From: Candidatus Krumholzibacteriota bacterium
GTDB taxonomy: Bacteria; Krumholzibacteriota; Krumholzibacteriia; JAJRXK01
NCBI GenBank assembly: GCA_963727455.1
Contig: CAVSGG010000011.1
Location: 31,791-95,790 of the forward strand
Reading direction: 5' to 3'
Length of the DNA: 64,000 nt
The position numbers and the translations under genes were made by a program. Under the pieces are notes generated by a model. It did not search any database and was not told the origin of the DNA. It saw nothing but the letters and a program-made list of their open reading frames with translations. Below are positions 1-64,000 of the stretch, one piece after another; positions within the stretch are counted from its first letter, which is position 1, and each line of letters begins with the position of its first letter.

Positions 1-327
1 TGCCGCCCCGTGCAAAAGAAGGTCGCTCAGGTGGTAGTAGCGCGGATTCAATCCGTGAAGCAGGTAGTCGAGTCCGTAGCTCAGTCCGGTCCAGGGCCGG
101 TAGAAACCGACTTCCGGCTGGATGTGGTCGCGGACTTCGTGGGTGAAGCAAGTCAGAGGACCCGCCGGAGCTTCAAAACGGTTCGCGTCGATGAGGGGAC
201 CGCTGTCCAAGCCGGTGAAGTCCAGAGGGAGAATCCAGTAGAAGGCACCGATGGCCAGGGCGAAGACCAGCAACGCGCTCAGTCGCGCGCCCCGCCAGGA
301 GTCGGAAGAAGGGCTGTTTCGATTCAT
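1..327 (-). CDS. Membrane glycosyltransferase-like protein (GT-C/TMTC/PMT-like), N-terminal part; runs off the window edge
   Basis: Not in the ORF track. Manual translation from ATG at 327: MNRNSPSSDSWRGARLSALLVFALAIGAFYWILPLDFTGLD...GFYRPWTGLSYGLDYLLHGLNPRYYHLSDLLLHGA. A TM helix plus the YRP...YH..LLH pattern is typical of GT-C-like membrane proteins. Confidence 0.7.
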   Translation of the reverse strand, partial: MNRNSPSSDSWRGARLSALLVFALAIGAFYWILPLDFTGLDSGPLIDANRFEAPAGPLTCFTHEVRDHIQPEVGFYRPWTGLSYGLDYLLHGLNPRYYHLSDLLLHGAA

Positions 328-425
328 GGGGTCATGGTGGGACAAGCGGTCCGTTTGGTCACGCTCGAATCCACAAGGCCAGTCCGGCATAGCCCTGCCC
401 GTCTTCTGCGGCTATGTTCCTTGCC

Positions 426-3197
426 ATGAGTACTGCCATCGCGCCGAAGATCAGCAAGATCGTCCTCGCCAACGGTCTGCACATTTTCGTGCTTCCCCAA
501 GAGTTCACCTCCACCTTCGCCGCTTACTACCACTTCGACGTGGGAAGTGCGCACGATCCCGCGGGGCGTTCGGGCATCGCTCACCTGCTGGAACACATGA
601 TGTTCAAGGGCACCAAGCGTATCGGTACGACTCGGGCCAATGAATATAGCGAATTGGTGACCCGAGCTGGAGGGCATGGCATGAACGCCACCACCAGCTA
701 CGACATGACCCGCTACTACGTTCAACTTCCCTCGCACCAACTCGAGATGTGGTTTTCCCTGGAAGCGCAGAGACTTCGAGAGCCGGTGTTTCGTGATTTC
801 GAATCCGAGCGCGAGGTGGTGTTGGAGGAACGGCGACTGAGAGTCGAGAATCAGGCCGAGGGAGTGGCCTTCGAGAGGCACCGGAAACTGCTCTATCCGA
901 AACACCCCTACGGAGTGCCCGTGATCGGCTGGCCGGAGGATATCCGTGCCCTGATGCGTAGCGATGCGGAGGAGTACTTCCACACCTGGTACTCGCCTTC
1001 CAACTGCTCCATGGTCCTGGTTGGGGATCTCGACCCGCAACACGTAGAGGCTCTGGCCGAGAAGTATTTTGGCGCGTGGGAAACCCAGGATCTCCCCGAG
1101 CGTCTGCCGCGGCCGGTAAAGGGCATCGATTCCCTCCGGCGCGACAGAGTGGAGTTCGATGCCCTTGGCCATCTTCGCATGGCCTGGATCACGGTTCCAG
1201 AAAGGCACCCCGATCACGACAAGCTCTCGCTCCTTTCTGCCGTCCTGGGTGAACTAAGCTCCTCGCGTCTCACTCGTCGCCTGGTGCACGAGAGCGAGCT
1301 CGCGGCGGCGGTAATCTCCTTCGCCTACGGGCAACACGAGAGCGGAAGCTTCAACATCATCGCCCGGCCCACTTCGAAGAGCTCGTTGCGCGAGCTCGAG
1401 TCCGGAATCCTCGAGGTGGTTCACGAGCTGAGCGAGAACGGGGTCGAGCAGGAAGAACTTGATCGGGCGCGCATCTTCCTCGAGGCCAATCGCACTCAGA
1501 GACTCTACTCCAAGCTCTCGCTGGCAATGGACATCGGAGCGGAAGTCGCGCTCTCGCAAGACCCCACACGCCTGGATACCTATGAAGAGCGCCTCGCCAC
1601 CATCACTTGCCGGCAGGTAAACGAGCTCACGCAGCGATGGCTCGTCCCTGAGCAGCGTTGTGTGGTCGAACTCGAGCGCGCCGCGGGAACGGGCGGCGGC
1701 AATGGGCAGGGTCTCGCGGCCGGCGCCGGCGAAAGCGGCGAGCACCGGCGCGAAGCCGAACCGAGCCGGAGGGGAGCCGCCCATTCGGAGGGCTTCGTGG
1801 AGATGCTCTCCCTCATCGACAGTGCACCCAAGGTGCAGTTCCACGTACCCGCGGTGGGAAAAGACGTCCGCCGCGAGGAAATTGGCGCGGGGGCCACGCT
1901 CTTCCTCAAGGAAGATCACGACCTCCCCGGAATCCGATTCAACCTCCACTTCAAAGGAGGTAGCAATTCAGCTCCGCTGGAGATTCTCAGCGCCTACGCC
2001 CTGGCGGGGGCCCTGTGGCAGGAAGGGGGAACGGGCGAGCTGGACCCGAATTCCCTGGAGCGCGCCAAGGAGAGCTTGGGCGTCACCATGAGCATGCAAC
2101 CCGGACCCACCGGCTGGCAGCTCTCGCTGTGGACTCTTTCGCGCAACCTGGATCCCGCCTTGAAACTGCTGCGTGCAATGCTGCGCGAGCCGAGGCTCGA
2201 TTCCACTCGGCTGGGCATTCTGGCCAACAAGCAGATCGAGCTCATGCGGCGGCGAGCCGACTACCCCGCCTGGGCCATCGGCTTTTTGGGACAGAAAGTC
2301 CTGTACGGCGATCATCCCCGGCTGGGTTATCAGCCGACACGGGCCGAAATCGAAAATCTGAGCTCCAGCGACATTGCCCGGGTCCTCTCCCGTCATCTGG
2401 GTCCGGAAAACTGCTATCTCAACGCCGTAGGCGACTTTCATTCCGATGCGCTCATCCGGGAGCTCGAGGAACACTTCCGTGGCTGGCCGGCAGCTTCGGA
2501 CCCCGAGAGAGTGTGGCTGGAACGCGAGCCCTCGCTGAATCCCGGCGTTCACATCCTGGCCAAGGAACTGGCTCAGCCCGCGGTGCGCTTCCTCGGGGAA
2601 GTCGGAGTCGACCGAAGGATCGCTGACGAGGAACACGCCGCGCTGGAGATTCTGAACCGGATCCTAGGTGGCAGTGGCTTCCGCTCGCGTCTCATGGAGA
2701 GACTCCGCAGCGACGAAGGACTGACCTACGGCGTCTCCTCGTCCATGGCCCACGATCATCGTCCTGGCGTGCCCGGTCTGTGGGCCATCTCCTTCCAGAC
2801 CCGGAAGGACGCGGTGGCGCGCGCGGTGACAATCGTGGAAGAGGAGTGCCGCCGCCTGCGTGAAGTCCTACCCGCGCCCGACGAGGTCCACGAGCAGATC
2901 CAGGCCTGGCACAACAGCTTCCTCTTTCGCTTCGAAAACTCGGCACAGGCCGTCACGAGGCTCATGAATCACGAGTTGGACGACCGCCCCTACGAGCGGG
3001 ACCTGGAGGTCCTCGCCCAGATCGAACGCGTGTCGCGCGAACAGGTTCGCGAGGCGGCGCGGCGCTGGCTTCATCCCGAGAATTTCTCCATCACCATCTT
3101 CGGTACCCCCAGCAAGGAAGAGCGGAAAGCTCTCCAAGCTAGCCATCCCCTCAGGGACTGGGAGCGCGGTGAGGTGTTGGGGGGCGGTTACGATTGA
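426..3197 (+). CDS. M16 family (pitrilysin/insulinase-like) zinc peptidase, fused two-half form
   Basis: Inverted zinc motif HLLEH (GIAHLLEHMMFKGT), NATTSYDMTRYY, and a second M16 half with ILGGSGFRSRLMERLRSDEGLTYGV. Start 414 or 426. Confidence 0.92.
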   Translation: MSTAIAPKISKIVLANGLHIFVLPQEFTSTFAAYYHFDVGSAHDPAGRSGIAHLLEHMMFKGTKRIGTTRANEYSELVTRAGGHGMNATTSYDMTRYYVQLPSHQLEMWFSLEAQRLREPVFRDFESEREVVLEERRLRVENQAEGVAFERHRKLLYPKHPYGVPVIGWPEDIRALMRSDAEEYFHTWYSPSNCSMVLVGDLDPQHVEALAEKYFGAWETQDLPERLPRPVKGIDSLRRDRVEFDALGHLRMAWITVPERHPDHDKLSLLSAVLGELSSSRLTRRLVHESELAAAVISFAYGQHESGSFNIIARPTSKSSLRELESGILEVVHELSENGVEQEELDRARIFLEANRTQRLYSKLSLAMDIGAEVALSQDPTRLDTYEERLATITCRQVNELTQRWLVPEQRCVVELERAAGTGGGNGQGLAAGAGESGEHRREAEPSRRGAAHSEGFVEMLSLIDSAPKVQFHVPAVGKDVRREEIGAGATLFLKEDHDLPGIRFNLHFKGGSNSAPLEILSAYALAGALWQEGGTGELDPNSLERAKESLGVTMSMQPGPTGWQLSLWTLSRNLDPALKLLRAMLREPRLDSTRLGILANKQIELMRRRADYPAWAIGFLGQKVLYGDHPRLGYQPTRAEIENLSSSDIARVLSRHLGPENCYLNAVGDFHSDALIRELEEHFRGWPAASDPERVWLEREPSLNPGVHILAKELAQPAVRFLGEVGVDRRIADEEHAALEILNRILGGSGFRSRLMERLRSDEGLTYGVSSSMAHDHRPGVPGLWAISFQTRKDAVARAVTIVEEECRRLREVLPAPDEVHEQIQAWHNSFLFRFENSAQAVTRLMNHELDDRPYERDLEVLAQIERVSREQVREAARRWLHPENFSITIFGTPSKEERKALQASHPLRDWERGEVLGGGYD

Positions 3198-3290
3198 GGG
3201 CGCGCCGAAGGGGTTCGCGCGGCTTGGGACGGGATCTCAAAAGATGGGTTGCTGGCGAGCGTTTTCCAAGGCAATTCTGGCCTCCCCTTC

Positions 3291-3335
3291 CGACCGAATG
3301 TCAGTCCGAGATTCCCCCCGCTTGACAGAATGTCC
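3291..3335. promoter_or_regulatory. Two copies of a TGACA-N3-TGTCC-like operator upstream of the sigma factor gene
   Basis: TGACAGAATGTCC at 3323-3335; degenerate inverted copy CGACCGAATGTCA at 3291-3303. The same motif occurs at 21404, 21429, 23007 and 40580. Confidence 0.55.
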
Positions 3336-3491
3336 GACTGGGGCCGCTCGGTTTTGATTTTGGATTCAGACCCAGTGCTCTAACTGAATTCATTACAACG
3401 AGTTAAAATCTATAGAGCGAGACGGTAATCTCGGCGCGGGAATTGATGATGGATCCAGCTGGAACCGCGGGATTCTCCCCCACCGCAAGGC

Positions 3492-4400
3492 TTGTCCCCA
3501 CGGAACCGCGGTTACTCAGCGAGAGGAAGTACTGTGAGAAGCGCTGCTGCCACCGTCGAGAATCGGACGAATCTGGACATCTACTTCAGCGAGGTCCATC
3601 ACTACACCCCCCTGAGCCGCGACGAAGAAGTCGAGTTGGGTCGCGCCATTCGAGAGGGCGATGAAGATGCGCTGCAGAAGCTGGTCAACGCGAACCTGAG
3701 GTTCGTGGTGTCCATCGCCAAGCAGTTCGCCCGCTACGGCGTTCCCCTGGAAGATCTCATCAACGAGGGAAACTTGGGTCTGATCGAGGCCGCCAAGCGT
3801 TTCGACGAGCGCAGGGGATACAAGTTCATCTCCTACGCGGTGTGGTGGATTCGTCAGTCGATCATGATCGCGCTCGCGCAACAGTCCAAGGCGGTGCGGA
3901 TGCCGCTGAACCGCGCGCGCGCGCTACATCGTCTACGCAAAGCGAACACTCGTTTGGAGCAGAAGCTCGAGCGGGTGCCTGGAGCGGATGACCTGGCGAA
4001 GGAATTGGGCATCACCGAGGAGGAAGTGCGAGACACTCTCCCCTTGATGCACGAAGCCGTCTTCCTCGATGACACGGTCAGCGAAGGCAGCACGACGACC
4101 TACATCGATCTTTTGGCCGGCGAGGACGAACCGTCACCGGACCTTCCGATTCTCGAGGACGAACTGCGCCGCGGCGTTTCTGAAGCCCTGAAGCACCTCC
4201 GCAGCCGCGAAGCCGAGGTCCTGAGGCTCTACTTTGGCCTCGAGGGCTCCAACCAGATGACCCTCGAAGAGATCGGCAAGAGGATGAGTCTCACCCGTGA
4301 GCGCATCCGCCAGATCAAAGAAGAGGCTCTGGAGAAGATGCGCTCGCGTCGCAGCTTCAAGTTTCTCACGGACTATCGGGAGATGGCAACGCTGCACTGA
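3492..4400 (+). CDS. RNA polymerase sigma-70 factor, RpoD/RpoS-type lacking region 1.1
   Basis: LVNANLRFVVSIAK, DLINEGNLGLIEAAKRFDERRGYKFISYAVWWIRQSI, MTLEEIGKRMSLTRERIRQIKEEAL. Start codon uncertain. Confidence 0.93.
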   Translation: MSPRNRGYSARGSTVRSAAATVENRTNLDIYFSEVHHYTPLSRDEEVELGRAIREGDEDALQKLVNANLRFVVSIAKQFARYGVPLEDLINEGNLGLIEAAKRFDERRGYKFISYAVWWIRQSIMIALAQQSKAVRMPLNRARALHRLRKANTRLEQKLERVPGADDLAKELGITEEEVRDTLPLMHEAVFLDDTVSEGSTTTYIDLLAGEDEPSPDLPILEDELRRGVSEALKHLRSREAEVLRLYFGLEGSNQMTLEEIGKRMSLTRERIRQIKEEALEKMRSRRSFKFLTDYREMATLH

Positions 4401-4445
4401 GTCGCTCGGATGCCATGGGCCCTCTGGGGCTCACCGAATCCCGGT

Positions 4446-4476
4446 AGGCGGGCTATCTTTCTTGGATAGCCCGCCT
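4446..4476 (+). terminator. Stem-loop downstream of the sigma gene (possible terminator or stabiliser)
   Basis: Perfect 12-bp stem AGGCGGGCTATC-N7-GATAGCCCGCCT; U-tail is weak. Confidence 0.5.
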
Positions 4477-4545
4477 TGCATTTGAGCCAACGAGAAAACA
4501 TCGTTCAGAGCGGATGGGGCAACGACCTTCTCGCTTGGAGCTGTC

Positions 4546-6456
4546 ATGAACAAGGCCCAAGAACTCTACCGAAGCAAATTGACCACGGCTGACGAAGCAC
4601 TGAGCCAAGTGAAGTCCGGCTCGCGCGTCCTCGTTGGTTCCGGTTGCGCCGAGCCGCAGACTTTGGTCGCCGCTCTGTGCCGCCAGGCCAGTCGCCTCCA
4701 CGACGTGGAAGTCGTCCACTTGCTCACTCTAGGATCGGCCGACTACGTCAACCCCGACTACGCTGGTCACTTCCGACACAATGCGTATTTCATCGGCGGA
4801 AACGTGCGTAAGGCAGTGTGGGAGGGACGCGCCGACTATACTCCGATTTTCTTGCACGAGATTCCCGAGTTGATGCGCAGCGGTCAGCGCCCCACCGACG
4901 TGGCGCTTCTGCAGGTAACCCCGCCCGATCGACACGGATACTGCAGTCTGGGGATTCACGTCGACATCCAAATGGCAGCCGTCGAAACGGCCAAGATCCT
5001 CATCGCCGAAGTGAACCCCAACATGCCTCGTACTCTCGGCGACAGCATCATTCACATTTCGCGCTTCGATTCCCTGGTCGAGGTCGACACGCCGCTTCTG
5101 GAACTGCCATTGCAGGAACCCAATGAGGTATCGATCCGAATCGGGGGGAACATCGCCGACCTCATCGATCACGGCAGCACTTTGCAACTCGGCATCGGCA
5201 ACATTCCCAATGCCGTCCTCAAGTTCATGACCGAGAAGCGGCACCTGGGTATTCACACCGAAATGATCAGCGATGCCTGCATCTCACTCATCCAAAACGG
5301 GAACATCGACAATACGCGAAAGACCATTCACCGCGGAAAGACGGTGGTGAGTTTCGTCATGGGTTCGCGCAAACTCTATGATCTTGTCGATGACAACCCG
5401 AGCATCGAGTTCTACCCGAGCGACTATGCGAACGACCCCAGAATCATCGCGCGCAACGACAAAATGGTCGCGATCAATTCCGCCGTACAGGTCGACCTCA
5501 CCGGGCAGGTATGTAGCGACTCGATCGGCTACAAGTTCTACAGCGGAATCGGCGGTCAGGTGGATTTCATTCGCGGAGCCGCCATGAGCAAAGGAGGCAA
5601 GCCGATCATCGCGCTCCCCTCCACTGCCAAAGAGGACACGGTCAGTCGCATTGCCCCATTCCTGGACGAGGGGGCCGGCGTGGTCACGAGTCGCGGCGAC
5701 GTGCATTACGTGGTAACGGAATACGGTGTGGCCTACTTGCACGGAAAGACGATTCGCGAACGAGCTCTGGCGCTCATCAACATCGCTCATCCCAACTTCC
5801 GCGAGGACCTGCTCGATTTCGTCCGAAGCAAGCACTACGTGCAAGCCGACGAGGAAGTCTGGCGGCAGATCATGAATCCCTTCCCCGTCGACTGGGTGGA
5901 GAACCGAGAATTCGGAAACTCCGTGTGCATGGTGCGTCCCATCCGCGCCGACGACGAGCGCAAGCTCCAAGAGTTCTTCTACAGCCACGAACCCGAGACG
6001 ATCTATCAACGTTACTTCCACGCGAAGAGCCAGCTCGGTCACCAGGAAGCTGCCATGGCGTGTTCGGTCGACTACAAGAACCGCATGGCCTTCGGGGTGT
6101 TCGAACGCGCCGATCGCGAGGCCGAGCGCATCGTGGGCATCGGCAGATACGAGCTCAACAACCGCACCAACATCGCCGACACCGCCTTCGTGGTGCACGA
6201 GGACTTCCGGGGACTGGGCATCGGAAGCCACCTCCTGGAGAAGATCATCGACTACGCCAAGTCGCAGGGGATCGCGGGGATCCGCAGCGAGTTCCTTCCC
6301 ACCAACAAGGACGCCAAGGAAATCCACGAGCGGGTGGGGCACTCGCTCGAATGGGACGAAGAAGACCAGGTATATCGTGTGTTTACGCGCTTCGAGCGGC
6401 CCAAGCGCCCCCGGCGCGGGCGCGGACCCACGCACGAAGTCGAGCCCCGCGCCTAG
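4546..6456 (+). CDS. Acetyl-CoA hydrolase/4-hydroxybutyrate CoA-transferase family protein fused to a C-terminal GNAT domain
   Basis: TLQLGIGNIP, LGIHTEM, SGIGGQVDFIRGA, VVTEYGVAYLHGK. C-terminal VHEDFRGLGIGSHLL is an acetyl-CoA-binding motif. Confidence 0.9.
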   Translation: MNKAQELYRSKLTTADEALSQVKSGSRVLVGSGCAEPQTLVAALCRQASRLHDVEVVHLLTLGSADYVNPDYAGHFRHNAYFIGGNVRKAVWEGRADYTPIFLHEIPELMRSGQRPTDVALLQVTPPDRHGYCSLGIHVDIQMAAVETAKILIAEVNPNMPRTLGDSIIHISRFDSLVEVDTPLLELPLQEPNEVSIRIGGNIADLIDHGSTLQLGIGNIPNAVLKFMTEKRHLGIHTEMISDACISLIQNGNIDNTRKTIHRGKTVVSFVMGSRKLYDLVDDNPSIEFYPSDYANDPRIIARNDKMVAINSAVQVDLTGQVCSDSIGYKFYSGIGGQVDFIRGAAMSKGGKPIIALPSTAKEDTVSRIAPFLDEGAGVVTSRGDVHYVVTEYGVAYLHGKTIRERALALINIAHPNFREDLLDFVRSKHYVQADEEVWRQIMNPFPVDWVENREFGNSVCMVRPIRADDERKLQEFFYSHEPETIYQRYFHAKSQLGHQEAAMACSVDYKNRMAFGVFERADREAERIVGIGRYELNNRTNIADTAFVVHEDFRGLGIGSHLLEKIIDYAKSQGIAGIRSEFLPTNKDAKEIHERVGHSLEWDEEDQVYRVFTRFERPKRPRRGRGPTHEVEPRA

Positions 6457-6541
6457 CGGGTGCTTGCCGGATCGCACGGGGCACGGCACACTGTCGTCTT
6501 CAGCCTGGGAGTGGAGACTTCAGCCGACGGATGCCCTCAGA

Positions 6542-7600
6542 ATGCCCGAGCGATTCACAACTCGCATCCTTGCGCCGGATGAGTATCCGGAATGGGAACA
6601 ATTCGTCGCAGAATCTCCCGACGGCAGCATCTATTCCCTGCCCTCCTACCTCGATGTACTCTGTGCAGCCACCGATGCCCGCTACCGCGTCCTCGCCGTT
6701 TTTCGTGATGGCGTGATCGTGGGGGGTGTTGCTCTCTACGTGAGTTCGAGCTCAGCGGGAAATTATGTGGCTCCACGGTTCTTGCTCTACTACAACGGCC
6801 TGGTCCTGGCGCGCTCCAGCTCGAAGTATCCCTCGCAGCGCACTTCGCTGAGCCTTCACATCATGGAATCCCTGGAGTCTGCACTCCAAGAGGAAGGATT
6901 CGTTCATCTTCGTCTGCATTCGCGCGCAACACTCAGCGACGTGCGTCCCTTTCTCGCAAAGGGTTGGTCCGCGAGGCCCTCGTTCAGCTACCTCGTCGAT
7001 CTGAGCGACATCGATTCGGCCCGAAACCGGGTCGAGAGGAATTTCCGCCGCCTCATCAAACGATGCGAGAAGGATGGCATCGTGCTGAGCCAGGACGATG
7101 ACTTCGAGTCGTTCTTCGCTCTGCACGAGGAAATTCACCACCGCAAGGGTGTACCGCTCTACCTCCCGAAGCCGCGCTACCGTGAATACTATCAAAAGCT
7201 GCACGAGCGCTCGCTGTGCAAACTCTTCCATGCCCGGCTTCCGCAGGGTCAGTCCATCGCCAGCCAACTCGTACTCCTCGGTCCGCATCCCATTAGCCAC
7301 ACCGTCTGCGCCGGCGCGTCGGAGGAGCACCTGAAAACCGGCGCTTCCGTCTTCCTTCGCTGGAAGGCCTGCGAGGCTCTTGCCGCGGAGGGTTATCAGG
7401 GCAATGACCTCACCGACGCTGAACTGAATCCAGTGACACGTTTCAAGAGCCAACTGGGAGCCGAGCTGAAGCTCTCCTTCATGCTTCATCGTGAGGACGC
7501 GATGAGCTGGCGTCTGCGCAACCTGGCTCGGAGCCCCTTCAACTTCTCCCGCCGCGCGCTGCGCGCAGTGCAACGCCGCCTCGCATCGAGGGGGTCCTGA
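6542..7600 (+). CDS. GNAT/FemAB-like acyltransferase (CelD/BcsL-like)
   Basis: WEQFVAESPDGSIY, RNFRRLIKRCEKDG and VTRFKSQLGA follow the FemAB-like GNAT pattern. Start estimated. Confidence 0.72.
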   Translation: MPERFTTRILAPDEYPEWEQFVAESPDGSIYSLPSYLDVLCAATDARYRVLAVFRDGVIVGGVALYVSSSSAGNYVAPRFLLYYNGLVLARSSSKYPSQRTSLSLHIMESLESALQEEGFVHLRLHSRATLSDVRPFLAKGWSARPSFSYLVDLSDIDSARNRVERNFRRLIKRCEKDGIVLSQDDDFESFFALHEEIHHRKGVPLYLPKPRYREYYQKLHERSLCKLFHARLPQGQSIASQLVLLGPHPISHTVCAGASEEHLKTGASVFLRWKACEALAAEGYQGNDLTDAELNPVTRFKSQLGAELKLSFMLHREDAMSWRLRNLARSPFNFSRRALRAVQRRLASRGS

Positions 7601-7602
7601 AG

Positions 7603-9336
7603 GTGTTCGCCAACCGGCCTGAGATGGATCTTCTCGCTGCGGAGATCTTCTGCCGCACCCTTCTTCGGCTCGGGGTGGATGTCGTCTTCGGACTGCCCGG
7701 TACGCAGAACGAGGTGCTCTTCGAGGCCTTGGGCCGCTTGGGACCGAGGGTGGTGGTGCCAAGCCACGAGCTCGCCGCCTCTTTCGCGGTCAACGGGTAC
7801 GCTAGAAGCAGCGGCCGGCCCGGCGTCCTTCTCACGATCTCAGGGCCCGGTTTCACCTACGCGCTCAGTGGCATCGCCGAAGCGGCTCTCGATTCGGCGG
7901 CAGTACTCCACGTGGTGGTCTCCCGAACCAAGCTCAAGGACAGGAAGTTCCAGCTGCAGGACATCGATCAGAGAGCGATCGCGGCCCCTTTGGTGAAGCG
8001 AGTCTTCTGTGTGAGCGAAGCTAAGGAACTGCGCTCCACCCTCGAGGAAGCGTACTCGTACGCTCAGGAAGGCGAGCCCGGACCGGTTCTCTTGGAAATC
8101 GAATCGGATGTGCTGCGGAAGGAACTTTCTTGGCGAGATTCCCCCGCCGAGAACGAGGGCTCCACGGAGGAGGAGAGCTTCGGGGAGGAGTTGCGAGAGA
8201 CCCTTGCCCGACTTCGAGAGAATAAGAAGGTGCTGTTGCTCCTGGGTCAAGGAGCAGCGCAGGCCAATGAAGAGGCCAGGAGGCTGGCCGAGGGTCTACG
8301 AGCCGCCGTTCTCACCACGACCTCCGGACGCGGGATCCTCCCGGAGGACCATCCCCTTTCCCTGGGATTCGAATTCTCCGGCACGCGCGCGCAGGCGCGG
8401 AACGCCCTCCTGGAATGCGCCGATCTCGTTCTGACCGTCGGCTGCAAGTTCTCTCACAACTCCAGTCACGGATTCAAACTCGAGATTCCTCGGGAAAAAC
8501 TGATTCAGGTCGATCGCTCCAGGGAAGTCCTCCAGGGAAACTACCCGGCGAGCCTCAGCGTATTGGCGGACGCTCGTGAGTTCCTTTCCGCCATTCTGCG
8601 CGAGAGCCGAGAGTTTTCAAACGAAGGTCGCGGCTGGTCGAGCCAGGAACTCGACGATTGGCGCAAACGGGGTCGTCAGTCCTCGTGGATCGAGCTTCCC
8701 GAACCCTCGATCTTGGGCAAGGGGCCCGAGAAGTTCTTCAGTGCACTGCGCAACGTCATGCCGCGCGACGGCATCCTGGTCGCCGACTCGGGCCTTCACC
8801 AGCTCATGGCGCGCCGCTACTACAAGGTGTTCTGCCCGCACGGCCTGATGCTACCCACCGATTTTCAATCGATGGGCTTCGCCCTTCCCGCCGCGCTGGG
8901 CGTCAAGTTCGCCCACCCCGAACGCACCGTGGGCGCCATCGTCGGTGATGGCGGCATGGCAATGACCGGGCTCGAACTTCTCAGTGCCGTCAAGACGAAG
9001 CAACAATTCTGCGTCCTGGTGATCAACGATGGTTCCTACGGGCTCATCCGCCGCAGCCTCGAATCGGCCCACGGAAGCGCATACGGCACGGAACTGGTGA
9101 ATCCGAACTTCGAGGATCTGGCCAAGGCCACCCACGCCAATTATCTGCTCTTGAATCGCAACGCCCAGGCCAGTCTTCGCCGCGCCTTCCAGCTACCTGG
9201 CGTCACCCTGGTGGAAGTCCCGGTCACTGATTCCAGGGAGATGATACTGGCCAAAGCCAAAGGCATGGTGAAGCGAGCCGCCGGACCGCGCGTGCTGAAG
9301 AAGCTCAAGGGACTGCTCGGTCGCGGAGAGAGCTAA
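7603..9336 (+). CDS. Thiamine pyrophosphate-dependent enzyme (acetolactate synthase large subunit-like)
   Basis: VFGLPGTQN, HELAASF, GPGFT, SMGFALPAALG, and TPP motif GDGG...NDG. Confidence 0.88.
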   Translation: MFANRPEMDLLAAEIFCRTLLRLGVDVVFGLPGTQNEVLFEALGRLGPRVVVPSHELAASFAVNGYARSSGRPGVLLTISGPGFTYALSGIAEAALDSAAVLHVVVSRTKLKDRKFQLQDIDQRAIAAPLVKRVFCVSEAKELRSTLEEAYSYAQEGEPGPVLLEIESDVLRKELSWRDSPAENEGSTEEESFGEELRETLARLRENKKVLLLLGQGAAQANEEARRLAEGLRAAVLTTTSGRGILPEDHPLSLGFEFSGTRAQARNALLECADLVLTVGCKFSHNSSHGFKLEIPREKLIQVDRSREVLQGNYPASLSVLADAREFLSAILRESREFSNEGRGWSSQELDDWRKRGRQSSWIELPEPSILGKGPEKFFSALRNVMPRDGILVADSGLHQLMARRYYKVFCPHGLMLPTDFQSMGFALPAALGVKFAHPERTVGAIVGDGGMAMTGLELLSAVKTKQQFCVLVINDGSYGLIRRSLESAHGSAYGTELVNPNFEDLAKATHANYLLLNRNAQASLRRAFQLPGVTLVEVPVTDSREMILAKAKGMVKRAAGPRVLKKLKGLLGRGES

Positions 9337-10934
9337 CTACTCTTCTGGTGCGCTTCGACCTGGCGAATCTTCAAATAGAGCATCAGCGCCAGGAACACCA
9401 TCACCGCAATCGAAAATAGAAGCCCTTTGCGACGGAAGCGATACTCCTTCTCCGACTTGGTGATACCCGCATCTCCGGTCTCGATCGCCTTCAGACCGGC
9501 ATCCGCAACTTCGTCGAAGTCGCTGCGATCGAAGGCATGCACCGCTGAGCGAGACTGACGCAGAGCATCGTTCAGCTCGGACAGGGAAGCGGCGAGCGCA
9601 TCGACATCCAGTCCCTTTGCGGCGAGCGTATGCGTCATCTGCTCGAAATTCGCCTGGGCAGCTTCCATGGTAGTGATTCTCTCATGGAAGTGGGCCGCAG
9701 TGGCGTTGCAGATCGGGTTGTCCTTGGCGTATCTCGTGTGGCAATCGAAGCAAAGATGGCCCGGTTCGGTTATCAGCATCGTATCACTCGGCTTGGAAAT
9801 GTCGTGCGTTCCGTGACATTTCGCACACTCGGGCCAACCATGCGTACTGAACACCTGCTTGTGCTTGCTACCATCGAAGAGCTTGCCGTTGCCACTGTGA
9901 CAGGTTCGGCAAACCTCGCTCACCGAGGAGATCTGTGGCGGCATCGCGGCATGGTTTCCATGACAATCGTTGCAGGCCGGGGCCCCTTGGTCGCCATCCA
10001 CGAGCAGAGCTTGACCATGCACGCTCTTGCGGTATTGCTTGAGCTGAGTGGTGGGCAAGGGACTTCCGTCCTCGGTCTTGTAACCCGCCATGTACTTGGC
10101 ATCGGCGTGGCACTTTCCGCAGGTAGCCGGAATGTTGGATTTGAAGGTGGTTGACCGACGGCTATCCGAGCCCTGGATTCCGTGTACTCCGTGACAGCTC
10201 ACGCACTGCGCCGCCTTGGAGTCCCCCTTGCCCAACAGAAGCTGGCCATGTTTGCTCTCGCGGTACTTGGCCAACTGGTCCGTCGGCAAGGATGGGTTGA
10301 AGCCTCGCATGAAGGCCGGGTCGGAGTGGCATCGCCCACAAAATTGCGGGATCCAGGTCCGATCGACTTTCCGGCGTTCGCTGTCCGGCCAACGCTCGTA
10401 TATATCGTCGGACATCTCGGTCTGGTCCGGGTGCCCGCCGTGACAGCCCGAGCACGAAAGTCCCTGCCGAAAATGAACGTCCGCGAGAAAATTCTGCAGA
10501 ATGAGAGTGGTGCTGCCGCTGCCATCATCTCGAATGTGCCATAGCGTTTCCTCGGATTGCATGTCCTTGTCGGTATGGCAGAGTATGCAGTTGTCCTTCA
10601 GAACCAGTTCCATCTTGTCGGGCGAGAGCTTCAAAGACAGCAAGTCCCTGGCGTGCGCAGCCGAGGAAATGAGCCCCGCCTCCACCGCCTTGCTGAAGAG
10701 TTTGCGCGCATGATCTGGCAGCTGGCCATAGTACTCTTGCAGTTCGGCTGGCACGACCGGCTTGCCTTCTTCGTTCGTTTCGAAGAATTCTCTCACCTGC
10801 GCGGAAAGCTCGACGGGCTCGCTTGCGTCGCCGTCTTGCGCGAGAGCAGGCGGAATCAAGTTCCACACCGGTGCCGTTGCGAGCAGCAGTAAGAGAAGAC
10901 AAAGTCCCGCCGAAAGCGTGATTCGAGACTTCAT
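9333..10934 (-). CDS. Membrane-anchored nonaheme cytochrome c
   Basis: Signal peptide MKSRITLSAGLCLLLLLLA, 9 CxxCH motifs, helical stalk and C-terminal TM. Start overlaps the cytochrome b stop (ATGA). Confidence 0.9.
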   Translation of the reverse strand: MKSRITLSAGLCLLLLLLATAPVWNLIPPALAQDGDASEPVELSAQVREFFETNEEGKPVVPAELQEYYGQLPDHARKLFSKAVEAGLISSAAHARDLLSLKLSPDKMELVLKDNCILCHTDKDMQSEETLWHIRDDGSGSTTLILQNFLADVHFRQGLSCSGCHGGHPDQTEMSDDIYERWPDSERRKVDRTWIPQFCGRCHSDPAFMRGFNPSLPTDQLAKYRESKHGQLLLGKGDSKAAQCVSCHGVHGIQGSDSRRSTTFKSNIPATCGKCHADAKYMAGYKTEDGSPLPTTQLKQYRKSVHGQALLVDGDQGAPACNDCHGNHAAMPPQISSVSEVCRTCHSGNGKLFDGSKHKQVFSTHGWPECAKCHGTHDISKPSDTMLITEPGHLCFDCHTRYAKDNPICNATAAHFHERITTMEAAQANFEQMTHTLAAKGLDVDALAASLSELNDALRQSRSAVHAFDRSDFDEVADAGLKAIETGDAGITKSEKEYRFRRKGLLFSIAVMVFLALMLYLKIRQVEAHQKSS

Positions 10935-12319
10935 TGGCTCACCCTCCGCATCGTTCTCGCACTCGAACCCGTGACGAGGGTGAGTGCCCAAGCGATGACC
11001 ACGACTACAGCGGCCGCGACCAGTGCGCGCAGATAGCTCATGCCCAGAAGGCCATGGAGCGCCACGTGTAGCGCGATACCGCCACTGAAGAGGAACCATC
11101 GATGCCGGTAAACGAGGAATCGGAAGACGGTGATGAGCGCGGCCAGTCCCAAAGTCCACCAAGCGCAGACGCGCGCGACCGCCCTCACGTCGACCTCAGC
11201 CCCGTGTCCGTGGCCGCCGATGTCCCAAGCTTTCAGAGTGAGGAAAACTACGAAGAGAATGGCGCCCACTCCGTAGTCGCTGAAACCAGGCGATGGCTTG
11301 TCCGCTCTCGCCTTGCGGTCGAGCCAGGGCACGAGCGCCCAACTGCCCATGAGGACAGAAACCATGAGGAGCGCGGCTTGCGGCCCTTCCATCACCCAGA
11401 GATGCGGCGGAAACTCTTTGAGCAGTTGATAGATCCACAGGAAGTACCATTCGGGCTTGATCCCCGGATAGGCAGGCTGAAGCGGGTTGGCCTTCAGCCC
11501 CAATTCCCATTCGACACCAGGAACCCCCGGTCCGTAGGGAAGCATCACCGCCAGTATCATTAGCCCGATGAGACAGAGGAGCCACAAGAGCAAATCTCTG
11601 AGCAAGAAGTTAGGAAAGAACTTCATGCCCGGTCCCTTGGATTCATGAGTCAAGGGTGGTGCCATTCCCTGTCGCTGGATGAGTAAGAGATGAATGCTGA
11701 TCAAAGCGAAGATGAGCAGCGGGAGTGCAACGACGTGTAGAGCAAAGAAGCGATACAGGGTATTGATGGACACATCGTGTCCTCCCCTCATCACTTGGAG
11801 CAGCCACTCTCCGATGCCCGGCACTGCCTTCACGGAATCGGTGCCCACGGAGGTTGCGAAGTAGGCCAACTCGTTCCATGGCAGAAGATAACCGGAGAAC
11901 CCAAATCCCAAGCCAATGGCGAATAGCAGGAAGCCCGTGATCCAGGTGATCTCGCGCGGAGGGCGATAGGCCTTGAGCATCATCGTCGAGAACATGTGGA
12001 CCGTCAGCGAGACGATCATCAGATGCGCACTCCAGCAGTGCACCGAACGGATGAGCCAACCAAAGGGCACCTTGGTGGTGATGAACCGAATGCTCTCGTA
12101 GGAACTTGCCTCGCCGGGTTTGTAATAGAGCAGAAGTAGCAATCCCGTGGCGATTTGAACGAGAAAGAAGAAGAGGGTAGTGCCGCCCAGGTAGTACCAG
12201 ACCATTGGGTGGTCGCCCAGAGGCACCTCTTTGTGCTTGAGGAACTCCACCAGGTTGCCCAGGGAATAACGGCGATCGAGCCAACGATATACGGGGTTGG
12301 AAATGGCGGGTTGATTCAT
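10931..12319 (-). CDS. Cytochrome b of a Rieske/cytb complex (b6 and subunit IV fused, with extra C-terminal helices)
   Basis: GWLIRSVHCWSAH, GYLLPWNE, RFFALHV...IH, and PEWY motif. Confidence 0.93.
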   Translation of the reverse strand: MNQPAISNPVYRWLDRRYSLGNLVEFLKHKEVPLGDHPMVWYYLGGTTLFFFLVQIATGLLLLLYYKPGEASSYESIRFITTKVPFGWLIRSVHCWSAHLMIVSLTVHMFSTMMLKAYRPPREITWITGFLLFAIGLGFGFSGYLLPWNELAYFATSVGTDSVKAVPGIGEWLLQVMRGGHDVSINTLYRFFALHVVALPLLIFALISIHLLLIQRQGMAPPLTHESKGPGMKFFPNFLLRDLLLWLLCLIGLMILAVMLPYGPGVPGVEWELGLKANPLQPAYPGIKPEWYFLWIYQLLKEFPPHLWVMEGPQAALLMVSVLMGSWALVPWLDRKARADKPSPGFSDYGVGAILFVVFLTLKAWDIGGHGHGAEVDVRAVARVCAWWTLGLAALITVFRFLVYRHRWFLFSGGIALHVALHGLLGMSYLRALVAAAVVVVIAWALTLVTGSSARTMRRVSQ

Positions 12320-12774
12320 GTCAACTTCCCATCGATGACGATGTCCTTACCCTCTTTATCCACTCGGAAGGCCTCGAGCGGCCGCGGTGGTGGGCCGGAG
12401 ATCACACGCCCATCGACGTCGAAGCGCCCGTTGTGACACGCGCACCAGATCACGCCGTCCCCGGGCACGTACTGTACGGTGCAGCCCTCATGCGTGCACT
12501 TGGCGCTGAGACAGCGCAGCTTCTGCGAGCTATCCTCGAAGACGAGCAAGCGGGTGGCGCCCGAGCGTACGATCACAAACTGGTCATGATCGAGTGTCGC
12601 GGTGTCCTGCGCGCTCAAATGAACGGGTCCGCTCGCCCCCTGCTGGGGCAGAGGTTTCAAGTAGCGGAAGATCGGTAAGATGGCGGCTGCGAGCGTACCC
12701 ACGACCCCCAACCCCAAGAGCCAATCCAAGAAACTGCGGCGGGAGACGAGATCTTCACTGGAAGGTTGCGTCAT
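12316..12774 (-). CDS. Rieske [2Fe-2S] protein
   Basis: Tat motif SRRSFL, CTHEGC and CACHNGRF boxes, GPPPRPL. Confidence 0.93.
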   Translation of the reverse strand: MTQPSSEDLVSRRSFLDWLLGLGVVGTLAAAILPIFRYLKPLPQQGASGPVHLSAQDTATLDHDQFVIVRSGATRLLVFEDSSQKLRCLSAKCTHEGCTVQYVPGDGVIWCACHNGRFDVDGRVISGPPPRPLEAFRVDKEGKDIVIDGKLT

Positions 12775-12991
12775 GGAGCCCTTTCTGCCGATTCTGGCGC
12801 CACCGAGCCACTGGCCCCTTCCCTTGCCCTCCTCGCGGTTTCCCTTGGCAAGCGGAAGATCCGGACGTACGCTCGTACCATACTGGATATTGGGCTCTTG
12901 AGCGTCTTTACTCAAGGACTGATTGAGGACTCTAGGGGACCTCGCCGCAAGAGATTTCTTTCGGAGTGCTCCCGCAGCGAGGGACGACAGC

Positions 12992-14755
12992 GTGCCAGAC
13001 GAAAGAATCCAGCGATTGGAGAGGGCTTTCGAAGCTCTGCGTCTGCGCGTGGAGGCTCTCGAGGAGGAGCTGCGCCACCGCGGGAAACGAGAAGCTCCTC
13101 GAGCCGAGCTCCCCCTGGCCCCAGCCGAGGCGGAATTCGCTCACGCGGGCGCCAGCGAACAGCCCAAGCGTAGCCTGCTGCCCCTCTTGGGTAGGACCCT
13201 CTTGGTTCTGGGAGGCGCCTTCTTTCTCAGAGCCGCCACTGACGCGGGTATCCTGCCGAGAACCGCGGGCGCCGCCCTGGGACTTGTCTATGGCCTGAGC
13301 TTCTTGCCGCTCGCGTACCGCGCCGCCAATCGAGAGGGCTTCGTTCGCAGCGCCCATTTTCACGCGCTGTCCTCGGCGCTGGTCGTCTTCCCATTGCTCT
13401 TCGAGGCGACGGTTGAGCTGAAATACCTGGCGCCCTCGCTCAGCGCCGCAGCGCTCGGCGTATCCGTCGGCGCGGCGCTCTTCATCGCTTGGCGGAGAGG
13501 TCTGCACGGAATGGCCTGGATCTTCGCCGGAGCGGGCGCTCCATTGGCTCTGGCCTTGGCCATGCTGACCAAACTATGGCTGCCCTATCTCGCCATCGCG
13601 CTGGCGATCTACGGCTGCACTCTGCTCTTCGCCTACGCTCGAAAGTGGTTGTTCTTGGGAATCTCGGGCGCGGTCCTGGCGGACATGATGGTGTTGCTGC
13701 TCACCTCACTGTTCCTTTTGGCAAGCGAAGGCACTCCGTTGAGGGGCATGGACGTGAGAATCCTCGTGCTCCTGCAATACGCGTTGGTTGGTTTGTATCT
13801 GGGAACTTTCGCCCAGCGCACCCTGGTGGGCGGCCGAGCCATTCTTCCTTTGGAGATCGTTCAAACTGTCTTCGTGTTGATCGTGGGGATGGGCGGAGCG
13901 CTCGTTCTGGCCCGACACCATCAGCACCTGCGCTTGTTCATGGGAGGTACGGCGCTCTTGGGTGCCGCACTGAGCTATGCGGTCTCCTTCAGCTTCATCG
14001 ACCGGCGACGGAATCGCCGCAGCAACTTCATCTTCTACACCAGCATCGCTCTGGTGTTCATGCTGGTGGCTTCCTTCACGCTCTTTGCTGGAGAACTGCG
14101 TAGCTGGATTCTCCTCGCTGACGCCTCTCTTACCGCGGCCTTCGCCCTGCAGAAACAGCGCACGACGCTGCTTCTGCACGCCGCGCTCTTCACCGGTGCG
14201 GCCGCGCTGAGTTCGGGATTGCTGCGGCTTTCTCTGGGCGCGCTCTTGGGTTGGGAATCGACGCTGGGAAATCACCACGCGCTGCCTCTGGCGGCGGTGA
14301 TGCTGGCGGCGGCGGCGTGCTCGAGCCTGCGCGTGGCGGCCTTCCGCGGTACCTGGGGCCCGCTTGCGCGCGCTCCGCGAACCCTGTGCCTCGCGCTCTT
14401 GGTGCTGGGAATCTGTGGAATCGGTACGCTCTTGGGGGACGCGATCTTTGCAGGCGATGCCACCCGCGCAAAAGATGCCGCGGCTGTGGCTTCCCTGCGA
14501 ACGGGGCTGCTCGCGGTGGTGGCGGTGCTCCTGGCCTGGATTTCCCGCAAGCCGCGCTTCCACGAAGCACGTTGGCTGGTCTACCCGACTCTCGTCCTGG
14601 GGGGCGTGGAACTGCTCCTCGGCGATCTCCGCCACGGTCGTTCCGCCACCATGTTCCTCTCACTGGTGATTTACGGCAGCGCGCTCATCCTCGCGCCCCG
14701 CCTCTTGAAGAAGCTGGGAAGCAAATCGCCATCCCCCACCATCCGCTCCAGCTGA
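12992..14755 (+). CDS. Polytopic membrane protein with N-terminal coiled coil (DUF2339-like)
   Basis: Coiled coil RIQRLERAFEALRLRVEALE, then LGRTLLVLGGAFFLRA and many hydrophobic segments. GTG start at 12992 after GAGGGA. Confidence 0.65.
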   Translation: MPDERIQRLERAFEALRLRVEALEEELRHRGKREAPRAELPLAPAEAEFAHAGASEQPKRSLLPLLGRTLLVLGGAFFLRAATDAGILPRTAGAALGLVYGLSFLPLAYRAANREGFVRSAHFHALSSALVVFPLLFEATVELKYLAPSLSAAALGVSVGAALFIAWRRGLHGMAWIFAGAGAPLALALAMLTKLWLPYLAIALAIYGCTLLFAYARKWLFLGISGAVLADMMVLLLTSLFLLASEGTPLRGMDVRILVLLQYALVGLYLGTFAQRTLVGGRAILPLEIVQTVFVLIVGMGGALVLARHHQHLRLFMGGTALLGAALSYAVSFSFIDRRRNRRSNFIFYTSIALVFMLVASFTLFAGELRSWILLADASLTAAFALQKQRTTLLLHAALFTGAAALSSGLLRLSLGALLGWESTLGNHHALPLAAVMLAAAACSSLRVAAFRGTWGPLARAPRTLCLALLVLGICGIGTLLGDAIFAGDATRAKDAAAVASLRTGLLAVVAVLLAWISRKPRFHEARWLVYPTLVLGGVELLLGDLRHGRSATMFLSLVIYGSALILAPRLLKKLGSKSPSPTIRSS

Positions 14756-14765
14756 GTACCGACCC

Positions 14766-16493
14766 TCATTCGTGGATGTGCAGCACCGCGTCCTCGCTCA
14801 GGGGCGAGTCGAAGTGCACTTTCTTCCCTCCGGTAACTGGATCGCCAGCGGAGCTCATGCCATCGAGTGGATCCAACCACTCCACCTGCAAGGTCAGATG
14901 TCCGGTTGCCGACAAGTCGACGGTGACGCTGCCGCCCGAGGGCAGGTAGACCACGTATACCGGTCCCTCCGAGGACGCTTTGGCCAGGCAGTAACCGGTG
15001 GAGGCGAGTTCACCGCTCGGCAACATCTGATTGAGAGGGAGACGGCGCGCAAGCGAGGAGACGTAACCCATGTTGGCCCGCAAACTCACCCAGGTGGGAT
15101 CGTCGAAGTTGAAGCCCTCCCCACCTACTCCGTATCCCTCTCCATCGTAGCCGTCCATGAAGATCGGATTCCTGCCGCGCAGGAAAGACTTCCAGACCCA
15201 CTTGCGGTCGCCACAGATCCCGCAGAGATGGTCCGTATCATCCAGAATGACCTTGCTGCCGTCGGCGGTGGTGGGGTCGTCGATGCTACCGTTGGGGGAA
15301 ATCCAATCGGCCTCACTGGCAAAGAGCGCGCTGTTGTCGCCGTTGGGCCACTCCACCGTGACACCCACCGGATGCTGCTCCGGCAGGCCGGCTTCGTATT
15401 GCTTGATCACTTCCACCATGTGATTCTGCCAGTCCATAGAACCGGAATCACTCTCGTTGCTGACCTCGTAGAGCACGTTGTCAAGATCGTTTACGGTGTC
15501 GATGACCTTCTTCACGTAAGCCTCTTGGATCGCGGTGACGGCGGTATTGGCTAGCTCGTGGGTCTCCTCCCCGCTGTCGTTTCCGTTCAAATCCCCGTCG
15601 ATGCCGTTGATGTTATTCGAGGCCTTGAAGGGATGTCCGTGCCAGGGATTGTTGTACGAGAAATTCCCTTTCGCATCGACCACGCTCCAGCCGTTGAAGA
15701 GCATGATCGAGACGTAGATGGCCTTCGTGCGCGCGATGAACACGCGCTGACGAAGTCGGTCGAAATAGCTCTGATCGAATTGGCTGAGATCGAACTTGGG
15801 TAGACCGTCGTCGGCCACGCCCGGGCCAGTGCGCATGAACGGCGTGGTGGGATGGAACCAGTACTGGTCATCTGCCGTCTCCAGGGTCCAGCGCGATTGC
15901 TCCCAGGTCCACAGACGGAAGAAATTGTGTTTGTTCTGCAGCAGGAAATTGAGGTAGCTCGTGTAGTTGAATTCGGGTGGAGGATTGCCTCTCCCGGCAT
16001 CCTGGAAATCGAGCCAGGTGTGCGAACCGGTCAAGAGCACGGGCCGGCCGCGCGAGTCCACGAAGTACCTCGGGTTCTGCGGGCTCACCTTGAGCGGCCC
16101 CATCCCCAAAACGACGCGGTCCAAAACGCCGAAGCTCACCCCACCGACGATTCCACCGTCCTTCGCCCAGATGAAGGCCTCACCGGACCCGGCACCAGTC
16201 GCAGTGCCTTTGCTTCCTGCATCGTTACTGACGGTCGCGATCGAGAGGTCGGAGGAACTCCAGTCGACCTGAGCGGAGATGTCCTGCCGCGAGCCATCAG
16301 CGTAGAAGCCCGTGGCACTCAAACATTGGGTTTGACCGACGTCGACCTCGGCGTCCTGAGGAGTCACCACGATGGAGGTGAGGGAGTCGGTTCCGGGGAG
16401 CTTCTCGGCGCTGACACTGCCCTCTTCTCCTCCACACGCCATGAGGAAGGAGAGTATTCCGAGCAAGAGCAGAAGCGGGGACTTGATGCTCAT
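14766..16493 (-). CDS. Lipoprotein with Ig-like (Big_2) domain, GH5/DUF4038-like TIM-barrel and C-terminal beta domain
   Basis: Lipobox FLMAC; LTSIVVTP...ATGFYADGS...WSSSD; NPRYFVD, LTGSHTW, LYEVSNE; VEWLDPLDG. Confidence 0.7.
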   Translation of the reverse strand: MSIKSPLLLLLGILSFLMACGGEEGSVSAEKLPGTDSLTSIVVTPQDAEVDVGQTQCLSATGFYADGSRQDISAQVDWSSSDLSIATVSNDAGSKGTATGAGSGEAFIWAKDGGIVGGVSFGVLDRVVLGMGPLKVSPQNPRYFVDSRGRPVLLTGSHTWLDFQDAGRGNPPPEFNYTSYLNFLLQNKHNFFRLWTWEQSRWTLETADDQYWFHPTTPFMRTGPGVADDGLPKFDLSQFDQSYFDRLRQRVFIARTKAIYVSIMLFNGWSVVDAKGNFSYNNPWHGHPFKASNNINGIDGDLNGNDSGEETHELANTAVTAIQEAYVKKVIDTVNDLDNVLYEVSNESDSGSMDWQNHMVEVIKQYEAGLPEQHPVGVTVEWPNGDNSALFASEADWISPNGSIDDPTTADGSKVILDDTDHLCGICGDRKWVWKSFLRGRNPIFMDGYDGEGYGVGGEGFNFDDPTWVSLRANMGYVSSLARRLPLNQMLPSGELASTGYCLAKASSEGPVYVVYLPSGGSVTVDLSATGHLTLQVEWLDPLDGMSSAGDPVTGGKKVHFDSPLSEDAVLHIHE

Positions 16494-16672
16494 GGCTTGC
16501 ACCTGATGATGGAATGTGGGGGATCGGGCGGAATTGCCTCGGTCTAGGACTACCGACGGGGGCCCCAGGGAGACCCTCGAGGGGTTCCAGGAGGCGCCCC
16601 GGATCCCCAACAGTCTATCATACCGGGGACGAGCCCGCACTTCGGGCCCGTTTCCCGCGTTTCAGGGGCAGC

Positions 16673-17680
16673 TCAGACCCACTCGTTGGTGTACTTCGTG
16701 AGCGCTTTCATGTAGTTCCCGCGCTCGAAGGCCTCGGGGTTGGGACAATTTGCCTGGCTGAACGAGCCCTTCAGCTGCTCCACGCTCGCGTACTCCTTCT
16801 CCTCCATCCAGGCGTCCAAGCCGCGCAGAATCTCGCTCACGTGACCAGGACCCTTGCGCAGGAGGACGCTGGCCAGGGCGGCGGCGTCGGCACCGACCAA
16901 GAGCATGCGCGCGAGATCGAGGTGATCGTGCACCCCGCTGGTGGCACACAAACTCAAACCCACCTGGTCCTTGAGAATCGCGATCCAGCGCAGGGCCAAG
17001 AGCATTTCTTCTCGACTGCTCAAGACCAGATGCGGCACGACTTGCATCTCGAGCAGATCGAGATCGGGTTGTAAGTAGCGGTTGAAGAGCACCAGCCCGT
17101 CGGCACCGGCAAAGTCGAGACGGGAAGCCATGTGCGGCAGACTGGAAAAGTAGGGTCCCAGCTTCACCGCGAGAGGAAGCTGCGTTCCCTTGCGCACCTG
17201 TTCGACCAGCTGAATGATGCGTCGCTCGACGTCCTCTCCCGTCGTCTCGGGATCCGCAGGCACGTAGTATACGTTGAGCTCCAAGGCGTCGGCTCCCGCC
17301 TCCTCCATCATCGTGGAGTAGCGGGACCAGCCACCGGGCGAATGACCGTTCAGGCTGGCGATGACCGGCACGGAGAGGCTCGCTTTCGCGGCACGAATGT
17401 GCTCCAGGTATTCCTGCGGTCCCCTTTTGTAGTCGGTCAGCTCGGGAAAGTAGCCCGTGACTTCCGGAGAGTTTTCCGAACCGTAGTGATACAGTCTCTG
17501 TTCCTCGATCTCCTCGTGTTCGACCTGCTCCTCGAAGAGACTGGGAAGAACGACTCCTCCCACTCCGGCGTCCTCGAGACGCTTCAGCGAATCGAGCTCA
17601 CCGGTGAGCGGAGAAGACGAAGCCAAGAGCGGATTCTTCAGACTCAGGCCCAGATAGTCGCTGGTCAAATTCGACTTCAT
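16673..17680 (-). CDS. Dihydroorotate dehydrogenase-like FMN protein (PFOR-associated type)
   Basis: YLGLSLKNPLLASSSPL, PVIASLNG, GADALELN, PLAVKLGP, GADGLVLFNR. Start overlaps the nifJ stop. Confidence 0.87.
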   Translation of the reverse strand: MKSNLTSDYLGLSLKNPLLASSSPLTGELDSLKRLEDAGVGGVVLPSLFEEQVEHEEIEEQRLYHYGSENSPEVTGYFPELTDYKRGPQEYLEHIRAAKASLSVPVIASLNGHSPGGWSRYSTMMEEAGADALELNVYYVPADPETTGEDVERRIIQLVEQVRKGTQLPLAVKLGPYFSSLPHMASRLDFAGADGLVLFNRYLQPDLDLLEMQVVPHLVLSSREEMLLALRWIAILKDQVGLSLCATSGVHDHLDLARMLLVGADAAALASVLLRKGPGHVSEILRGLDAWMEEKEYASVEQLKGSFSQANCPNPEAFERGNYMKALTKYTNEWV

Positions 17681-20600
17681 TCCTTCGGCTCCTTCGAGAG
17701 ACGATCCGCGTCCTCTCCTTCGTCGGCGGGAAGCGTGCGCTCCACCCCCGCCAATTGCTTGTAGTACTTGTAGCGCTGCTCGATCTCGCTCTGCGCAATG
17801 GCGAAGAGATGTTGCGCCCGCTCGGGCTTGCTTCGCACGAGCATGCCGAAGCGCGCCTCCTTCAAGGCGAAATCACGGAAAGGAATCGTCGGCTGCTTGC
17901 TGTCGAGCTTGAAGGGAGTCGATCCCTCGCTGTGCGCCTCGTCCGGATTGTAGTGATAGAGGCTGATGAAGCCACTCTTCACGCCCTCTTTCTGGTGCGA
18001 CATCGAAGTGCTCATGTCGATGCCGTGCGCGATACAGTGGCTGTAGGCGATGATCAGCGAAGGCCCGTCGTAGGCTTCCGCCTCCTTCATGACCCTGATG
18101 GTGTGGCTCGGATTGGCTCCGAGGGCCACCTGCGCCACGTAGCAATTGCCGTAAGCCATCGCGATCATGCCGAGGTCCTTCTTGCCCAGGGGCTTGCCGC
18201 CTGCGGCGAACTTGGCCACCGCGGCGCGCGGCGTGGCCTTGCTCGCTTGACCGCCCGTGTTCGAATAGACCTCGGTGTCGAGCACGAGAATGTTGACGTT
18301 GCGACCCGAAGCGATGACGTGGTCGAGTCCGCCGAAGCCGATGTCGTAAGCCCATCCGTCGCCGCCGACGATCCAGACACTACGGCGCACCAGGGAGTCG
18401 GCTACGGCCAATAGATCGCGCGCATCGAGGTCGTCCTCGCCCTGCAGCATCTCCTTCAGCTCGGCGACCCGCGCCCTCTGCGCGGCGATTCCCATTTCGG
18501 TCTGCTGCTCGCCCTCGAGCAGACCGCCGGCCAGATCCCCACCCAAGCGCGCGCTCAACTTTTGCACGAGATTGCGCGCAAACGAGGTCTGCGCCTCGAC
18601 CGCCAATCGCATGCCGATCCCGAACTCCGCGTTGTCTTCAAACAGGGAGTTGTTCCAAGCCGGACCGTGACCTGCCGCGTTGGTCGTGTAGGGAGTGGTG
18701 GGAAGGTTCCCGCCATAGATGGACGAGCAGCCGGTGGCGTTGGCAATGATCATGCGGTCACCGAAAAGCTGCGTCGCCAGCTTGATGTAAGGTGTCTCCC
18801 CGCAGCCGGCACAGGCGCCCGAGAACTCGAAGAGCGGTTCCCCGAGCTGGCTACCCTTGATGCTGTCCAGCTTCACATCCTGCCGGGGTAAAAACTCGAT
18901 CGAGGAGAAATAGTCGAAGTTAGCCCGCTCACGCTCGAGATGTTCGCGCTTGGGCTCCATGTTGATCGCCTTGTGCTTGGCGACCTCCTTGGAATGCGCG
19001 GGACATACGTCGACGCAGACTCCGCAACCAGTACAGTCGTCGGGAGCGACCTGAATGGCCATTTCCAGCCCCGCGTGCTCCTTGGTCTTCCAGGGCATCG
19101 ACAGAAAGCCCTCTGGCCGGTCGCCGTCACGCTTCTTCGGATCCCAGGCATTCATGCGGATGGCCGCGTGCGGACACACCAAGGAGCAAAGAGCGCACTG
19201 GATGCAGATGTCGGGATCCCAGATGGGAATTTCCTGCGCGATGCTGCGCTTCTCCCACTTCGTGGTCCCGGTGGGGAAGGTTCCGTCGACCGGCATTGCG
19301 CTCACCGGCAACAGGTCCCCCTTCCCTTCGATCATGATGCGGGTGACGCGCTGCACGAAATCGGGGGCGATTTCGGGCACTCCCGGGTGCCGCCGGATGG
19401 TGGAGTTGACCTTGCCCGGCACCTTGACTTCGCTGAGCGCGCCCAGAGACGCATCCACCGCGGCGAAGTTGCGATCGAGTACCGATTGACCGCGCTTGCC
19501 GTAGGTCTTGCGAATGGCCTCCTTGATCTGGGCAATCGCGTCGTCCTTGGGCAGTACGCCGCTGATGGCGAAAAAGCAGGTCTGCATCACGGTGTTGATC
19601 CGTGTGCCCATGCCCGCTTCCTTGGCCACCTTGTAGCCGTCCACCACGTAGAACTTCAGCTTCTTGTCGATGATGCCCTGCTGCGTCTCCGCCGGAATCT
19701 GGTCCCAGACTTCTTCGGCGGAGAAGGGACTGTTCAAAAGGAAGGTCGCGCCCTCGCACGCCGTCTCCAGAACGTCCATCTTCTCCAGGAAGTTGAACTG
19801 GTGGCAAGCCACGAAATTCGCGCGGCGAATGAGATAGGTGCTCTCGATGGGCCGCGGCCCGAAGCGCAAGTGACTGACGGTGGTGCTGCCGGCCTTCTTC
19901 GAGTCGTAGACGAAGTAGCCCTGAGCGTACATCTCGGTTTCTTCCCCGATGATCTTCACCGAGTTCTTGCTGGCTCCCACCGTGCCGTCGCTACCCAGTC
20001 CGTAAAATACGGCGCGGGTGACGTCGTCGGGTTCGGTGACGAAATCGTCATCCCAATCGAGGCTGAGGTGCGTCACGTCGTCGACGATGCCCACGGTGAA
20101 GCGGCGTCGCGCGTCTTCCTTCTTCGCCTCGTCCAGGACTCCCTTCACCATGGCGGGAGTGAATTCCTTGCTCGAAAGGCCGAAGCGGCCGCCGATGACC
20201 CGCGGTGCCTCGCCCTGCCACTCCTCGCGCACTGCAGCCAGCACGTCCAGGAAAAGGGGTTCTGCGGGAGCGCCCGGCTCCTTGGTGCGATCCAGCACGG
20301 CGAGGGTCTTCACCGTGTCGGGGAGCGCCTTCACCAGGGCCTTCATGTCGAAGGGTCGGTAGAGCCGCACTTTGAGCAGGCCAACGGGCTCACCCATCTC
20401 GTTCAGCTTGCGGACCGCTTCCTCGGCCGCGCCCACCCCGCTGCCCATGAGCACCACCACGCGCTCGGCCTGGGGCGAACCCACGTAATCGAAGAGCTGG
20501 TATTGGCGTCCGGTCAGCTTTGCGAACTCGTCCATCGTTTCCTGCACGAGTTCGCTGCAGCGATCGTAGAATGGATTGATCGCCTCGCGCGCCTGGAAGA

Positions 20601-21273
20601 ACACATCTGGATTCTGGGCCGATCCCCTGAGCACTGGCGCGGAGGGATTCAACGCGCGCGCGCGGTGCTGATGAATCAGGTCCTCATCGATCATGGCGCG
20701 AATCTGCTCGTCGCTCAGAGTGGTGACCTTGTTCACCTCGTGGGAGGTACGGAATCCATCGAAGAAGTGGAGGAAGGGAATGCGCGTCCTCAGGGTTGCG
20801 GCCTGCGCGATGAGCGCCAGGTCCTGGACTTCCTGAATTCCGCCCGAAGCCAGAAATGCCCATCCCGTACCCCGCGCCGCCATGACGTCGCTGTGGTCGC
20901 CGAAGATCGAAAGCGCATGCGTGGCGACCGAGCGCGCCGCGATGTGGAACACGGTGGGAGTCAACTCACCGGCGATCTTGAACATGTTGGGGATCATCAA
21001 GAGAAGTCCCTGCGAGGCGGTGAAGGTAGTGGTCAGGGCACCGGCTTGCAGAGATCCGTGGACCGCACCCGCGGCGCCACCTTCACTCTGCATCTCGATG
21101 ACCTCGGGCACCTCGCCCCAGAGATTCTTCCGTCCCGCGGCGGACCACGCATCCGCATGCTCCCCCATGGGAGAAGCGGGCGTGATGGGATAGATAGCGA
21201 TGACTTCGTTGGTCTTGTGCGCCACTCTTGCCGCAGCTTCGTTGCCGTCGATCACCGCGAAGCGATCAGCCAT
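17677..21273 (-). CDS. nifJ: Pyruvate:ferredoxin (flavodoxin) oxidoreductase, homodimeric type
   Basis: [33 protein letters not shown], two CxxCxxCxxxCP motifs, FSGACAGCGETPY, GGDGWAYDIG, YSNTGGQASK. Confidence 0.97.
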   Translation of the reverse strand: MADRFAVIDGNEAAARVAHKTNEVIAIYPITPASPMGEHADAWSAAGRKNLWGEVPEVIEMQSEGGAAGAVHGSLQAGALTTTFTASQGLLLMIPNMFKIAGELTPTVFHIAARSVATHALSIFGDHSDVMAARGTGWAFLASGGIQEVQDLALIAQAATLRTRIPFLHFFDGFRTSHEVNKVTTLSDEQIRAMIDEDLIHQHRARALNPSAPVLRGSAQNPDVFFQAREAINPFYDRCSELVQETMDEFAKLTGRQYQLFDYVGSPQAERVVVLMGSGVGAAEEAVRKLNEMGEPVGLLKVRLYRPFDMKALVKALPDTVKTLAVLDRTKEPGAPAEPLFLDVLAAVREEWQGEAPRVIGGRFGLSSKEFTPAMVKGVLDEAKKEDARRRFTVGIVDDVTHLSLDWDDDFVTEPDDVTRAVFYGLGSDGTVGASKNSVKIIGEETEMYAQGYFVYDSKKAGSTTVSHLRFGPRPIESTYLIRRANFVACHQFNFLEKMDVLETACEGATFLLNSPFSAEEVWDQIPAETQQGIIDKKLKFYVVDGYKVAKEAGMGTRINTVMQTCFFAISGVLPKDDAIAQIKEAIRKTYGKRGQSVLDRNFAAVDASLGALSEVKVPGKVNSTIRRHPGVPEIAPDFVQRVTRIMIEGKGDLLPVSAMPVDGTFPTGTTKWEKRSIAQEIPIWDPDICIQCALCSLVCPHAAIRMNAWDPKKRDGDRPEGFLSMPWKTKEHAGLEMAIQVAPDDCTGCGVCVDVCPAHSKEVAKHKAINMEPKREHLERERANFDYFSSIEFLPRQDVKLDSIKGSQLGEPLFEFSGACAGCGETPYIKLATQLFGDRMIIANATGCSSIYGGNLPTTPYTTNAAGHGPAWNNSLFEDNAEFGIGMRLAVEAQTSFARNLVQKLSARLGGDLAGGLLEGEQQTEMGIAAQRARVAELKEMLQGEDDLDARDLLAVADSLVRRSVWIVGGDGWAYDIGFGGLDHVIASGRNVNILVLDTEVYSNTGGQASKATPRAAVAKFAAGGKPLGKKDLGMIAMAYGNCYVAQVALGANPSHTIRVMKEAEAYDGPSLIIAYSHCIAHGIDMSTSMSHQKEGVKSGFISLYHYNPDEAHSEGSTPFKLDSKQPTIPFRDFALKEARFGMLVRSKPERAQHLFAIAQSEIEQRYKYYKQLAGVERTLPADEGEDADRLSKEPKE

Positions 21274-21403
21274 TTCCGAGCCTCCTCCTTGCCCCGGTCT
21301 CTTGATTTGAACCGGGAATCGGTACCCACAGTGGTGACTGGGCCCAGGGGGGGCAAGGTTTGCCTTCATTCCATTTTTGGCCCTCCGCAACACCTCAAAA
21401 TGC

Positions 21404-21441
21404 TGACAAAATGTCCGAAATGTGGCCTGGACATCTTGTCA
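21404..21441. promoter_or_regulatory. Inverted pair of TGACA-N3-TGTCC operators between divergent nifJ and the sigma-54 regulator
   Basis: TGACAAAATGTCC at 21404-21416; GGACATCTTGTCA at 21429-21441 (reverse complement TGACAAGATGTCC). Confidence 0.65.
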
Positions 21442-21521
21442 GAGTCGGGGGGAAAGGGTAGCTTCTAGCCGACCCAGCCGCGGCCGTGCGACGGGGCCCC
21501 TTCAGCCGAGGAAAGGCCGGG

Positions 21522-22961
21522 ATGAGCCCAAGCGAATCCGTTCCCAATCGCATCGAGAGCACCGAGTCGGTGGGCCGGGGAACCATCCTCGTGTTGGACG
21601 ACGAAGTGCAGATGTTGCACTCCCTCGACCGCATGATCCGACGCGAGGGTTACGAGGTGCTCACCGCGCGCGACGGACGCGAAGGGCTGGAGGTTCTGCG
21701 CCGCCACGACGGCGAAGTCGACGTGGCCCTCTGCGATCTGCGGATGGGAGAGATGGGCGGCATGGAGTTCGTCGAGGCCGCGCGCGCTCTCTACCCGGAC
21801 CTGGAAACGGTCATCATGACCGGCTACGGGACCATCGAGGCCGCGGTGGAAGCGATGCGGGCCGGCGCCTACGACTTCCTGCCCAAACCCTTCAAGCGCG
21901 TGCAGATCCTCAAGATCCTCTCCCGCGCCCTGGAACGGCGGGCGCTGGTGGTAGAAAACCGCACCCTGCGCGCGCAGATCGAAAGCCACGGCGGCAAGAG
22001 CGTGGTGGGCAACAGCGAGGGCATGCGCCGCGTGCTCGATCTGGTCAATCAAGTCGCGCGCAGCGAGGCAACGGTCCTCATCCTCGGCGAGAGCGGCACA
22101 GGAAAAGAGGTCATCGCCCGCGCTCTGCACGCGGCCAGCGATCGCGCACGCAATCCCTTCATCAAGGTGAACTGCGCCTCGATTCCCGAAACCCTGCTCG
22201 AGGCGGAGCTCTTCGGCTACGAGCGGGGCGCGTTCACCGGTGCGGTGAAGCGCAAGCCGGGGCGTTTCGAATTGGCCGAGGGCGGCACGCTCTTCCTGGA
22301 CGAAATTGGCGACGTCTCCCTGGAGATGCAGGTGAAGCTCTTGCGGGTGCTGCAAGAGCGGGAGTACGAACGCCTGGGAGGAACGGAGACCCTCAAGGCG
22401 GACCTGCGCATTCTGGCCGCCACCCACCAGGACCTGCACCAGCTCATCCAGAAAGGCCGCTTCCGCGAGGACCTCTATTATCGTCTCGCAGTCATTCCCA
22501 TCGAGATCCCCCCGCTCCGAGAGCGGCGCGAGGATATCCCCCTCTTGGTCGCGCACTTCGTGCAACAGCTCAGCGAGAAGAACAAGAGCGCCACTCCCAG
22601 CGTGCACCCAGAAGTCCTGGACCGTCTCAACTCCTACGATTGGCCGGGGAACGTGCGCGAGCTGGAAAACGCCATTGAGCGTGCCGTCGTCCTCTGTAAG
22701 GACCGCGTGATCCTGCCACAGGATCTGCCGGCCCATATCGCACCTCGACGCTTCGAGGGCAACGTCCTCAAGGTGCCCATGGGCACCCCCATGCGCGAAA
22801 TCCAAGAACAGGTGATCGACCAGACCCTGGCCATTACCAATGGCAACAAGGAGAAGGCAGCCAAGATCCTGGGAGTGGCGGCGCGGACCATCTACCGTCA
22901 CATGAAGGCCCGCGAGGAAGAGCAGGCCCCGACACCCGAAGACGAGCCCTCGGCCGGCTAG
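21522..22961 (+). CDS. Sigma-54-dependent response regulator (REC-AAA-Fis HTH, NtrC/AtoC family)
   Basis: ILVLDDE receiver, GESGTGKE, GAFTGA, LFLDEIG, FREDLYYRL, WPGNVRELEN, and HTH. Confidence 0.95.
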   Translation: MSPSESVPNRIESTESVGRGTILVLDDEVQMLHSLDRMIRREGYEVLTARDGREGLEVLRRHDGEVDVALCDLRMGEMGGMEFVEAARALYPDLETVIMTGYGTIEAAVEAMRAGAYDFLPKPFKRVQILKILSRALERRALVVENRTLRAQIESHGGKSVVGNSEGMRRVLDLVNQVARSEATVLILGESGTGKEVIARALHAASDRARNPFIKVNCASIPETLLEAELFGYERGAFTGAVKRKPGRFELAEGGTLFLDEIGDVSLEMQVKLLRVLQEREYERLGGTETLKADLRILAATHQDLHQLIQKGRFREDLYYRLAVIPIEIPPLRERREDIPLLVAHFVQQLSEKNKSATPSVHPEVLDRLNSYDWPGNVRELENAIERAVVLCKDRVILPQDLPAHIAPRRFEGNVLKVPMGTPMREIQEQVIDQTLAITNGNKEKAAKILGVAARTIYRHMKAREEEQAPTPEDEPSAG

Positions 22962-23006
22962 CGGCGCCCCCCGGCAGAACCTCTGGCGCACGCCCAAGCA
23001 CCAATC

Positions 23007-23019
23007 TGACAAACTGTCC
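23007..23019. promoter_or_regulatory. TGACA-N3-TGTCC operator upstream of the 2-oxoacid oxidoreductase operon
   Basis: TGACAAACTGTCC, about 160 bp upstream of the ferredoxin start. Confidence 0.55.
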
Positions 23020-23180
23020 GGAATGGCCCGCAGCGGCAGCGGATCCTTGGATCTGGATATCCAAGTGACTAGGTTTCCAGCGTCGCGGGGCCCGGACCAA
23101 GTGCTGCCGCCCCGCCCAAAAGATCATTCCCTGTCTGGATTCAGGGATCCCCCATCGATCCAGCCCGAAGGAGCCCCGCC

Positions 23181-23414
23181 ATGAGCACCAAGAGCGTTGA
23201 GGATCGAGGCAAGTGCGAAGTCATTCCCGACCTCTGTAAGGGATGCGGGCTCTGCATTTCCATGTGCCCCGAGACCTGTATCGTTCGTGACGATTCCCTG
23301 AATCGTCGGGGGTACCGCCCCGCCGTTTATGAAGGACATGGCTGTACCGGCTGTGGGATCTGTTTTTCGACCTGTCCCGAGCCCAGTGCCATCATCGTAA
23401 CTCGCTTCCGTTAG
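23181..23414 (+). CDS. 2x[4Fe-4S] ferredoxin (delta subunit of 2-oxoacid:ferredoxin oxidoreductase)
   Basis: [12 protein letters not shown] and [12 protein letters not shown]; RBS GAAGGAG. Confidence 0.92.
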
Positions 23415-23426
23415 GGGGAGGCCAGA

Positions 23427-24602
23427 ATGCCAGTGAACGAAAAGGCCTTCCGCAGCGCCGTGCCCACTTGGGGCTCACCGGAGGAATTGGATCCGCGAGG
23501 CCGCAAGACCAAGACGGTCGAGTCCACCGAGGGCGCGACGGTGCTCATGAAAGGCAACGAAGCCGTAATCCACGGCGCCCTCTTGGCCGGGTGCCGCTGC
23601 TTCTTCGGATACCCCATCACCCCAGCCAGTGAAATCGCGCACACTGCGGCCGCGATGTTCCCCTTGGCCGGGGCCACCTTCTTGCAGGCCGAGAGTGAAG
23701 TCGCCGCGATCCAGATGGTGTACGGCGCCTCCTCCGCCGGAGTGCGCACGATGACTGCTAGCAGCAGTCCGGGCATCAGCCTCAAGCAAGAGGGCATCTC
23801 TTACGCCGCGGGCAGCGAACTCCCCTTGGTGGTGATCGACATCATGCGGGGCGGACCTGGGCTGGGTAACATCGCGCCGGAGCAGGGCGATTACTTCCAG
23901 ATGGTCAAGGGCGGTGGTCACGGGTGCTACAAGATGGTGATCCTGGCGCCCAACAGCGCCCAGGAGATGTGCGACCTCACCATGGAAGCCTTCGAGGTCG
24001 CCGATCGCTATCGCAATCCGACAGTGGTTCTGGCCGACGGTCTCGTTGGGCAAATGAAGGAGCCGGTGCGGCTCTCGCGCGCCGTGCGTGAACTGCCCAA
24101 CAAGGACGAGTGGTGCGTGGCGGGCACGGCGGAGACCCGGTCCAATCTCATTTGCTCGATCAAGCTGGTGCCCGAGGTTTTGGAGGAGCACGTTCGTCAT
24201 CTCGACCGCAAGTTCCAGCGCATGGAGAAGGCCGAAGTTCGTTGGGAGGAATACCGCACCGAGGACGCCGAACTCATCTACGTCGGGTACGGCGTGGTGA
24301 GCCGGATTCTGCAGGGAGTGGTCGATGAGGCTCGTGAACGCGGCATCAAAGCCGGGCTCCTGCGTCCCATCACTCTGTGGCCCTTCCCCAGCGAAGCGCT
24401 GCGCGCGGTTTGCGCCCAGGCCAAGATCTGTCTGACGGTCGAACTTTCCACCGGACAGATGATCGAGGATGTGCGCCTCGCGGTGAGCGACCTGCTCCCA
24501 GTGCATTTCTACGGACGAGCAGGAGGCGTGCTCCCTTCGACCGAGGAGCTCTTGGAGGAAACGACGAACCTTTGGACCTCGCGTGTGGGGGTGACAGCAT
24601 GA
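23427..24602 (+). CDS. vorB: 2-oxoacid:ferredoxin oxidoreductase alpha subunit (2-ketoisovalerate oxidoreductase VorB-like)
   Basis: [46 protein letters not shown]. Confidence 0.88.
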
Positions 24603-26038
24603 AGATCATCGAGAGGCCGCAATCCATTCTGGAGACATTTCCCCGCAAGGGAGGCGCAGAACCCGACGCGACCCACTACTGTCCCGGCTGCGGACATGGA
24701 ATCGTTCACAAGCTCCTTGGCGAGTGCATCGACGAGCTTGCGATCAAGGACGACACCGTGCTCATCAGCCCGGTGGGATGCTCCGTTTTCGCCTACTACT
24801 ATTTCGACACGGGCAACGTCCAGGCCGCGCACGGCCGTGCACCGGCGGTGGGAACAGGAATCAAGCGTGCGCGCCCCAAGAGCATCGTCATCTCCTATCA
24901 GGGAGACGGTGATCTGGCTGCAATCGGCGGCAACAACATTCTGCAGGCCGCGAACCGCGGCGAGAACCTGACGGTCATCTTCATCAACAATGCCATTTAC
25001 GGCATGACCGGAGGACAGCTCGCTCCGACTTCCATTCTGGGAATGCATACCACGACCACGCCGCGAGGCCGCGAGTTCAGCGACTACGGCAGTCCCATGA
25101 AAGTGGCCGAGCTCTTGGCCAACCTGGACGGCGTGGCATTCTCGGCGCGGCACGCCCTGACCACGCCGGCAAAGATCAACCGCACCAAAAAGGCCATCAA
25201 GAAGGCACTTCAGTACCAAATGGAGAACCGCGGCTTCTCGATCGTAGAGATCCTCAGCCAATGCCCCACCGGCTGGAAGATCGACCCGGTCGATTCACTG
25301 AACTGGATCGAGGAGAACATGGTGCCCGCCTTCCCCTTGGGCACCTACAAGGACACTCCGCACGAGCGCGCCATTCCTCCCGAACCGGCCAATTACGACC
25401 CCGATGCGGTGGAGCGTGTGGTGCTACGGAGCGCGCAGGACTCCAAGAGCGCCGCTCGCCTGACGCAGGCGCCCTGGACCGAGGCGTTCAAGGGGGAAGG
25501 AGCCAAGAAGGACACCATCCGCATGAAGGTAGCCGGATTCGGCGGGCAGGGCGTTCTCATGCTGGGCGAGCTCACCGCCAAGGCGGGCATGCTCGAGGGC
25601 GTCAACGTGACCTGGCTGCCCAGCTACGGGCCCGAGATGCGCGGGGGCACCGCCAATTGCTCGGTGGTCGCATCGACGCGGGAAATCGGCAATCCCCTGG
25701 TGAACGCCTCCGAGGTGCTGGTGGCCATGAACCGGCCCTCCCTGGAGAAGTTCGAGAAGGATGTTCAACCCGGCGGCGTGATCTTCTACGACAGTAGCCT
25801 CATCTCCGCCGCGCCGACGCGCGATGACGTGGAGATCTACCCCGTGCCGGCCACCGAAATCGCCGACTCCTTGGGGATGGGAAGAGTCGCCAACGTCGTG
25901 CTCCTGGGCGCAATGCACAAAGTGTTGGGCTTCCCGGCGCAGGAGAAGATCCAGGAGACCATCCGGGGCATCAGCAAGAACGAGAACATTCTCTCGATCA
26001 ATCAGAAGGCCTTCCAAGCGGGATTGGATTCGGTTTAG
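24599..26038 (+). CDS. 2-oxoacid:ferredoxin oxidoreductase fused beta-gamma subunit (VorA-like)
   Basis: [27 protein letters not shown], then AGFGGQG and [12 protein letters not shown]. Start overlaps the upstream stop. Confidence 0.9.
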
Positions 26039-27543
26039 AAGGGCTCGGATCCCAGTCCGCTCGGCGTTCCCCCGGGCTCTCTCACGGAAGCATCGCCTTC
26101 CAAGAGTGCCGGCAACCACACGGTGAAGCTGACGCCTTTTTCGGGCAAGCTTTTGACCGTGATGCTGCCCCCGTGTTCCTCGACGAGGGTCTTGCAAACC
26201 GAAAGCCCGAGTCCGGTACCGTTGACCTTGGTCGTGAAGAAGGGGTCGAAGAGTTGGGAGAGGTGCGCCGGAGGAATGCCGGGGCCATCGTCTTCCACCA
26301 CCACCTCGAGTCCGGTGCGTTCGACCCCGTCGGGGCCGATGGGACAACTCTGTCGAGCGGTCACCCAGACCGTGCCTCCGGACTCCACGGCCTGAAGGGC
26401 ATTCATGCAGAGGTTCAGGATGACCTGCTCCAGCTGGTTCGCATCTCCCAGAATGGGGGCGAGTTGAGAATCGATCTTCACCTCGATTTTCGTCCCCTGT
26501 TTTTGCGAGGCGTGATGGATCAGACGCTCGACCCGGGAAAGCACGTTCTTGAGTTCCAGGGGCTCCATCTCGGGCTTTTCGGGGCGAGAAAAGCTGAGCA
26601 GCTCCCGAACGAGTCCGCCGATCCGGTCGGTCTCGCGCACGATGGTCTCCAGCTCCTGCCGCCGCGCGTCGTCATCTTCCAGATCGAGCATCAGGAATTC
26701 AGCGGTGTTGGAAATGACCCCCAGCGGAGTTCCGATCTCGTGCGCCAGCGCCGCCGCCATGTTGCCCACCGCGGTCATGCGCTCGGTGAACGCCATCTTC
26801 TCTTCGGCCAACTTTCTCGCGGTGATGTCGCGCACCACGAAACTGTAGCCGTTGGGCCGCCCACTGCCGTCGAAGAGCGGGGTGCGCGAGACATCGATCC
26901 ACAGCAGGGAACCCGCGCGCGTTTCGACTTCGATTTCCCGATTGGCCAGAGCGAGCAGCGGATCGCTCGGAACGAAGACCTCTTCGGCGACGGCCCAGGC
27001 ATTCTCACTGAAAAGTCGTTCGATGGGCTCACCCACCGCTTCACTCACGTCCCACCCGAAGATCTTCTCCGCGCCCCGATTCCAAAAACGCACACTGTGA
27101 ACGCGGTCGAGGGCGATCACACCGTCGTTCCCGTTGCGGATGGCCGAAAGCAGAAAGCGCTCACGCCAGCTGTCCATCTGACCCAGCTCCTCGCTGGGCA
27201 GAGGCAGGATCAAGGTGACCAGCATGTCACCGTCATTGCCCAGAGGAGCCACGACCACGCGGAAATAGGAGAGGGTCCCGTCTTCGGCCTGTGCACTGCG
27301 CAGCGTCTCGGCAACCCTTCCCGAGCGAAGCACCAAGGGCGGCAGGCAGTCTTCGCAGCGCCGGTCCTTGGGAACGTAGCCGGTGAAGCAGTGCTTTCCT
27401 TGCAGTCCGGGAAAGTTCTCGATGTGCTCTTTGAAATAGCGATTGCCCCAGAGCAAAGTGAGGCGCTCGTCGAGAATCGTGATTCCGGCGCGCACGGAGT
27501 CGAAGAACGGCAGAGACTCGCGGATGTCTTCCAAGCTGGACAT
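26035..27543 (-). CDS. Cytoplasmic PAS-PAS sensor histidine kinase
   Basis: Two PAS-like domains, H-box AHEIGTPL, N-box QVILNLCMNA, DDGPGI, FDPFFTTK, GTGLGL. No TM segment. Start estimated at MSSLEDI. Confidence 0.92.
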   Translation of the reverse strand: MSSLEDIRESLPFFDSVRAGITILDERLTLLWGNRYFKEHIENFPGLQGKHCFTGYVPKDRRCEDCLPPLVLRSGRVAETLRSAQAEDGTLSYFRVVVAPLGNDGDMLVTLILPLPSEELGQMDSWRERFLLSAIRNGNDGVIALDRVHSVRFWNRGAEKIFGWDVSEAVGEPIERLFSENAWAVAEEVFVPSDPLLALANREIEVETRAGSLLWIDVSRTPLFDGSGRPNGYSFVVRDITARKLAEEKMAFTERMTAVGNMAAALAHEIGTPLGVISNTAEFLMLDLEDDDARRQELETIVRETDRIGGLVRELLSFSRPEKPEMEPLELKNVLSRVERLIHHASQKQGTKIEVKIDSQLAPILGDANQLEQVILNLCMNALQAVESGGTVWVTARQSCPIGPDGVERTGLEVVVEDDGPGIPPAHLSQLFDPFFTTKVNGTGLGLSVCKTLVEEHGGSITVKSLPEKGVSFTVWLPALLEGDASVREPGGTPSGLGSEPF

Positions 27544-27600
27544 GGGACATAGCTTCGAGAAAGGAGTGCCTGGCGTCAAGTCGCCCGGCAAAGGGACAGC

Positions 27601-29880
27601 ATGATCGACCACGGCCGTCAGCGCTGGAAATACGAGGTGGAACTGGAACCGGGAATCGAAGATTTCGGGGCCCACGTCCTCCGTCTGGCGCGAGAGCTTC
27701 ATCTCGGTGGTCAGATGCGGCGCAGCGATGCCACGCTTCAACTCGAGGTGGAAGGCGAAACCGCCAAGCTGCAGAGCTTCGACGAACGACTGAAGCGGGT
27801 ACTCTCGTTCGCCTGCGCTCGGCTGGACGAGTCGCTGAAGAAGGACCTGGCTCTGGGGGGGGAATCCGAGTTCGAAATCCTGGTCTCCGAGGGGGAGGGC
27901 ATGCACTCCGCTCCCTTCTCCCCCGACCGCGCCATCTGCAGCGAGTGTCTCAAGGAGATCTTCGACCCACACGACCGCCGCTACCGTTACCCCTTCAGCT
28001 CATGCGGAGAGTGTGGACCGCGGTACAGCGTCACCCGCAAGCCGCCGTACACGCGCGACACGAGCTCGATGGCCCCCTTCCCTCTGTGCGAAAATTGCCG
28101 CCGCGAATACGAAGACTCCAAGGGAAGGCGCTACCACGCGGCGCTCATTTCTTGCCCGGACTGCGGACCCTGCTACTGGATCGAGCCCGCGCCCAAGTCG
28201 GTGTCGGCCGCTGACGTGATCTACGAAGCGGTGGAGCTGCTGAAGAAGGGGCACATTCTGGCCATCAAAGGGACCGGTGGTTTCCATCTGGCCTGTCTCG
28301 CGAATGACGAAGCTCTGGTGCAGAGACTGCGCCGGCGCATCCAGCGCCGTACCAAGCCGATGGCGGTGATGGTGCCTGACCTGGATTGGGCCCGGCGCGT
28401 GTGCCATTTCAATCCACTGGCGCGCGGCAAACTCAAGGATCCCTCGGCTCCCATCGTGCTCGCCCCCAAGAAACATCCCGAAGTCCTGGCGCCTTCGATC
28501 GCCCCCGATTCTCCGGACTACGGATTGACCCTACCGAGCACGCCCTTTCGTCAGCTCCTGATGAGCACCTTGGCGCAGCCGCTCGTGGTGACCGCGGCAA
28601 AATTCGCGGGGGAAACGATCGTCGCCAGCAACGAGGAGGCGCGCACGCGCCTGCGCGACGTGGCCGATTACATGGTCCTGCACGACCGGGAAATCATGAT
28701 GCCCTGCGAGGACACGGTCATGCGGGTCCAAGGGGACGACCTGGTGACGACCCGCCGCTCCTGGGGACAGGCGCCACGACCGCTGATCCTGGATCACGAG
28801 ATTCCCCCCATCCTCGGCCTCGGCGGCATTCACCGCGGCACCTTGGCTCTGGGTTTCGACCGCTGGATCGTCCTCAGCCAGCATCTCGGCGAGTTGGATT
28901 CCCCGGCCGTGGAGATCCTTTACCGGCAGACCCTGGCACACCTCAGTCGTCTGCACGATTTCAGCGCCAGCGCCTTAGCCTACGATCTTCATCCCGGGAG
29001 TCTGGGACGGCGACTGTGTAAGGAGATGGAACTGCCCGCGATCGGAGTGCAGCACCACCATGCGCACATTGCCGGGGTGATGGCCGAGCACAACTTGAAG
29101 GGGCCCGTCCTGGGACTGGCCCTCGACCAGGCCGGCTGGGGGGAAGACGGAAGCCTCTGGGGCAGCGAGTTCTTGCTCGGGGACGCAAACAAGGTCGAGC
29201 GCGTCGATCACCTCCCCTACTTCCCCCTGCCCGGTGGCGTGACCGCCTTCGCACACCCCTGGCGCAGCGCGGCGGGATTGCTCTGGGAGCTCAAGGGAGA
29301 GGACGCCGCCAAGACCTGGCTCGAGAGTTCCGCTCCGGATCCTGTCGCGGCGGAAAGCACCCTCGCGCTCTTACGGGAAAATTTGAACTGCCCGCGGGCC
29401 TGTGGCTTGGGAGCAGTGTACGACGCGCTGGCCGCCATTCTGGGCATCTCGAACAACCAGAGTTTCGACGGACAGGCTCCCATGTCCTTGGAACGTCTGG
29501 CGGGAGTACCCCACGAGATCGACGAGAGCAAGCTCCCCGATCCGGATGCCGATGCCAGGGAGACCCTGCGCGCCATCCTGGACCATCTTCTGCTGCGGCC
29601 CTTCAACAGCCGGCAGCTGGCTCGGGCGGGAGCCTGGACCCAGGCCGCGGTGGCGCGCTGGGTCGCCCAGCGGGCGGTGCACCTGGCCCGCGAGCACCAG
29701 CTGGACACCGTAGTGGCCAGCGGAGGCTGCCTGGTCAACGGCTGGATGCGCCACGAGCTGCGCACCCGCCTGGCCCGTGCCCAGCTGCGTTTCTTCACCA
29801 ACGCGGCGATTCCGCCCAACGACGGAGGCCTGCCGGTGGGCCAGATCCAGGTGGCCGCGGCCCGTTTGGAGCAAGCCTGA
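27601..29880 (+). CDS. hypF: HypF-like carbamoyltransferase (divergent)
   Basis: Zn fingers (CGECGPRY, CPDCGP), AIKGTGGFHLAC, SQHLG, YDLHP, QHHHAH, PPNDGGL. Confidence 0.85.
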   Translation: MIDHGRQRWKYEVELEPGIEDFGAHVLRLARELHLGGQMRRSDATLQLEVEGETAKLQSFDERLKRVLSFACARLDESLKKDLALGGESEFEILVSEGEGMHSAPFSPDRAICSECLKEIFDPHDRRYRYPFSSCGECGPRYSVTRKPPYTRDTSSMAPFPLCENCRREYEDSKGRRYHAALISCPDCGPCYWIEPAPKSVSAADVIYEAVELLKKGHILAIKGTGGFHLACLANDEALVQRLRRRIQRRTKPMAVMVPDLDWARRVCHFNPLARGKLKDPSAPIVLAPKKHPEVLAPSIAPDSPDYGLTLPSTPFRQLLMSTLAQPLVVTAAKFAGETIVASNEEARTRLRDVADYMVLHDREIMMPCEDTVMRVQGDDLVTTRRSWGQAPRPLILDHEIPPILGLGGIHRGTLALGFDRWIVLSQHLGELDSPAVEILYRQTLAHLSRLHDFSASALAYDLHPGSLGRRLCKEMELPAIGVQHHHAHIAGVMAEHNLKGPVLGLALDQAGWGEDGSLWGSEFLLGDANKVERVDHLPYFPLPGGVTAFAHPWRSAAGLLWELKGEDAAKTWLESSAPDPVAAESTLALLRENLNCPRACGLGAVYDALAAILGISNNQSFDGQAPMSLERLAGVPHEIDESKLPDPDADARETLRAILDHLLLRPFNSRQLARAGAWTQAAVARWVAQRAVHLAREHQLDTVVASGGCLVNGWMRHELRTRLARAQLRFFTNAAIPPNDGGLPVGQIQVAAARLEQA

Positions 29881-30125
29881 GGGAACGTTTTGTCCCGGCG
29901 AGCATTTGATGGAGAATGAGAGCCGCTTCTATGCTAGGGTCGGCGGATGGAGGAAAACGGTGGCGAGGCTTGGAGTAATACGATCAAACGATCGTTTCCT
30001 CGTGAAAAACCGGGCTCTGGGAGGCATTCCTCCTTGTCTCAGTCTGGATGGCTGACCACTATAGCTGCGGAAACCCATGAACGGTCGATCACTCGATCGA
30101 CCCCCGAGAGGCTGGAGAGATAACG

Positions 30126-30668
30126 ATGCGTAAATTCACCTTGATCCTGAGCTTGGCCGTCCTGGCGCTCTTCATCTTCAGCACGATGAGCGTGGCGGCC
30201 GATCATGAGTATGTCGGCGTCTACAAGTGCAAAATGTGCCACAAGACGGAATCCAAGGGGGACCAATACGGGATTTGGCTGAAGAGTGCCCACGCCAATG
30301 CCTACAAGGTTCTTGCCACCGATGAAGCCAAGTCCGTGGCGGCCAAGCTGAAGCTGGAAGGCGACCCGCAGAAATTGGATGAGTGCCTTTCCTGCCACGT
30401 GACCGCGCACGGCGTGGATGCGAAACTCCTGGGTGCCAAGTACACCGTCGAAGATGGTGTGGGCTGCGAGAGCTGCCATGGTCCGGGAGGCGACTATATG
30501 AAAATGCCGGTCATGAAGGACAAGGAAAAGGCGGTGGCCGCGGGCCTGATCATTCCCGATGAGAAGACCTGCATCCAGTGCCACAACGACAAGAGCCCGA
30601 CCTACAAGGAATTCGATTACAAAAAGTTCTACGCCAAGATCGCGCACCCCATTCCCACCGAGAAATAG
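30126..30668 (+). CDS. Periplasmic tetraheme cytochrome c (c554-like)
   Basis: Signal peptide; YVGVYKCKMCH, SAHANAY, CLSCH, GVGCESCHGPG, CIQCH. Confidence 0.9.
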   Translation: MRKFTLILSLAVLALFIFSTMSVAADHEYVGVYKCKMCHKTESKGDQYGIWLKSAHANAYKVLATDEAKSVAAKLKLEGDPQKLDECLSCHVTAHGVDAKLLGAKYTVEDGVGCESCHGPGGDYMKMPVMKDKEKAVAAGLIIPDEKTCIQCHNDKSPTYKEFDYKKFYAKIAHPIPTEK

Positions 30669-30705
30669 GGGCTCAGGCGCGGAGGCGTGAAACCAAAATT
30701 CGAGT

Positions 30706-30731
30706 GACGCCGGTCTTTTCAGGCCGGCGTC
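30706..30731 (+). terminator. Intergenic stem-loop after the c554-like gene
   Basis: GACGCCGGTCT-TTTC-AGGCCGGCGTC; no clear U-tail. Confidence 0.4.
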
Positions 30732-30763
30732 GTTCATGTGAGGCTGGAAGATGAGGATGAAGA

Positions 30764-32734
30764 TTGCGATGGACTGCGAATTCCGGACGCCCCTCCCGGC
30801 GAATCGCACGGCAGTGGACTTACTTCTCGCTGACACTTTTGGCGCTGAGTCTCTTGTCTCCCCGCCCCGTGGTGGCGAGCAGCGACGACTGCCTCGGTTG
30901 CCACGCACCCAAGGAGGAAGTGGTCGACGTAGCGCATCAGGTGGATCCCGCCAAGTTTGCCGCGTCCATTCACGGGCAGGCGGGGCTGGAGTGCACGGAC
31001 TGCCACGAGGGGAATTTCGACGAGGTTCCGCATGAAGGCGTCGTGGTTCCTCACTGCACGAACTGTCACGAAGAGGCCGGCGAGCAGTTCAAGTCCAGCG
31101 CTCACGAACAGATCGTTCTCAAGGAGGGCGAGAACTCGCCCTTCGGCGAGAATCCCTGTGCGGCTTGCCACGGGGTGCACGACGTGCTTCCGCCCGACAA
31201 CCCACAGAGTCGCGTCTTCTATCGCAACATTCCCGCAACCTGCGGGCGCTGTCACGGCGACACCAAGATCATCCAGCTCACCGGGGTGAACGCGAATCCG
31301 CCCGCCCAATACGAGACCAGTGTTCACGGTCTGGATCTGTCAGACCCCAACAAGAAGCCGGCCGTCTGCAGCAGTTGTCACGGTTATCACGACATCCGTC
31401 TGGCGAAAGACCCCAAGTCGCGCATCAACCCCTTCAACATTCCCTCCACCTGCGGCCAGTGCCACAAAGAAGAAGCGCAGACTTACTTGGGTTCAGTGCA
31501 CGGAGTCGCCTCGCAACGGGGCGTGACTTTGGCTCCGACCTGCACCACCTGTCATGGCATGCACACCATTGCTCCGGTCACCCAAAAGGCCGGAGGCAAC
31601 AAGACCAGCCGGCGACTGGTTCGAACCACCTGCCCGGCCTGTCACCAGAGCACAGCGCTGATCAGTCGCTTCAACATCGCTGCCGCGAGAGTCTCGACCT
31701 ACGAGGCAAGCTACCACGGCCTCGTATCCCGTCGTGGCGGGACGAACGTCGCCGACTGCGCGAGCTGTCACGGCATCCACAACATCTACGACTCCAGCGA
31801 TCCCCGCTCCACTGTCGCTCCGCAGAACCTGGAAGCCACCTGCGGAAAATGCCACCCCGGTGCCGGAGAGAAGTTCGTCAAGCAACCCGTTCATCTCCTG
31901 GAATCCAAGACGAGTGCGAAAGCGACCAACATCACTATTTGGGTCAAGCGCGTGTACTGGGTGCTGCTCATCGGCGTCTTGGGCGGCATGTTGCTGCACA
32001 ACGCGGTCATTCTCTTCTTCTACATCCGCAAGAACTGGCGCAAGCAGAAGGGTGAGGAGAACCGCCGGCGCTTCAACCGCAGCGAGATCTGGCAGCACTC
32101 GCTCTTCCTGATCGCATTCGTGCTTCTGGCCCTCTCAGGCTTCATGCTGGCCTATCCCGACCACTGGTGGGCGCGCGCCATGACCGCGCTCGGAGTGGGA
32201 GAAACCGCGCGACGGGCGATTCACCGCGTCAGCGCGGTGGTGATGGTGGCAGTGAGTCTGTACCACATCTACTGGATCGCCTTCACTTCCTACGGACGCG
32301 GCGAGCTGAAACGCATCGCGCCGCGTCTGCGTGACGCGCGCGAGCTTCTGCAGAACATGCGCTTCCACCTGGGCAAGAGCGAACAGCAAGCAGCCTTCGC
32401 CAAGTTCGACTACCCGGCCAAGATGGAGTATTGGGCTCTGGTCTGGGGAACCGTGGTCATGGCTCTGACCGGCGCGATTCTCTGGTTCCCGGTAGTGGCC
32501 ACTTCCGTCTTCCCCTCGTGGATCGTGGATGTCGCCACCGTCATCCACCTCTTCGAAGCGTGGCTGGCGACCCTGGCGATTCTCATCTTCCACTTCTTCT
32601 TCGTGATCTTCCATCCGGAGGTCTACCCGCTCAGCTTCGCGATGCTGCGCGGCACGATGCCCTCGCGTCTTGCGGAGCATCACCATCCGGCCTGGAGGAA
32701 GGAAGACGACGCACCGGCGCCGGCCGGGGAATAA
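30764..32734 (+). CDS. CbcL-like fusion: 11-heme periplasmic cytochrome c plus FdnI/HydC-type cytochrome b membrane domain
   Basis: 11 CxxCH motifs, then TM helices with His ligands (WQH, IHR, YH, IHLFEA, FHFF) and KFDYPAKMEYWALVWG. Start uncertain. Confidence 0.85.
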   Translation: MRWTANSGRPSRRIARQWTYFSLTLLALSLLSPRPVVASSDDCLGCHAPKEEVVDVAHQVDPAKFAASIHGQAGLECTDCHEGNFDEVPHEGVVVPHCTNCHEEAGEQFKSSAHEQIVLKEGENSPFGENPCAACHGVHDVLPPDNPQSRVFYRNIPATCGRCHGDTKIIQLTGVNANPPAQYETSVHGLDLSDPNKKPAVCSSCHGYHDIRLAKDPKSRINPFNIPSTCGQCHKEEAQTYLGSVHGVASQRGVTLAPTCTTCHGMHTIAPVTQKAGGNKTSRRLVRTTCPACHQSTALISRFNIAAARVSTYEASYHGLVSRRGGTNVADCASCHGIHNIYDSSDPRSTVAPQNLEATCGKCHPGAGEKFVKQPVHLLESKTSAKATNITIWVKRVYWVLLIGVLGGMLLHNAVILFFYIRKNWRKQKGEENRRRFNRSEIWQHSLFLIAFVLLALSGFMLAYPDHWWARAMTALGVGETARRAIHRVSAVVMVAVSLYHIYWIAFTSYGRGELKRIAPRLRDARELLQNMRFHLGKSEQQAAFAKFDYPAKMEYWALVWGTVVMALTGAILWFPVVATSVFPSWIVDVATVIHLFEAWLATLAILIFHFFFVIFHPEVYPLSFAMLRGTMPSRLAEHHHPAWRKEDDAPAPAGE

Positions 32735-32738
32735 CTGC

Positions 32739-32797
32739 AAAGAGGGGACGGAAGGCGGTGCGGGCACTTGCTGCCGCGACCGCCTTCAGTCCTCTTT
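32739..32797. terminator. Long imperfect hairpin between convergent genes (possible bidirectional terminator)
   Basis: AAAGAGG..GAAGGCGGT...ACCGCCTTC..CCTCTTT. Confidence 0.5.
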
Positions 32798-34678
32798 CTT
32801 TCCCCGCTCCCATTCGATGAGAAAGAGCGAAGAGTCCTCGCCGCTGAGGATCTCCTCGAAGCGCGCGTCCTTGCGAATGGTCGCGCGTGAGAGCGGTGGA
32901 TGGGGAAAAAACGGAAGCACCCCATCACTCAGGTAGAGATAGTTCACGCCGTATCGTTGCAGACTCCATACGTCCTCTGGCCACGGAAGCTCCTCGAGAT
33001 GATTCACCGGGCCTCGCAGCGCAGTCATTCCCCAGGCCGCTGGATCGATGAAATCCCTCCCACTGATCCAACGCGCCCAAAAGCTCCCGTCATTGATCTG
33101 ATTGGCGATGCGAGCCGAAGGCGGAAGGGCGTTTCTGATTTTTCGAGCGAGATGGAAATCATCTTCTGAGAACGCGGTCAGCTGTTTCAGTTGCCTCAAG
33201 TTTCGCAAGTTGTGTGCGGCGCCCGGCGCGGCCGCGAAGGCGAGCAGAGCACCGAGAACGGCGGCTCCCGCCCAGCGCATGTGCCCGTGCATCTTGGTCC
33301 ATTTCCACAGCTCCGAGACGGGCTCAGCCATGAGCGGGGGCAGCAGAAACAACTGAAGGTACAAGACCCTGGCCGGCTGTTGGTAGTAAGGAGCACTGAG
33401 TACCTTTGAGAGCCCGTCGTGCCGCAAACGCAGATCCAGGTACAGCACGAGTAGGAGCAGGGACATGACCGCCACCGGGCGCGTTCCGCGACGCAGAAGT
33501 CCCCAGAGAATTCCCAGGACCACCAAGCCACGTAGTGCCAGTGACTCTCCGCCGGTATAGTGCAACATCTGGCCCAAAGCCATGCCAAGACCTGGAGAAC
33601 TTCCGGTGGGAGCATCCATCGCGTGCGCGACGTAGCTATGCGCAGCGTTCCACATCGGCAGCCCCATCACCACGCCCAGAACCAGGACGCCTGCCACGCT
33701 CACCCGCCATGAGTGTGAAACCGAAAACGAAGAACTCTTTCCAGCAGCGGAAAGTGATAGGAGCACCAAGAGCAGAATGATGCCCAGCTCACTCGCGTGG
33801 ATCTGCAGCGTCGCGGCGAACAAGAGGCCGATGAGAAGAGCTCCGGTGAAGACCCCGCGGGTATTCCGTAGTGCGCTCCGGATGAACACCACCGTGGTAG
33901 GAACCAAAAAGAACCCGAGTAAGGCACCGAAGCCTCCCCAGGAATAGAGCCCACCCGGCATGTAGAAATTCGAAACCAGAAATACTCCCGCGAGGACGGC
34001 GACGAAATTCTTGAACCTGAGAACTCTCCAGAGAAGACAGGTGGAGATGGGCAGAAGCGTGGTGGCGCCCACTGCCATCATCCACTCCACGATGTACGCC
34101 GGCATGCCGCCGATGTCCGCGATGTGCGCGGCCGACACGTGCCATCCAAGCCAATAGGGTACCCCGAGCTGAACATAGGGAGGAGCGAAGAGCTTCTCGG
34201 GTGACACGGAGCCGGTCTCACGGATTCGCTCGATGAGGAAGGCGTGGTTACTCGCGTCATGAAGATGCGCGGGCACCACGAATGCCCCGAGTCCCTGAAT
34301 GAGAACGGCCGCCATGGCCACCGAAACGGCGCAGACTCCCAGGCACTCACGAAGGTTCAGGGGCGGCAGATCCACCTCGATATCCCGCCAGATTCCTCGG
34401 TAGCTCGAAACCCGCCCCAAAAAATAGCCGGCCAATGAGAGGACGATCGTATGACTCCAGGGTTCCAAAGGAATGGAGAGCGCGGAGGCCAGCGAGTCGA
34501 CTGGGCCCAGGAGCAATCCAGTGGCGAGGGTGAGTACCAGGCGCGTCGGCCAGTCGAGGCCCGGGAGGTAACGCCCGGCCCAAAACCAGCCCGGTAGTCC
34601 CAGGACGATGACGGCGCCGATGGCCCAGTGATACCAGAGCGAGAGATCGACGAGGGGATGGACGGAGACCAGGTTCAT
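32786..34678 (-). CDS. Polytopic membrane protein, GT-C-like glycosyltransferase candidate
   Basis: Many TM segments, HDASNHAF and PYWLGWH loop motifs, and a C-terminal soluble domain (YGVNYLY). Confidence 0.55.
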   Translation of the reverse strand: MNLVSVHPLVDLSLWYHWAIGAVIVLGLPGWFWAGRYLPGLDWPTRLVLTLATGLLLGPVDSLASALSIPLEPWSHTIVLSLAGYFLGRVSSYRGIWRDIEVDLPPLNLRECLGVCAVSVAMAAVLIQGLGAFVVPAHLHDASNHAFLIERIRETGSVSPEKLFAPPYVQLGVPYWLGWHVSAAHIADIGGMPAYIVEWMMAVGATTLLPISTCLLWRVLRFKNFVAVLAGVFLVSNFYMPGGLYSWGGFGALLGFFLVPTTVVFIRSALRNTRGVFTGALLIGLLFAATLQIHASELGIILLLVLLSLSAAGKSSSFSVSHSWRVSVAGVLVLGVVMGLPMWNAAHSYVAHAMDAPTGSSPGLGMALGQMLHYTGGESLALRGLVVLGILWGLLRRGTRPVAVMSLLLLVLYLDLRLRHDGLSKVLSAPYYQQPARVLYLQLFLLPPLMAEPVSELWKWTKMHGHMRWAGAAVLGALLAFAAAPGAAHNLRNLRQLKQLTAFSEDDFHLARKIRNALPPSARIANQINDGSFWARWISGRDFIDPAAWGMTALRGPVNHLEELPWPEDVWSLQRYGVNYLYLSDGVLPFFPHPPLSRATIRKDARFEEILSGEDSSLFLIEWERGKKED

Positions 34679-34691
34679 GAACTGCCTCAGA

Positions 34692-35763
34692 TCACTGCGC
34701 CATGATTCTGGCTAACAGCTCATCGTCGGCCTTCAGGAAGCCCGCCTTGACGATGCGCGGGGTGAGGGTGCGCCAGTTCTCACCCTTCTCGAAGATCTCT
34801 TTGAACATCGCGAGCGCGGAATCGGTCTCGCCCGCGTTGCACAGCGCCACCGCGTACCAGTAGCTGGCCTCGAGATTGTCTCCCAAAATGCGCTGCGCCG
34901 CGCCATAGGCGCGCTTGGCCGCGGCCAGGTCCCCCTTCTCCACCGCCAAGTCGCCCTGGTTCATCATGTCGTAACCGTGCTGCAGAACCAGCAGTCGCCC
35001 GAGTTCTTCCACCGGTTTGGGGGCATCCTCCACCCTCAGGTCGACCACGATGTCGTTCCAGGCTTGGCCGGAAGGTGTGCCCTTCACCACGAGCATCGCG
35101 GCGGACTGCCGGCCACGGATGTCTCCCCCCTCCTTGCTGGGCCGCCTGCAACGCGGCCAGCATACGCTGGGAGAGATCACCCTTCGCGGCTTCGAACGCG
35201 GCCGCCATGGCGTCGGGCACCGTATTCTTCTCCATGAGATTGGCCTGGCAGCTATAGTTCTCGCCCGCGTGATCGCCGGCTTCGGCGATGCAGCCGCTGC
35301 CGGTGTGCACCGCCACCCTTCCCTGGGCATCGATCATCGCCACCTGACGAATTTCCGGGTGATCATCGGCCTGCAGGAGCGCCTTCAAGCTCGCCGGCGC
35401 CGAGCGTCCCGCCGCCATCATGTCCAAACCGAGAGGGCCGTAGGTGAGATCGACCATCGACTGGGTGGCCACCGCGCCCACTCCGGCGCGCGCCCAGGGC
35501 ACGGCGGTCCCCACGCTGAACCAGTGCGACTGCACCGCCACGCCCAGCTCACCAGTCTTGGGATCGCGCGCGACGATGGAATAGGTGGTGACGGGACGGA
35601 TGGGGGAGATCCGCGGAGCGCTCGTCCCAGCCTGCGCGGCGAAAGGCGTGGCGATGGCCGCCGTAGTGGCCTGCGCCTGGACCAAGGAAGGCGCGCAAAA
35701 GCCCGTGGCCAGAGCGGACAGCAGAACTAGAACGGCGAGTGATCGAAGCAACCTGGCATGCAT
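34692..35763 (-). CDS. DUF1028 (Ntn-hydrolase-like) plus TPR exported protein, frameshifted in this sequence
   Basis: TYSIVARDPKTGELGVAVQSHWFSVG in one frame; GGDIRGRQSAA, DLRVED and TPR in another. The switch occurs at a G-rich run near 35125-35135. Confidence 0.85.
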
Positions 35764-35828
35764 CGGAAACTCCTTGCTGGAAGTCCGAAGCATTCTACAC
35801 GGAGCCCAGTCGCTCAACCAGCATCAGC

Positions 35829-37325
35829 TCAAGGCGCGTGACACTCGGTGCACTTGGTATCCTTCCACGCACCGCCGACGTCCTCCGGATGGCGGTACTC
35901 GTGTCCTTCGATGTCGGTGAACCCACTGCCATCGTCGAATTGCTGGGCCACGATGGTGTGACAGACGTTGCAATCGTGGGGAATGGCCTCGCCACTCTCA
36001 GTCACGTGGTTGCCGTCGTGACAGCGGAAGCAACCGTCGCTGAAGAGATGTCCGATGTTGTCCTCGTGAGCCTTCCAGTCGGTCTTCATCTCGGGGAAGT
36101 AGTTCTTCGTGTACAAGTCCCAGGTGACATCGACCGCGGCCTGAATCTGGGCCGCATTGGCGCCGGCATCGCTGCACTGCTTGCGGATGGATTCCTTCAG
36201 TCCCTTCTCCGCCTCCTCGCGATTCGCGTAGTCCTGCTCCATGGCGTCCACCATGATGCCTTTGATGTCGGGGATGGTCTTGCTCACCTTGCCCGTGGCC
36301 AGGGCCCGGTTGGCGAGGTGGGCGGGCGGATTGTAGCGATGCGAAGGCCGGTTGTGGCAGTCGATGCAATCCATCACCCGGATGTTGTCGTCGGTGAGGG
36401 CGCTCTCATCGAAATCCTCGTCAGTGCTCTTGAACACTTTGACGGTTCCATCGGCCGTGGTCGAACGCACCCAAGGAATGACCTGACGACGCTCGTCGGT
36501 CGACACGTACTCCACCTTGTTCTCGCGGTTGCTGTGCCAGTGAATCCCCTCGGTATGACCGGTTTCGCTGTGGGCCCCGCCGGTCTTCAACAAGAGGTGG
36601 AGGCGGAAGTGCCGATTGTCTTCTTCGGGCAAGTAGTAGTCGTGGACCACGTATCGGTCGCTGTAGAAGACCTCGGGCCAGTGACACTGCTCGCAAGTCT
36701 CACGGGAAGGCCGCAGGTTCTTGATCGGGGTATGAATCGGGCGGGGATAGCTGTTGGTCAAAACCGCGTAGACCTGATAGGAGCCGGAGAGCTTCGAACG
36801 AACGAACCACTCGGCTCCCGGACCAATGTGGCACTGTACGCAGGCAACTTTGGCATGCGGGGAATTCTGGTAGGCCACGAATTCCGGTTCCATGACGCTG
36901 TGACAGGTCTCTCCGCAGAACTTCACGCTCTCGGTGGCCTCGTAGGCCTGGTAGGTCCCGAAGGCGGTCATTCCCAAGAAGATCGTCGTCCCCACCGTGA
37001 AGATGACGGCCGCGCGCCGCGTCTGACCTTCATTGAGATCGATGCGCGGCAGAGGCTTGTCGGGCTGCCCATGGCTGCGCCGTCGATGTTGCCGCCAAGC
37101 TCCCACCACCACCGCGAGCAGTCCCATGATCAAGAAGATCGGCAGGATGATGAAGGCGATGATCCCCATGTAGGGGCTGGAGTCCTTGCTCAGGACCTCC
37201 AGGACCATCAGGAAGAGGATCAAGAGCAGGCTCAGCGCGGCCAGGGACGCACCGAGCATCGTGACGAGGTTGTAAAAGACCGAGGGCAGTTTCTTCTGCG
37301 GCGGAGCTTGACCTTCAGAATTCAC
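35829..37325 (-). CDS. ImcH-like NapC/NirT-family heptaheme inner-membrane quinol dehydrogenase
   Basis: Three N-terminal TM helices, FCGETCHSVM (CxxxCH), CVQCHIGPGA, 7 heme motifs in total, CIDCHNRPSH, GCFRCHDG. Confidence 0.85.
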   Translation of the reverse strand: MNSEGQAPPQKKLPSVFYNLVTMLGASLAALSLLLILFLMVLEVLSKDSSPYMGIIAFIILPIFLIMGLLAVVVGAWRQHRRRSHGQPDKPLPRIDLNEGQTRRAAVIFTVGTTIFLGMTAFGTYQAYEATESVKFCGETCHSVMEPEFVAYQNSPHAKVACVQCHIGPGAEWFVRSKLSGSYQVYAVLTNSYPRPIHTPIKNLRPSRETCEQCHWPEVFYSDRYVVHDYYLPEEDNRHFRLHLLLKTGGAHSETGHTEGIHWHSNRENKVEYVSTDERRQVIPWVRSTTADGTVKVFKSTDEDFDESALTDDNIRVMDCIDCHNRPSHRYNPPAHLANRALATGKVSKTIPDIKGIMVDAMEQDYANREEAEKGLKESIRKQCSDAGANAAQIQAAVDVTWDLYTKNYFPEMKTDWKAHEDNIGHLFSDGCFRCHDGNHVTESGEAIPHDCNVCHTIVAQQFDDGSGFTDIEGHEYRHPEDVGGAWKDTKCTECHAP

Positions 37326-37640
37326 GCGGATTCTCCAAGAAAGGCTGAGAGGATCGACCCCAAGCGCCGGGGAAAAGCGCGCGGGAAAGCTGGAGAAGAT
37401 TGTCGAATATAGGTTCTCCAGGGAGCTTCATCTAGTCGTTTTTGGCTGTCAATCCCCCCAATTTTGCCGGGCGAGAAATCCCTCCTTGACCTCGCAAGTT
37501 CTTCAGCAACAATTAGATGAACGAAAGGGGCCCTTTTTCTGCTGCCAATAGCGGAGAGGTGTGCCCTATGCTTCTCTTCTGGACATTCCCTAGCGATCAT
37601 CGAGGACATTCTCGGCGCGCGTGAAGAAAAGAGGCTCGGA

Positions 37641-39008
37641 GTGAAAACTATCCATGCCCTTGGATCGAAGCGAATTCGCTCCTCCACATGGACCCGTGTG
37701 TTGCTCTTGCTGCTCGGCAGCTCCCTCCTCGTCAGCCCGACAGCGTGGGCGCAGACCGAGAGTTCGAGGGCAAGCCAGAATACGGCCTTCGCCAGCGCGC
37801 AAAGCTGGTATTTCCGCACCCGAACCACGGGGTATGCCTACACGACCGCGCCCAAGGATGCGGTCAACGAGGAAACGAAGCACTTCGAGTTCTACCAGTA
37901 TCTCGACGGCGCCGTCAGCGGATTTGCCCAGGGCAAACTCGACCTGCGTCTCTCAGGGCGCTTCGCCGACGACTTTGCGTTCCGGGCCAACCCAACCACG
38001 CCGTACCGGCTCTACTCAGCCTATCTACAGGCTCACCTCTCGCGCCGGGGACGTCTGCGTCTGGGCCGCCTCTTCGTGCAGGAGGGCGTTGCCAACTACA
38101 CGATGGACGGCCTCTATCTGGCTCTGAAGCCCACCCCGCGGCTCAAGCTGCGGGCCTGGGGTGGCGCGCGTTCGCCCTACAACATGGAATGGGAAGCCAG
38201 CAATCTCAGCGATGAAACTGCGCTCGGCGCCCACGCCATCGCGCTCTTGACACCTTGGATGAATCTGGGCGTGGACTGGGCGTACCTCGAGCACAACGGA
38301 GCCCGCGCCTACCAGAAAGTGGGAGCCGAGGCCTCGCTGCGCCCCACTCCTGGCCTGCGCACCATCTTGAGGGCCCACTACGAGACGGAGAGCGAGCAGT
38401 GGGACCAGGCCGAGCTGCTCGCCTGGTACCGTCCCACGCCCGGCTGGCCCATGCTGAATGTGCAATACCTCGATCGCCGCCAGAGTGTCGAGAAGAACAC
38501 CTATTGGGAGAGATTCCTCCCCTCCCTCGACCGCGTGCGTCTCGCCCGCGCTTCCGCGCGCTACGAGAACGCGGAAGAGTGGGGGCTGGAAGTGGAGTAC
38601 TTCGGTTCCTTCGTCGACGAGTTCGAACAGACCCGGCTCGGCGGAGCGGTTCTCTTTCCTTACGGCCGCCTGGGCTATTCAGTGCGCCTGGGAGACGCGG
38701 GGGAAGAGAGTCGCTGGTTCGGAGATCTGCGCTGGCGGCCCCTCAGCTGGTGGAACCTGAGTGGTGGAGCAATGCTCTCCACCTACGCTCTCCTGAAGGA
38801 TGCGCCCGAGGACTTCGAGCGCGACCTGGTCACGCTCTACGCCCGCAGCGTGACTCGTTTGCGGGACGGGCTGAATCTCCATCTGGAATTCCAGAGCTTG
38901 GACAATCCACAGTATTCCAAGGACCTGCGCTTCTTGGTCGGCATCGATCTCGCCATGGGACGAGGCGCCTCGAGCACTGGACTCGGAACAGGAGGGTGGT
39001 TGCAGTGA
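37641..39008 (+). CDS. Putative outer-membrane beta-barrel porin of a porin-cytochrome complex
   Basis: Signal peptide; aromatic-rich alternating strands (RLYSAYLQ, RLRLGRLFV, DGLYLAL); no helical TM; translationally coupled to the dodecaheme gene. Confidence 0.62.
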   Translation: MKTIHALGSKRIRSSTWTRVLLLLLGSSLLVSPTAWAQTESSRASQNTAFASAQSWYFRTRTTGYAYTTAPKDAVNEETKHFEFYQYLDGAVSGFAQGKLDLRLSGRFADDFAFRANPTTPYRLYSAYLQAHLSRRGRLRLGRLFVQEGVANYTMDGLYLALKPTPRLKLRAWGGARSPYNMEWEASNLSDETALGAHAIALLTPWMNLGVDWAYLEHNGARAYQKVGAEASLRPTPGLRTILRAHYETESEQWDQAELLAWYRPTPGWPMLNVQYLDRRQSVEKNTYWERFLPSLDRVRLARASARYENAEEWGLEVEYFGSFVDEFEQTRLGGAVLFPYGRLGYSVRLGDAGEESRWFGDLRWRPLSWWNLSGGAMLSTYALLKDAPEDFERDLVTLYARSVTRLRDGLNLHLEFQSLDNPQYSKDLRFLVGIDLAMGRGASSTGLGTGGWLQ

Positions 39009-39898
39009 AGCAGCTCTTCGCCATCGGTCTCTGCGTTCTGATCCTGCCCGTCTTCGCGGCGCTGGCCCTGGGCGACAGCCCGGCCACGCCGACCACGGGA
39101 ATCCGGCAGGTTCACGACATCCATGCCGAAAACGGCATCGAGTGCGAGACCTGCCACGAGAACGTTCCCGACGCGACCGGCTTGACCGGACTTCTTCCCT
39201 CCATGGATACCTGCGCCAACTGCCACGACGTGGAGGATGAAGACAACTGCAAGATGTGCCACCTGGGCGAAGAGCCCACTGGCTATCCCGAAGAAGCCGC
39301 GAGCATGAGTTCCGGAATGACGGAGCTGGCGCACTTTCCGCACCAGTCTCACATCCAGAAGCAGGAACTCAACTGCAGCGATTGCCATGCTCCCGACGGC
39401 AAGGGCGGACAGACCTTTCCCCAGCATCCGCAATGCCGGAGCTGTCACGCGACGGCGGCTGGCTTCACCGACTGCTCGATGTGTCACGGCGCCAACCAAG
39501 CGCCGGTGCCGCAGAGCCATGGTCCGCAGTGGATGAGCGAGCATGCGCTTGACGCGACTTTCGACCAGAACAAGTGCGAGAGCTGTCATACGCAGACCGA
39601 TTGCCAGGACTGCCACAACGGAGACAACGTCCGCCCGCGCGTGCACGACCTGAACTTCAGCTTCAGCCACGCGCTGGAAGCCCGAAGCAACCAGATGCTG
39701 TGTCAGACTTGCCACGAGGATCCCGTGTTTTGCTCGAGTTGCCACGCGGCGGAACAAGTGCTGCCCGAAAACCACTCGCGCGCGGACTGGGTGACCAGCC
39801 GGCACGGAGTCGAGGCGAGCTTCAATCTCGAGTCCTGCATCGCCTGTCACGATGCCGGTGAGCAAGATCCCACCTGTGCCCGCTGTCACGGAAGGTAG
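39005..39898 (+). CDS. Periplasmic dodecaheme cytochrome c
   Basis: GTG start overlapping the porin stop, RBS GGAGG, signal peptide, and 12 CxxCH motifs in about 297 aa. Confidence 0.9.
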   Translation: MKQLFAIGLCVLILPVFAALALGDSPATPTTGIRQVHDIHAENGIECETCHENVPDATGLTGLLPSMDTCANCHDVEDEDNCKMCHLGEEPTGYPEEAASMSSGMTELAHFPHQSHIQKQELNCSDCHAPDGKGGQTFPQHPQCRSCHATAAGFTDCSMCHGANQAPVPQSHGPQWMSEHALDATFDQNKCESCHTQTDCQDCHNGDNVRPRVHDLNFSFSHALEARSNQMLCQTCHEDPVFCSSCHAAEQVLPENHSRADWVTSRHGVEASFNLESCIACHDAGEQDPTCARCHGR

Positions 39899-39901
39899 AC
39901 C

Positions 39902-40333
39902 ATGCGTGTTCGCCAATCCCTAGGTCTGTTGCTCGTCCTCTTCCTCATCGCCCTGGTCGCGATGGCCTGCGCCGATCGCAAGGATCCCACCGACACCTTC
40001 TACGCCGCTCATCCCGACGAGCAGTGGATGGAAACCCAGAGCGCCGACTTCCACGGAGCCCTGGTGCGTCGCGACGGCCCCGAGTTTTGCCAGAGCTGCC
40101 ACGGCCAGGATCTCATGGGAGCCGAGCAAGCCCCCAGCTGCTATGAGTGCCACAATGGCCCTGGGGGGCATCCGGCCAACTGGATCAACCCCGACCCACC
40201 CTTCCACGGGGATGCGGTCAACCTCAATGGTCCGTTGGGTTGCCGGGACTGCCACGGTTTGGATTACCGCGGCGGCTGGACCGGTGTGTCCTGCTATCTG
40301 TGCCACGATGGTCCGGCGGGAATTTCTTTTTGA
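39902..40333 (+). CDS. Small tetraheme lipoprotein cytochrome c
   Basis: Lipobox VAMAC; CQSCH, CYECH, CRDCH, CYLCH in two internal repeats (FHG...CxxCHGxDxxG...SCYxCHxGP). Confidence 0.88.
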   Translation: MRVRQSLGLLLVLFLIALVAMACADRKDPTDTFYAAHPDEQWMETQSADFHGALVRRDGPEFCQSCHGQDLMGAEQAPSCYECHNGPGGHPANWINPDPPFHGDAVNLNGPLGCRDCHGLDYRGGWTGVSCYLCHDGPAGISF

Positions 40334-40378
40334 GGAATTACGCCCCCGGGCCTGCGCCAATGGCCTGAGTAGCGATTC

Positions 40379-40496
40379 TGTTGAGGAGTCCAACAGCCCT
40401 GTGGAGAGAGTCCACAGGGCTGTTTATCCGTTGCATGCCAACGAGTTGGAAGCTTACGTGCGTCCGGGCGTCAAAACCGTGTGGAACTTTCCTACA
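40379..40496. promoter_or_regulatory. Three TGT-N11-ACA palindromes (putative enhancer-binding-protein UAS)
   Basis: TGTTGAGGAGTCCAACA 40379-40395, TGTGGAGAGAGTCCACA 40400-40416, TGTGGAACTTTCCTACA 40480-40496. 40392-40424 also forms a 14-bp inverted repeat. Confidence 0.6.
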
Positions 40497-40554
40497 AGCT
40501 CGAATGCGTTGGCTCGCGCTGAGCTGTTTTGTCCTAGACCTCCATCTTCTTGAC

Positions 40555-40567
40555 TATCAACCACTTA
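40555..40567 (+). promoter_or_regulatory. IHF binding site
   Basis: TATCAACCACTTA matches WATCAANNNNTTR exactly and lies between the UAS and the -24/-12 element. Confidence 0.65.
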
Positions 40568-40579
40568 CAAATTGGTCTC

Positions 40580-40621
40580 TGACAGAATGTCCGGCTCGAC
40601 CGCGACGGCATCGCGCATGCG
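40580..40621 (+). promoter_or_regulatory. TGACA-N3-TGTCC operator followed by a sigma-54 -24/-12 promoter
   Basis: TGACAGAATGTCC at 40580-40592; CGGCATCGCGCATGCG with GG(40607-8)-N10-GC(40619-20). Confidence 0.6.
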
Positions 40622-40698
40622 ATGCGAGGAGGCGAACGGGCGCGACCAGGCATGGGTCCATTCCGGACCCGCGGCCGAGCCCCTCGGAGGTGAGAACC

Positions 40699-41391
40699 AT
40701 GGTCGTCGTACTTGTCGCCAGTATGTACATCCTCTTCCTTGCGATCGACGCGATCCTGGACAGACGCAAGCGCAGTCTGCGTGCAGCGGAAACCCAGGCT
40801 CGTCATGCCAAGCTGCGAGAGGCCACCCCGCGCTTCGCCGCGGGATACGCCCTCCCTGAGGATCTTCACTTTCACCAGGGCCACACCTGGCTACATTGGG
40901 TGAGTCCGGAAGAAGCCTATGTGGGAGTCGATGACTTCGGCCGTAGGCTCATCGGGACCGATAGCCGCGTGACTCCCCCCAATCGCGGAAGCTGGGTGCA
41001 TCAGGGCGAGCATGCGGCCAAGGTCCAGCATGAGGGCCGCGAAGTTCATCTGCTCTCGCCGGTCAGCGGTGAGGTTGTCGGGGTCAATCCCGACCTCAAG
41101 AACGACCCCTCGCTGATCAACAAGGATTCTTACGGCCGGGGCTGGATTTTCAAGATCAGGGCCGCCGACCTGCACCAGCAGATCTCCAACCTGCTCTCGG
41201 GAAGTCTGGCTCAGCGCTGGATGGAAGACACCCGGGACCGCTTTCAACGTCAGTTGATGATGGCTTCCGGCAGTGTCATCCAGGATGGCGGTGCCCCGGT
41301 CGATGATGTGGCGAGTCAATTGGATGCCGCGCAATGGCAGCAATTGGCCGGGCAATTCTTCGAGCTTCAGAACAGCTCGAGTGCTGACTAG
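40699..41391 (+). CDS. Membrane-anchored glycine cleavage H-like protein lacking the lipoyl lysine
   Basis: N-terminal TM; FHQGHTW, VGVDDFG, LLSPVSGEVVGVN, DSYGRGWIFKI. QHEGR replaces ESVKA. RBS GGAGGT. Confidence 0.85.
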   Translation: MVVVLVASMYILFLAIDAILDRRKRSLRAAETQARHAKLREATPRFAAGYALPEDLHFHQGHTWLHWVSPEEAYVGVDDFGRRLIGTDSRVTPPNRGSWVHQGEHAAKVQHEGREVHLLSPVSGEVVGVNPDLKNDPSLINKDSYGRGWIFKIRAADLHQQISNLLSGSLAQRWMEDTRDRFQRQLMMASGSVIQDGGAPVDDVASQLDAAQWQQLAGQFFELQNSSSAD

Positions 41392-41400
41392 GGAGCGGGT

Positions 41401-42183
41401 GTGATGAAAGCTCTTCTCTACGATATCAATCTCTGCATCGGCTGTGAAGCCTGCGTGGACGCTTGCAAGGAGGAGAACGGTCTCCCGGAGGAACCGAGGG
41501 ACCGTCTCTCCGCCACTTCGTTCACGTATCTGACGGATGCGGGCAACGATCAATATTACCGTCACATGTGCATGCACTGTGTCGAACCTTCCTGCGCTTC
41601 GGCGTGCCCGGTGGGGGCACTCCAGAAGAACGAGATGGGTCCGGTCACCTACGACTACGACAAGTGCATCGGCTGCCGGTATTGCATGGTCGCCTGCCCC
41701 TTTAGCGTTCCGCGCTACGAGTGGGAGTCGAACACTCCGAGGGTTCGCAAGTGTGAGATGTGCAAGCAGCGCACGCTCGAGGGAGGCGTCACCGCCTGTG
41801 CGGAGATTTGCCCCACCGGAGCCACCACCTTCGGAGACCGGACCGAACTCATCGCCACCGCGTGGAAGCGTATTTCGGAGGACCCCGATTCTTACGCGCC
41901 CCGCGTCTTCGGTACCGAAGAGGTCGGAGGAACCTGCGTTTTGATGATCGGTCCCGAGAAGATTCTCGAGGCTGCCATACCGGGGAATCTCCCCGATACG
42001 GCGCCCCCGGAATTGACCTGGGCCGTCATGGAGCGAATTCCGGCCGCGGTGGGAATCGCGGGGGTGAGCCTTCTGGGCATCAACTGGATCATCCGGCGAC
42101 GGATGTCCTTGGCGGCGCAAAACGGAAACGCCGCGGAACATTCCAGCACTGCGAGTGAGATCGGGCAGGAGGAGGATTTGTGA
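41401..42183 (+). CDS. 4x[4Fe-4S] DmsB/HybA/HmcB-like electron-transfer subunit with C-terminal TM
   Basis: CIGCEACVDAC, CMHCVEPSCASACP, CIGCRYCMVACP, CEMC...ACAEICP. Confidence 0.92.
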   Translation: MMKALLYDINLCIGCEACVDACKEENGLPEEPRDRLSATSFTYLTDAGNDQYYRHMCMHCVEPSCASACPVGALQKNEMGPVTYDYDKCIGCRYCMVACPFSVPRYEWESNTPRVRKCEMCKQRTLEGGVTACAEICPTGATTFGDRTELIATAWKRISEDPDSYAPRVFGTEEVGGTCVLMIGPEKILEAAIPGNLPDTAPPELTWAVMERIPAAVGIAGVSLLGINWIIRRRMSLAAQNGNAAEHSSTASEIGQEEDL

Positions 42184-43388
42184 TGAAAGCTCTGTCCTGG
42201 ATGATCACCCATCCCTGGCGCGTGATCGGAATCGTGGTGACCCTCGGGGGTCTCTACGGGGCCTATCTGCGCTTCACGCAGGGTTTGGGCGCGGTCACCA
42301 ATCTCAGTGACGCCTTTCCCTGGGGAATGTGGGTCGGATTCGACGTGATGTGCGGCGTCATGCTGGCCGCGGGCGGATTCACCATCAGCGCTTTGGTCTA
42401 CATCTTCCAGGTGAAGAAATGGCAGCCCATCGCGCGTCCGGCCGTCCTGACCGCTTTCCTGGGCTACCTCCTCGTCGTGGGCGGGCTCATGTTCGACCTG
42501 GGTCACCCCTTCAAGGTGTGGCACCCCTTGGTCATGTGGAACCATCATTCGGTGATGTGGGAGGTTGCCTGGTGCGTGACGCTCTATACGAGCGTGCTCG
42601 CCATGGAATTCGCGACCTTCGTGTTCGAGAAGTTGAACTGGGAGCGTCTCGCGCGCATCTTCCACCACCTTACCTTCCCTCTGACCCTGGCTGCCGTCCT
42701 TCTCTCCATGCTGCATCAGTCCTCACTGGGCAGTCTGTTCCTGCTGGTGCCGGGACGCCTGGACCCGCTGTGGTACACCCCGCTTCTGCCGTTCCTCTTC
42801 TTCGTGTCGGCGATTGCGGTGGGGCTGACCATGACCATCGTCGAATCGAACTTGAGCGCGAGAGCCTTCGGTCGTTGTATCGAGGGACCCGTACTGCAGA
42901 GCGTGGCAAAGGTCGCGGCCTGGGTGATGGGTTTCTACGCCGTGCTCAGAATCGGCGACCTGGTGCAACGTGGCGCGTTGAGCGAGCTCTGGCCACTGGA
43001 TCGAGCTGCAGGATTTTTCTTCGCTGAAATCATCCTCGGCTTGTTGATTCCGCTTGTCATTTTCAGTTATCCACACTTCCGAAAGAACACGCGGCTGCTG
43101 AACCGTGGTGCACAACTGGCTGTGTTGGGTTTCATCATTCACCGGCTCAACGTGGGAATCACCGGCTTCGAAGTCGTTGCGGGAAAAACCTACACTCCCG
43201 CCTGGACTGAGATTGCCGTATCGCTCATGCTTGTAGCGATAGGTGTGACCGCTTTCAATCTGGCGGGCCGTTACCTTCCCATCTTCGAGACGGAGGATCC
43301 CGAGCGTACGAAGATCTGGGCCCAGGAGAACAAGCGCCTTGCGGGGCTCGAGTTCTCCCGCGCTTCTTCTGCTCCCGATCCGAGGTAA
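42180..43388 (+). CDS. NrfD/PsrC-family membrane subunit (HybB/HmcC-like)
   Basis: VTNLSDAFPWGMWVGFDVMCGVMLAAGGF, DLGHP, SVMWEVAWCV, MLHQSSLG. Confidence 0.92.
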   Translation: MMKALSWMITHPWRVIGIVVTLGGLYGAYLRFTQGLGAVTNLSDAFPWGMWVGFDVMCGVMLAAGGFTISALVYIFQVKKWQPIARPAVLTAFLGYLLVVGGLMFDLGHPFKVWHPLVMWNHHSVMWEVAWCVTLYTSVLAMEFATFVFEKLNWERLARIFHHLTFPLTLAAVLLSMLHQSSLGSLFLLVPGRLDPLWYTPLLPFLFFVSAIAVGLTMTIVESNLSARAFGRCIEGPVLQSVAKVAAWVMGFYAVLRIGDLVQRGALSELWPLDRAAGFFFAEIILGLLIPLVIFSYPHFRKNTRLLNRGAQLAVLGFIIHRLNVGITGFEVVAGKTYTPAWTEIAVSLMLVAIGVTAFNLAGRYLPIFETEDPERTKIWAQENKRLAGLEFSRASSAPDPR

Positions 43389-43419
43389 CGAGTCGGCCAG
43401 ATCCCGGGAGTCGAACGGG

Positions 43420-45153
43420 ATGCACGACCATGCTTCTCCTCCGCCCGCCTCCCGCACTCGCGGTGGCGGGCGGAATCTTATGCGGCAGATTTGGCGCAAC
43501 GTGAGCAACTGCGTGGGGTGGCGACTCGTCTTCATTCTCACCATCGTGCTCAGCCTCTCCCTCAGCGCCGCCGGCATCGTTCTGGAACGCATCCAGCGCC
43601 GTAATATGGTGTCCGTGCTCGAAGACACGGCGCGCAGCATGGGAACGATCGTTCTCGCCACCACGCACACCGCGATGCTCGAGAACAATCAGAATTTGCT
43701 GAACGACATGATCCAGAACCTGGGGACCCAGGAACAAATTCTGGCCGCGCGCGTGGTCTCGGCCGGCGGAGAAGTGCGTTATTCCTCGCGTCCGTCCGAA
43801 CTGGGCAAAGTCGCCGACCGCAGCGCGGAACCCTGTCAGGTTTGTCACCGACAGTCTCAACCGAGCGTGCCGAAGTCCTCCAGGGAGGCACTGCACGTCT
43901 ACCGTCTCGCCACCGGAACCAACGCTCTGGGTCTGGCGGTTCCCATTTTGAATCAAAGCGAATGCTACAACGCGGCCTGTCACGTTCACGATCCGAGTCA
44001 AACCGTACTGGGCATCCTGGACCTCGAATTCAGCACCGAACATTTGGAAGCCGCATTGAGCGAGCAGAAATCCGGTTACTGGATTCTCTCCGGGGCACTG
44101 GTTCTCCTCATCTGTCTCGTGGCGGGGTGGTCGGCCTACCGGGTGGTGCACCGACCGATGCACGCCCTCTTGGACGGCACGCGCAGCATCGCGGCGGGAG
44201 ATCTAGATACGCGGCTCCCCCCCCAGTCGATCGGAGAGGTCCACGAGCTGGCCTCCTCCTTCAACAAGATGGCGGCCCAGCTGGAGACGGCGGCGCACGA
44301 TCGCGAGGAGTGGAACCGCACCCTGGAACGACGCGTAGCCGAGAAGACTGCGCAGCTGAAGAAAGCCCAAGACAAACTGGTACTGACCGAAAAAATGGTG
44401 TCGCTGGGGAAGCTCTCGGCCGTAGTTGCGCACGAGATCAACAACCCGCTGGCCGGAATTCTGGTGACGATCAAGCTTCTCCTGCGCCGCCTGCCCCGGC
44501 TTCTGGACGGCACCTCCAGCGAAGAGGAACGCAAGAGTTCCATCGAGCAGCTGGAAATGGTCGAACACGAGACCGCGCGCTGCGGTGACATCGTGCGCAA
44601 CCTGCTTTTGTTTTCGCGTCGGCGCGAATTGCAGACGCGAATGGAGGATATCGCGGAAATTCTGCGCCGTTGCCTCAAGCTCGTCGGTCACCGCGCGCAG
44701 CTCCAGCAAGTAACCGTCATCGAGAACTTTCCCGAGAAGCTGCCGCATATCGACTGTGACGCAAACCAAGTGGAACAGGCCTGTCTGGTGATGGTGATGA
44801 ATGCCCTGGATGCAATGCCCGAAGGTGGCGAACTGGCTCTCAATCTGGAGTATCTTGAAAAAGAGAAGATGGTACGGGTCAGAGTGCGTGATACCGGCCC
44901 AGGGATTCCCCTAGAAATTCAGGCGCGTATCTTCGAGCCCTTTTTCTCCACCAAGGAAAGCGGCCAGGGCACGGGTTTGGGTCTTGCCGTCCTCTACGGC
45001 ATCGTGCAACGGCATCACGGGCGCATCGATTTTCAATCGCGGCGCGGGGAGGGTACGAGCTTCTGGATGGACCTGCCGGTCAAGTCCCCGCCTTCTTCGC
45101 CCGACGGAAGCTCTTCCGGCGAAGGTTCCGAACAAGAGGTCATCGAATCATGA
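43420..45153 (+). CDS. Membrane HAMP sensor histidine kinase with periplasmic heme-c motifs
   Basis: Two TMs flank a domain with CQVCH and CYNAACH; HAMP; AHEINNPL; FEPFFSTK; GTGLGL. Start 43420 or 43480. Confidence 0.92.
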   Translation: MHDHASPPPASRTRGGGRNLMRQIWRNVSNCVGWRLVFILTIVLSLSLSAAGIVLERIQRRNMVSVLEDTARSMGTIVLATTHTAMLENNQNLLNDMIQNLGTQEQILAARVVSAGGEVRYSSRPSELGKVADRSAEPCQVCHRQSQPSVPKSSREALHVYRLATGTNALGLAVPILNQSECYNAACHVHDPSQTVLGILDLEFSTEHLEAALSEQKSGYWILSGALVLLICLVAGWSAYRVVHRPMHALLDGTRSIAAGDLDTRLPPQSIGEVHELASSFNKMAAQLETAAHDREEWNRTLERRVAEKTAQLKKAQDKLVLTEKMVSLGKLSAVVAHEINNPLAGILVTIKLLLRRLPRLLDGTSSEEERKSSIEQLEMVEHETARCGDIVRNLLLFSRRRELQTRMEDIAEILRRCLKLVGHRAQLQQVTVIENFPEKLPHIDCDANQVEQACLVMVMNALDAMPEGGELALNLEYLEKEKMVRVRVRDTGPGIPLEIQARIFEPFFSTKESGQGTGLGLAVLYGIVQRHHGRIDFQSRRGEGTSFWMDLPVKSPPSSPDGSSSGEGSEQEVIES

Positions 45154-46508
45154 GTACTGCAGCCGCCGATACACTGAAAATCTTGGTCGTCGACGACGAA
45201 ACTGTCGTACGGGAATCGCTCGCGGGATGGCTTCAGGAAGATGGCCACACGGCGATCACCGCGTCCGACGCACAGCAGGCCCTCATCCGCCTCAAGAAAG
45301 AACCGTGCGATCTCGCATTCGTGGATATCAAAATGCCAGGAATGGATGGGCTCGAGCTGAACCGTCGCATTCAAGAGATCTCTCCCGATACTACCGTCAT
45401 CATCATCACTGCTTATGCCTCGGTGGAAACCGCGGTCCAGGCCTTGCGCGAGGGCGCCCACGATTACATCACCAAGCCCTTCGATCCCGAGCATCTCAGT
45501 CATGTAGTCCGCAACACGGCGGCCCAGCGCAATCTGGAGCGGGAGAACTTACAGCTGCGCGAGAAGCTCGCCTCCACCTCCGCCTCCACCCCGATTCTGG
45601 GCGAGAGTCCAGCCATCAAGCGGGTCCGGGAGCTCATCGAAACGGTGGGCCCCACCGAGAGCACGGTGCTCATCACCGGTGAGTCGGGAACCGGCAAGGA
45701 ACTCGTGGCACGCGGTATTCACACGGCGAGCCCGCGCGCGTTTCTCCCATTGGTGGTGGTGAATTGCGGAGCTCTGCCCGAGGGAACCCTGGAGAGCGAA
45801 CTCTTCGGACACGAACGGGGTGCATTCACCGGCGCGCAATACCGACACAAGGGCAAGTTCGAGCTGGCCGACAAGAGCACTCTCTTCTTGGATGAGATCG
45901 GCGAAGTCTCCCCCAAGATCCAAGTGGAGCTTTTGCGAGTGCTCGAAGAAAAGAAGGTTACGCGCCTGGGCGGAACCAGCGAGACCAGTGCCGACTTTCG
46001 CACCGTGGCCGCAACGAACAAGGACCTCCAGCTCGAAGTACAGGCGGGGAATTTCCGCGAGGACCTATTTTACCGTCTCAACGTGTTTCAGATTCACCTC
46101 CCACCCCTGCGTGAACGCAGAGAGGACATTCCGCTTTTGGCGCATGCTTTCGTGACGCGTTTGGCCGCGAGCATGAACAAACCGGTGCCCGAATTGGAAA
46201 GCGAGGCAGTGTCGCGACTGAAGGAGCATGATTGGCCGGGGAACGTGCGCGAGCTGACCAACGCCATCGAGAGGGCCCTGGTCATCCATCAGGGGGGTAG
46301 GATACGCGCGGCTGACCTCCCCATCGGAACGCGCTTTGAACCGGTCTTGGGAAATGGTCCGCGCTCCTTGGCGGAGGCGGAAAAGCAACATGTCCAGAGG
46401 GTCCTGAGCGACTGCGATTGGAACATCTCTCAGGCCGCCCGGATTCTCGAGGTGGACCGCACGACGGTGTACAACAAGATCAAGCTCTACGACTTGAAGA
46501 AGGATTGA
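45150..46508 (+). CDS. Sigma-54-dependent response regulator (REC-AAA-HTH)
   Basis: ILVVDDE, DIKMPGMDG, GESGTGKE, GAFTGA, WPGNVREL, and HTH. Confidence 0.95.
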   Translation: MSTAAADTLKILVVDDETVVRESLAGWLQEDGHTAITASDAQQALIRLKKEPCDLAFVDIKMPGMDGLELNRRIQEISPDTTVIIITAYASVETAVQALREGAHDYITKPFDPEHLSHVVRNTAAQRNLERENLQLREKLASTSASTPILGESPAIKRVRELIETVGPTESTVLITGESGTGKELVARGIHTASPRAFLPLVVVNCGALPEGTLESELFGHERGAFTGAQYRHKGKFELADKSTLFLDEIGEVSPKIQVELLRVLEEKKVTRLGGTSETSADFRTVAATNKDLQLEVQAGNFREDLFYRLNVFQIHLPPLRERREDIPLLAHAFVTRLAASMNKPVPELESEAVSRLKEHDWPGNVRELTNAIERALVIHQGGRIRAADLPIGTRFEPVLGNGPRSLAEAEKQHVQRVLSDCDWNISQAARILEVDRTTVYNKIKLYDLKKD

Positions 46509-46512
46509 GGTC

Positions 46513-47043
46513 GTGGAGGGTCTCGCCCTGATGGCGATGGGCGATCTTCCCGGGGGTTATCCCGCCCTCGTGAAGGAGCGACTGCAGAAGGAGACTTCCA
46601 TGGTCTGCAGAATTCTCGACCGCGTGCTCGATCCTTCCGTGGCCTACGACTCCCAGCGGGCTCAGTACAACTGCCGCGCGCTCCTGCCGCTCCTGGAAAA
46701 CATCTCGATGGAAGAGAATTGCCGCGTTCTGGGTGTGGCTGACGTCGATCTCTTCTCTCCCATTTTCACTTTCGTTCTGGGAGAGGCGCACCTCAATGGA
46801 CGCTGCGGCCTCTTCTCGCTGCATCGTCTGCATCCTTCTCAGTACGGACTGAAGGAGGATCACGAACTTTTGAGGGCTCGCTCCGAGCGCGAGGCCCTTC
46901 ACGAGACCGGACATCTCTTGGGATTGGAACATTGCAGAGACCCGAACTGCGTCATGCAGTTCTCAGCTTCAGTAGAAGAAGTGGACTTGAAACCAGCGGA
47001 ATTCTGTTCTCGCTGCGCGGCCGTCGCACGGGCTGCGTTCTGA
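46513..47043 (+). CDS. Archaemetzincin-family zinc metallopeptidase (M54)
   Basis: RAQY, DVDLF...FTFVLGEA, HETGHLLGLEHC...CVM.FS...VDLK...FCSRC. Confidence 0.9.
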   Translation: MEGLALMAMGDLPGGYPALVKERLQKETSMVCRILDRVLDPSVAYDSQRAQYNCRALLPLLENISMEENCRVLGVADVDLFSPIFTFVLGEAHLNGRCGLFSLHRLHPSQYGLKEDHELLRARSEREALHETGHLLGLEHCRDPNCVMQFSASVEEVDLKPAEFCSRCAAVARAAF

Positions 47044-47070
47044 CCCGCGGAGTTTCCACAGGAGGGAGCC

Positions 47071-48336
47071 ATGAACCGTCAATTCTCGATCCGCAAAGAG
47101 GGAGAGAACTACCATCTGACATTTCACAACTACCAGGGCCCGGCCGAGGGAAAGAGAATCGCCGATTGGCTCGGATTGGAGGCCGTAGATCCTCCCTCAG
47201 AAGAAGCCCAAGATCAGGCTCCGGGGCTGAATCAGTATTTTCTGTGGCAACCCATGAGCTTCCATCCCGACCTACAGGCCCTGGTGGAAAAGGAGAAGCT
47301 GCCCAAGGTCGCCCAACTGGTGAAGAGGATGCGGGCCACGGTCCTGGAGGGAAAGGAGCTGCTGCCCGATCTGAGGGGCATGCCGGGCACCCCCGGTGCC
47401 AGGACGAGTGCCGCGGCGCCAACAACGGAGCATCATTCCCTCACCGAGGAGATGGAGCAGCTTCACGAGAGGGTCTGGCACCGCGGGCCCAAGGCGATCC
47501 TGCAGGCACTCGTCATCCGTGCCGTACCCACCCTCATTCTCGTGCTCCTTGCTATCCTGGTGTACCGCCACATGGGCGATCACTACACCGAAATGAGCCT
47601 GGAGGACGCTCTGCGGCAGGCAAACGAGCCCATCGCGAGCCAGAGCGCGCTGGGAAAGTTCTGGAATCCCGACTACTCACACCACATTCGCATTCCGATC
47701 ACCTCGGCAAATTTCGCCGGCGGTAGCCGCGTCATCAGTGAGGACGGGGACGTGCTGCATTTCGAGGGAGTGGCCGACATTCGAGCCATCCTGAAGCGGG
47801 CCTCCGACTACACGGGCCTGCCCCGGGTCGATGCCCTGGCCCGTGAGGGCGTCCTGGAAATCCAGCGTCTGACGGCCGGCGGAACCGCCCTTCTGAGTAG
47901 TGGCGTGCTCACCCGTGAGGGCCGGCTCCCGCGCTCCGCGAACAAGCCCAAGCGGGTGTCTCCGGGCATCACGGACGGATTCCAGAACTACGAGATGCTC
48001 GATCCCGAGGATGAAATTGGGCTCAATGCCCTGTCCGGCGTCAGGATTTGTCTGGAAGGCATTGTCAAAAAAGAAGATGCGGGGATGACCCTGCGCTTCA
48101 AGAATGGGGCGGGCGTGGTGCTGCACACGCGGCAGGAGGGAACGGCCTGCGACCACCTGCTGCACTTGTTTGTCGACGATCCAAATACTATTCAAGTAGA
48201 TGGAGTCCTATCCCGGGTGTATCTCCTCGTGGATCGCGAGGATCCCCTGCACTCCCGGAAGAACACCCGTCTTGTCGGTGATTTCGCGGTTTACTCGGCT
48301 TCGGCCCAGAAGTATCACGCGGTCGATCAGAGGTGA
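47071..48336 (+). CDS. Hypothetical bitopic membrane protein
   Basis: 421-aa ORF with strong RBS GGAGGG and one central TM. No recognisable family motif. Confidence 0.7.
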   Translation: MNRQFSIRKEGENYHLTFHNYQGPAEGKRIADWLGLEAVDPPSEEAQDQAPGLNQYFLWQPMSFHPDLQALVEKEKLPKVAQLVKRMRATVLEGKELLPDLRGMPGTPGARTSAAAPTTEHHSLTEEMEQLHERVWHRGPKAILQALVIRAVPTLILVLLAILVYRHMGDHYTEMSLEDALRQANEPIASQSALGKFWNPDYSHHIRIPITSANFAGGSRVISEDGDVLHFEGVADIRAILKRASDYTGLPRVDALAREGVLEIQRLTAGGTALLSSGVLTREGRLPRSANKPKRVSPGITDGFQNYEMLDPEDEIGLNALSGVRICLEGIVKKEDAGMTLRFKNGAGVVLHTRQEGTACDHLLHLFVDDPNTIQVDGVLSRVYLLVDREDPLHSRKNTRLVGDFAVYSASAQKYHAVDQR

Positions 48337-48408
48337 GAGGGCGACCTTTCGCGGGATTGGTTCGAATTCCCCAACACCTGGACCCTGAATGGGTCCTGGA
48401 GCCGAGCA

Positions 48409-49836
48409 ATGACCAAACCCGTATCCGGGGGACGCGTCGCCCCCGAAGAGATCGAAGAACTGCTGCGCAAGTATGACCGGCCGGGGCCCCGCTATACCTC
48501 CTACCCCACGGCGCCGGTGTGGACGGACGAGTGGAGCGCGCGGGATTTCGAGCTGCGTCTCGCCGAGTTGAAAAATACCCTCGAGCAGGGCCAGGATCGG
48601 CCGCTCTCCCTCTACTTCCACATCCCCTTCTGCGAGGAGCGCTGCCTCTTCTGCGGGTGCAACGTGGTGATCAGCCGACGCAAGGAAGTCGCCCAACCCT
48701 ATTTGGATCGGCTCAAGCAAGAGCTCGACCTGGTGGTGGAGCGCCTCGGCGAGCAACGGAAAGTGGTTCAGATGCACCTGGGAGGGGGCACTCCCACCTA
48801 CTTCACCCCGGAACAACTGACCGAGCTCATGGACCACGTGAAGGCGCGTTTCTCGATCGAGCCCCTCCACGACGAGATTTCGATCGAGACCGATCCCTGC
48901 GTGACCACGCGCGAGCACCTGGTTGCTCTGCGCGAGGCGGGATTCACCCGCATGTCGATGGGTCTGCAGGATCTCGATCCCAAGGTGCAGGAGACGATCC
49001 ATCGCGTACAACCGGATGAGCTCACAAGCCGCTACTACCAATGGTGCCGCGAGCTCGGATTCACTTCGGTGAACATCGACCTCATCTACGGCCTCCCCTA
49101 CCAGACCGAAGAGAGCTTCCAGAACACTCTCGAACGGGTGACGGAGTGGCGTCCTGACCGCGTGGCCGTATTCAACTACGCCCACGTTCCGTGGATCAAG
49201 AAGCACCAGAGTCTCATGCCCGAGGAGGCCCTGCCCGACCCCGCTCTCAAGCTACGCATCATCGGGATGACCTTTGCTCACTTCCAAAAGCACGGCTACG
49301 AAGCCATCGGCCTGGATCACTTCGCCCTTCCGGAAGATGAACTGGCGGTCGCCCGTCGCAACGAAACGCTGCGTCGCAACTTCATGGGTTATTCCACCCT
49401 CCCCGAGACCGACATCCTGGCCTTCGGCGTCTCAAGCATCAGCGAAGTGGCGGGCGCCTACAGCCAAAACCACGTGCACTTCGCCAAGTGGAACAAGTCG
49501 ATCGATGCCGGCCAGTTCCCGGCGTTTCGCGGGGTGAGCCTGAGCCAGGACGATCTTCTGCGCCGCGAGGTGATCATGGGCATCATGAACAACCTCGCGC
49601 TCGACTACGCTCCCATCGAGGAGCAGTTCTCCATTTCCTTCACGGAGTACTTCGCCAAAGCGCTCGAGAACTTGAAGGAGCCGGTAAAGGACGGGCTGGT
49701 CGAGCTGTCGCCCGGCCGCCTGCAAGTGACACGCAAGGGACAGCTTCTGGTGCGTAACGTAGCCATGGCCTTCGACGCCTACTTGAAGGCTCCCGGCGAC
49801 GAGCTGAACAGCCCCCGTTTCAGCCGTACGGTCTAG
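48409..49836 (+). CDS. hemN: Oxygen-independent coproporphyrinogen III oxidase
   Basis: GPRYTSYPTA, LYFHIPFCEERCLFCGC, GGGTPT, RRNFMGY, C-terminal RFSRTV. Confidence 0.95.
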   Translation: MTKPVSGGRVAPEEIEELLRKYDRPGPRYTSYPTAPVWTDEWSARDFELRLAELKNTLEQGQDRPLSLYFHIPFCEERCLFCGCNVVISRRKEVAQPYLDRLKQELDLVVERLGEQRKVVQMHLGGGTPTYFTPEQLTELMDHVKARFSIEPLHDEISIETDPCVTTREHLVALREAGFTRMSMGLQDLDPKVQETIHRVQPDELTSRYYQWCRELGFTSVNIDLIYGLPYQTEESFQNTLERVTEWRPDRVAVFNYAHVPWIKKHQSLMPEEALPDPALKLRIIGMTFAHFQKHGYEAIGLDHFALPEDELAVARRNETLRRNFMGYSTLPETDILAFGVSSISEVAGAYSQNHVHFAKWNKSIDAGQFPAFRGVSLSQDDLLRREVIMGIMNNLALDYAPIEEQFSISFTEYFAKALENLKEPVKDGLVELSPGRLQVTRKGQLLVRNVAMAFDAYLKAPGDELNSPRFSRTV

Positions 49837-50117
49837 GCCAGGGTGCCGAGCAGTTTCAAGACCGTACCGGCCAGGTCATCGATGTTCTGCTTCAGTCGCA
49901 GCACTCGGCGGTTGTCGCTATCCGCCGAGCGCACGATGGCCATGAGCTGCGCGAGCTTCTCCACATCGGCCGGTTTGGGAAAGAGTTCCTGAATCTCCTC
50001 GTCGGTGAACGAGGTGAGTGAGGAAGCCGCGCTGGCCAGCTTGGTGTCGGTGCGCTTGGCGGCATCTCGCGCGGCTCGCTTGGCTTTGGTGCGCAGTTTC
50101 TCGAAATCCATGGACAT
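49833..50117 (-). CDS. Small hypothetical helical protein
   Basis: 94-aa ORF with RBS AGGAG, directly downstream of the lipoprotein gene. Confidence 0.65.
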   Translation of the reverse strand: MSMDFEKLRTKAKRAARDAAKRTDTKLASAASSLTSFTDEEIQELFPKPADVEKLAQLMAIVRSADSDNRRVLRLKQNIDDLAGTVLKLLGTLA

Positions 50118-50129
50118 TTTCGAACTCCT

Positions 50130-50861
50130 TCAGGGCGCGACCGCTTCTTTGCCGTGCAAGCGGTCCAGAATCTCCTTCATCCTTGCCAGGTAATCCTGAG
50201 TCGTCTGATAAGCATCGAGCGCTTGGCCCTTCTTGACGACGAGGTCGTTGACCGTATCGTCCATTTCGGCCACGAAATTGCGCAGGGCCCTTTCCTCGAC
50301 TCCGGCGAGCGCGAGATAGTTTTGGCGCGTCTGCGCTAGCTCTGAGGCAGAGCTGAGAAAGGAGCTGAGCGCGGTGTTGATGGCCTTGGCCTGGATGTAG
50401 TCCTCACGCAAGCCCTGTTCGAGCTGACGCTCGATCTCATACAGGGGAAGAAGCATCTCGTTACGCTTGGCGCTGATCTCTGCCATGAGGGCCGGAGCCA
50501 CGTTCAGGAGATAGCCCGAGCGATCCTCCTCCGATCCACTCTGCACCACCTGGTTCCACGCAGCCTGCATTTCGGGATCGGAGAAGAACTCGTGGGTGAA
50601 GCTGGGAATCCACTCGTGATCGATGAACTCGTTCACTCGAGCGCGCTTCTCCTCCATGTAGCGGTGCAGTAGGGCGAGGTGGGCGCTCTCGAGAGCTTGC
50701 AAGCGATGGCCCAGTTCGTCGGAGAGCACGGGGGCTTCGGCAGGGATGCTGGCACAGGCGCAGATCCCGCAGCTCATCGCGCTGACGAGAAGGAGAGTGA
50801 GCAGTCTCGACACCCTCTTGTGAAGTTCGAAAACGGTGATTCGGGCGTGATGACAAGGCAT
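50130..50861 (-). CDS. Hypothetical helical lipoprotein
   Basis: Hydrophobic leader ending in CAC, followed by a coiled-coil-rich body. Start uncertain (50861 or 50813). Confidence 0.6.
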   Translation of the reverse strand: MPCHHARITVFELHKRVSRLLTLLLVSAMSCGICACASIPAEAPVLSDELGHRLQALESAHLALLHRYMEEKRARVNEFIDHEWIPSFTHEFFSDPEMQAAWNQVVQSGSEEDRSGYLLNVAPALMAEISAKRNEMLLPLYEIERQLEQGLREDYIQAKAINTALSSFLSSASELAQTRQNYLALAGVEERALRNFVAEMDDTVNDLVVKKGQALDAYQTTQDYLARMKEILDRLHGKEAVAP

Positions 50862-51069
50862 GCATGGGCTCCGGTGATCGAGGATGCAGCTTGGCCGACC
50901 GGAATCATTCAGGCTTGTTGGAATGATCGATCCACCCTTGATGTGCCGATGGTAGCGCGTGAACGAAAAGTAGCGCAAGATCCGTCGACGGAAAGGTAGG
51001 GGAGCGAGTAGAATCGACGCGAAATTTGCCGGGTGATGGCTCGCGAGGCCAGTGGAGGAAGGAAACGCG

Positions 51070-51972
51070 ATGACCCCCAAGCACTCCAGCAAGCACAAGG
51101 ACAGCAGAGCATCTCATCGGGACGGCCGTCACGCCTCGAGCGACGAGATTCGGCAATTCATCGGAATCGTGGCGCTTGTGGTCATCGCTCTGGGAGTGGG
51201 AGCACTGATTCTCTTCCCCAGCTTGCGCCCCGGCTACACCAAGAAGTCCGAAGCAAATTCTGGCGGCCGCCCGAAGGTCTTCGTCTTGGCCGCGGCCAGT
51301 CTCAATGGTGTTCTCAGCGAAGCAGTGGCGAGTTATGCCTCGGTCGACTCGACGAGTTCCATTCAACTTTCGTGCGCCAGCAGCAATCTCCTGCGGCATC
51401 AGATCGAGCGTGGCGCCCCGGTCGACCTGTATCTCTCCGCCGCTCCCGAACACGTCGATGCCCTGGTCGATCGCGGTTGGGTGAAACCCGAAAATCGTTT
51501 CAATCTATGGACCACCGAACTGGTGCTGGTGGCACAACCCCAGCTCCAAGCTCACGAGAGTTTGAAGGACCTCTTGCTCGATGCCACCAGGATTGCCATC
51601 GGCGACGTCGGAGTCCCCGTGGGTGAGTACGCCCGTCAGTCACTGGCGAACATGGGACTTCAGAAGGAGTTGAAGGACAGATTGATCCCCATGGCAGACG
51701 AACCGGCAGTGCGGGCCGCGGTTGCCAGCGGGGCCTGCGACCTCGGCATCGCTTACGCGGCGGCGGTCCATGCCGCAGATGCGGGGAAGAAAGTGAAGGT
51801 GGTCGGTACCTTCTCCCAGCAAACACACGCACGCATTCTCTATGTCGGCGCTATTCTCAACGACGCCCAACATCCCGCAGGAGCCCGCCAGTTCTTGCGA
51901 TTCCTGCGCAGCGGGAAGGGGAGAGAAATCATGGAAGACGCGGGCTTTGAAGCGACGGTGGAGATGCATTGA
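51070..51972 (+). CDS. modA: Molybdate ABC transporter substrate-binding protein
   Basis: VLAAASL, ASSNLLRHQIERGAPVDLYLSA, VPVGEYARQSL; N-terminal TM anchor. Confidence 0.9.
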   Translation: MTPKHSSKHKDSRASHRDGRHASSDEIRQFIGIVALVVIALGVGALILFPSLRPGYTKKSEANSGGRPKVFVLAAASLNGVLSEAVASYASVDSTSSIQLSCASSNLLRHQIERGAPVDLYLSAAPEHVDALVDRGWVKPENRFNLWTTELVLVAQPQLQAHESLKDLLLDATRIAIGDVGVPVGEYARQSLANMGLQKELKDRLIPMADEPAVRAAVASGACDLGIAYAAAVHAADAGKKVKVVGTFSQQTHARILYVGAILNDAQHPAGARQFLRFLRSGKGREIMEDAGFEATVEMH

Positions 51973-52640
51973 TCCTTTCTCCGGTGGAATGGACCGCTCT
52001 GGGGATTTCCCTCAAGGTGGCCAGTACGGCCCTGGTCCTCATGGTGATTTTGGGCGTGCCCTTGGCATGGCTTTTGGCGCGCCGCAATTTCCCCGGACGG
52101 ACTTTGCTGGAAGCCGCAGCGAGCCTGCCTTTAGTCCTTCCGCCGGTGGTGACGGGTTACCTTCTTCTGTGGCTGCTCTCCCCCACCTCGAGCCTCGGAA
52201 AGGGATTGCACCGGCTCTTGGGCTTCGATCTGGTGTTCACCTGGCAGGCGGCAACCCTCGCTGCCGCGGTGGTGTCTTTTCCGTTGTTTTTGCGCGCCAT
52301 GCGTAGCGCGATCGAGGCAGTGGACACCGAGCTGGAGGAAGCAGCAGCAAACTTGGGCGCTTCGTCGCTGCGAGTTTTCACCAGCGTGACCTTCCCCCTG
52401 GCGCGTCATGGCTTCGTTGCCGGCGCCATTCTGGGGTTCTCGCGCGCCTTGGGCGAATTCGGGGCCACCATTCTGGTGGCGGGCAACATCCCGGGGCGAA
52501 CCCAGACCATCCCTCTGGCGATCTTCTCCCTGACCAACACGAGTGAATTGAGCGCGGCCTGGCCTCTGGTACTCACGGTATCGATCCTCTCCTTCGTATT
52601 GGTCGCGCTGGCCGATCACGCGGTCCGCAGGGGGCGCTGA
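51969..52640 (+). CDS. modB: Molybdate ABC transporter permease
   Basis: LPLVLPPVVTGYLLL, LEEAAANLGA, FSRALGEFGAT, GNIPGRTQTIPLAIF. Confidence 0.95.
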   Translation: MILSPVEWTALGISLKVASTALVLMVILGVPLAWLLARRNFPGRTLLEAAASLPLVLPPVVTGYLLLWLLSPTSSLGKGLHRLLGFDLVFTWQAATLAAAVVSFPLFLRAMRSAIEAVDTELEEAAANLGASSLRVFTSVTFPLARHGFVAGAILGFSRALGEFGATILVAGNIPGRTQTIPLAIFSLTNTSELSAAWPLVLTVSILSFVLVALADHAVRRGR

Positions 52641-52641
52641 A

Positions 52642-53733
52642 GTGCTCGAGCTCGATCTGGATCTCGCGCGCGACGCTGGCTTTCAGCTGCAACTGAAGCT
52701 GAAGACCGAAGCCGAGGTCACCGTGTTGTACGGGGCCTCGGGGGCGGGCAAGACCACCGTTCTGGATCTCATCAGCGGCGCCTGCACGCCCGACCGCGGC
52801 CATGTTCGGATCGACGGGGTGTCGCTTTTCGACTCTGAACGGGGGATCGACTTGCCCGCGCGCGAGCGTCGCACTCCGCGCGTGTACCAGGAAGGTCGGC
52901 TCTTCCCCCACATGAGCGTCCGCGCCAATCTCGTGTACGGCGCGCTGGACCACCAGAGCCTGCACGAAGTGGTGGAGATGCTAGAGCTTGAACCCTATCT
53001 CAACCGCCGCCCCAATGAACTCTCTGGTGGCCAGCGGCAACGGGTGGCAGTGGGACGCGCCATTCTGGCCCGGCCGCGTGCTCTGCTCCTGGACGAGCCA
53101 CTCGCCTCCCTCGATCTTCCGCTGCGCTACCGCATCCTTCCTTACTTGCGCGCGCTGCGCACGCGCTTCGCAGTACCTTTCGTCTACGTGACACATTCGG
53201 CCGAGGAGGCGCTCCTGCTGGGGGACGAGGTTGCGCTGATGGAGCAAGGAAAACTGATTGCCCACGGGGAGGCGGCGCGCGTTCTCTCCAATAGCCCACA
53301 CGCCCCCAAACCCGAGCTGCAGGCCGGCGACTCTTTGCTCCGGGCGACCCTCCGCGCCCATCTCTTGGAGGATGGAATGAGCGAATTCACTCTGGGCGCG
53401 CTGAAGCTCCACGGACCGCCGCTTCCCCAGGAGGAGCCGGGCGAAAGCGTTTATCTGGCTCTCGCCGCGCGCGACGTGATCCTGGCCCGCGAGCTTCCGC
53501 AAGGGTTGAGCGCGCGCAACGCCTTCGCAGCCCGGATCGTCCGTTTGGAAACTCTGCGGAACCGCAGCTTCGCCACCTTGCGCCTGGAAGGGGCTCCGGA
53601 GGAATCGGCTACGCTCACGGTAGCCCTGACGCAACAGGCAGTTCAGGAAATGGAGCTTGAAGAGAACGCACGAGTGATCGCCATCTTCAAGGCGAGTGCA
53701 CTGCGACCGATCACTCCTAGAGAGAGGGGTTGA
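52642..53733 (+). CDS. modC: Molybdate ABC transporter ATPase with TOBE domains
   Basis: GASGAGKT, LFPHMSV, LSGGQRQRVA, LLLDEPLASLD, SARN. Confidence 0.93.
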   Translation: MLELDLDLARDAGFQLQLKLKTEAEVTVLYGASGAGKTTVLDLISGACTPDRGHVRIDGVSLFDSERGIDLPARERRTPRVYQEGRLFPHMSVRANLVYGALDHQSLHEVVEMLELEPYLNRRPNELSGGQRQRVAVGRAILARPRALLLDEPLASLDLPLRYRILPYLRALRTRFAVPFVYVTHSAEEALLLGDEVALMEQGKLIAHGEAARVLSNSPHAPKPELQAGDSLLRATLRAHLLEDGMSEFTLGALKLHGPPLPQEEPGESVYLALAARDVILARELPQGLSARNAFAARIVRLETLRNRSFATLRLEGAPEESATLTVALTQQAVQEMELEENARVIAIFKASALRPITPRERG

Positions 53734-53740
53734 GCCTCAG

Positions 53741-54280
53741 ATGCAAGAGTTGGGTGGGTTAGCAGGATCGATCGGAATCTGGATCGGGTATGTCGCCTGG
53801 CTCATTGCCATGGGCGTCGCCCTGCTTTCGATTCCCATCGGAATTTCCGGGGGCTGGATCGCGCTCGCACTCGCGGTGCTCTACGATCTCTTCTACAACT
53901 TCCATGCGGTGGGTTGGAAGGTACTCCTCGCCTTCGCGTTGCTCCTGGCGATCGGCGAAGTCGTTGAGGCCCTGCTCGGCAGCCTCTACGTGGCCAAAAA
54001 GGGCGCCACACGCTACGGGGTGCTCGGCGCGTTCCTGGGCGGCTTGGCGGGAGCGATCGTGGGCAGCGGCGTAGTGCCTCTGTTCGGCACCCTGCTCGGC
54101 TCTTTCCTGGGCGCGTTCGTGGGTGCGGTGGGAGGCGAATACCTGCGAGAGCAACGCTTGCAGCCCTCGGTACGAGTGGGAATGCACGCTCTCGTGGGCA
54201 AAGTTGCGGCCAGCGGCATCAAGTTCGTTCTGGCTCTGGCCGGAGCGGTGAGCGCGGCGGTGGTGGCCTGGCCCGGGTAG
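53741..54280 (+). CDS. DUF456-like membrane protein
   Basis: Gly-rich hydrophobic protein: KKGATRYGVLGAFLGGLAG, GSFLGAFVGAVGGE. Confidence 0.75.
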   Translation: MQELGGLAGSIGIWIGYVAWLIAMGVALLSIPIGISGGWIALALAVLYDLFYNFHAVGWKVLLAFALLLAIGEVVEALLGSLYVAKKGATRYGVLGAFLGGLAGAIVGSGVVPLFGTLLGSFLGAFVGAVGGEYLREQRLQPSVRVGMHALVGKVAASGIKFVLALAGAVSAAVVAWPG

Positions 54281-54423
54281 CGGGTTCCCCTAGTCCGTAC
54301 GGCCGTAGAGTCGGCGCAGCTCTTCCTTATCGAGAGCGTCGCTATTCTGGGTGACATTTTGTGACCAGCGGGTCGAATTCTTCTTGGACATCCGTCACCT
54401 CCAAGGGAGCCCCGAGCCGGCAC

Positions 54424-54948
54424 TCAACGGCCGCGAAGCTGATTGGCTTTGGCGATGAGCTTCTTCCGATTCAGGATATCCGATTTTACCTGGACCCAGG
54501 CCTTCGACCCGTCCCCCTCGCGCGAGAGGACGTTTGCGATCGGGGCATTCACAGCCTCGCCCAGAAGTTGAATCCCCAACCCTTTCTTGTTGACGCCGAA
54601 ACGACCGGGCGCGATGAGCCCAACCTGACTCCAGGGAACCAAAATGAACTCTCCCCGAGTGGTCGACCGGAAGTAGATGCCGCGGGGATCCATCGAAAAC
54701 GAAGCCCAGTTTTCCTTTTTCGTCGCGTTCACAGCCATCAAAGAGAAGATAATGGTCATCACGATGGTGAGAAGTGTGAAGGGAACTGGACTCAGATTCC
54801 ATTTGCTGCGCACGAGCCAGACTCCCGAAAACAGCGCCACTGCGAGAATCAGCACCACCAGAACACGAATGGTCGCAGGCGGCGCGACGTGAAACAGATT
54901 CCGATCACTCGGGAGTTCGCGGTAGATTTTGATCTCTTGCATCATCAC
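54424..54948 (-). CDS. Hypothetical membrane protein (two TM plus PH-like soluble domain)
   Basis: 174-aa ORF, two TMs, GIYF...VPWSQV. Confidence 0.55.
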   Translation of the reverse strand: MMMQEIKIYRELPSDRNLFHVAPPATIRVLVVLILAVALFSGVWLVRSKWNLSPVPFTLLTIVMTIIFSLMAVNATKKENWASFSMDPRGIYFRSTTRGEFILVPWSQVGLIAPGRFGVNKKGLGIQLLGEAVNAPIANVLSREGDGSKAWVQVKSDILNRKKLIAKANQLRGR

Positions 54949-54985
54949 TGCATTGAGTCCTCGCTCATCCCACTAGATATGATTC

Positions 54986-55333
54986 TCAAAACTCCCACCC
55001 GTGGCGGCTCAAGTCCACTCTACCCTTTCTCGGGAAACGCACCCCCTCTTCCCGTAGCAGTTCCTCTTGCAATTGTCCGGCCGAAGCGGTGAGCGAAATG
55101 CGTCCACCGGCGCCCAGCACACGTTGCCAGGGCACGGCGGAATTCTCGGGGAGGTTCTTCAGAGCGCGGCCCACCAAGCGCGCGCGGCCGGGCAAACCAA
55201 CGGCTTGGGCAACTTGACCGTAAGTGGCCACCCGCCCGGGAGGGATCTCCGAGACCATGGCCCAGATGAGCTCGTAGTCGGTACTGCGCACGAAACCTCT
55301 TCTCGAACTCGCTCCCTGACGCAACACTAACAC
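54986..55333 (-). CDS. Alkyltransferase-like protein (MGMT family, YbaZ/Atl type)
   Basis: IPPGRVATYGQVA, ARLVGRAL, PWQRV (Trp at the catalytic Cys position), LLREEGV. Confidence 0.9.
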   Translation of the reverse strand: MLVLRQGASSRRGFVRSTDYELIWAMVSEIPPGRVATYGQVAQAVGLPGRARLVGRALKNLPENSAVPWQRVLGAGGRISLTASAGQLQEELLREEGVRFPRKGRVDLSRHGWEF

Positions 55334-55426
55334 CTATTCTGGACCACTCGCGCCGTGGAGGCTAGAATTCACCAGTTCCTCTCTCCGTCTTCAGGTCGGA
55401 GACAAGTCTCGAGAGAAGCTGGCACG

Positions 55427-56683
55427 ATGCTGCAAGGCCTACAGCACTGGTTTGAGGAGATCGGCTGGACGGATTGGTTCGCCCGCAACCTGTCCACTCT
55501 CCTGGTGCGGGTCATCCTCATCCTGCTCGTGGCTTGGCTCAGCGATTTCATCGTCAAACGTGTGCTGCACCGGATCGTCCGGCCCATCGTCAAGCGTACG
55601 CGCGTGGGCTGGGACGATGCCATCGTCGGACGAGGCGTATTGGGCAAACTCGCGCATCTCGTTCCAGCCTGGCTGATCTTCACTTTCCTTCCACCGGTTT
55701 TGGAGCCTTACCCGCGCCTGAGTGCACTGGCTGCCAATTTCGTGGAAGCCTACATGATTCTCGTCGTCACTTTGGCCCTGTCGGCGTTGATCGCCGCCGG
55801 ACAGGACATCTCGCGCGGGCTCGCGCTGGCGAAACACGCTCCCACCGAAATTATCAGCCAGGCGTTGCGCATCGTGGTGTGGTGCATCGGGTTCATCCTC
55901 ATCCTGGCGGCGCTGGTCGACCGCAGCCCCTTGGTGTTCTTCAGCGGCCTGGGGGCGATGACCGCGGTGCTCATGTTGATCTTCAAGGATAGCCTCCTGG
56001 GATTGGTAGCCGGCTTGCAGATCGCGAGCAACGACCTCGTGCGCGAAGGTGATTGGATCGAGATTCCCAAGTACGCTGCCGACGGAACGGTCACCGAAGT
56101 TGGGCTGCTGACAGTAAAAGTGCAGAACTGGGACAAGACGATTTCTTCGGTCCCGACCTACGCGCTGATCAGCGATTCCTTCAAAAACTGGCGCGGAATG
56201 GAGCTCTCTGGAGGGCGGCGCATCAAGCGGGCCGTCAGTCTGGACATGACCAGCGTGCGCTTCTGTGACAAAGAGATGTTGGAACGCTTCTCCAAGATCC
56301 AATACCTCCGCGATCATATCGAGAAGAAAACCAAGGAACTGGCGGCCTGGAACCAGGAGCAAAAGGTCGACGAAAAAGTCCTGGTCAACGGGCGCCGTCT
56401 CACGAACCTGGGTTGCTTCCGGGCCTATCTCGAAGCCTATTTGAGGCATAATCCCCAGGTGCACACCGAAGGCTTGACCTTCCTCGTGAGGCACCTGCCG
56501 TCCGGCCCCAAGGGGATCCCGATTGAAGTTTATGTGTTTTCCAAGGACCAGCGTTGGGTGCAATATGAAGGAATCCAGGCCGACATTTTCGATCATATCC
56601 TGGCGGTGATCCCCCAATTCGACCTGCGGGTCTTTCAAGAGCCCACGGGTAGCGATTTTCAGCGATTGAATCCGCAGGTCTGA
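55427..56683 (+). CDS. MscS-family mechanosensitive channel (YbdG-like)
   Basis: GLGAMTAVLMLIFKDSLLGLVAG, VKVQNWDKTI, FKNWRGM..SGGRRIKR, YEGIQADIFDH. Confidence 0.92.
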   Translation: MLQGLQHWFEEIGWTDWFARNLSTLLVRVILILLVAWLSDFIVKRVLHRIVRPIVKRTRVGWDDAIVGRGVLGKLAHLVPAWLIFTFLPPVLEPYPRLSALAANFVEAYMILVVTLALSALIAAGQDISRGLALAKHAPTEIISQALRIVVWCIGFILILAALVDRSPLVFFSGLGAMTAVLMLIFKDSLLGLVAGLQIASNDLVREGDWIEIPKYAADGTVTEVGLLTVKVQNWDKTISSVPTYALISDSFKNWRGMELSGGRRIKRAVSLDMTSVRFCDKEMLERFSKIQYLRDHIEKKTKELAAWNQEQKVDEKVLVNGRRLTNLGCFRAYLEAYLRHNPQVHTEGLTFLVRHLPSGPKGIPIEVYVFSKDQRWVQYEGIQADIFDHILAVIPQFDLRVFQEPTGSDFQRLNPQV

Positions 56684-56720
56684 GCCTCAGCGGACTTTCA
56701 CCAACCACCGGAGCGCGAAC

Positions 56721-58190
56721 ATGCTCGATTGGCTGAAGGAACTCCTCCCCATTCTCATCCTCTTGGTCGTCGTTGCCCTCGTGCTGGCGCGCCTACCCAA
56801 GATCGACCTTGGACATTCGGCGAAGTTCATGGCCCGCAGGCGCTGGAACTGGTTGCCTCTAGGGTTGACCTACGCCTTCCTCTACATGGGTCGCTACAAC
56901 TTGAAGGTGAGCAAGTTCGCGTTCGAGAATCTTCAGGGCAGTCACGGTAACTCGATGATGGGCAACGAGGCGTTCGGAGTGATCTTCGGGGTGGGTACCA
57001 TCATCTATGGCTTCTCGTTTCTGGTGAATGGTCCCCTGACCGATCGCTTCGGTGGCCGCTTTTCCATTCTCATGGGCGCGGCCGGCGCGGCATTGGCGAA
57101 CTTGGTGATGGGACTGATGTCCCTCTCCTTGGTGCACATGGGTCCGGGGCACGCTTTCTTCGCACAGAACTTCGTGGTTCTGTTCTCCCTGCTCTATGGC
57201 ATCAACATGTACTTCCAGAGTTTCGGCGCTGTCGCCATCGTCAAGGTAAACTCGTCTTGGTTCCACGTGCGAGAGCGTGGAGTTTTCGGGGCGATCTTCG
57301 GAATTCTCATTTCGCTGGGAATCTACTTCGCCTTCGATTGGGGGCTGTTCGTACTGGAGCATCTGGGACTGGCCTGGGTGTTCTTCGTGCCCGCCCTGAT
57401 CCTCGGCATTTTCTGGCTGATCGACTTTTCGGTCGTACGCGATCACCCGAGCCAGGCCGGTTTCGCCGACATCAGCCTGGGTGACGCGACCGACGGAGTC
57501 GAAGGCCCGCCGATGAGTCCCAGGAAGGTCTTCTCGATGATGCTCCGCAACCCCATCATCATGACCATCGCCACCATCGAGTTCTGCAGTGGCTGGTTGA
57601 GACAGTCGATCATGCAATGGTTCCGCACCTTTGCGAAGCAGACCGACCTCAGCCTGGGACTGAGTTCGGGCTTCGTGTACGACAACTGGGGCCTCCTTTT
57701 GTGCGTGGCCGGCATCATGGGTGGTGTGGTGGCGGGCGTGATCAGCGACCACGTCTTCCAATCGCGGCGCGGACCGGTGGCGGCCCTGCTCTACGCTTTC
57801 ATGCTGGTGTGCGCTGTCATCATGATTTTCACCTATACCCAGCCTTGGGTGGGCTGGCTGGTGGTGCTGATGTCGATGGCGGTGATTGGCGTCCACGGGA
57901 TGCTGTCGGGCACTGCGAGCATGGACTTCGGCGGCAGCAAGAACGCCGGTATCGCGGTGGGTTTGATCGACGGCTTCGTGTATTTGGGTACCGCGGCGAT
58001 GAGCTTCACTTACGCGGTGATTCTTCCGCATGAGACGCTCGACGAGTTGGGGCGGCTCGCCGGTGCGGCCACCAACCCGGCCAACTGGAAGGCCTGGCCT
58101 ATTTCCATGGTGCCTTTGGCCATAGTGGGCTTGTTCTTGGCCTGGCGCATTCGACATGCAATTCCGCACGGGAAAAAGGAAGCGGCTTGA
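56721..58190 (+). CDS. MFS transporter (GlpT/UhpC organophosphate antiporter-like)
   Basis: YAFLYMGRYN, NGPLTDRFG, FQSFG, WFHVRERG, G.IDGFVYLG. Confidence 0.85.
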   Translation: MLDWLKELLPILILLVVVALVLARLPKIDLGHSAKFMARRRWNWLPLGLTYAFLYMGRYNLKVSKFAFENLQGSHGNSMMGNEAFGVIFGVGTIIYGFSFLVNGPLTDRFGGRFSILMGAAGAALANLVMGLMSLSLVHMGPGHAFFAQNFVVLFSLLYGINMYFQSFGAVAIVKVNSSWFHVRERGVFGAIFGILISLGIYFAFDWGLFVLEHLGLAWVFFVPALILGIFWLIDFSVVRDHPSQAGFADISLGDATDGVEGPPMSPRKVFSMMLRNPIIMTIATIEFCSGWLRQSIMQWFRTFAKQTDLSLGLSSGFVYDNWGLLLCVAGIMGGVVAGVISDHVFQSRRGPVAALLYAFMLVCAVIMIFTYTQPWVGWLVVLMSMAVIGVHGMLSGTASMDFGGSKNAGIAVGLIDGFVYLGTAAMSFTYAVILPHETLDELGRLAGAATNPANWKAWPISMVPLAIVGLFLAWRIRHAIPHGKKEAA

Positions 58191-58243
58191 GGGTCTGAAC
58201 TCGCTGCAACTGGGTCGAGAGCTGGCATGGGGAGCATTGAAAA

Positions 58244-58447
58244 ATGAACAGAGGTGGCTTCTCCTGGAAGCGGGCGGTCGGCATCACGCGGGCCAAGAAC
58301 AAGATCTCGCGGGCCACGGGAATCCCGCTGACCAAGTCGGGTCGGCAGCGAAAAATCGGAAAGATCGTCAGCGGTGGAGGTTGTGCTCTGGTGGTTCTTG
58401 CGGTGAGCGTGGCGGTGCTGGCTCTTCTGAGCTGGGTGAGTCTGTAA
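58244..58447 (+). CDS. Small basic hypothetical protein with C-terminal TM
   Basis: GFSWKRAVGITRAKNKISRATGIPLTKSGRQRKIG followed by a hydrophobic tail; RBS GGGAG. Confidence 0.65.
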   Translation: MNRGGFSWKRAVGITRAKNKISRATGIPLTKSGRQRKIGKIVSGGGCALVVLAVSVAVLALLSWVSL

Positions 58448-58511
58448 GCAGAATCAGAGACAAGTACTCTTTCCTCTTTTTTGAGCCAAGCGTCGCTCGA
58501 AAGGGACCACC

Positions 58512-58850
58512 ATGGACCGTAAGAAGGCCGTTCGAGACTACAAGGAGTCCGCGCGTCCGGCCGGAGTCTACCGCGTTCAGCACATCCCGACCGGCCGCAC
58601 TCTCCTGGGCTCCAGCCCCGACGCTCCGGCGATGCTCAACCGCATCCGCTTTCAGCTCCAGACGAAGGGGCATCCCAATCGAGCGCTTCAGACCGACTGG
58701 AACTCGGATGGCCCCGATGCATTCCTCTTCGAAGTCGTGGATCTGCTGCCGCCCACCGAGAACGAAGTGAAGGACCCGGCCGCAGAGTTGGCCGCTCTCG
58801 AGGAATTGTGGCAAGACAAACTGCAGATCGCGGAAGAGCTGCGCTACTAG
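58512..58850 (+). CDS. GIY-YIG nuclease-family small protein
   Basis: AGVYRV, NRIRFQL, HPNRALQTDWN..G...FLFEV. Confidence 0.72.
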   Translation: MDRKKAVRDYKESARPAGVYRVQHIPTGRTLLGSSPDAPAMLNRIRFQLQTKGHPNRALQTDWNSDGPDAFLFEVVDLLPPTENEVKDPAAELAALEELWQDKLQIAEELRY

Positions 58851-58942
58851 TCTCGCCATGAACATTGACTGGCACGAAGAGGCCAGCTTCAGATAGGATT
58901 TCATTTCTAAACCACCGGCCACGTATTCCCACGAGGGCAAGC

Positions 58943-59671
58943 ATGTCTGAAAGTTCCGTTGCTCGTTGGCCCCAGCACTACGCGCGTCTCTGTGGCGTAT
59001 TTTATCTGTACATCATCGTGGCCGGTATCTTCGCCGAACTCTTCGTTCGCACGAAGCTCGTCATACCGGCCGATGCCGGCGCGACGGCTCGCAATATCCT
59101 GGCTCACGAATCATTGTTTCGTCTTGGATTTTCCGGCGAGATCTTGCACCTCTCCTTCGATGTCATGGTGGCAGTAATACTGTATGCGCTCCTCCGCCGG
59201 GTCGATCGGAGTATTGCGCTTCTGGCTGCCTTCATGCGCCTTGCCTGTGATCTCATCTTGGCCGTGGCCAGCATGAGCCACTTCGCGGCATTGAAGCTTC
59301 TGCACGGAGGTAGCTCTCTCGAAGCCTTTTCCGCAGAGCAATTACACTCGCTCGCACTCTGGGTGATGAATCTCCACGCTGACGCCTATGCCATCAGTTT
59401 GGTATTTTTCGGCTTCGCGTGCCTTGCCCTGGGTCACTTGCTCTATCACTCGGGCTTTCTCCCCAAGCTTCTTGGCCTTCTGCTCGCGCTCGCGGGCCTC
59501 TGCTACCTCTTCACGAGCTTTGCCCAGTTCCTGGATCCCCCCTTCGCCCAAACGCTCTTTCCTGTGTTCTTCATCCCCTGTTTCGTCGGCGAGCTGGCTT
59601 TCGCGTTTTGGATGCTGCTGAAGGGCGTGGATCTCGCAAAATGGCGAGAGCGGACACTCGGGCTGGACTGA
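58943..59671 (+). CDS. DUF4386-like membrane protein
   Basis: ARLCGVFYL, TARNILAHESLFRLG, SGFLPKLLG, GELAFAFWMLLKG. Confidence 0.8.
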   Translation: MSESSVARWPQHYARLCGVFYLYIIVAGIFAELFVRTKLVIPADAGATARNILAHESLFRLGFSGEILHLSFDVMVAVILYALLRRVDRSIALLAAFMRLACDLILAVASMSHFAALKLLHGGSSLEAFSAEQLHSLALWVMNLHADAYAISLVFFGFACLALGHLLYHSGFLPKLLGLLLALAGLCYLFTSFAQFLDPPFAQTLFPVFFIPCFVGELAFAFWMLLKGVDLAKWRERTLGLD

Positions 59672-59820
59672 GCCCATTCCCGCTCGTGGGCGACGCATGT
59701 ATTTTCCGAAAGCCCTATCTGCCCTTGACCTCTCCTGGACAGCTAGTCCAGGCTCAACTCATCCGCCCTCTCCCCTACAGGTCTCAGTTTTCCCTTATGC
59801 GCTGCTTAGGAGGCATTGCC

Positions 59821-60405
59821 ATGACCAAATTTCGCTTGTTATTGTTGTCCCTCTTGATTCTCTCGGGACCGTGGGCTCGTACTGCTTCAGCCCAGAGGCG
59901 TCCCGATCCCGCGAAGCTCATTGCGGCTCAACGAGAAGCGATGGCCCAATTCGCGACCATGGATGGCGTATGGAGGGGTCCAGCTTCGATCAGCATGGGC
60001 CCGGGCGGGAAGCACGAAATAACCCAGACAGAGCGCGTTGGATCGTTTTTGGATGGTTCACTGAGAGTCGTCGAGGGCCGGGGCTACGAGGCTGATGGCA
60101 CCGTCAGTTTCAATGCGCTGGGCATCATCTCCTACGACCCACAGTCCAAGGCTTACAGCATGCACTCGTATGCGCAGGGAAATGTTGGCGACTTCGTGCT
60201 GACTCCCACAAAAGATGGTTACAGCTGGGAGATCCCCGCGGGACCGATGACGATGAAATATACAGCCACGATCAAGGATGGAACTTGGATCGAGACTGGG
60301 GATCGCGTCATGCCAGGCAAAGAGCCAGTTCGCTTTTTTGAGATGAAGCTCGAACGTGTCGGAGACACTGATTGGCCGTCCGCGGGAGCTTTGGGACCCA
60401 AGTAA
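59821..60405 (+). CDS. Exported beta-barrel protein (DUF1579-like)
   Basis: Signal peptide, DGVWRG, QTERVG, FNALGIISYD, FFEMKLER; RBS AGGAGG. Confidence 0.7.
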   Translation: MTKFRLLLLSLLILSGPWARTASAQRRPDPAKLIAAQREAMAQFATMDGVWRGPASISMGPGGKHEITQTERVGSFLDGSLRVVEGRGYEADGTVSFNALGIISYDPQSKAYSMHSYAQGNVGDFVLTPTKDGYSWEIPAGPMTMKYTATIKDGTWIETGDRVMPGKEPVRFFEMKLERVGDTDWPSAGALGPK

Positions 60406-60532
60406 AAGAACTCGGGTTGCCGATCTTTGCAGAAGTGGCCGCGAGGGGTTGTCTTGTTCATATTCTGATACGAATACTTCCCGCCATCGCGGGAGATCTG
60501 ACAGACAACTCGGCCCGGAAAGGATCTTCAGA

Positions 60533-61444
60533 ATGAAGCCAAGTAGTAGAATGTGGAGCGCTGCTCTCCTCTTCGTCGCGGCTCTCTGGTCGATCGCGGC
60601 GTTCGCCAAGAGCCCCGACCAGAAAATTGTCGTCAAGGACGTCGGTTTCTCCACCCCAGAGTCGGTCGAGTACTATTCCGCTGAAGACGTCTATCTGGTT
60701 ACCAATATCAACGGGGATCCCTCTGCTGTCGACGGCAATGGATTCATCTCCAAGCTCAAGCCCGACGGAAGCGTCAAAGAGCTCAAGTGGATCGACGGCA
60801 CAATGAAGAACGTGACGCTCAACGCGCCCAAGGGCGCTGCCGTAGTGGGAACCCACCTCTTCGTTGCTGACTGCAACCAAGTACAAGTTTTCGACCTCCC
60901 CAGCGGCGTTCAGTCCAGTTCCATCACGATAGAAGGTTCGACCTTTCTCAACGGCATGACTCCGGGGCCCGAGGAGTCGGCGTACGTGACCGATAGCGGC
61001 TTTAATCCTGGCTTCAAACCCTCAGGTACCGATGCCGTATATCAGGTGTGGGCCGATGGTCATCATGAAACCATTCTGATGAACAAGGATATGGGACACC
61101 CCAACGGAATCTGGGATCACAAGGGCCAGCTCATCGTCAATACCATGGGATCGGGAAAGATGTTCAGCATCACCCCCGATGGGATGCAGACTGAGCTGCC
61201 AAGTCCACCCAAAGGGACCTTGGACGGCCTGGTGGAACTGAAGAATGGACATTTCCTCGTCACCAGCTGGGACGCCGCGGCGATCTACGAGATGAACCAA
61301 GAGGGGAAATACACCGTCTTTGCCGATTCGCTCAAGTCACCGGCGGACATCGGGATCGACACGAAGCGCAACCGGGTACTGGTTCCCTTATTTACCGTGA
61401 ATGAGGTGGTCATCTTGCCACTGGACGGAGCGATGAAGAAGTGA
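60533..61444 (+). CDS. SMP-30/gluconolactonase-like exported beta-propeller
   Basis: Signal peptide, FSTPESV, DGNGFISKL, LNAPKG, FLNG, PNGI, LDG, PADIG. Confidence 0.82.
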   Translation: MKPSSRMWSAALLFVAALWSIAAFAKSPDQKIVVKDVGFSTPESVEYYSAEDVYLVTNINGDPSAVDGNGFISKLKPDGSVKELKWIDGTMKNVTLNAPKGAAVVGTHLFVADCNQVQVFDLPSGVQSSSITIEGSTFLNGMTPGPEESAYVTDSGFNPGFKPSGTDAVYQVWADGHHETILMNKDMGHPNGIWDHKGQLIVNTMGSGKMFSITPDGMQTELPSPPKGTLDGLVELKNGHFLVTSWDAAAIYEMNQEGKYTVFADSLKSPADIGIDTKRNRVLVPLFTVNEVVILPLDGAMKK

Positions 61445-62013
61445 GTGCGGAAACCCGCCCCGTCACTGGCAGCAAACCCGCGGTGGTCGCGGTGAGCCGC
61501 AGCAGCTCGCACACCTTCAGCAAGAAAAACTGTGTTTGCATTACTCTGTTGGCCGGCCTGGGCGTCGAAGGTGACGCCCACGCTGGAGCCAAGGTTGCGC
61601 ACCGTTCGATGGTCAAGAAGGACCCCGAACAACCCAACCTGCGCCAGGTTCATCTCCTTCACGTTGAGCTTCTGGAAGAGCTGAAGGCGCGCGGATTCGA
61701 GGTCTATCCGGGAGCAATCGGGGAAAACATCACCACTCGCGATCTCGACGTCCTCTCCCTGCCTCAGAATACCCTGTTACGAGTAGGCCCCTCAGCAGTC
61801 GTTCAGGTCAAGGGGCTACGCAGTCCGTGCCGTCAGCTCGACGACTTTCAACAGGGCCTGAAGCAGGCGGTCCTGGAGCATTCGGAGTCGGGGGAGCTGA
61901 TCCGCAAGTCGGGGATCATGGGCATCGTGCTCGAAAGTGGAGAGGTCCGGCCCGGCGACGAAATCGAAGTCATCTTGCCCGATCCGCCGCATCGACCCCT
62001 CGACTGCGTCTGA
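61441..62013 (+). CDS. MOSC domain protein (YiiM-like)
   Basis: GLGVEGDAHAG, RQVHL, GAIGENITT, LRSPCRQLD, GEVRPGDEI. Confidence 0.9.
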   Translation: MSAETRPVTGSKPAVVAVSRSSSHTFSKKNCVCITLLAGLGVEGDAHAGAKVAHRSMVKKDPEQPNLRQVHLLHVELLEELKARGFEVYPGAIGENITTRDLDVLSLPQNTLLRVGPSAVVQVKGLRSPCRQLDDFQQGLKQAVLEHSESGELIRKSGIMGIVLESGEVRPGDEIEVILPDPPHRPLDCV

Positions 62014-62218
62014 AACTAGTATCTCCCTCGTTTTTCGAAGCGAGATTCAGAGACAGACACATCTTTCACTCGGTTATTCTTTTTGATCCTCTCCAATCAA
62101 TTGCGGCCTCGCACGGCGCGGGGTATTTTTCTTCGGCAAGTTCCCCCCACACAGTACCTCGCCGAACGAGAAACTCGTTCGCTCTCATGACCAAACGTGG
62201 TTCGCAAGGAGGCTCCTC

Positions 62219-63965
62219 GTGCTCCGACGAATGGCAGTACTCACATTCGTGCTCTTGGCCCTTGTTCCTCTTTTCGCGTCTTGCGGGAGCTCGAGCAGCA
62301 CTCCCACCAGCCCCGATGTGGTGACTGTGGCAAGCTGGCACTACGAGGCCGGCGGTGAGCGCATGACCGCCCTCTGGGGCACCACGACCCACTCCCTTTT
62401 CTTGGTCGGCAGTGGCGGACTCATTCTCTACTACGATGGCAGCAGCTTTCGAACGATGAAGAGCGGCACCGTTCAAGATCTCTACGCGGTGTGGGGTACC
62501 TCTCCTTTCGATGTCTTCGCAGCGGGTCAGGTCGGTGCGCTGCTGCACTACGACGGGACGAGTTGGACCACGATGTACCCTCCCGTCATCAGTCTGTTTA
62601 CCGGTTTGTGGGGTACCTCCAGCCAGAATGTCTACGTGATTGGCTCCGGAGGATTGATTCTTCATTACGATGGAACTTCTTGGACCCAAATGAACAGTGG
62701 AACGAACTACAGCCTCAACGCGATTTGGGGAAGCTCCGCGGATGACATCTACGTCGTGGGGGAACGAGGACTCATCCTACACTTCGACGGCGCAAGCTGG
62801 TCGCCCGTGACATCCGCAACCGTCGAGCATCTCTACGCCATCTGGGGGAACTCGGGGAGTGACATTTTTGCCGCGGGAGCCAGTGGAGCCATGGTCCACT
62901 ACGATGGTAGTACCTGGTCAACGCTGGATAGCCAATCCAGCCTGGACTTCGACTCACTTTGGGGCACTTCTTCTACCGACCTCTACGCAGTGAGCGGGAA
63001 CGGTGCCATTGGACACTACGACGGGTCGAGCTGGAGCTACGTGAACAGCGGCATCACCGTGCCTCTCTACGGCATCCGGGGATCTTCTTCTGGTGGTGTG
63101 ATGATCGTGGGAGATATTGGGACCATCCTCCATTCGAGTGGTTCAACCTGGAAAGCACTTACGCTTGGATCCAACGACGTCTATCGGGGGTCTGGATGGC
63201 TGCTCCGGATGACGCCTTCCTGCTCGATGAATCCGCATCGATATTACATTATGATGGCACTGGCTGGACTGAAATGAGCAACGTTCCGCAGGCGACCAAT
63301 CTCAGCGTCTGGGGCACCTCGTCCAGCAACGTGTATTCGGTGGGAGCGGACGGGTTCATCCTTCACTACGACGGCAGCGCCTGGACCGCGATGACCAGCG
63401 GGACGACGAACTCCTCTACGCCGTTCACGGGAGTTCAGAAAGCAACATCTTCGCCGTCGGATCGGCTAGAGGATTCTCGGATCTCCGATGGAAGCACGTG
63501 GACTCCGATGGACAGCGGCACGAGCGAGTACCTATCCGGTGTCTACACAGCTTCCGATACCATGGCGATCGCGGTCGGCATCAGCGGCCGGATCTTGGGC
63601 TACGACGGTGATGTCTGGGAGTCCGATGGACAGCGGCACGAGCGAACGGCTCCTATCGGCGTCGGGGACTTCGGACCATCGCATCTTCACGGTGGGCCTA
63701 AACGGTACTCATTCTCTCCTTCGATGGGGAGCGCATGGTCACCAATGAATAGTGGTACGAGCGAGGATTTGCGGTGGGTCTGGGCGAGTCCCGGAGGTGC
63801 GGCTTTCGCCTGTGGTCAAAATGGTACCATGCTGCGCTATGACGGAAGTTCCTGGGAGCCCATGGACCGGGGCACCAGTTACATCTCACCTGCGTCATGG
63901 GCTTGTCGAATGACGAAGTGCTTGCCGTTGGAAAATCGGGGGTCATTCGGCGATTCCATCCATAG
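62219..63965 (+). CDS. Lipoprotein with ~39-aa beta-propeller repeats; multiple frameshifts after ~63190
   Basis: Lipobox FASC. The repeat L.A.WG.S..D.YAVG..G.ILHYDG.SW continues in shifting frames to VIRRFHP-stop at 63965. Confidence 0.75.
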
Positions 63966-64000
63966 CGTCCCTCGACGCCGCACTGGAGGTTTCGAGCCTT

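Follow-up and report, generated by a model that had tools for sequence, protein, structure and literature searches.

A predicted three-gene porin-cytochrome conduit with a repeat-built lipoprotein cytochrome in Candidatus Krumholzibacteriota

Genes and heme motifs of the locus

We analysed 64,000 nucleotides of a Candidatus Krumholzibacteriota contig (the window), with the focus on a 17-kb span that holds a predicted electron transfer locus (Table 1). The five cytochromes of this span carried 37 CxxCH motifs and one CX3CH, and the per-gene counts agreed with an earlier sequence-only reading of five multiheme genes (4+11+7+12+4 = 38) when the CX3CH was counted. A six-frame search of the region found 39 CxxCH motifs, whereas 200 base shuffles gave 0.8 on average and never more than 4. 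Profile matches confirmed the positions given earlier for the FeS/NrfD pair, the two-component genes and the downstream hemN (over the TIGR00538 cut-off). The GcvH-like and archaemetzincin genes also lie inside the span and were missing from the earlier description, as were the reverse strand of imcH, the two genes between it and cbcL, and the 421-aa ORF ahead of hemN.

The genes for a DUF6541 membrane protein and a DUF1028/TPR protein separate imcH from cbcL. The DUF1028/TPR gene is frameshifted by one extra base relative to two same-genus relatives, and its split is a probable homopolymer sequencing slip. Neither gene was found at the corresponding locus of two more distant same-genus genomes, and they form no part of the electron chain.

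Table 1. Features of the 17-kb span and its downstream flank (positions are those of the window)
Feature	Position	Strand	Evidence
Periplasmic tetraheme cytochrome, c554-like fold family	30126..30668	+	4 CxxCH, signal peptide
CbcL-type quinol-interacting cytochrome, 11 c-hemes and FdnI-like b-heme membrane domain	30764..32734	+	11 CxxCH, PF01292
Two unrelated genes: DUF6541 membrane protein; DUF1028/TPR gene read as two ORFs	32786..35817	-	Pfam
ImcH-family menaquinol dehydrogenase, divergent from barrel gene	35829..37325	-	6 CxxCH and one CX3CH
Sigma-70-like promoter candidate of conduit trio, TTGACC-16-AACAAT	37486..37513	+	Weak evidence
Predicted outer-membrane 22-strand beta-barrel, no plug, unnamed family	37641..39008	+	AF2 model
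Periplasmic dodecaheme cytochrome	39005..39898 (ORF called 38255-39898; true start about 39005)	+	12 CxxCH
Lipoprotein cytochrome, two copies of 49-aa two-heme repeat	39902..40333	+	Lipobox Cys, 4 CxxCH
Sigma-54-type -24/-12 site before GcvH-like gene	40607..40620	+	Conservation
Membrane-anchored GcvH-like protein	40699..41391	+	PF01597
HybA/HmcB-like FeS protein	41401-42183	+	NCBIfam best match HmcB, below cut-off
HybB/HmcC-like NrfD protein	42180-43388	+	NCBIfam best match HmcC, below cut-off
Heme-binding HAMP histidine kinase, then NtrC-type regulator (45150-46508) and archaemetzincin (46513-47043)	43480..47043	+	Profile matches; NF033823 over cut-off
Unknown 421-aa ORF	Between 17-kb span and hemN

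Barrel, dodecaheme and repeat lipoprotein

The AF2 model of the 37641 product showed a plug-less fold of 22 strands spanning residues 55-441 (pLDDT 87.8), which bears out its earlier designation as a beta-barrel candidate. In structure comparison, the best matches were 22-strand TonB-receptor barrels (Z 18). No Pfam or NCBIfam family exceeded its cut-off for this protein, whose own family comprised 944 representatives at E ≤ 1e-3 (50% identity).

The gene for the dodecaheme cytochrome overlaps the barrel stop, and its product has 24 His, a signal peptide and a c7-like N-terminal half (profile match to 3ov0_A, residues 32-157, E 1e-22). Modelled as a complex, barrel and dodecaheme scored 0.81, compared with 0.01 for the best of 3 controls. 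Of 157 solved complexes, 116 reached the complex-score mark, as did 2 of 215 mismatched pairs; these counts are only roughly valid because our own alignments were used. In the model, the last eight hemes of the dodecaheme thread through the barrel, residues 147-297 touch each of the 22 strands, and the strand residue seen most often at the interface is Arg; the runs shared at least 79% of contacts, with a partner pLDDT of at least 69. An 8-heme core that persists in shorter relatives closely matches the part placed in the barrel by the model. These models support a porin-cytochrome pair, as the earlier reading had proposed; the pass may stem from likeness to solved pairs such as MtrAB. A homologous barrel was found in Geoalkalibacter subterraneus (GSUB_03325, hhalign 98.2%), and metagenome loci whose barrel is 99% identical encode a homologous decaheme (E 5e-26), then lipoprotein-type multiheme cytochromes. 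Upstream of the trio, the sigma-70-like candidate is not above chance by itself, because 3 sites were found versus 3.2 expected; each of the 4 same-genus relatives has a similar sequence ahead of the barrel.

The 39902 product had been counted earlier as a four-heme gene; its repeat build, which was not noticed then, makes it the most unusual part of the locus, most of the others being of familiar types. Its motifs are spaced 17/34/17, with two extra His per repeat, and since it is built from two-heme repeats of identical pattern, its length changes through repeat gain or loss. Across 24 loci the family ranged from 4 to 28 hemes (2 to 14 repeat copies) behind a constant barrel and dodecaheme, and the 4-heme protein here is the shortest form. 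The order barrel-dodecaheme-repeat lipoprotein was present in 24 of the 30 barrel loci examined, this window included. No matching library family or published description was found for the 49-residue repeat, and the structure model (pLDDT 53) was too poor for comparison with solved multiheme folds. In none of 23 relatives was the lipobox followed by Asp at +2, a position whose sorting rule comes from E. coli. Surface exposure of the lipoprotein is a prediction; its lipobox would fit the inner leaflet as well.

Inner-membrane cytochromes and the NrfD operon

The ImcH-like protein (498 aa) has three TM helices and a CX3CH followed by six CX2CH motifs, in agreement with the published definition (three N-terminal TM helices, CX3CH plus six CX2CH, 495-519 aa; PMC6295460, PMC4251993). 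Its E132, H142, K178, Q184 and Y193 correspond to the published heme-1 residues E127, H137, K173, Q179 and Y188 at a constant offset of +5, matched by position and spacing and not by sequence alignment. Every testable published feature was present, which supports the predicted ImcH assignment down to individual residues. The imcH and barrel genes share a divergent promoter region. ImcH-like genes occurred in 111 of 181 phylum genomes and the conduit barrel in 41, indicating that ImcH is independent of the barrel conduit.

The CbcL-type protein contains five hydrophobic helices with an FdnI match (1kqf_C, E 8e-10), and His445, 487, 595 and 610 lie within helices. The fusion of a multiheme c domain with an FdnI-like b-heme domain, whose His are conserved, points to a CbcL-like protein, as claimed earlier, the assignment being made by architecture, from description, and not by sequence comparison with CbcL. 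About 60% of the 181 phylum genomes carry ImcH- and CbcL-like genes, mostly away from the barrel. The genome encodes a second c/b fusion with 19 hemes. The tetraheme protein (PF13435, E 1e-19), whose gene directly precedes cbcL in 5 inspected relatives, is a candidate periplasmic carrier. A true cytochrome c554 (Nitrosomonas CycA) was rejected, as NF043010 gave 69 bits versus a cut-off of 400 and matched only residues 3-126.

In the downstream operon, Gly takes the position that the lipoyl Lys has in E. coli GcvH, and that column had no Lys in 19 of 19 copies; a GcvH lipoyl carrier was rejected because the lipoyl-accepting lysine is absent. HmcB/HybA FeS subunits normally carry a Tat signal peptide. 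None of 9 aligned copies of the FeS subunit and none of 10 others had a twin-arginine signal, whereas an HmcB-like gene at locus L052 does carry one. The HAMP kinase has one CxxCH, kept in 8 of 8 aligned kinases, and one CX4CH. A sigma-54-type site lay 40-120 nt upstream in 14 of 18 GcvH-like copies, compared with 46 of 1913 background ORFs, and in 3 of the 7 copies not used in deriving the pattern. The operon is probably self-regulating via sigma-54. As a separate unit it is conserved, and two of its features, the missing lipoyl lysine and the missing Tat signal, are unexplained.

Predicted electron path and comparison with known conduits

The 17 kb consist of three separable modules, namely the conduit trio, ImcH with CbcL and the c554-like gene, and the GcvH-like/FeS/NrfD/kinase/regulator/zincin operon. 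The single co-regulated island of the sequence-only reading was not supported, because the modules occur apart: 9 of the 41 barrel-bearing genomes had ImcH no more than 10 kb from a barrel match, and the FeS/NrfD/kinase module lacked a barrel in 8 inspected loci, 7 of those genomes having no barrel match. The heme-sensing regulation that had been assigned to the conduit was likewise not supported, as the conserved sigma-54-type site follows the conduit genes and precedes the GcvH-like one. The NrfD operon often adjoins the conduit in this family, yet is not needed to define it. We consider it unlikely that the whole span encodes a single co-regulated chain from quinol to the surface, in which FeS/NrfD would feed the conduit as a third quinol dehydrogenase and the heme kinase would control everything: besides the barrel-less loci and the position of the sigma-54 site, a weaker sigma-54 match before the barrel was not kept in two same-genus genomes, imcH and cbcL are separate transcription units, and the FeS subunit lacks a Tat signal. 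Such a chain is favoured by five genomes (G000-G003, G005) in which all modules lie together, by ten genomes from two families in which the trio is next to the NrfD module or to the end of that module where the contig breaks off, and by the shared strand of trio and module. It is also favoured by two relatives that have NrfD fused to c-type hemes via an extra helix, which shows that such NrfDs do feed periplasmic cytochromes.

It is fairly probable that the core of the locus is a three-gene conduit of the Geobacter Pcc type, taking menaquinol electrons outward via ImcH/CbcL, with a repeat-built lipoprotein and a separate NrfD operon alongside. In favour of this reading, a 2018 survey reported ImcH from no organisms other than Fe(III) reducers (PMC6295460). 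ImcH and CbcL would oxidise menaquinol at the inner membrane, as suggested by family for ImcH and by architecture for CbcL, and a periplasmic carrier, plausibly the c554-like tetraheme, would deliver electrons to the dodecaheme at its c7-like end. In the model its last eight hemes would carry them across the 22-strand barrel to the lipoprotein on the outer face, whose acceptor may be Fe(III), a humic quinone, a conductive surface or another cell. The predicted direction is probably export. Inward flow, from Fe(II), reduced humics or a cathode to quinone via CbcL (as for MtoC) and on to oxygen, is possible since alternative complex III is present in the genome together with a heme-copper oxidase, and a bd oxidase and a second COX1-family protein are encoded as well; Fe(II) oxidisers have homologues of CbcL/MtoC (PMC6295460), and the available text of PMC7914226 and PMC9769843 reports Cyc2 from Krumholzibacteria. 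We regard this direction as highly doubtful, given that imcH shares the barrel's divergent promoter region, that ImcH is tied to high-potential acceptor reduction (PMC4251993), and that the outer lipoprotein is often absent from Fe(II)-oxidiser conduits according to the accessible part of PMC4245776.

The fixed third operon position of the lipoprotein, as for OmcB, the missing +2 Asp and the periplasmic extension already present in the dodecaheme make it quite unlikely that the lipoprotein is periplasmic or a heme capacitor, leaving barrel and dodecaheme alone as the outward contact. In favour of such a role, a store could be expected to vary in copy number, as the lipoprotein does sevenfold; 5 of the 30 barrel loci lack it or have another gene in its place, all 5 loci inspected in genus g5 have it with no barrel beside it, and two-gene Pcc clusters with 12-14-heme cytochromes are described in the accessible part of PMC4245776. 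A role of the cytochromes in nitrite or hydroxylamine metabolism, which the earlier reading had named as a counter-case, is exceedingly improbable. The Pfam c554 and NapC/NirT matches suggest it, but c554 and NrfH scored 69 and 48 versus cut-offs of 400 and 134, no CxxCK motif occurs in the cytochrome genes of the locus, no NrfA-family match was found in the 89%-complete genome (2 controls positive), and such enzymes need no barrel; nothing points to them here.

The host is not a Geobacter, which had been thought probable, since two same-genus genomes are labelled Ca. Krumholzibacteriota. The suggestion of an unrecognised lineage was not supported: in the accessible part of PMC7914226, other marker genes had already led to the proposal that Krumholzibacteria have iron redox potential, and reports of homologues cover 12 phyla for ImcH and 15 for CbcL (PMC6295460). 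Within our preferred outward conduit, we tentatively suggest that the lipoprotein may be a genetically length-set, single-chain heme wire of 49-residue bis-His two-heme units, stacked 2-14 times outside a fixed conduit, the repeat unit being related to the unit that fills the barrel. If this were true, Krumholzibacteriota would tune their reach to minerals, particles and partner cells by repeat number, not by filament polymerisation, and would be a widespread extracellular-respiring phylum with a barrel family named in no library. The lipoprotein offers a natural 4-to-28-heme series on one scaffold, with the 4-heme form here as its minimal member, so that the effect of wire length on reach, rate and electron storage is directly testable; it is also a candidate building block for designed protein wires.

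A barrel, an adjacent periplasmic multiheme cytochrome and a redox lipoprotein, which define a conduit in the accessible text of PMC6148476, are all predicted here, and 22 strands and 12 periplasmic hemes fall within the 18-22 predicted strands and 5-14 hemes given for Pcc groups in that of PMC4245776. According to the same portions of these two sources, the Pcc systems of Geobacter sulfurreducens (OmbB-OmaB-OmcB, ExtABCD, ExtEFG) share this composition, ombB-omaB-omcB has the same gene order, and barrel and periplasmic cytochrome are conserved together while the outer cytochrome varies; OmbB, ExtB and ExtE were compared by description (order, strands, hemes), not by sequence. OmaB has 8 hemes, as does the core form among relatives of the dodecaheme. 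In contrast to Geobacter, 2-14 perfect tandem copies of a two-heme repeat make up the outer cytochrome here, a c7-like stretch with 4 hemes extends the periplasmic cytochrome, and the host is a Krumholzibacteriota. ImcH (GSU3259) is matched in TM helices, heme motifs, length and five named heme-1 pocket residues; its gene is monocistronic in G. sulfurreducens (PMC4251993), whereas here it diverges from the conduit operon and its activity is predicted. CbcL, MtoC and MtrH share the N-terminal multiheme and FdnI-like b-heme domains with His ligands, and the 11 hemes here, versus 9 in CbcL, lie inside the reported 3-23 range (PMC6295460). HmcBC/HybAB are likewise an FeS and 10-helix NrfD pair, but the pair here scored below cut-offs, its FeS subunit has no Tat signal, and its companions are a non-lipoylated GcvH-like protein, a heme kinase, an NtrC regulator and an archaemetzincin, not HmcA or a hydrogenase. 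Heme number varies among homologous cytochromes through grafting and pruning of multiheme modules (PMC9250108, PMC7399161), and in the accessible parts of these accounts no conduit lipoprotein with a strict two-heme repeat of 49 aa is described. MtrCAB of Shewanella (6R2Q) has the same design (MtrB Z 15.1, rmsd 6.3 over 325 residues), but MtrB has about 650 aa compared with 455 aa and 22 strands here, and the dodecaheme is outside the DmsE/MtrA family. MtrB/PioB membership was rejected, with no PF11854/TIGR03509 match and 22 strands versus about 28 predicted; MtrB_PioB matched neither the barrel protein, 15 aligned members (NCBIfam) nor the genome. An uncultured phylum and an unnamed barrel family join the systems that MtrB marker searches would miss.

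Barrel, dodecaheme and repeat lipoprotein

The beta-barrel that the sequence-only reading had proposed at 37641 was borne out by an AlphaFold2 model (61 sequences, pLDDT 87.8), which predicted 22 strands across residues 55-441 without a plug. The closest folds were 22-strand TonB-receptor barrels (Z 18.3, rmsd 4.9, 348 residues), and MtrB scored Z 15.1 in the fold search. Identity as a TonB receptor was ruled out by the absent plug and the length of 455 aa. The Pfam and NCBIfam cut-offs were reached neither by the protein nor by 15 aligned members (NCBIfam) or 63 distant homologues (Pfam), and a sequence search of the profile against solved structures gave one chance match only (E 0.11). The family comprised 944 representatives at E<=0.001, with named members in Eisenbacteria, Latescibacteria, Zixibacteria, Omnitrophota and Geoalkalibacter subterraneus.

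The dodecaheme gene overlaps the stop codon of the barrel gene. Modelled from alignments made in the present analysis, the barrel and dodecaheme complex scored 0.81, compared to 0.01 for the best control; of 157 solved complexes, 116 attained the mark for this score, as did 2 of 215 mismatched pairs. Contact agreement between runs was at least 79%, and partner pLDDT at least 69. The model supports binding of the dodecaheme by the barrel, and likeness to MtrAB may contribute to the score. In the complex model, dodecaheme residues 147-297 (hemes 5-12) reach every one of the 22 strands, with contacts mainly at alternating positions; the interface holds 15 of the 35 conserved non-Gly/Pro barrel residues, including five Arg. 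Residues 32-157 resembled c7 polymers in a profile search (3ov0_A, E 1e-22), and shorter relatives keep an 8-heme core without hemes 1-3 and 6. The layout of one genus (g9 in the table) is an independent compact arrangement.

The 39902 protein has a lipobox and contains the following two-heme repeat unit twice: G-H-P-x2-W-x5-8-H-G-x2-V-x7-CxxCH-G-x-D-x2-GG-x-S-x2-S-CxxCH-D-G-P. Across the repeat family, heme motifs are spaced 17 and 31-36 residues apart in alternation, and each unit has two extra His for its two hemes. Counting the window, the gene lay directly 3' of the dodecaheme in 24 of 30 barrel loci and encoded 4 (3 loci), 6 (5), 8 (4), 10, 14, 16, 18 (one each), 22 (2), 24 (1), 26 (4) or 28 (1) hemes, with looser repeat spacing in two of the 24 (L028 and L029). 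In the other six loci, the contig ended within the barrel (one), the lipoprotein was absent (one), a different 11-heme lipoprotein was encoded (one), or the 8-heme core occurred without the repeat lipoprotein (three). An assembly artefact was ruled out as the source of repeat expansion, since shifted repeat windows were only 50-62% identical, and truncation as the source of the 4-heme form, since the gene has an identical end in two other assemblies. Passages of PMC7399161 and PMC9250108 describe heme numbers that differ among homologues.

The repeat family was present in 37 of 181 phylum genomes, and in a further genus (g5) all five loci inspected carried it without an adjoining barrel. The inner half of the dodecaheme matched the repeat profile at 98.5% (hhalign), a type of score that common Cys/His inflate. 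No NCBIfam model spans the two-heme repeat, and a sequence search of its profile against solved structures gave one match only (E 0.88). AlphaFold2 reached pLDDT 53 for six repeats, and a fold search with that poor model returned none at Z>=2. Atlas clusters from Thermodesulfobacteriota and Acidobacteriota show similar features, so the family may extend beyond Krumholzibacteriota.

Location of features in the window, the host genome (G000) and related loci (L numbers)
Feature	Location	Strand	Remark
Rieske protein, cytochrome b6-like protein, 9-heme cytochrome with C-terminal membrane anchor	window 9333-12915	-	17 kb upstream of the locus
hypF	window 27601-29880	+	directly 5' of the c554-like gene, also in 3 same-genus relatives
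DUF1028/TPR gene	window 34692-35817	-	one extra homopolymer base versus two relatives splits the reading frame
imcH	window 35829	-	two unrelated genes between imcH and cbcL
Dodecaheme	window ~39005 (start)	+
421-aa single-helix membrane protein	window 47071-48336	+	between zincin gene and hemN, conserved in genus
19-heme cytochrome c/b fusion	G000:C17:203052-205844	-	second CbcL-type protein
Flavoprotein and membrane genes, then 20- and 12-motif cytochrome ORFs	G000:C9:532095-539000		possible barrel
Near-duplicate pentaheme and ccm genes	G000:C8 (300949, 379204, 286943) versus C9 (40363, 112077, 26316)
9-heme cytochrome directly 5' of barrel	L024:11143-14328, L025:7055-8863, L026:7061-8851, L035:2306-4636
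Distant barrel, then 8-heme core and ImcH, opposing 15-17-heme c/b fusion	L033:1490-7278, L034:5063-9680		genus g9
NrfD carrying 3 or 6 c-type hemes, fused on via an extra helix	L045:6905-8467, L056:6775-8835
Tandem GcvH-like duplicates	L022:5876-7703, L023:11858-13915		one sigma-54-type site per copy

Predicted quinol oxidases and the second operon

The five cytochrome genes of the locus hold 4, 11, 6 (plus one CX3CH), 12 and 4 CxxCH motifs, and the region contained 39 such motifs in six frames, compared to a mean of 0.8 after shuffling. Family searches placed the FeS, NrfD, kinase, regulator and hemN genes where the sequence-only reading had them. The 35829 protein shows the architecture given for ImcH in sections of PMC4251993 and PMC6295460, and has, at a constant +5 offset, all five residues that an excerpt of 10.1101/2023.05.03.539133 names in the heme-1 pocket of G. 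sulfurreducens ImcH. On these sequence features it is a predicted bona fide ImcH; a sequence search gave it no solved-structure match. The 30764 protein has the CbcL architecture. The split of the DUF1028/TPR gene is probably a sequencing slip. Pfam and NCBIfam searches with the 421-aa protein gave no match, and a promoter and terminator scan of the locus gave matches at no more than chance level.

Within the second operon, genes for a GcvH-like protein, FeS subunit, NrfD, heme kinase, NtrC regulator and archaemetzincin form a recurring unit. The GcvH-like protein lacked the lipoyl Lys in 19/19 copies. A sigma-54-type site lay 5' of its gene in 14 of 18 copies (background 2.4%), with a pattern derived from 11 of the 18 and holding in 3 of the 7 others. 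We infer that the kinase and regulator would control this operon. The FeS subunit has no Tat signal, TatC is encoded, and a Tat-bearing partner sought in the locus was not found. A periplasmic position is nevertheless implied by its own C-terminal helix and the NrfD topology, and an inverted NrfD was ruled out as the cause of the missing signal, as the heme fusions have an extra helix. NrfD had no sequence match among solved structures.

A single self-regulated island, as first proposed, proved overstated. FeS, NrfD and kinase genes stood together in 9 of 11 loci picked by NrfD match (one of the nine, L057, with c554 and cbcL upstream), and none showed a barrel. Among 181 phylum genomes, ImcH-like proteins occurred in 111, CbcL-like proteins in 112 and the barrel in 41; among the matches listed, ImcH and a barrel match lay no more than 10 kb apart in at least 9 of the 41 barrel genomes, many contigs being short. 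The ImcH-like search matched 7991 of 8000 scored candidates. In two families (f4, 35 genomes; f7, 8), barrel, ImcH, CbcL, window-type NrfD and repeat lipoprotein were all unmatched at the thresholds used, which suggests a non-respiring branch of the phylum.

Host genome

The expectation that the host is not a Geobacter held: two same-genus genomes carry the label Ca. Krumholzibacteriota, and their barrels are 85-89% identical to the window barrel. The window lies on contig C11 of a 3.46-Mb genome, 89% complete, in which genome searches found no match to the NrfA or MtrB families. At least three CxxCH occur in each of 19 ORFs. The genome also encodes a bd oxidase, alternative complex III together with a heme-copper oxidase, another COX1-family protein and a hydrogenase cluster of Hox type, the complex III and Hox labels being readings of gene anatomy. 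The sole NiFe hydrogenase motif detected is that of contig C9, where it has hyp genes of its own. The Rieske cluster is a candidate bc-type quinol oxidoreductase, and C9:532095-539000 a possible second conduit-like cluster. The near-duplicate genes on C8 and C9 may reflect strain mixing, given 6.7% contamination.

Comparison with known metal reducers

Genomes G000-G003 and G005 (the host and related genomes) showed the complete arrangement. The locus is probably a real, functional conduit of predicted Pcc type, the porin-cytochrome system of Geobacter. The lineage had been put forward as unrecognised, but portions of PMC7914226 and PMC9769843 already propose iron reduction or oxidation in Krumholzibacteria from OmcS and Cyc2 matches. 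The window cluster is undescribed in the parts consulted of PMC12133095, PMC11492766, PMC5877670 and the PMC6148476 supplement rows. Literature searches, with most subscription papers outside their scope, found no description of the barrel family, two-heme repeat or second operon, and no mention of the locus tag GSUB_03325 (Geoalkalibacter subterraneus). What is new is a lipoprotein extendable by two-heme repeats, on a barrel family without a name.

GSUB_03325 matched 234 columns of the barrel profile at 98.2% (hhalign). Among eight full-barrel metagenome loci with its close relatives, a homologous 10- or 15-heme cytochrome followed the barrel in six, and the contigs of the other two end too early. 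Unrelated 13-16-heme lipoprotein-type cytochromes come next where the contig reaches; the Geoalkalibacter-type lipoprotein had no solved-structure sequence match. Sections of PMC4245776 and PMC6148476 report that in Pcc clusters the barrel and periplasmic cytochrome co-evolve while the outer cytochrome is exchanged. Compared by gene order rather than by OmbB, ExtB or ExtE sequences, GSUB_03325-type loci resemble Pcc clusters in keeping the barrel and cytochrome and swapping the outer lipoprotein.

Follow-up and report, generated by a model that had tools for sequence, protein, structure and literature searches.

The window, the whole 64,000-nucleotide stretch of Candidatus Krumholzibacteriota DNA analysed here, derives from a genome that is 89% complete and carries, at 40699..47043 on the + strand, an operon of six intact, co-directional open reading frames. 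Gaps between successive genes are 9, -4, 31, -4 and 4 bases, in agreement with the six tightly packed genes proposed by the initial annotation. The genes and associated features are:

37641-40333, + strand: neighbouring β-barrel-like protein, 12-haem cytochrome and 4-haem lipoprotein, adjacent to but outside the conserved cassette
40379-40395, no strand: enhancer-like palindrome 1, TGT-N11-ACA with a core of the TGTKGA-N5-TCCACA type, predicted activator site
40400-40416, no strand: enhancer-like palindrome 2, within a 14-bp perfect inverted repeat (40392-40424)
40480-40496, no strand: enhancer-like palindrome 3, motif match
40606-40621, + strand: sigma-54 (-24/-12) site, GG at 40607-8 and GC at 40619-20, predicted start ~40632
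40699-41391, + strand: GcvH-fold protein, 230 aa (Pfam GCV_H, alignment, structure model)
41401-42183, + strand: HmcB/HybA-like Fe-S subunit (profile match, cysteine and motif analysis)
42180-43388, + strand: HmcC/HybB-like NrfD-family membrane subunit (profile match, charge bias)
43420-45153, + strand: haem-Cache sensor histidine kinase (HAMP-HisKA-HATPase), alternative start 43480
45150-46508, + strand: NtrC-family sigma-54 activator (REC-sigma54-HTH_8)
46513-47043, + strand: archaemetzincin (peptidase M54), 176 aa (NF033823)

A seventh gene starts 27 bases past the protease and is kept in close relatives only (4/79 loci). The order of the six genes recurs in 53 of the 60 informative loci (those with at least 7.5 kb downstream), which span Krumholzibacteriota, Acidobacteriota, Planctomycetota, Eisenbacteria and others (phyla from record titles); the carriers are thus bacteria of several phyla, mostly uncultured. 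Searched in the reverse direction with the protease as seed, 121 genomes of the phylum gave 37 strong matches, 35 of them next to the activator or the haem kinase, and the haem sensor is present in 31 of 33 protease-bearing genomes (32 counting one split across two contigs), although such cassette counts overstate the association since related genomes are not independent. Conserved co-occurrence, which the initial annotation had named as the check on its proposal, is therefore borne out. A metagenome scan seeded with the protease yielded 8 loci only, and mirror-tree correlations between the cassette genes, computed over 38 loci, all fall between 0.61 and 0.95 and do not separate partners. Every family is common by itself, as a chance cluster of unrelated genes would have it, but the recurrent order, the protease-seeded result and upstream motifs common to cassettes across phyla already refute this hardly credible reading. 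The cassette is organised in two layers, a core trio (haem-Cache kinase, sigma-54 activator and archaemetzincin) and an output module that resembles HmcBC/HybAB, keeps its quinone site intact and is predicted to react with menaquinone.

The "complete sigma-54 promoter" described previously is a real and conserved site, but its sequence (CGGCAT-CGCGC-ATGCG) is imperfect with respect to the consensus. Its GGCA and ATGC are invariant in 8/8 aligned upstream regions, and a sigma-54-like site scoring >18 was found in 36 of 83 upstream regions, compared with a mean of 1.9 in resampled controls; a sigma-70 promoter scan gave no match above chance. The triple palindrome, absent from the initial annotation, constitutes the sole cluster among 53 genome matches to a matrix trained without the window's own family; as the genome has no other cluster of this kind, the operon is probably self-activating. 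The inverted repeat at 40392-40424 might also serve as terminator of the upstream cytochrome operon. Inclusion of the porin-cytochrome genes (37641-40333) in the cassette was considered and rejected, since they accompany it in only 6/79 loci and the enhancer scan found no match in front of them. Two metatranscriptomes contain small shares only (0.10 and 0.06). RNA contigs, which carry no strand or start information, begin at 40647 and 40649, 15-17 bases beyond the predicted start, and one covers the first two genes, an extent that does not demonstrate a single transcript.

The kinase comprises a periplasmic single-Cache domain followed by HAMP, HisKA (H338) and HATPase domains, and its sensor domain displays two putative haem motifs, CXXCH (139-143) and CX4CH (182-188). 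Across the 67 kinases the latter position reads CX4CH in 58, CX2CH in 6 and CX3CH in 3, while the second motif, CXXCH, occurs in 54. Structure comparison assigns the sensor domain to the Cache fold, with GSU0935 as a relative (E 3.7e-5; VIA Z of 16.2 and rmsd of 2.1 over 134 aligned residues to WalK). PF21563 is matched at E<=0.05 by 55/67 members of the kinase family, the window's own kinase not being among them. The previously proposed heme-c kinase and putative periplasmic redox sensor is thus retained as a Cache kinase, to which the two putative haem motifs are newly added. In the available text of PMC12889525, sCache_heme sensors (DUF3365/Tll0287, GSU0582/GSU0935) share the periplasmic single Cache, a haem motif before the last strand, and the HAMP and kinase domains; signalling members bind NO and 99% carry CXXCH, whereas the constant motif of the cassette kinases is mostly CX4CH and the CXXCH is additional. 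The activator consists of a receiver, an AAA+ domain with GAFTGA and a Fis-type HTH, and D59 of the activator and H338 of the kinase are invariant in 39/39. Receiver aspartate, GAFTGA, HTH, kinase histidine, promoter and palindromes are thus all found, as in NtrC-family sigma-54 two-component systems. BccR-CbcBA of Geobacter sulfurreducens likewise couples a receiver-bearing sigma-54 activator to a quinol:cytochrome module turned on by redox potential, according to the portion of 10.1101/2021.04.15.440034 consulted, in which the words kinase, sensor and GSU0599 are absent; in contrast, CbcBA is a b/c-type cytochrome and its regulator is divergent. The kinase, activator and promoter are best read as a system signalling redox potential, as anticipated by the initial annotation, or a gas.

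The archaemetzincin (NF033823, 149 bits versus a cut-off of 145) has no signal peptide and an intact HEXXHXXGXXH plus Cys4 motif, fitting HEXXHXXGXXHCX4CXMX17CXXC with a 16-residue spacer. Of 73 sequences, 45 present the strict Gly form and all 73 the relaxed form, and the catalytic Glu is kept in 73/73. The protease tracks with the kinase/activator pair and not with the GcvH-like gene with which it had been grouped: in Qrc-type loci the two lie in separate, convergent operons, and genome G031 (one contig, 86% complete) holds the trio without a GcvH-like or NrfD gene. Among 21 genomes with the top NrfD subfamily, protease and GcvH-like gene are each present in 20. We know of no physiological substrate of a bacterial archaemetzincin. 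AmzA and Myxococcus CarG have the same HEXXHXXGXXH plus Cys4 zinc site and, as far as the accessible text of PMC3427221 extends, solved archaemetzincins were inactive on many substrates; CarG provides an earlier case of an archaemetzincin acting in transcription control, and the cassette enzymes differ from it by the presence of the catalytic Glu. A fixed link between an archaemetzincin and a two-component system was not found in the literature searched.

The Fe-S subunit has 16 cysteines for four clusters, a quinone-site tyrosine (Tyr94, kept in 70/70) and a C-terminal membrane tail. The NrfD subunit (PF03916, 63 bits) displays ten helices with an N-in/C-in topology deduced from charge bias, the sister fusions described below requiring an eleventh helix before the haem domain. 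Residues equivalent to those of QrcD were mapped by spacing from PMC13059093 rather than by alignment to QrcD itself, and comprise Y96, D106, S124, Y136 and R322 (65/65) and D55 (57/65). In that source, QrcCD residues tested experimentally share this spacing with the NrfD and Fe-S residues of the cassette, and the module is accordingly predicted from sequence to react with menaquinone. A tail-anchored four-cluster Fe-S protein and a ten-helix NrfD protein are shared with HmcB/HmcC (Desulfovibrio Hmc), HybA/HybB (E. coli hydrogenase 2), NhcBC and QrcCD. The best NCBIfam matches are HmcB and HmcC, with quinone-site and proton-path residues kept, although both fall below the equivalog cut-offs (223/420 and 316/550). 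HmcA, HmcE and HmcF are absent from the cassette and from its recurrent neighbours. The operon also lacks NiFe large and small subunits, in contrast with hydrogenase 2, and the genome's sole match to a NiFe large subunit is on a different contig, next to Hox-like genes. The cassette adds to all these systems a GcvH-fold subunit and the regulatory trio. A PDB sequence search returned no relative of the NrfD subunit. The quinone module with no catalytic subunit noted in the initial annotation was found, but it is not new in itself, as Fe-S/NrfD pairs of this kind are donors to periplasmic cytochromes in the parts of PMC3534657 and 10.1101/2023.11.02.564894 consulted.

Unlike the Fe-S subunits of Hmc and hydrogenase 2, that of the cassette has no Tat signal (0/70 sequences), and the window protein has no signal peptide, a feature absent from the initial annotation; clear RR signals occur in relatives at L052, L208, L211, L221, L222 and L232. 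The genome encodes tatC; no Tat carrier is evident in the cassette, and a crude pattern scan of the genome, whose 89% completeness is too low to show absence, retrieved 18 Tat candidates, none of them an obvious orphan catalytic subunit. A signal-less, C-tailed Fe-S subunit upstream of a HybB-like gene also lies beside FeFe-hydrogenases, where the Tat signal comes from the neighbouring hydrogenase, whereas no cassette gene has one; the three contexts given in the available text of 10.1101/2023.11.02.564894 exclude that of the cassette. An inverted topology, considered as an explanation of the missing signal, was ruled out by the charge bias and by a sister clade in which a six-haem cytochrome is fused to the NrfD subunit. 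The missing signal and the intact protease motif would suit an assembly system, with the GcvH-fold protein as chaperone of the signal-less Fe-S subunit and the protease acting in the maturation of a subunit. This is improbable: sister-clade loci with an equally signal-less HmcB have neither gene nearby (L228-L231, L233), these five genomes being absent also from the genome-level GcvH-like and protease matches, the confident interface of the complex model described below lists no Fe-S subunit residue, and the protease tracks with the kinase and activator. It is less unlikely, but still unlikely, that the Fe-S/NrfD pair is a sensing arm passing electrons from menaquinol to the kinase haems and so reporting the state of the quinone pool, a role that needs no catalytic subunit. 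The absence of a conserved cytochrome or catalytic gene, the two haem motifs in most kinases, the position of the kinase gene directly after hybB and the operon as sole predicted activator target are consistent with it. However, the trio persists without an NrfD gene in G031 and without a close NrfD relative in G046 and G042, the sister clade fuses a cytochrome to its NrfD subunit, proton-path residues are kept, and a loop without other output is hard to justify.

The first gene product seems to be related to glycine-cleavage protein H but anchored in the membrane and free of lipoate, and it is on the cytoplasmic side of the membrane. An N-terminal membrane helix (1-21) precedes an H-protein fold and a C-terminal helical extension with conserved W174, QDGG and W213; the GCV_H score of 72 bits is above the Pfam cut-off and below the TIGR00527 gcvH equivalog cut-off of 115.85. 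The model (pLDDT 91) has the H-protein barrel-sandwich fold, and the top Foldseek matches are all H-proteins (E 4e-12, rmsd 1.7). G113 aligns with the lipoyl lysine of E. coli GcvH, and no lysine occupies this column in any of 82 GcvH-like homologues. The degenerate carrier fold on a membrane anchor recognised earlier is thus upheld. The lipoate carriers GcvH, GcvH-L and LbpA share the fold, in contrast possessing the lipoyl lysine and lacking both the anchor and the ~65-residue extension; a canonical GcvH match is present elsewhere in the genome. A search at E<=1e-30 gave 1231 representatives at 50% identity, some fraction of them canonical GcvH, and a plasmid search gave canonical-type GcvH matches only, none covering 80%. 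The anchor is unusually fixed (Met1 and Asp17 each in 49/51).

In the complex model the N-terminal helix docks on the NrfD-subunit helix bearing the conserved Arg322, with a score of 0.73 against 0.03 for the best control, the controls being unrelated proteins without membrane-helix matching. At least 92% of contacts are shared between runs, with partner pLDDT of at least 76, and the mark was reached by 116/157 solved and 2/215 mismatched pairs, in a calibration that differs from the present job of three chains with own alignments. Because solved structures of NrfD complexes with extra anchored subunits exist, the passing score may stem from resemblance to them. Covariation over predicted contact pairs (51 paired sequences) gave a mean Z of 0.27, a value driven by one pair and equalled or exceeded in 7.8% of null draws. 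Since its helix is modelled docking on NrfD, the protein looks like a third subunit, and "accessory subunit" describes it better than the free adaptor proposed initially. That it is mainly a signalling adaptor for kinase, activator or protease, with a secondary NrfD link, is rather unlikely, though compatible with the subunit role. Fusions to receivers (P0154, L052), to cytochromes (P0110, P0185) or binding proteins (P0243, P0248) through a helix, and to a cysteine-rich domain (P0167) are receptor-like, and in L091, L103, L179 and L182 the gene directly precedes the kinase of a trio that has no HybAB beside it. Against this stand the modelled NrfD contact, retention in the NrfD operon where the regulatory genes form a separate one (L048-L051, L173-L177, L186-L190, L197), the G031 trio, and a fusion to HdrA that points to redox complexes.

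The favoured explanation, with a probability of about 0.5, is a self-activating sigma-54 operon building a three-subunit, menaquinone-reactive membrane module. Periplasmic haem(s) of the kinase would respond to redox potential or to a gas, for example NO, leading to phosphorylation of the activator, which would bind the three palindromes and fire the promoter. This would close a positive loop, for which the operon is the sole target predicted in the genome. The HmcB- and HmcC-like subunits would exchange electrons between menaquinone and multihaem cytochromes of the periplasm whose genes lie outside the cassette, with proton uptake or release as in QrcCD; in this lineage the candidate partner is probably the porin-cytochrome set next door. 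The GcvH-fold protein, as modelled, would be the third subunit, its H-protein domain held beneath the membrane on the cytoplasmic side, where it would offer a surface for coupling or regulation. At the weakest step, the archaemetzincin, as the fixed third partner of kinase and activator, may limit or reset the loop by cleavage or, as with CarG, as a cofactor. Several observations count against this explanation: the receiver-GcvH fusions point to signalling, GcvH-like genes occur with the trio away from HybAB or, in five loci, by themselves, the porin and 12-haem genes provide no conserved electron partner, and Fe-S export is unexplained because no sequence has a Tat signal and the cassette offers no carrier. 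Of the initial annotation, redox signalling by a conserved system is upheld, whereas the present reading differs from it on the free adaptor, on the pairing of protease with GcvH-like protein and on the module without catalytic subunit.

No description of the cassette was found in the literature searched, which covered main texts and few subscription papers, and atlas searches added no named function. A wider proposal, tentative and to be taken jointly, is that the lipoate-free H-fold with the QDGG extension is an unrecognised, widespread coupling domain under NrfD- and HdrA-type complexes, gating or reporting electron and proton flow, controlled by receiver phosphorylation or by the di-haem kinase/sigma-54 activator/zinc protease system, with the Fe-S subunit reaching the periplasm by a new carrier or route. 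With no Tat carrier in sight, the signal-less, tail-anchored Fe-S subunit poses a concrete question of protein export. Acidobacteriota and candidate phyla of soil and sediment, in which the control of anaerobic electron flow has received little attention, commonly carry the cassette. Two orphan families thereby acquire roles that can be tested, the lipoate-free GcvH-like proteins and the bacterial archaemetzincins: as fixed partner of one two-component system, the latter has its substrate candidates narrowed to a few proteins, while thousands of proteins with the annotation "glycine cleavage system H protein" are unable to bear lipoate and seem instead to serve respiratory complexes as subunits or regulators.

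Six intact ORFs make up the cassette at 40699..47043, separated by 9, -4, 31, -4 and 4 bases and assigned through Pfam and NCBIfam to the GcvH-fold, HmcB/HybA-like, HmcC/HybB-like, sensor kinase, sigma-54 activator and archaemetzincin families, which confirms the tightly spaced six-gene cluster proposed in the initial annotation. A GcvH-like profile run against a species-representative collection recovered at least 476 relatives, and analysis of the best 79 loci biases the sample towards the window's cassette subtype. Within this set, the full six-gene order is found in 53 of the 60 loci with at least 7.5 kb downstream; among the other seven, the GcvH-like gene stands alone in five, the Fe-S/NrfD pair is absent from one, and in one the remaining five genes form a convergent operon. 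The order is kept to the contig end in 16 of the 19 shorter loci; in two the contig runs out ahead of the next gene, and L091 has no Fe-S/NrfD pair. By record title, the phyla represented include Acidobacteriota (the majority, with many close kin), Planctomycetota, Eisenbacteria and Gemmatimonadota. Reciprocally, an archaemetzincin model searched in 121 genomes of the organism's own phylum, Ca. Krumholzibacteriota, located 35 of 37 strong protease places next to the activator or the haem kinase. In this sample the haem sensor was detected at E < 1e-40 in 31 of 33 strong-protease genomes (32 counting one split across two contigs) and the protease in 20/21 genomes with the top NrfD subfamily, counts that, like those of the loci, include related genomes in which kin are not independent. 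The cassette is thus real and conserved. No description of it was found in the literature searched, and a term search of a peat-cytochrome preprint (10.64898/2026.05.27.727921) gave nothing relevant to it.

The window's genome is 89% complete. Starting 27 bases after the protease gene, 47071-48336 encodes a protein of 421 residues that has a single predicted membrane stretch, matches nothing in Pfam or NCBIfam and is present in 4 of the 79 best-scoring loci; hemN is next, two genes downstream of the cassette. At 34692-35817 (reverse strand) a DUF1028 gene is apparently split by a frameshift near 35120, and relatives L034 and L035 carry single ORFs of 375 and 344 residues.

Every one of the 70 Fe-S subunits keeps Tyr94 and the full set of 16 cluster cysteines. 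NrfD residues Y96, D106, S124, Y136 and R322 are kept in 65/65 sequences and D55 in 57/65, with Lys in the other eight. Residues of both subunits share spacing or motif with those mutated in QrcCD, a known relative of the pair (PMC13059093, available text). The Asp corresponding to position 55 is essential in QrcD, and the Lys55 subunits are possibly an uncoupled or sensing-only variant. Charge bias places the NrfD subunit in the usual topology, confirmed by a sister clade in which a six-haem domain is fused behind an eleventh helix in Hmc-like operons; because of this topology, the Fe-S subunit should, as judged from sequence, be periplasmic. A Tat signal was found in 0/70 Fe-S subunits. In the known signal-less case, the Fe-S subunit travels together with the FeFe hydrogenase encoded beside it (10.1101/2023.11.02.564894, in the portion available), whereas nothing in this cassette fills the hydrogenase's carrier role. 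The sister-clade loci (L228-L231, L233, L220) combine a signal-less HmcB-like gene with an NrfD subunit fused by way of the eleventh helix to the six-haem domain; in L228-L231 and L233, HmcF- and HmcE-like genes precede (by eye) and a kinase follows, and no GcvH-like or protease gene lies in these six stretches.

For pairs without a catalytic subunit, a role as electron donors to periplasmic cytochromes has been proposed (PMC3534657; PMC9386147, both in part). Beta-barrel, 12-haem and 4-haem genes lie just upstream of the window's cassette; they accompany only 6 of the 79 best-scoring loci and, with the divergent NapC/NrfH-like cytochrome, are likely a porin-cytochrome conduit retained in close relatives only. 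In the genome, 19 ORFs carry at least three CXXCH motifs, and the window contains:
9336-12774, reverse strand: cluster of Rieske, cytochrome b and 9-haem cytochrome genes
30126-32731, forward strand: 4-haem cytochrome, and 11-haem cytochrome fused to FdnI-like cytochrome b
35829-37325, reverse strand: NapC/NrfH-like membrane cytochrome with six CXXCH and one CX3CH
37641-40333, forward strand, divergent from the preceding gene: beta-barrel-like gene, 12-haem cytochrome, 4-haem lipoprotein

In its model (pLDDT 91), the GcvH-like protein is an H-protein extended by a long helix at the N-terminus and by further helical sequence at the C-terminus. G113 aligns with the established lipoylation site, the lysine of the E. 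coli VESVKAASD motif, and Lys occupies this column in 0/82 homologues. Basic residues follow the N-terminal helix, and relatives of the domain are fused to a receiver domain, to HdrA or, by way of a single helix, behind a cytochrome or binding protein; these features locate the domain on the cytoplasmic side. Fused lipoate-free GcvH domains (proteins P0239-P0259, P0243-P0274, P0110, P0185, P0154, P0167, P0227 and P0275) have HdrA, multihaem cytochromes, receiver domains, repeats of a cysteine-rich CxWMxAG motif or, under Bacteroidota names, a helix-linked periplasmic binding protein as partners.

A three-chain model of the GcvH-like protein with both redox subunits scored 0.73 against 0.03 for the best of three controls, which are not stated to carry a membrane helix; the calibration of the score mark (passed by 116 of 157 solved complexes and by 2 of 215 mismatched pairs) is only rough for this three-chain case. 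Contacts agree between runs to 92% or more, the partner pLDDT is 76 or higher, and the score was lost when another chain took the place of the NrfD subunit. GcvH-like residues 1-21 pack on NrfD helices around 12-16, 49-54, 279-282 and 312-349, and residues 99 and 125 lie close to cytoplasmic loops. The listed interface includes no Fe-S subunit residue. Extra membrane subunits are also present in solved NrfD complexes, ACIII for example (PMC8076601, in part), so likeness to them may contribute to the score. The model supports a predicted binding of the GcvH-like protein to the NrfD subunit, and the anchor, of fixed length with Met1 and Asp17 each in 49/51, is consistent with a specific dock.

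The kinase's periplasmic domain has a single-Cache fold, and GSU0935 is one of its matches. CX2-4CH at the second motif position is present in 67/67 aligned members and an additional CXXCH in 54/67; kinases of the Acidoferrales-type loci L094-L131 are without the first CXXCH. Related signalling domains bind NO (PMC12889525, available section), so that both NO and redox potential are candidate signals. At L034:10980-12794, the closest relative among the loci, the kinase is split into three frames by assembly error or decay. Zinc ligands, the catalytic Glu and the four cysteines are retained by 73/73 protease sequences, and the window's protease has no export signal. Of all the proposed steps, the part played by the protease has the least support. 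Solved archaemetzincins are inactive on standard substrates, and the non-catalytic Myxococcus member CarG acts in transcription control (PMC3427221, in part).

The regulatory features of the window are:
21522-22958: second sigma-54 activator gene
40379, 40400 and 40480: three 17-base palindromes upstream of the cassette
40606-40621: sigma-54 -24/-12 site

The promoter, described initially as complete, is imperfect against the consensus yet conserved: GGCA and ATGC are invariant in 8/8 aligned upstream regions, and 36/83 regions score at least 18 (mean number over 50 resampled sets, 1.9). The palindrome motif reaches 12 bits in 39/83 regions against 0.6, a partly circular count as the motif was defined on the same regions. 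With a matrix trained on 24 sites outside the window's family, the three palindromes rank among the top five of 53 genome matches and form their only cluster; we infer that the encoded activator binds them, the window also holding the activator at 21522-22958. In L094-L131 about 360-680 bases separate the GcvH-like and Fe-S genes, a gap holding further enhancer-motif copies in several loci and a transposase-like ORF in L116.

Kinase, activator and protease are the tightest unit of the cassette. Genome G031 has this trio but no NrfD or GcvH-like gene, and genomes G046 and G042 have it with no close NrfD relative. In L048-L051, L186, L187, L189, L190 and L197, GcvH-like genes lie within a QrcABCD-like operon convergent with kinase, protease and activator, and two flank the operon where the contig extends far enough. 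In L052, which lacks both protease and sigma-54 activator, the same haem-kinase type comes before two receiver-GcvH fusions, a cytochrome and an HmcBC pair that bears a Tat signal. From the Qrc-type, G031 and L052 arrangements, GcvH-like genes are linked to the redox operon, and the protease is linked to the regulator. The suggestion that both form one module agrees with their shared cassette in most loci but not with the separate convergent operons of the QrcABCD-like loci.

At a contig end in L046 (12975-13640), a GcvH-like gene comes directly after the genes for ATP synthase gamma, beta and epsilon; the partners from its cassette are on another contig (L196). In L066, L069, L076, L077, L079, L085, L091 and L113, the cassette has a soluble NiFe hydrogenase cluster (group 3b by eye) immediately upstream, and L179:1-5400 sets GcvH-like, kinase, activator and protease genes beside haem biosynthesis genes (by eye).

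The cassette is built on an HmcBC-like pair but does not qualify as Hmc or hydrogenase 2, nor do the lipoyl carriers include it. Its working follows the same outline as BccR-CbcBA (10.1101/2021.04.15.440034, in the text available), and that the H-fold domain and the trio constitute a new class of control is a tentative reading, with odds of just under one in three. As judged from gene neighbourhood, the trio serves another complex too, the QrcABCD-like one.
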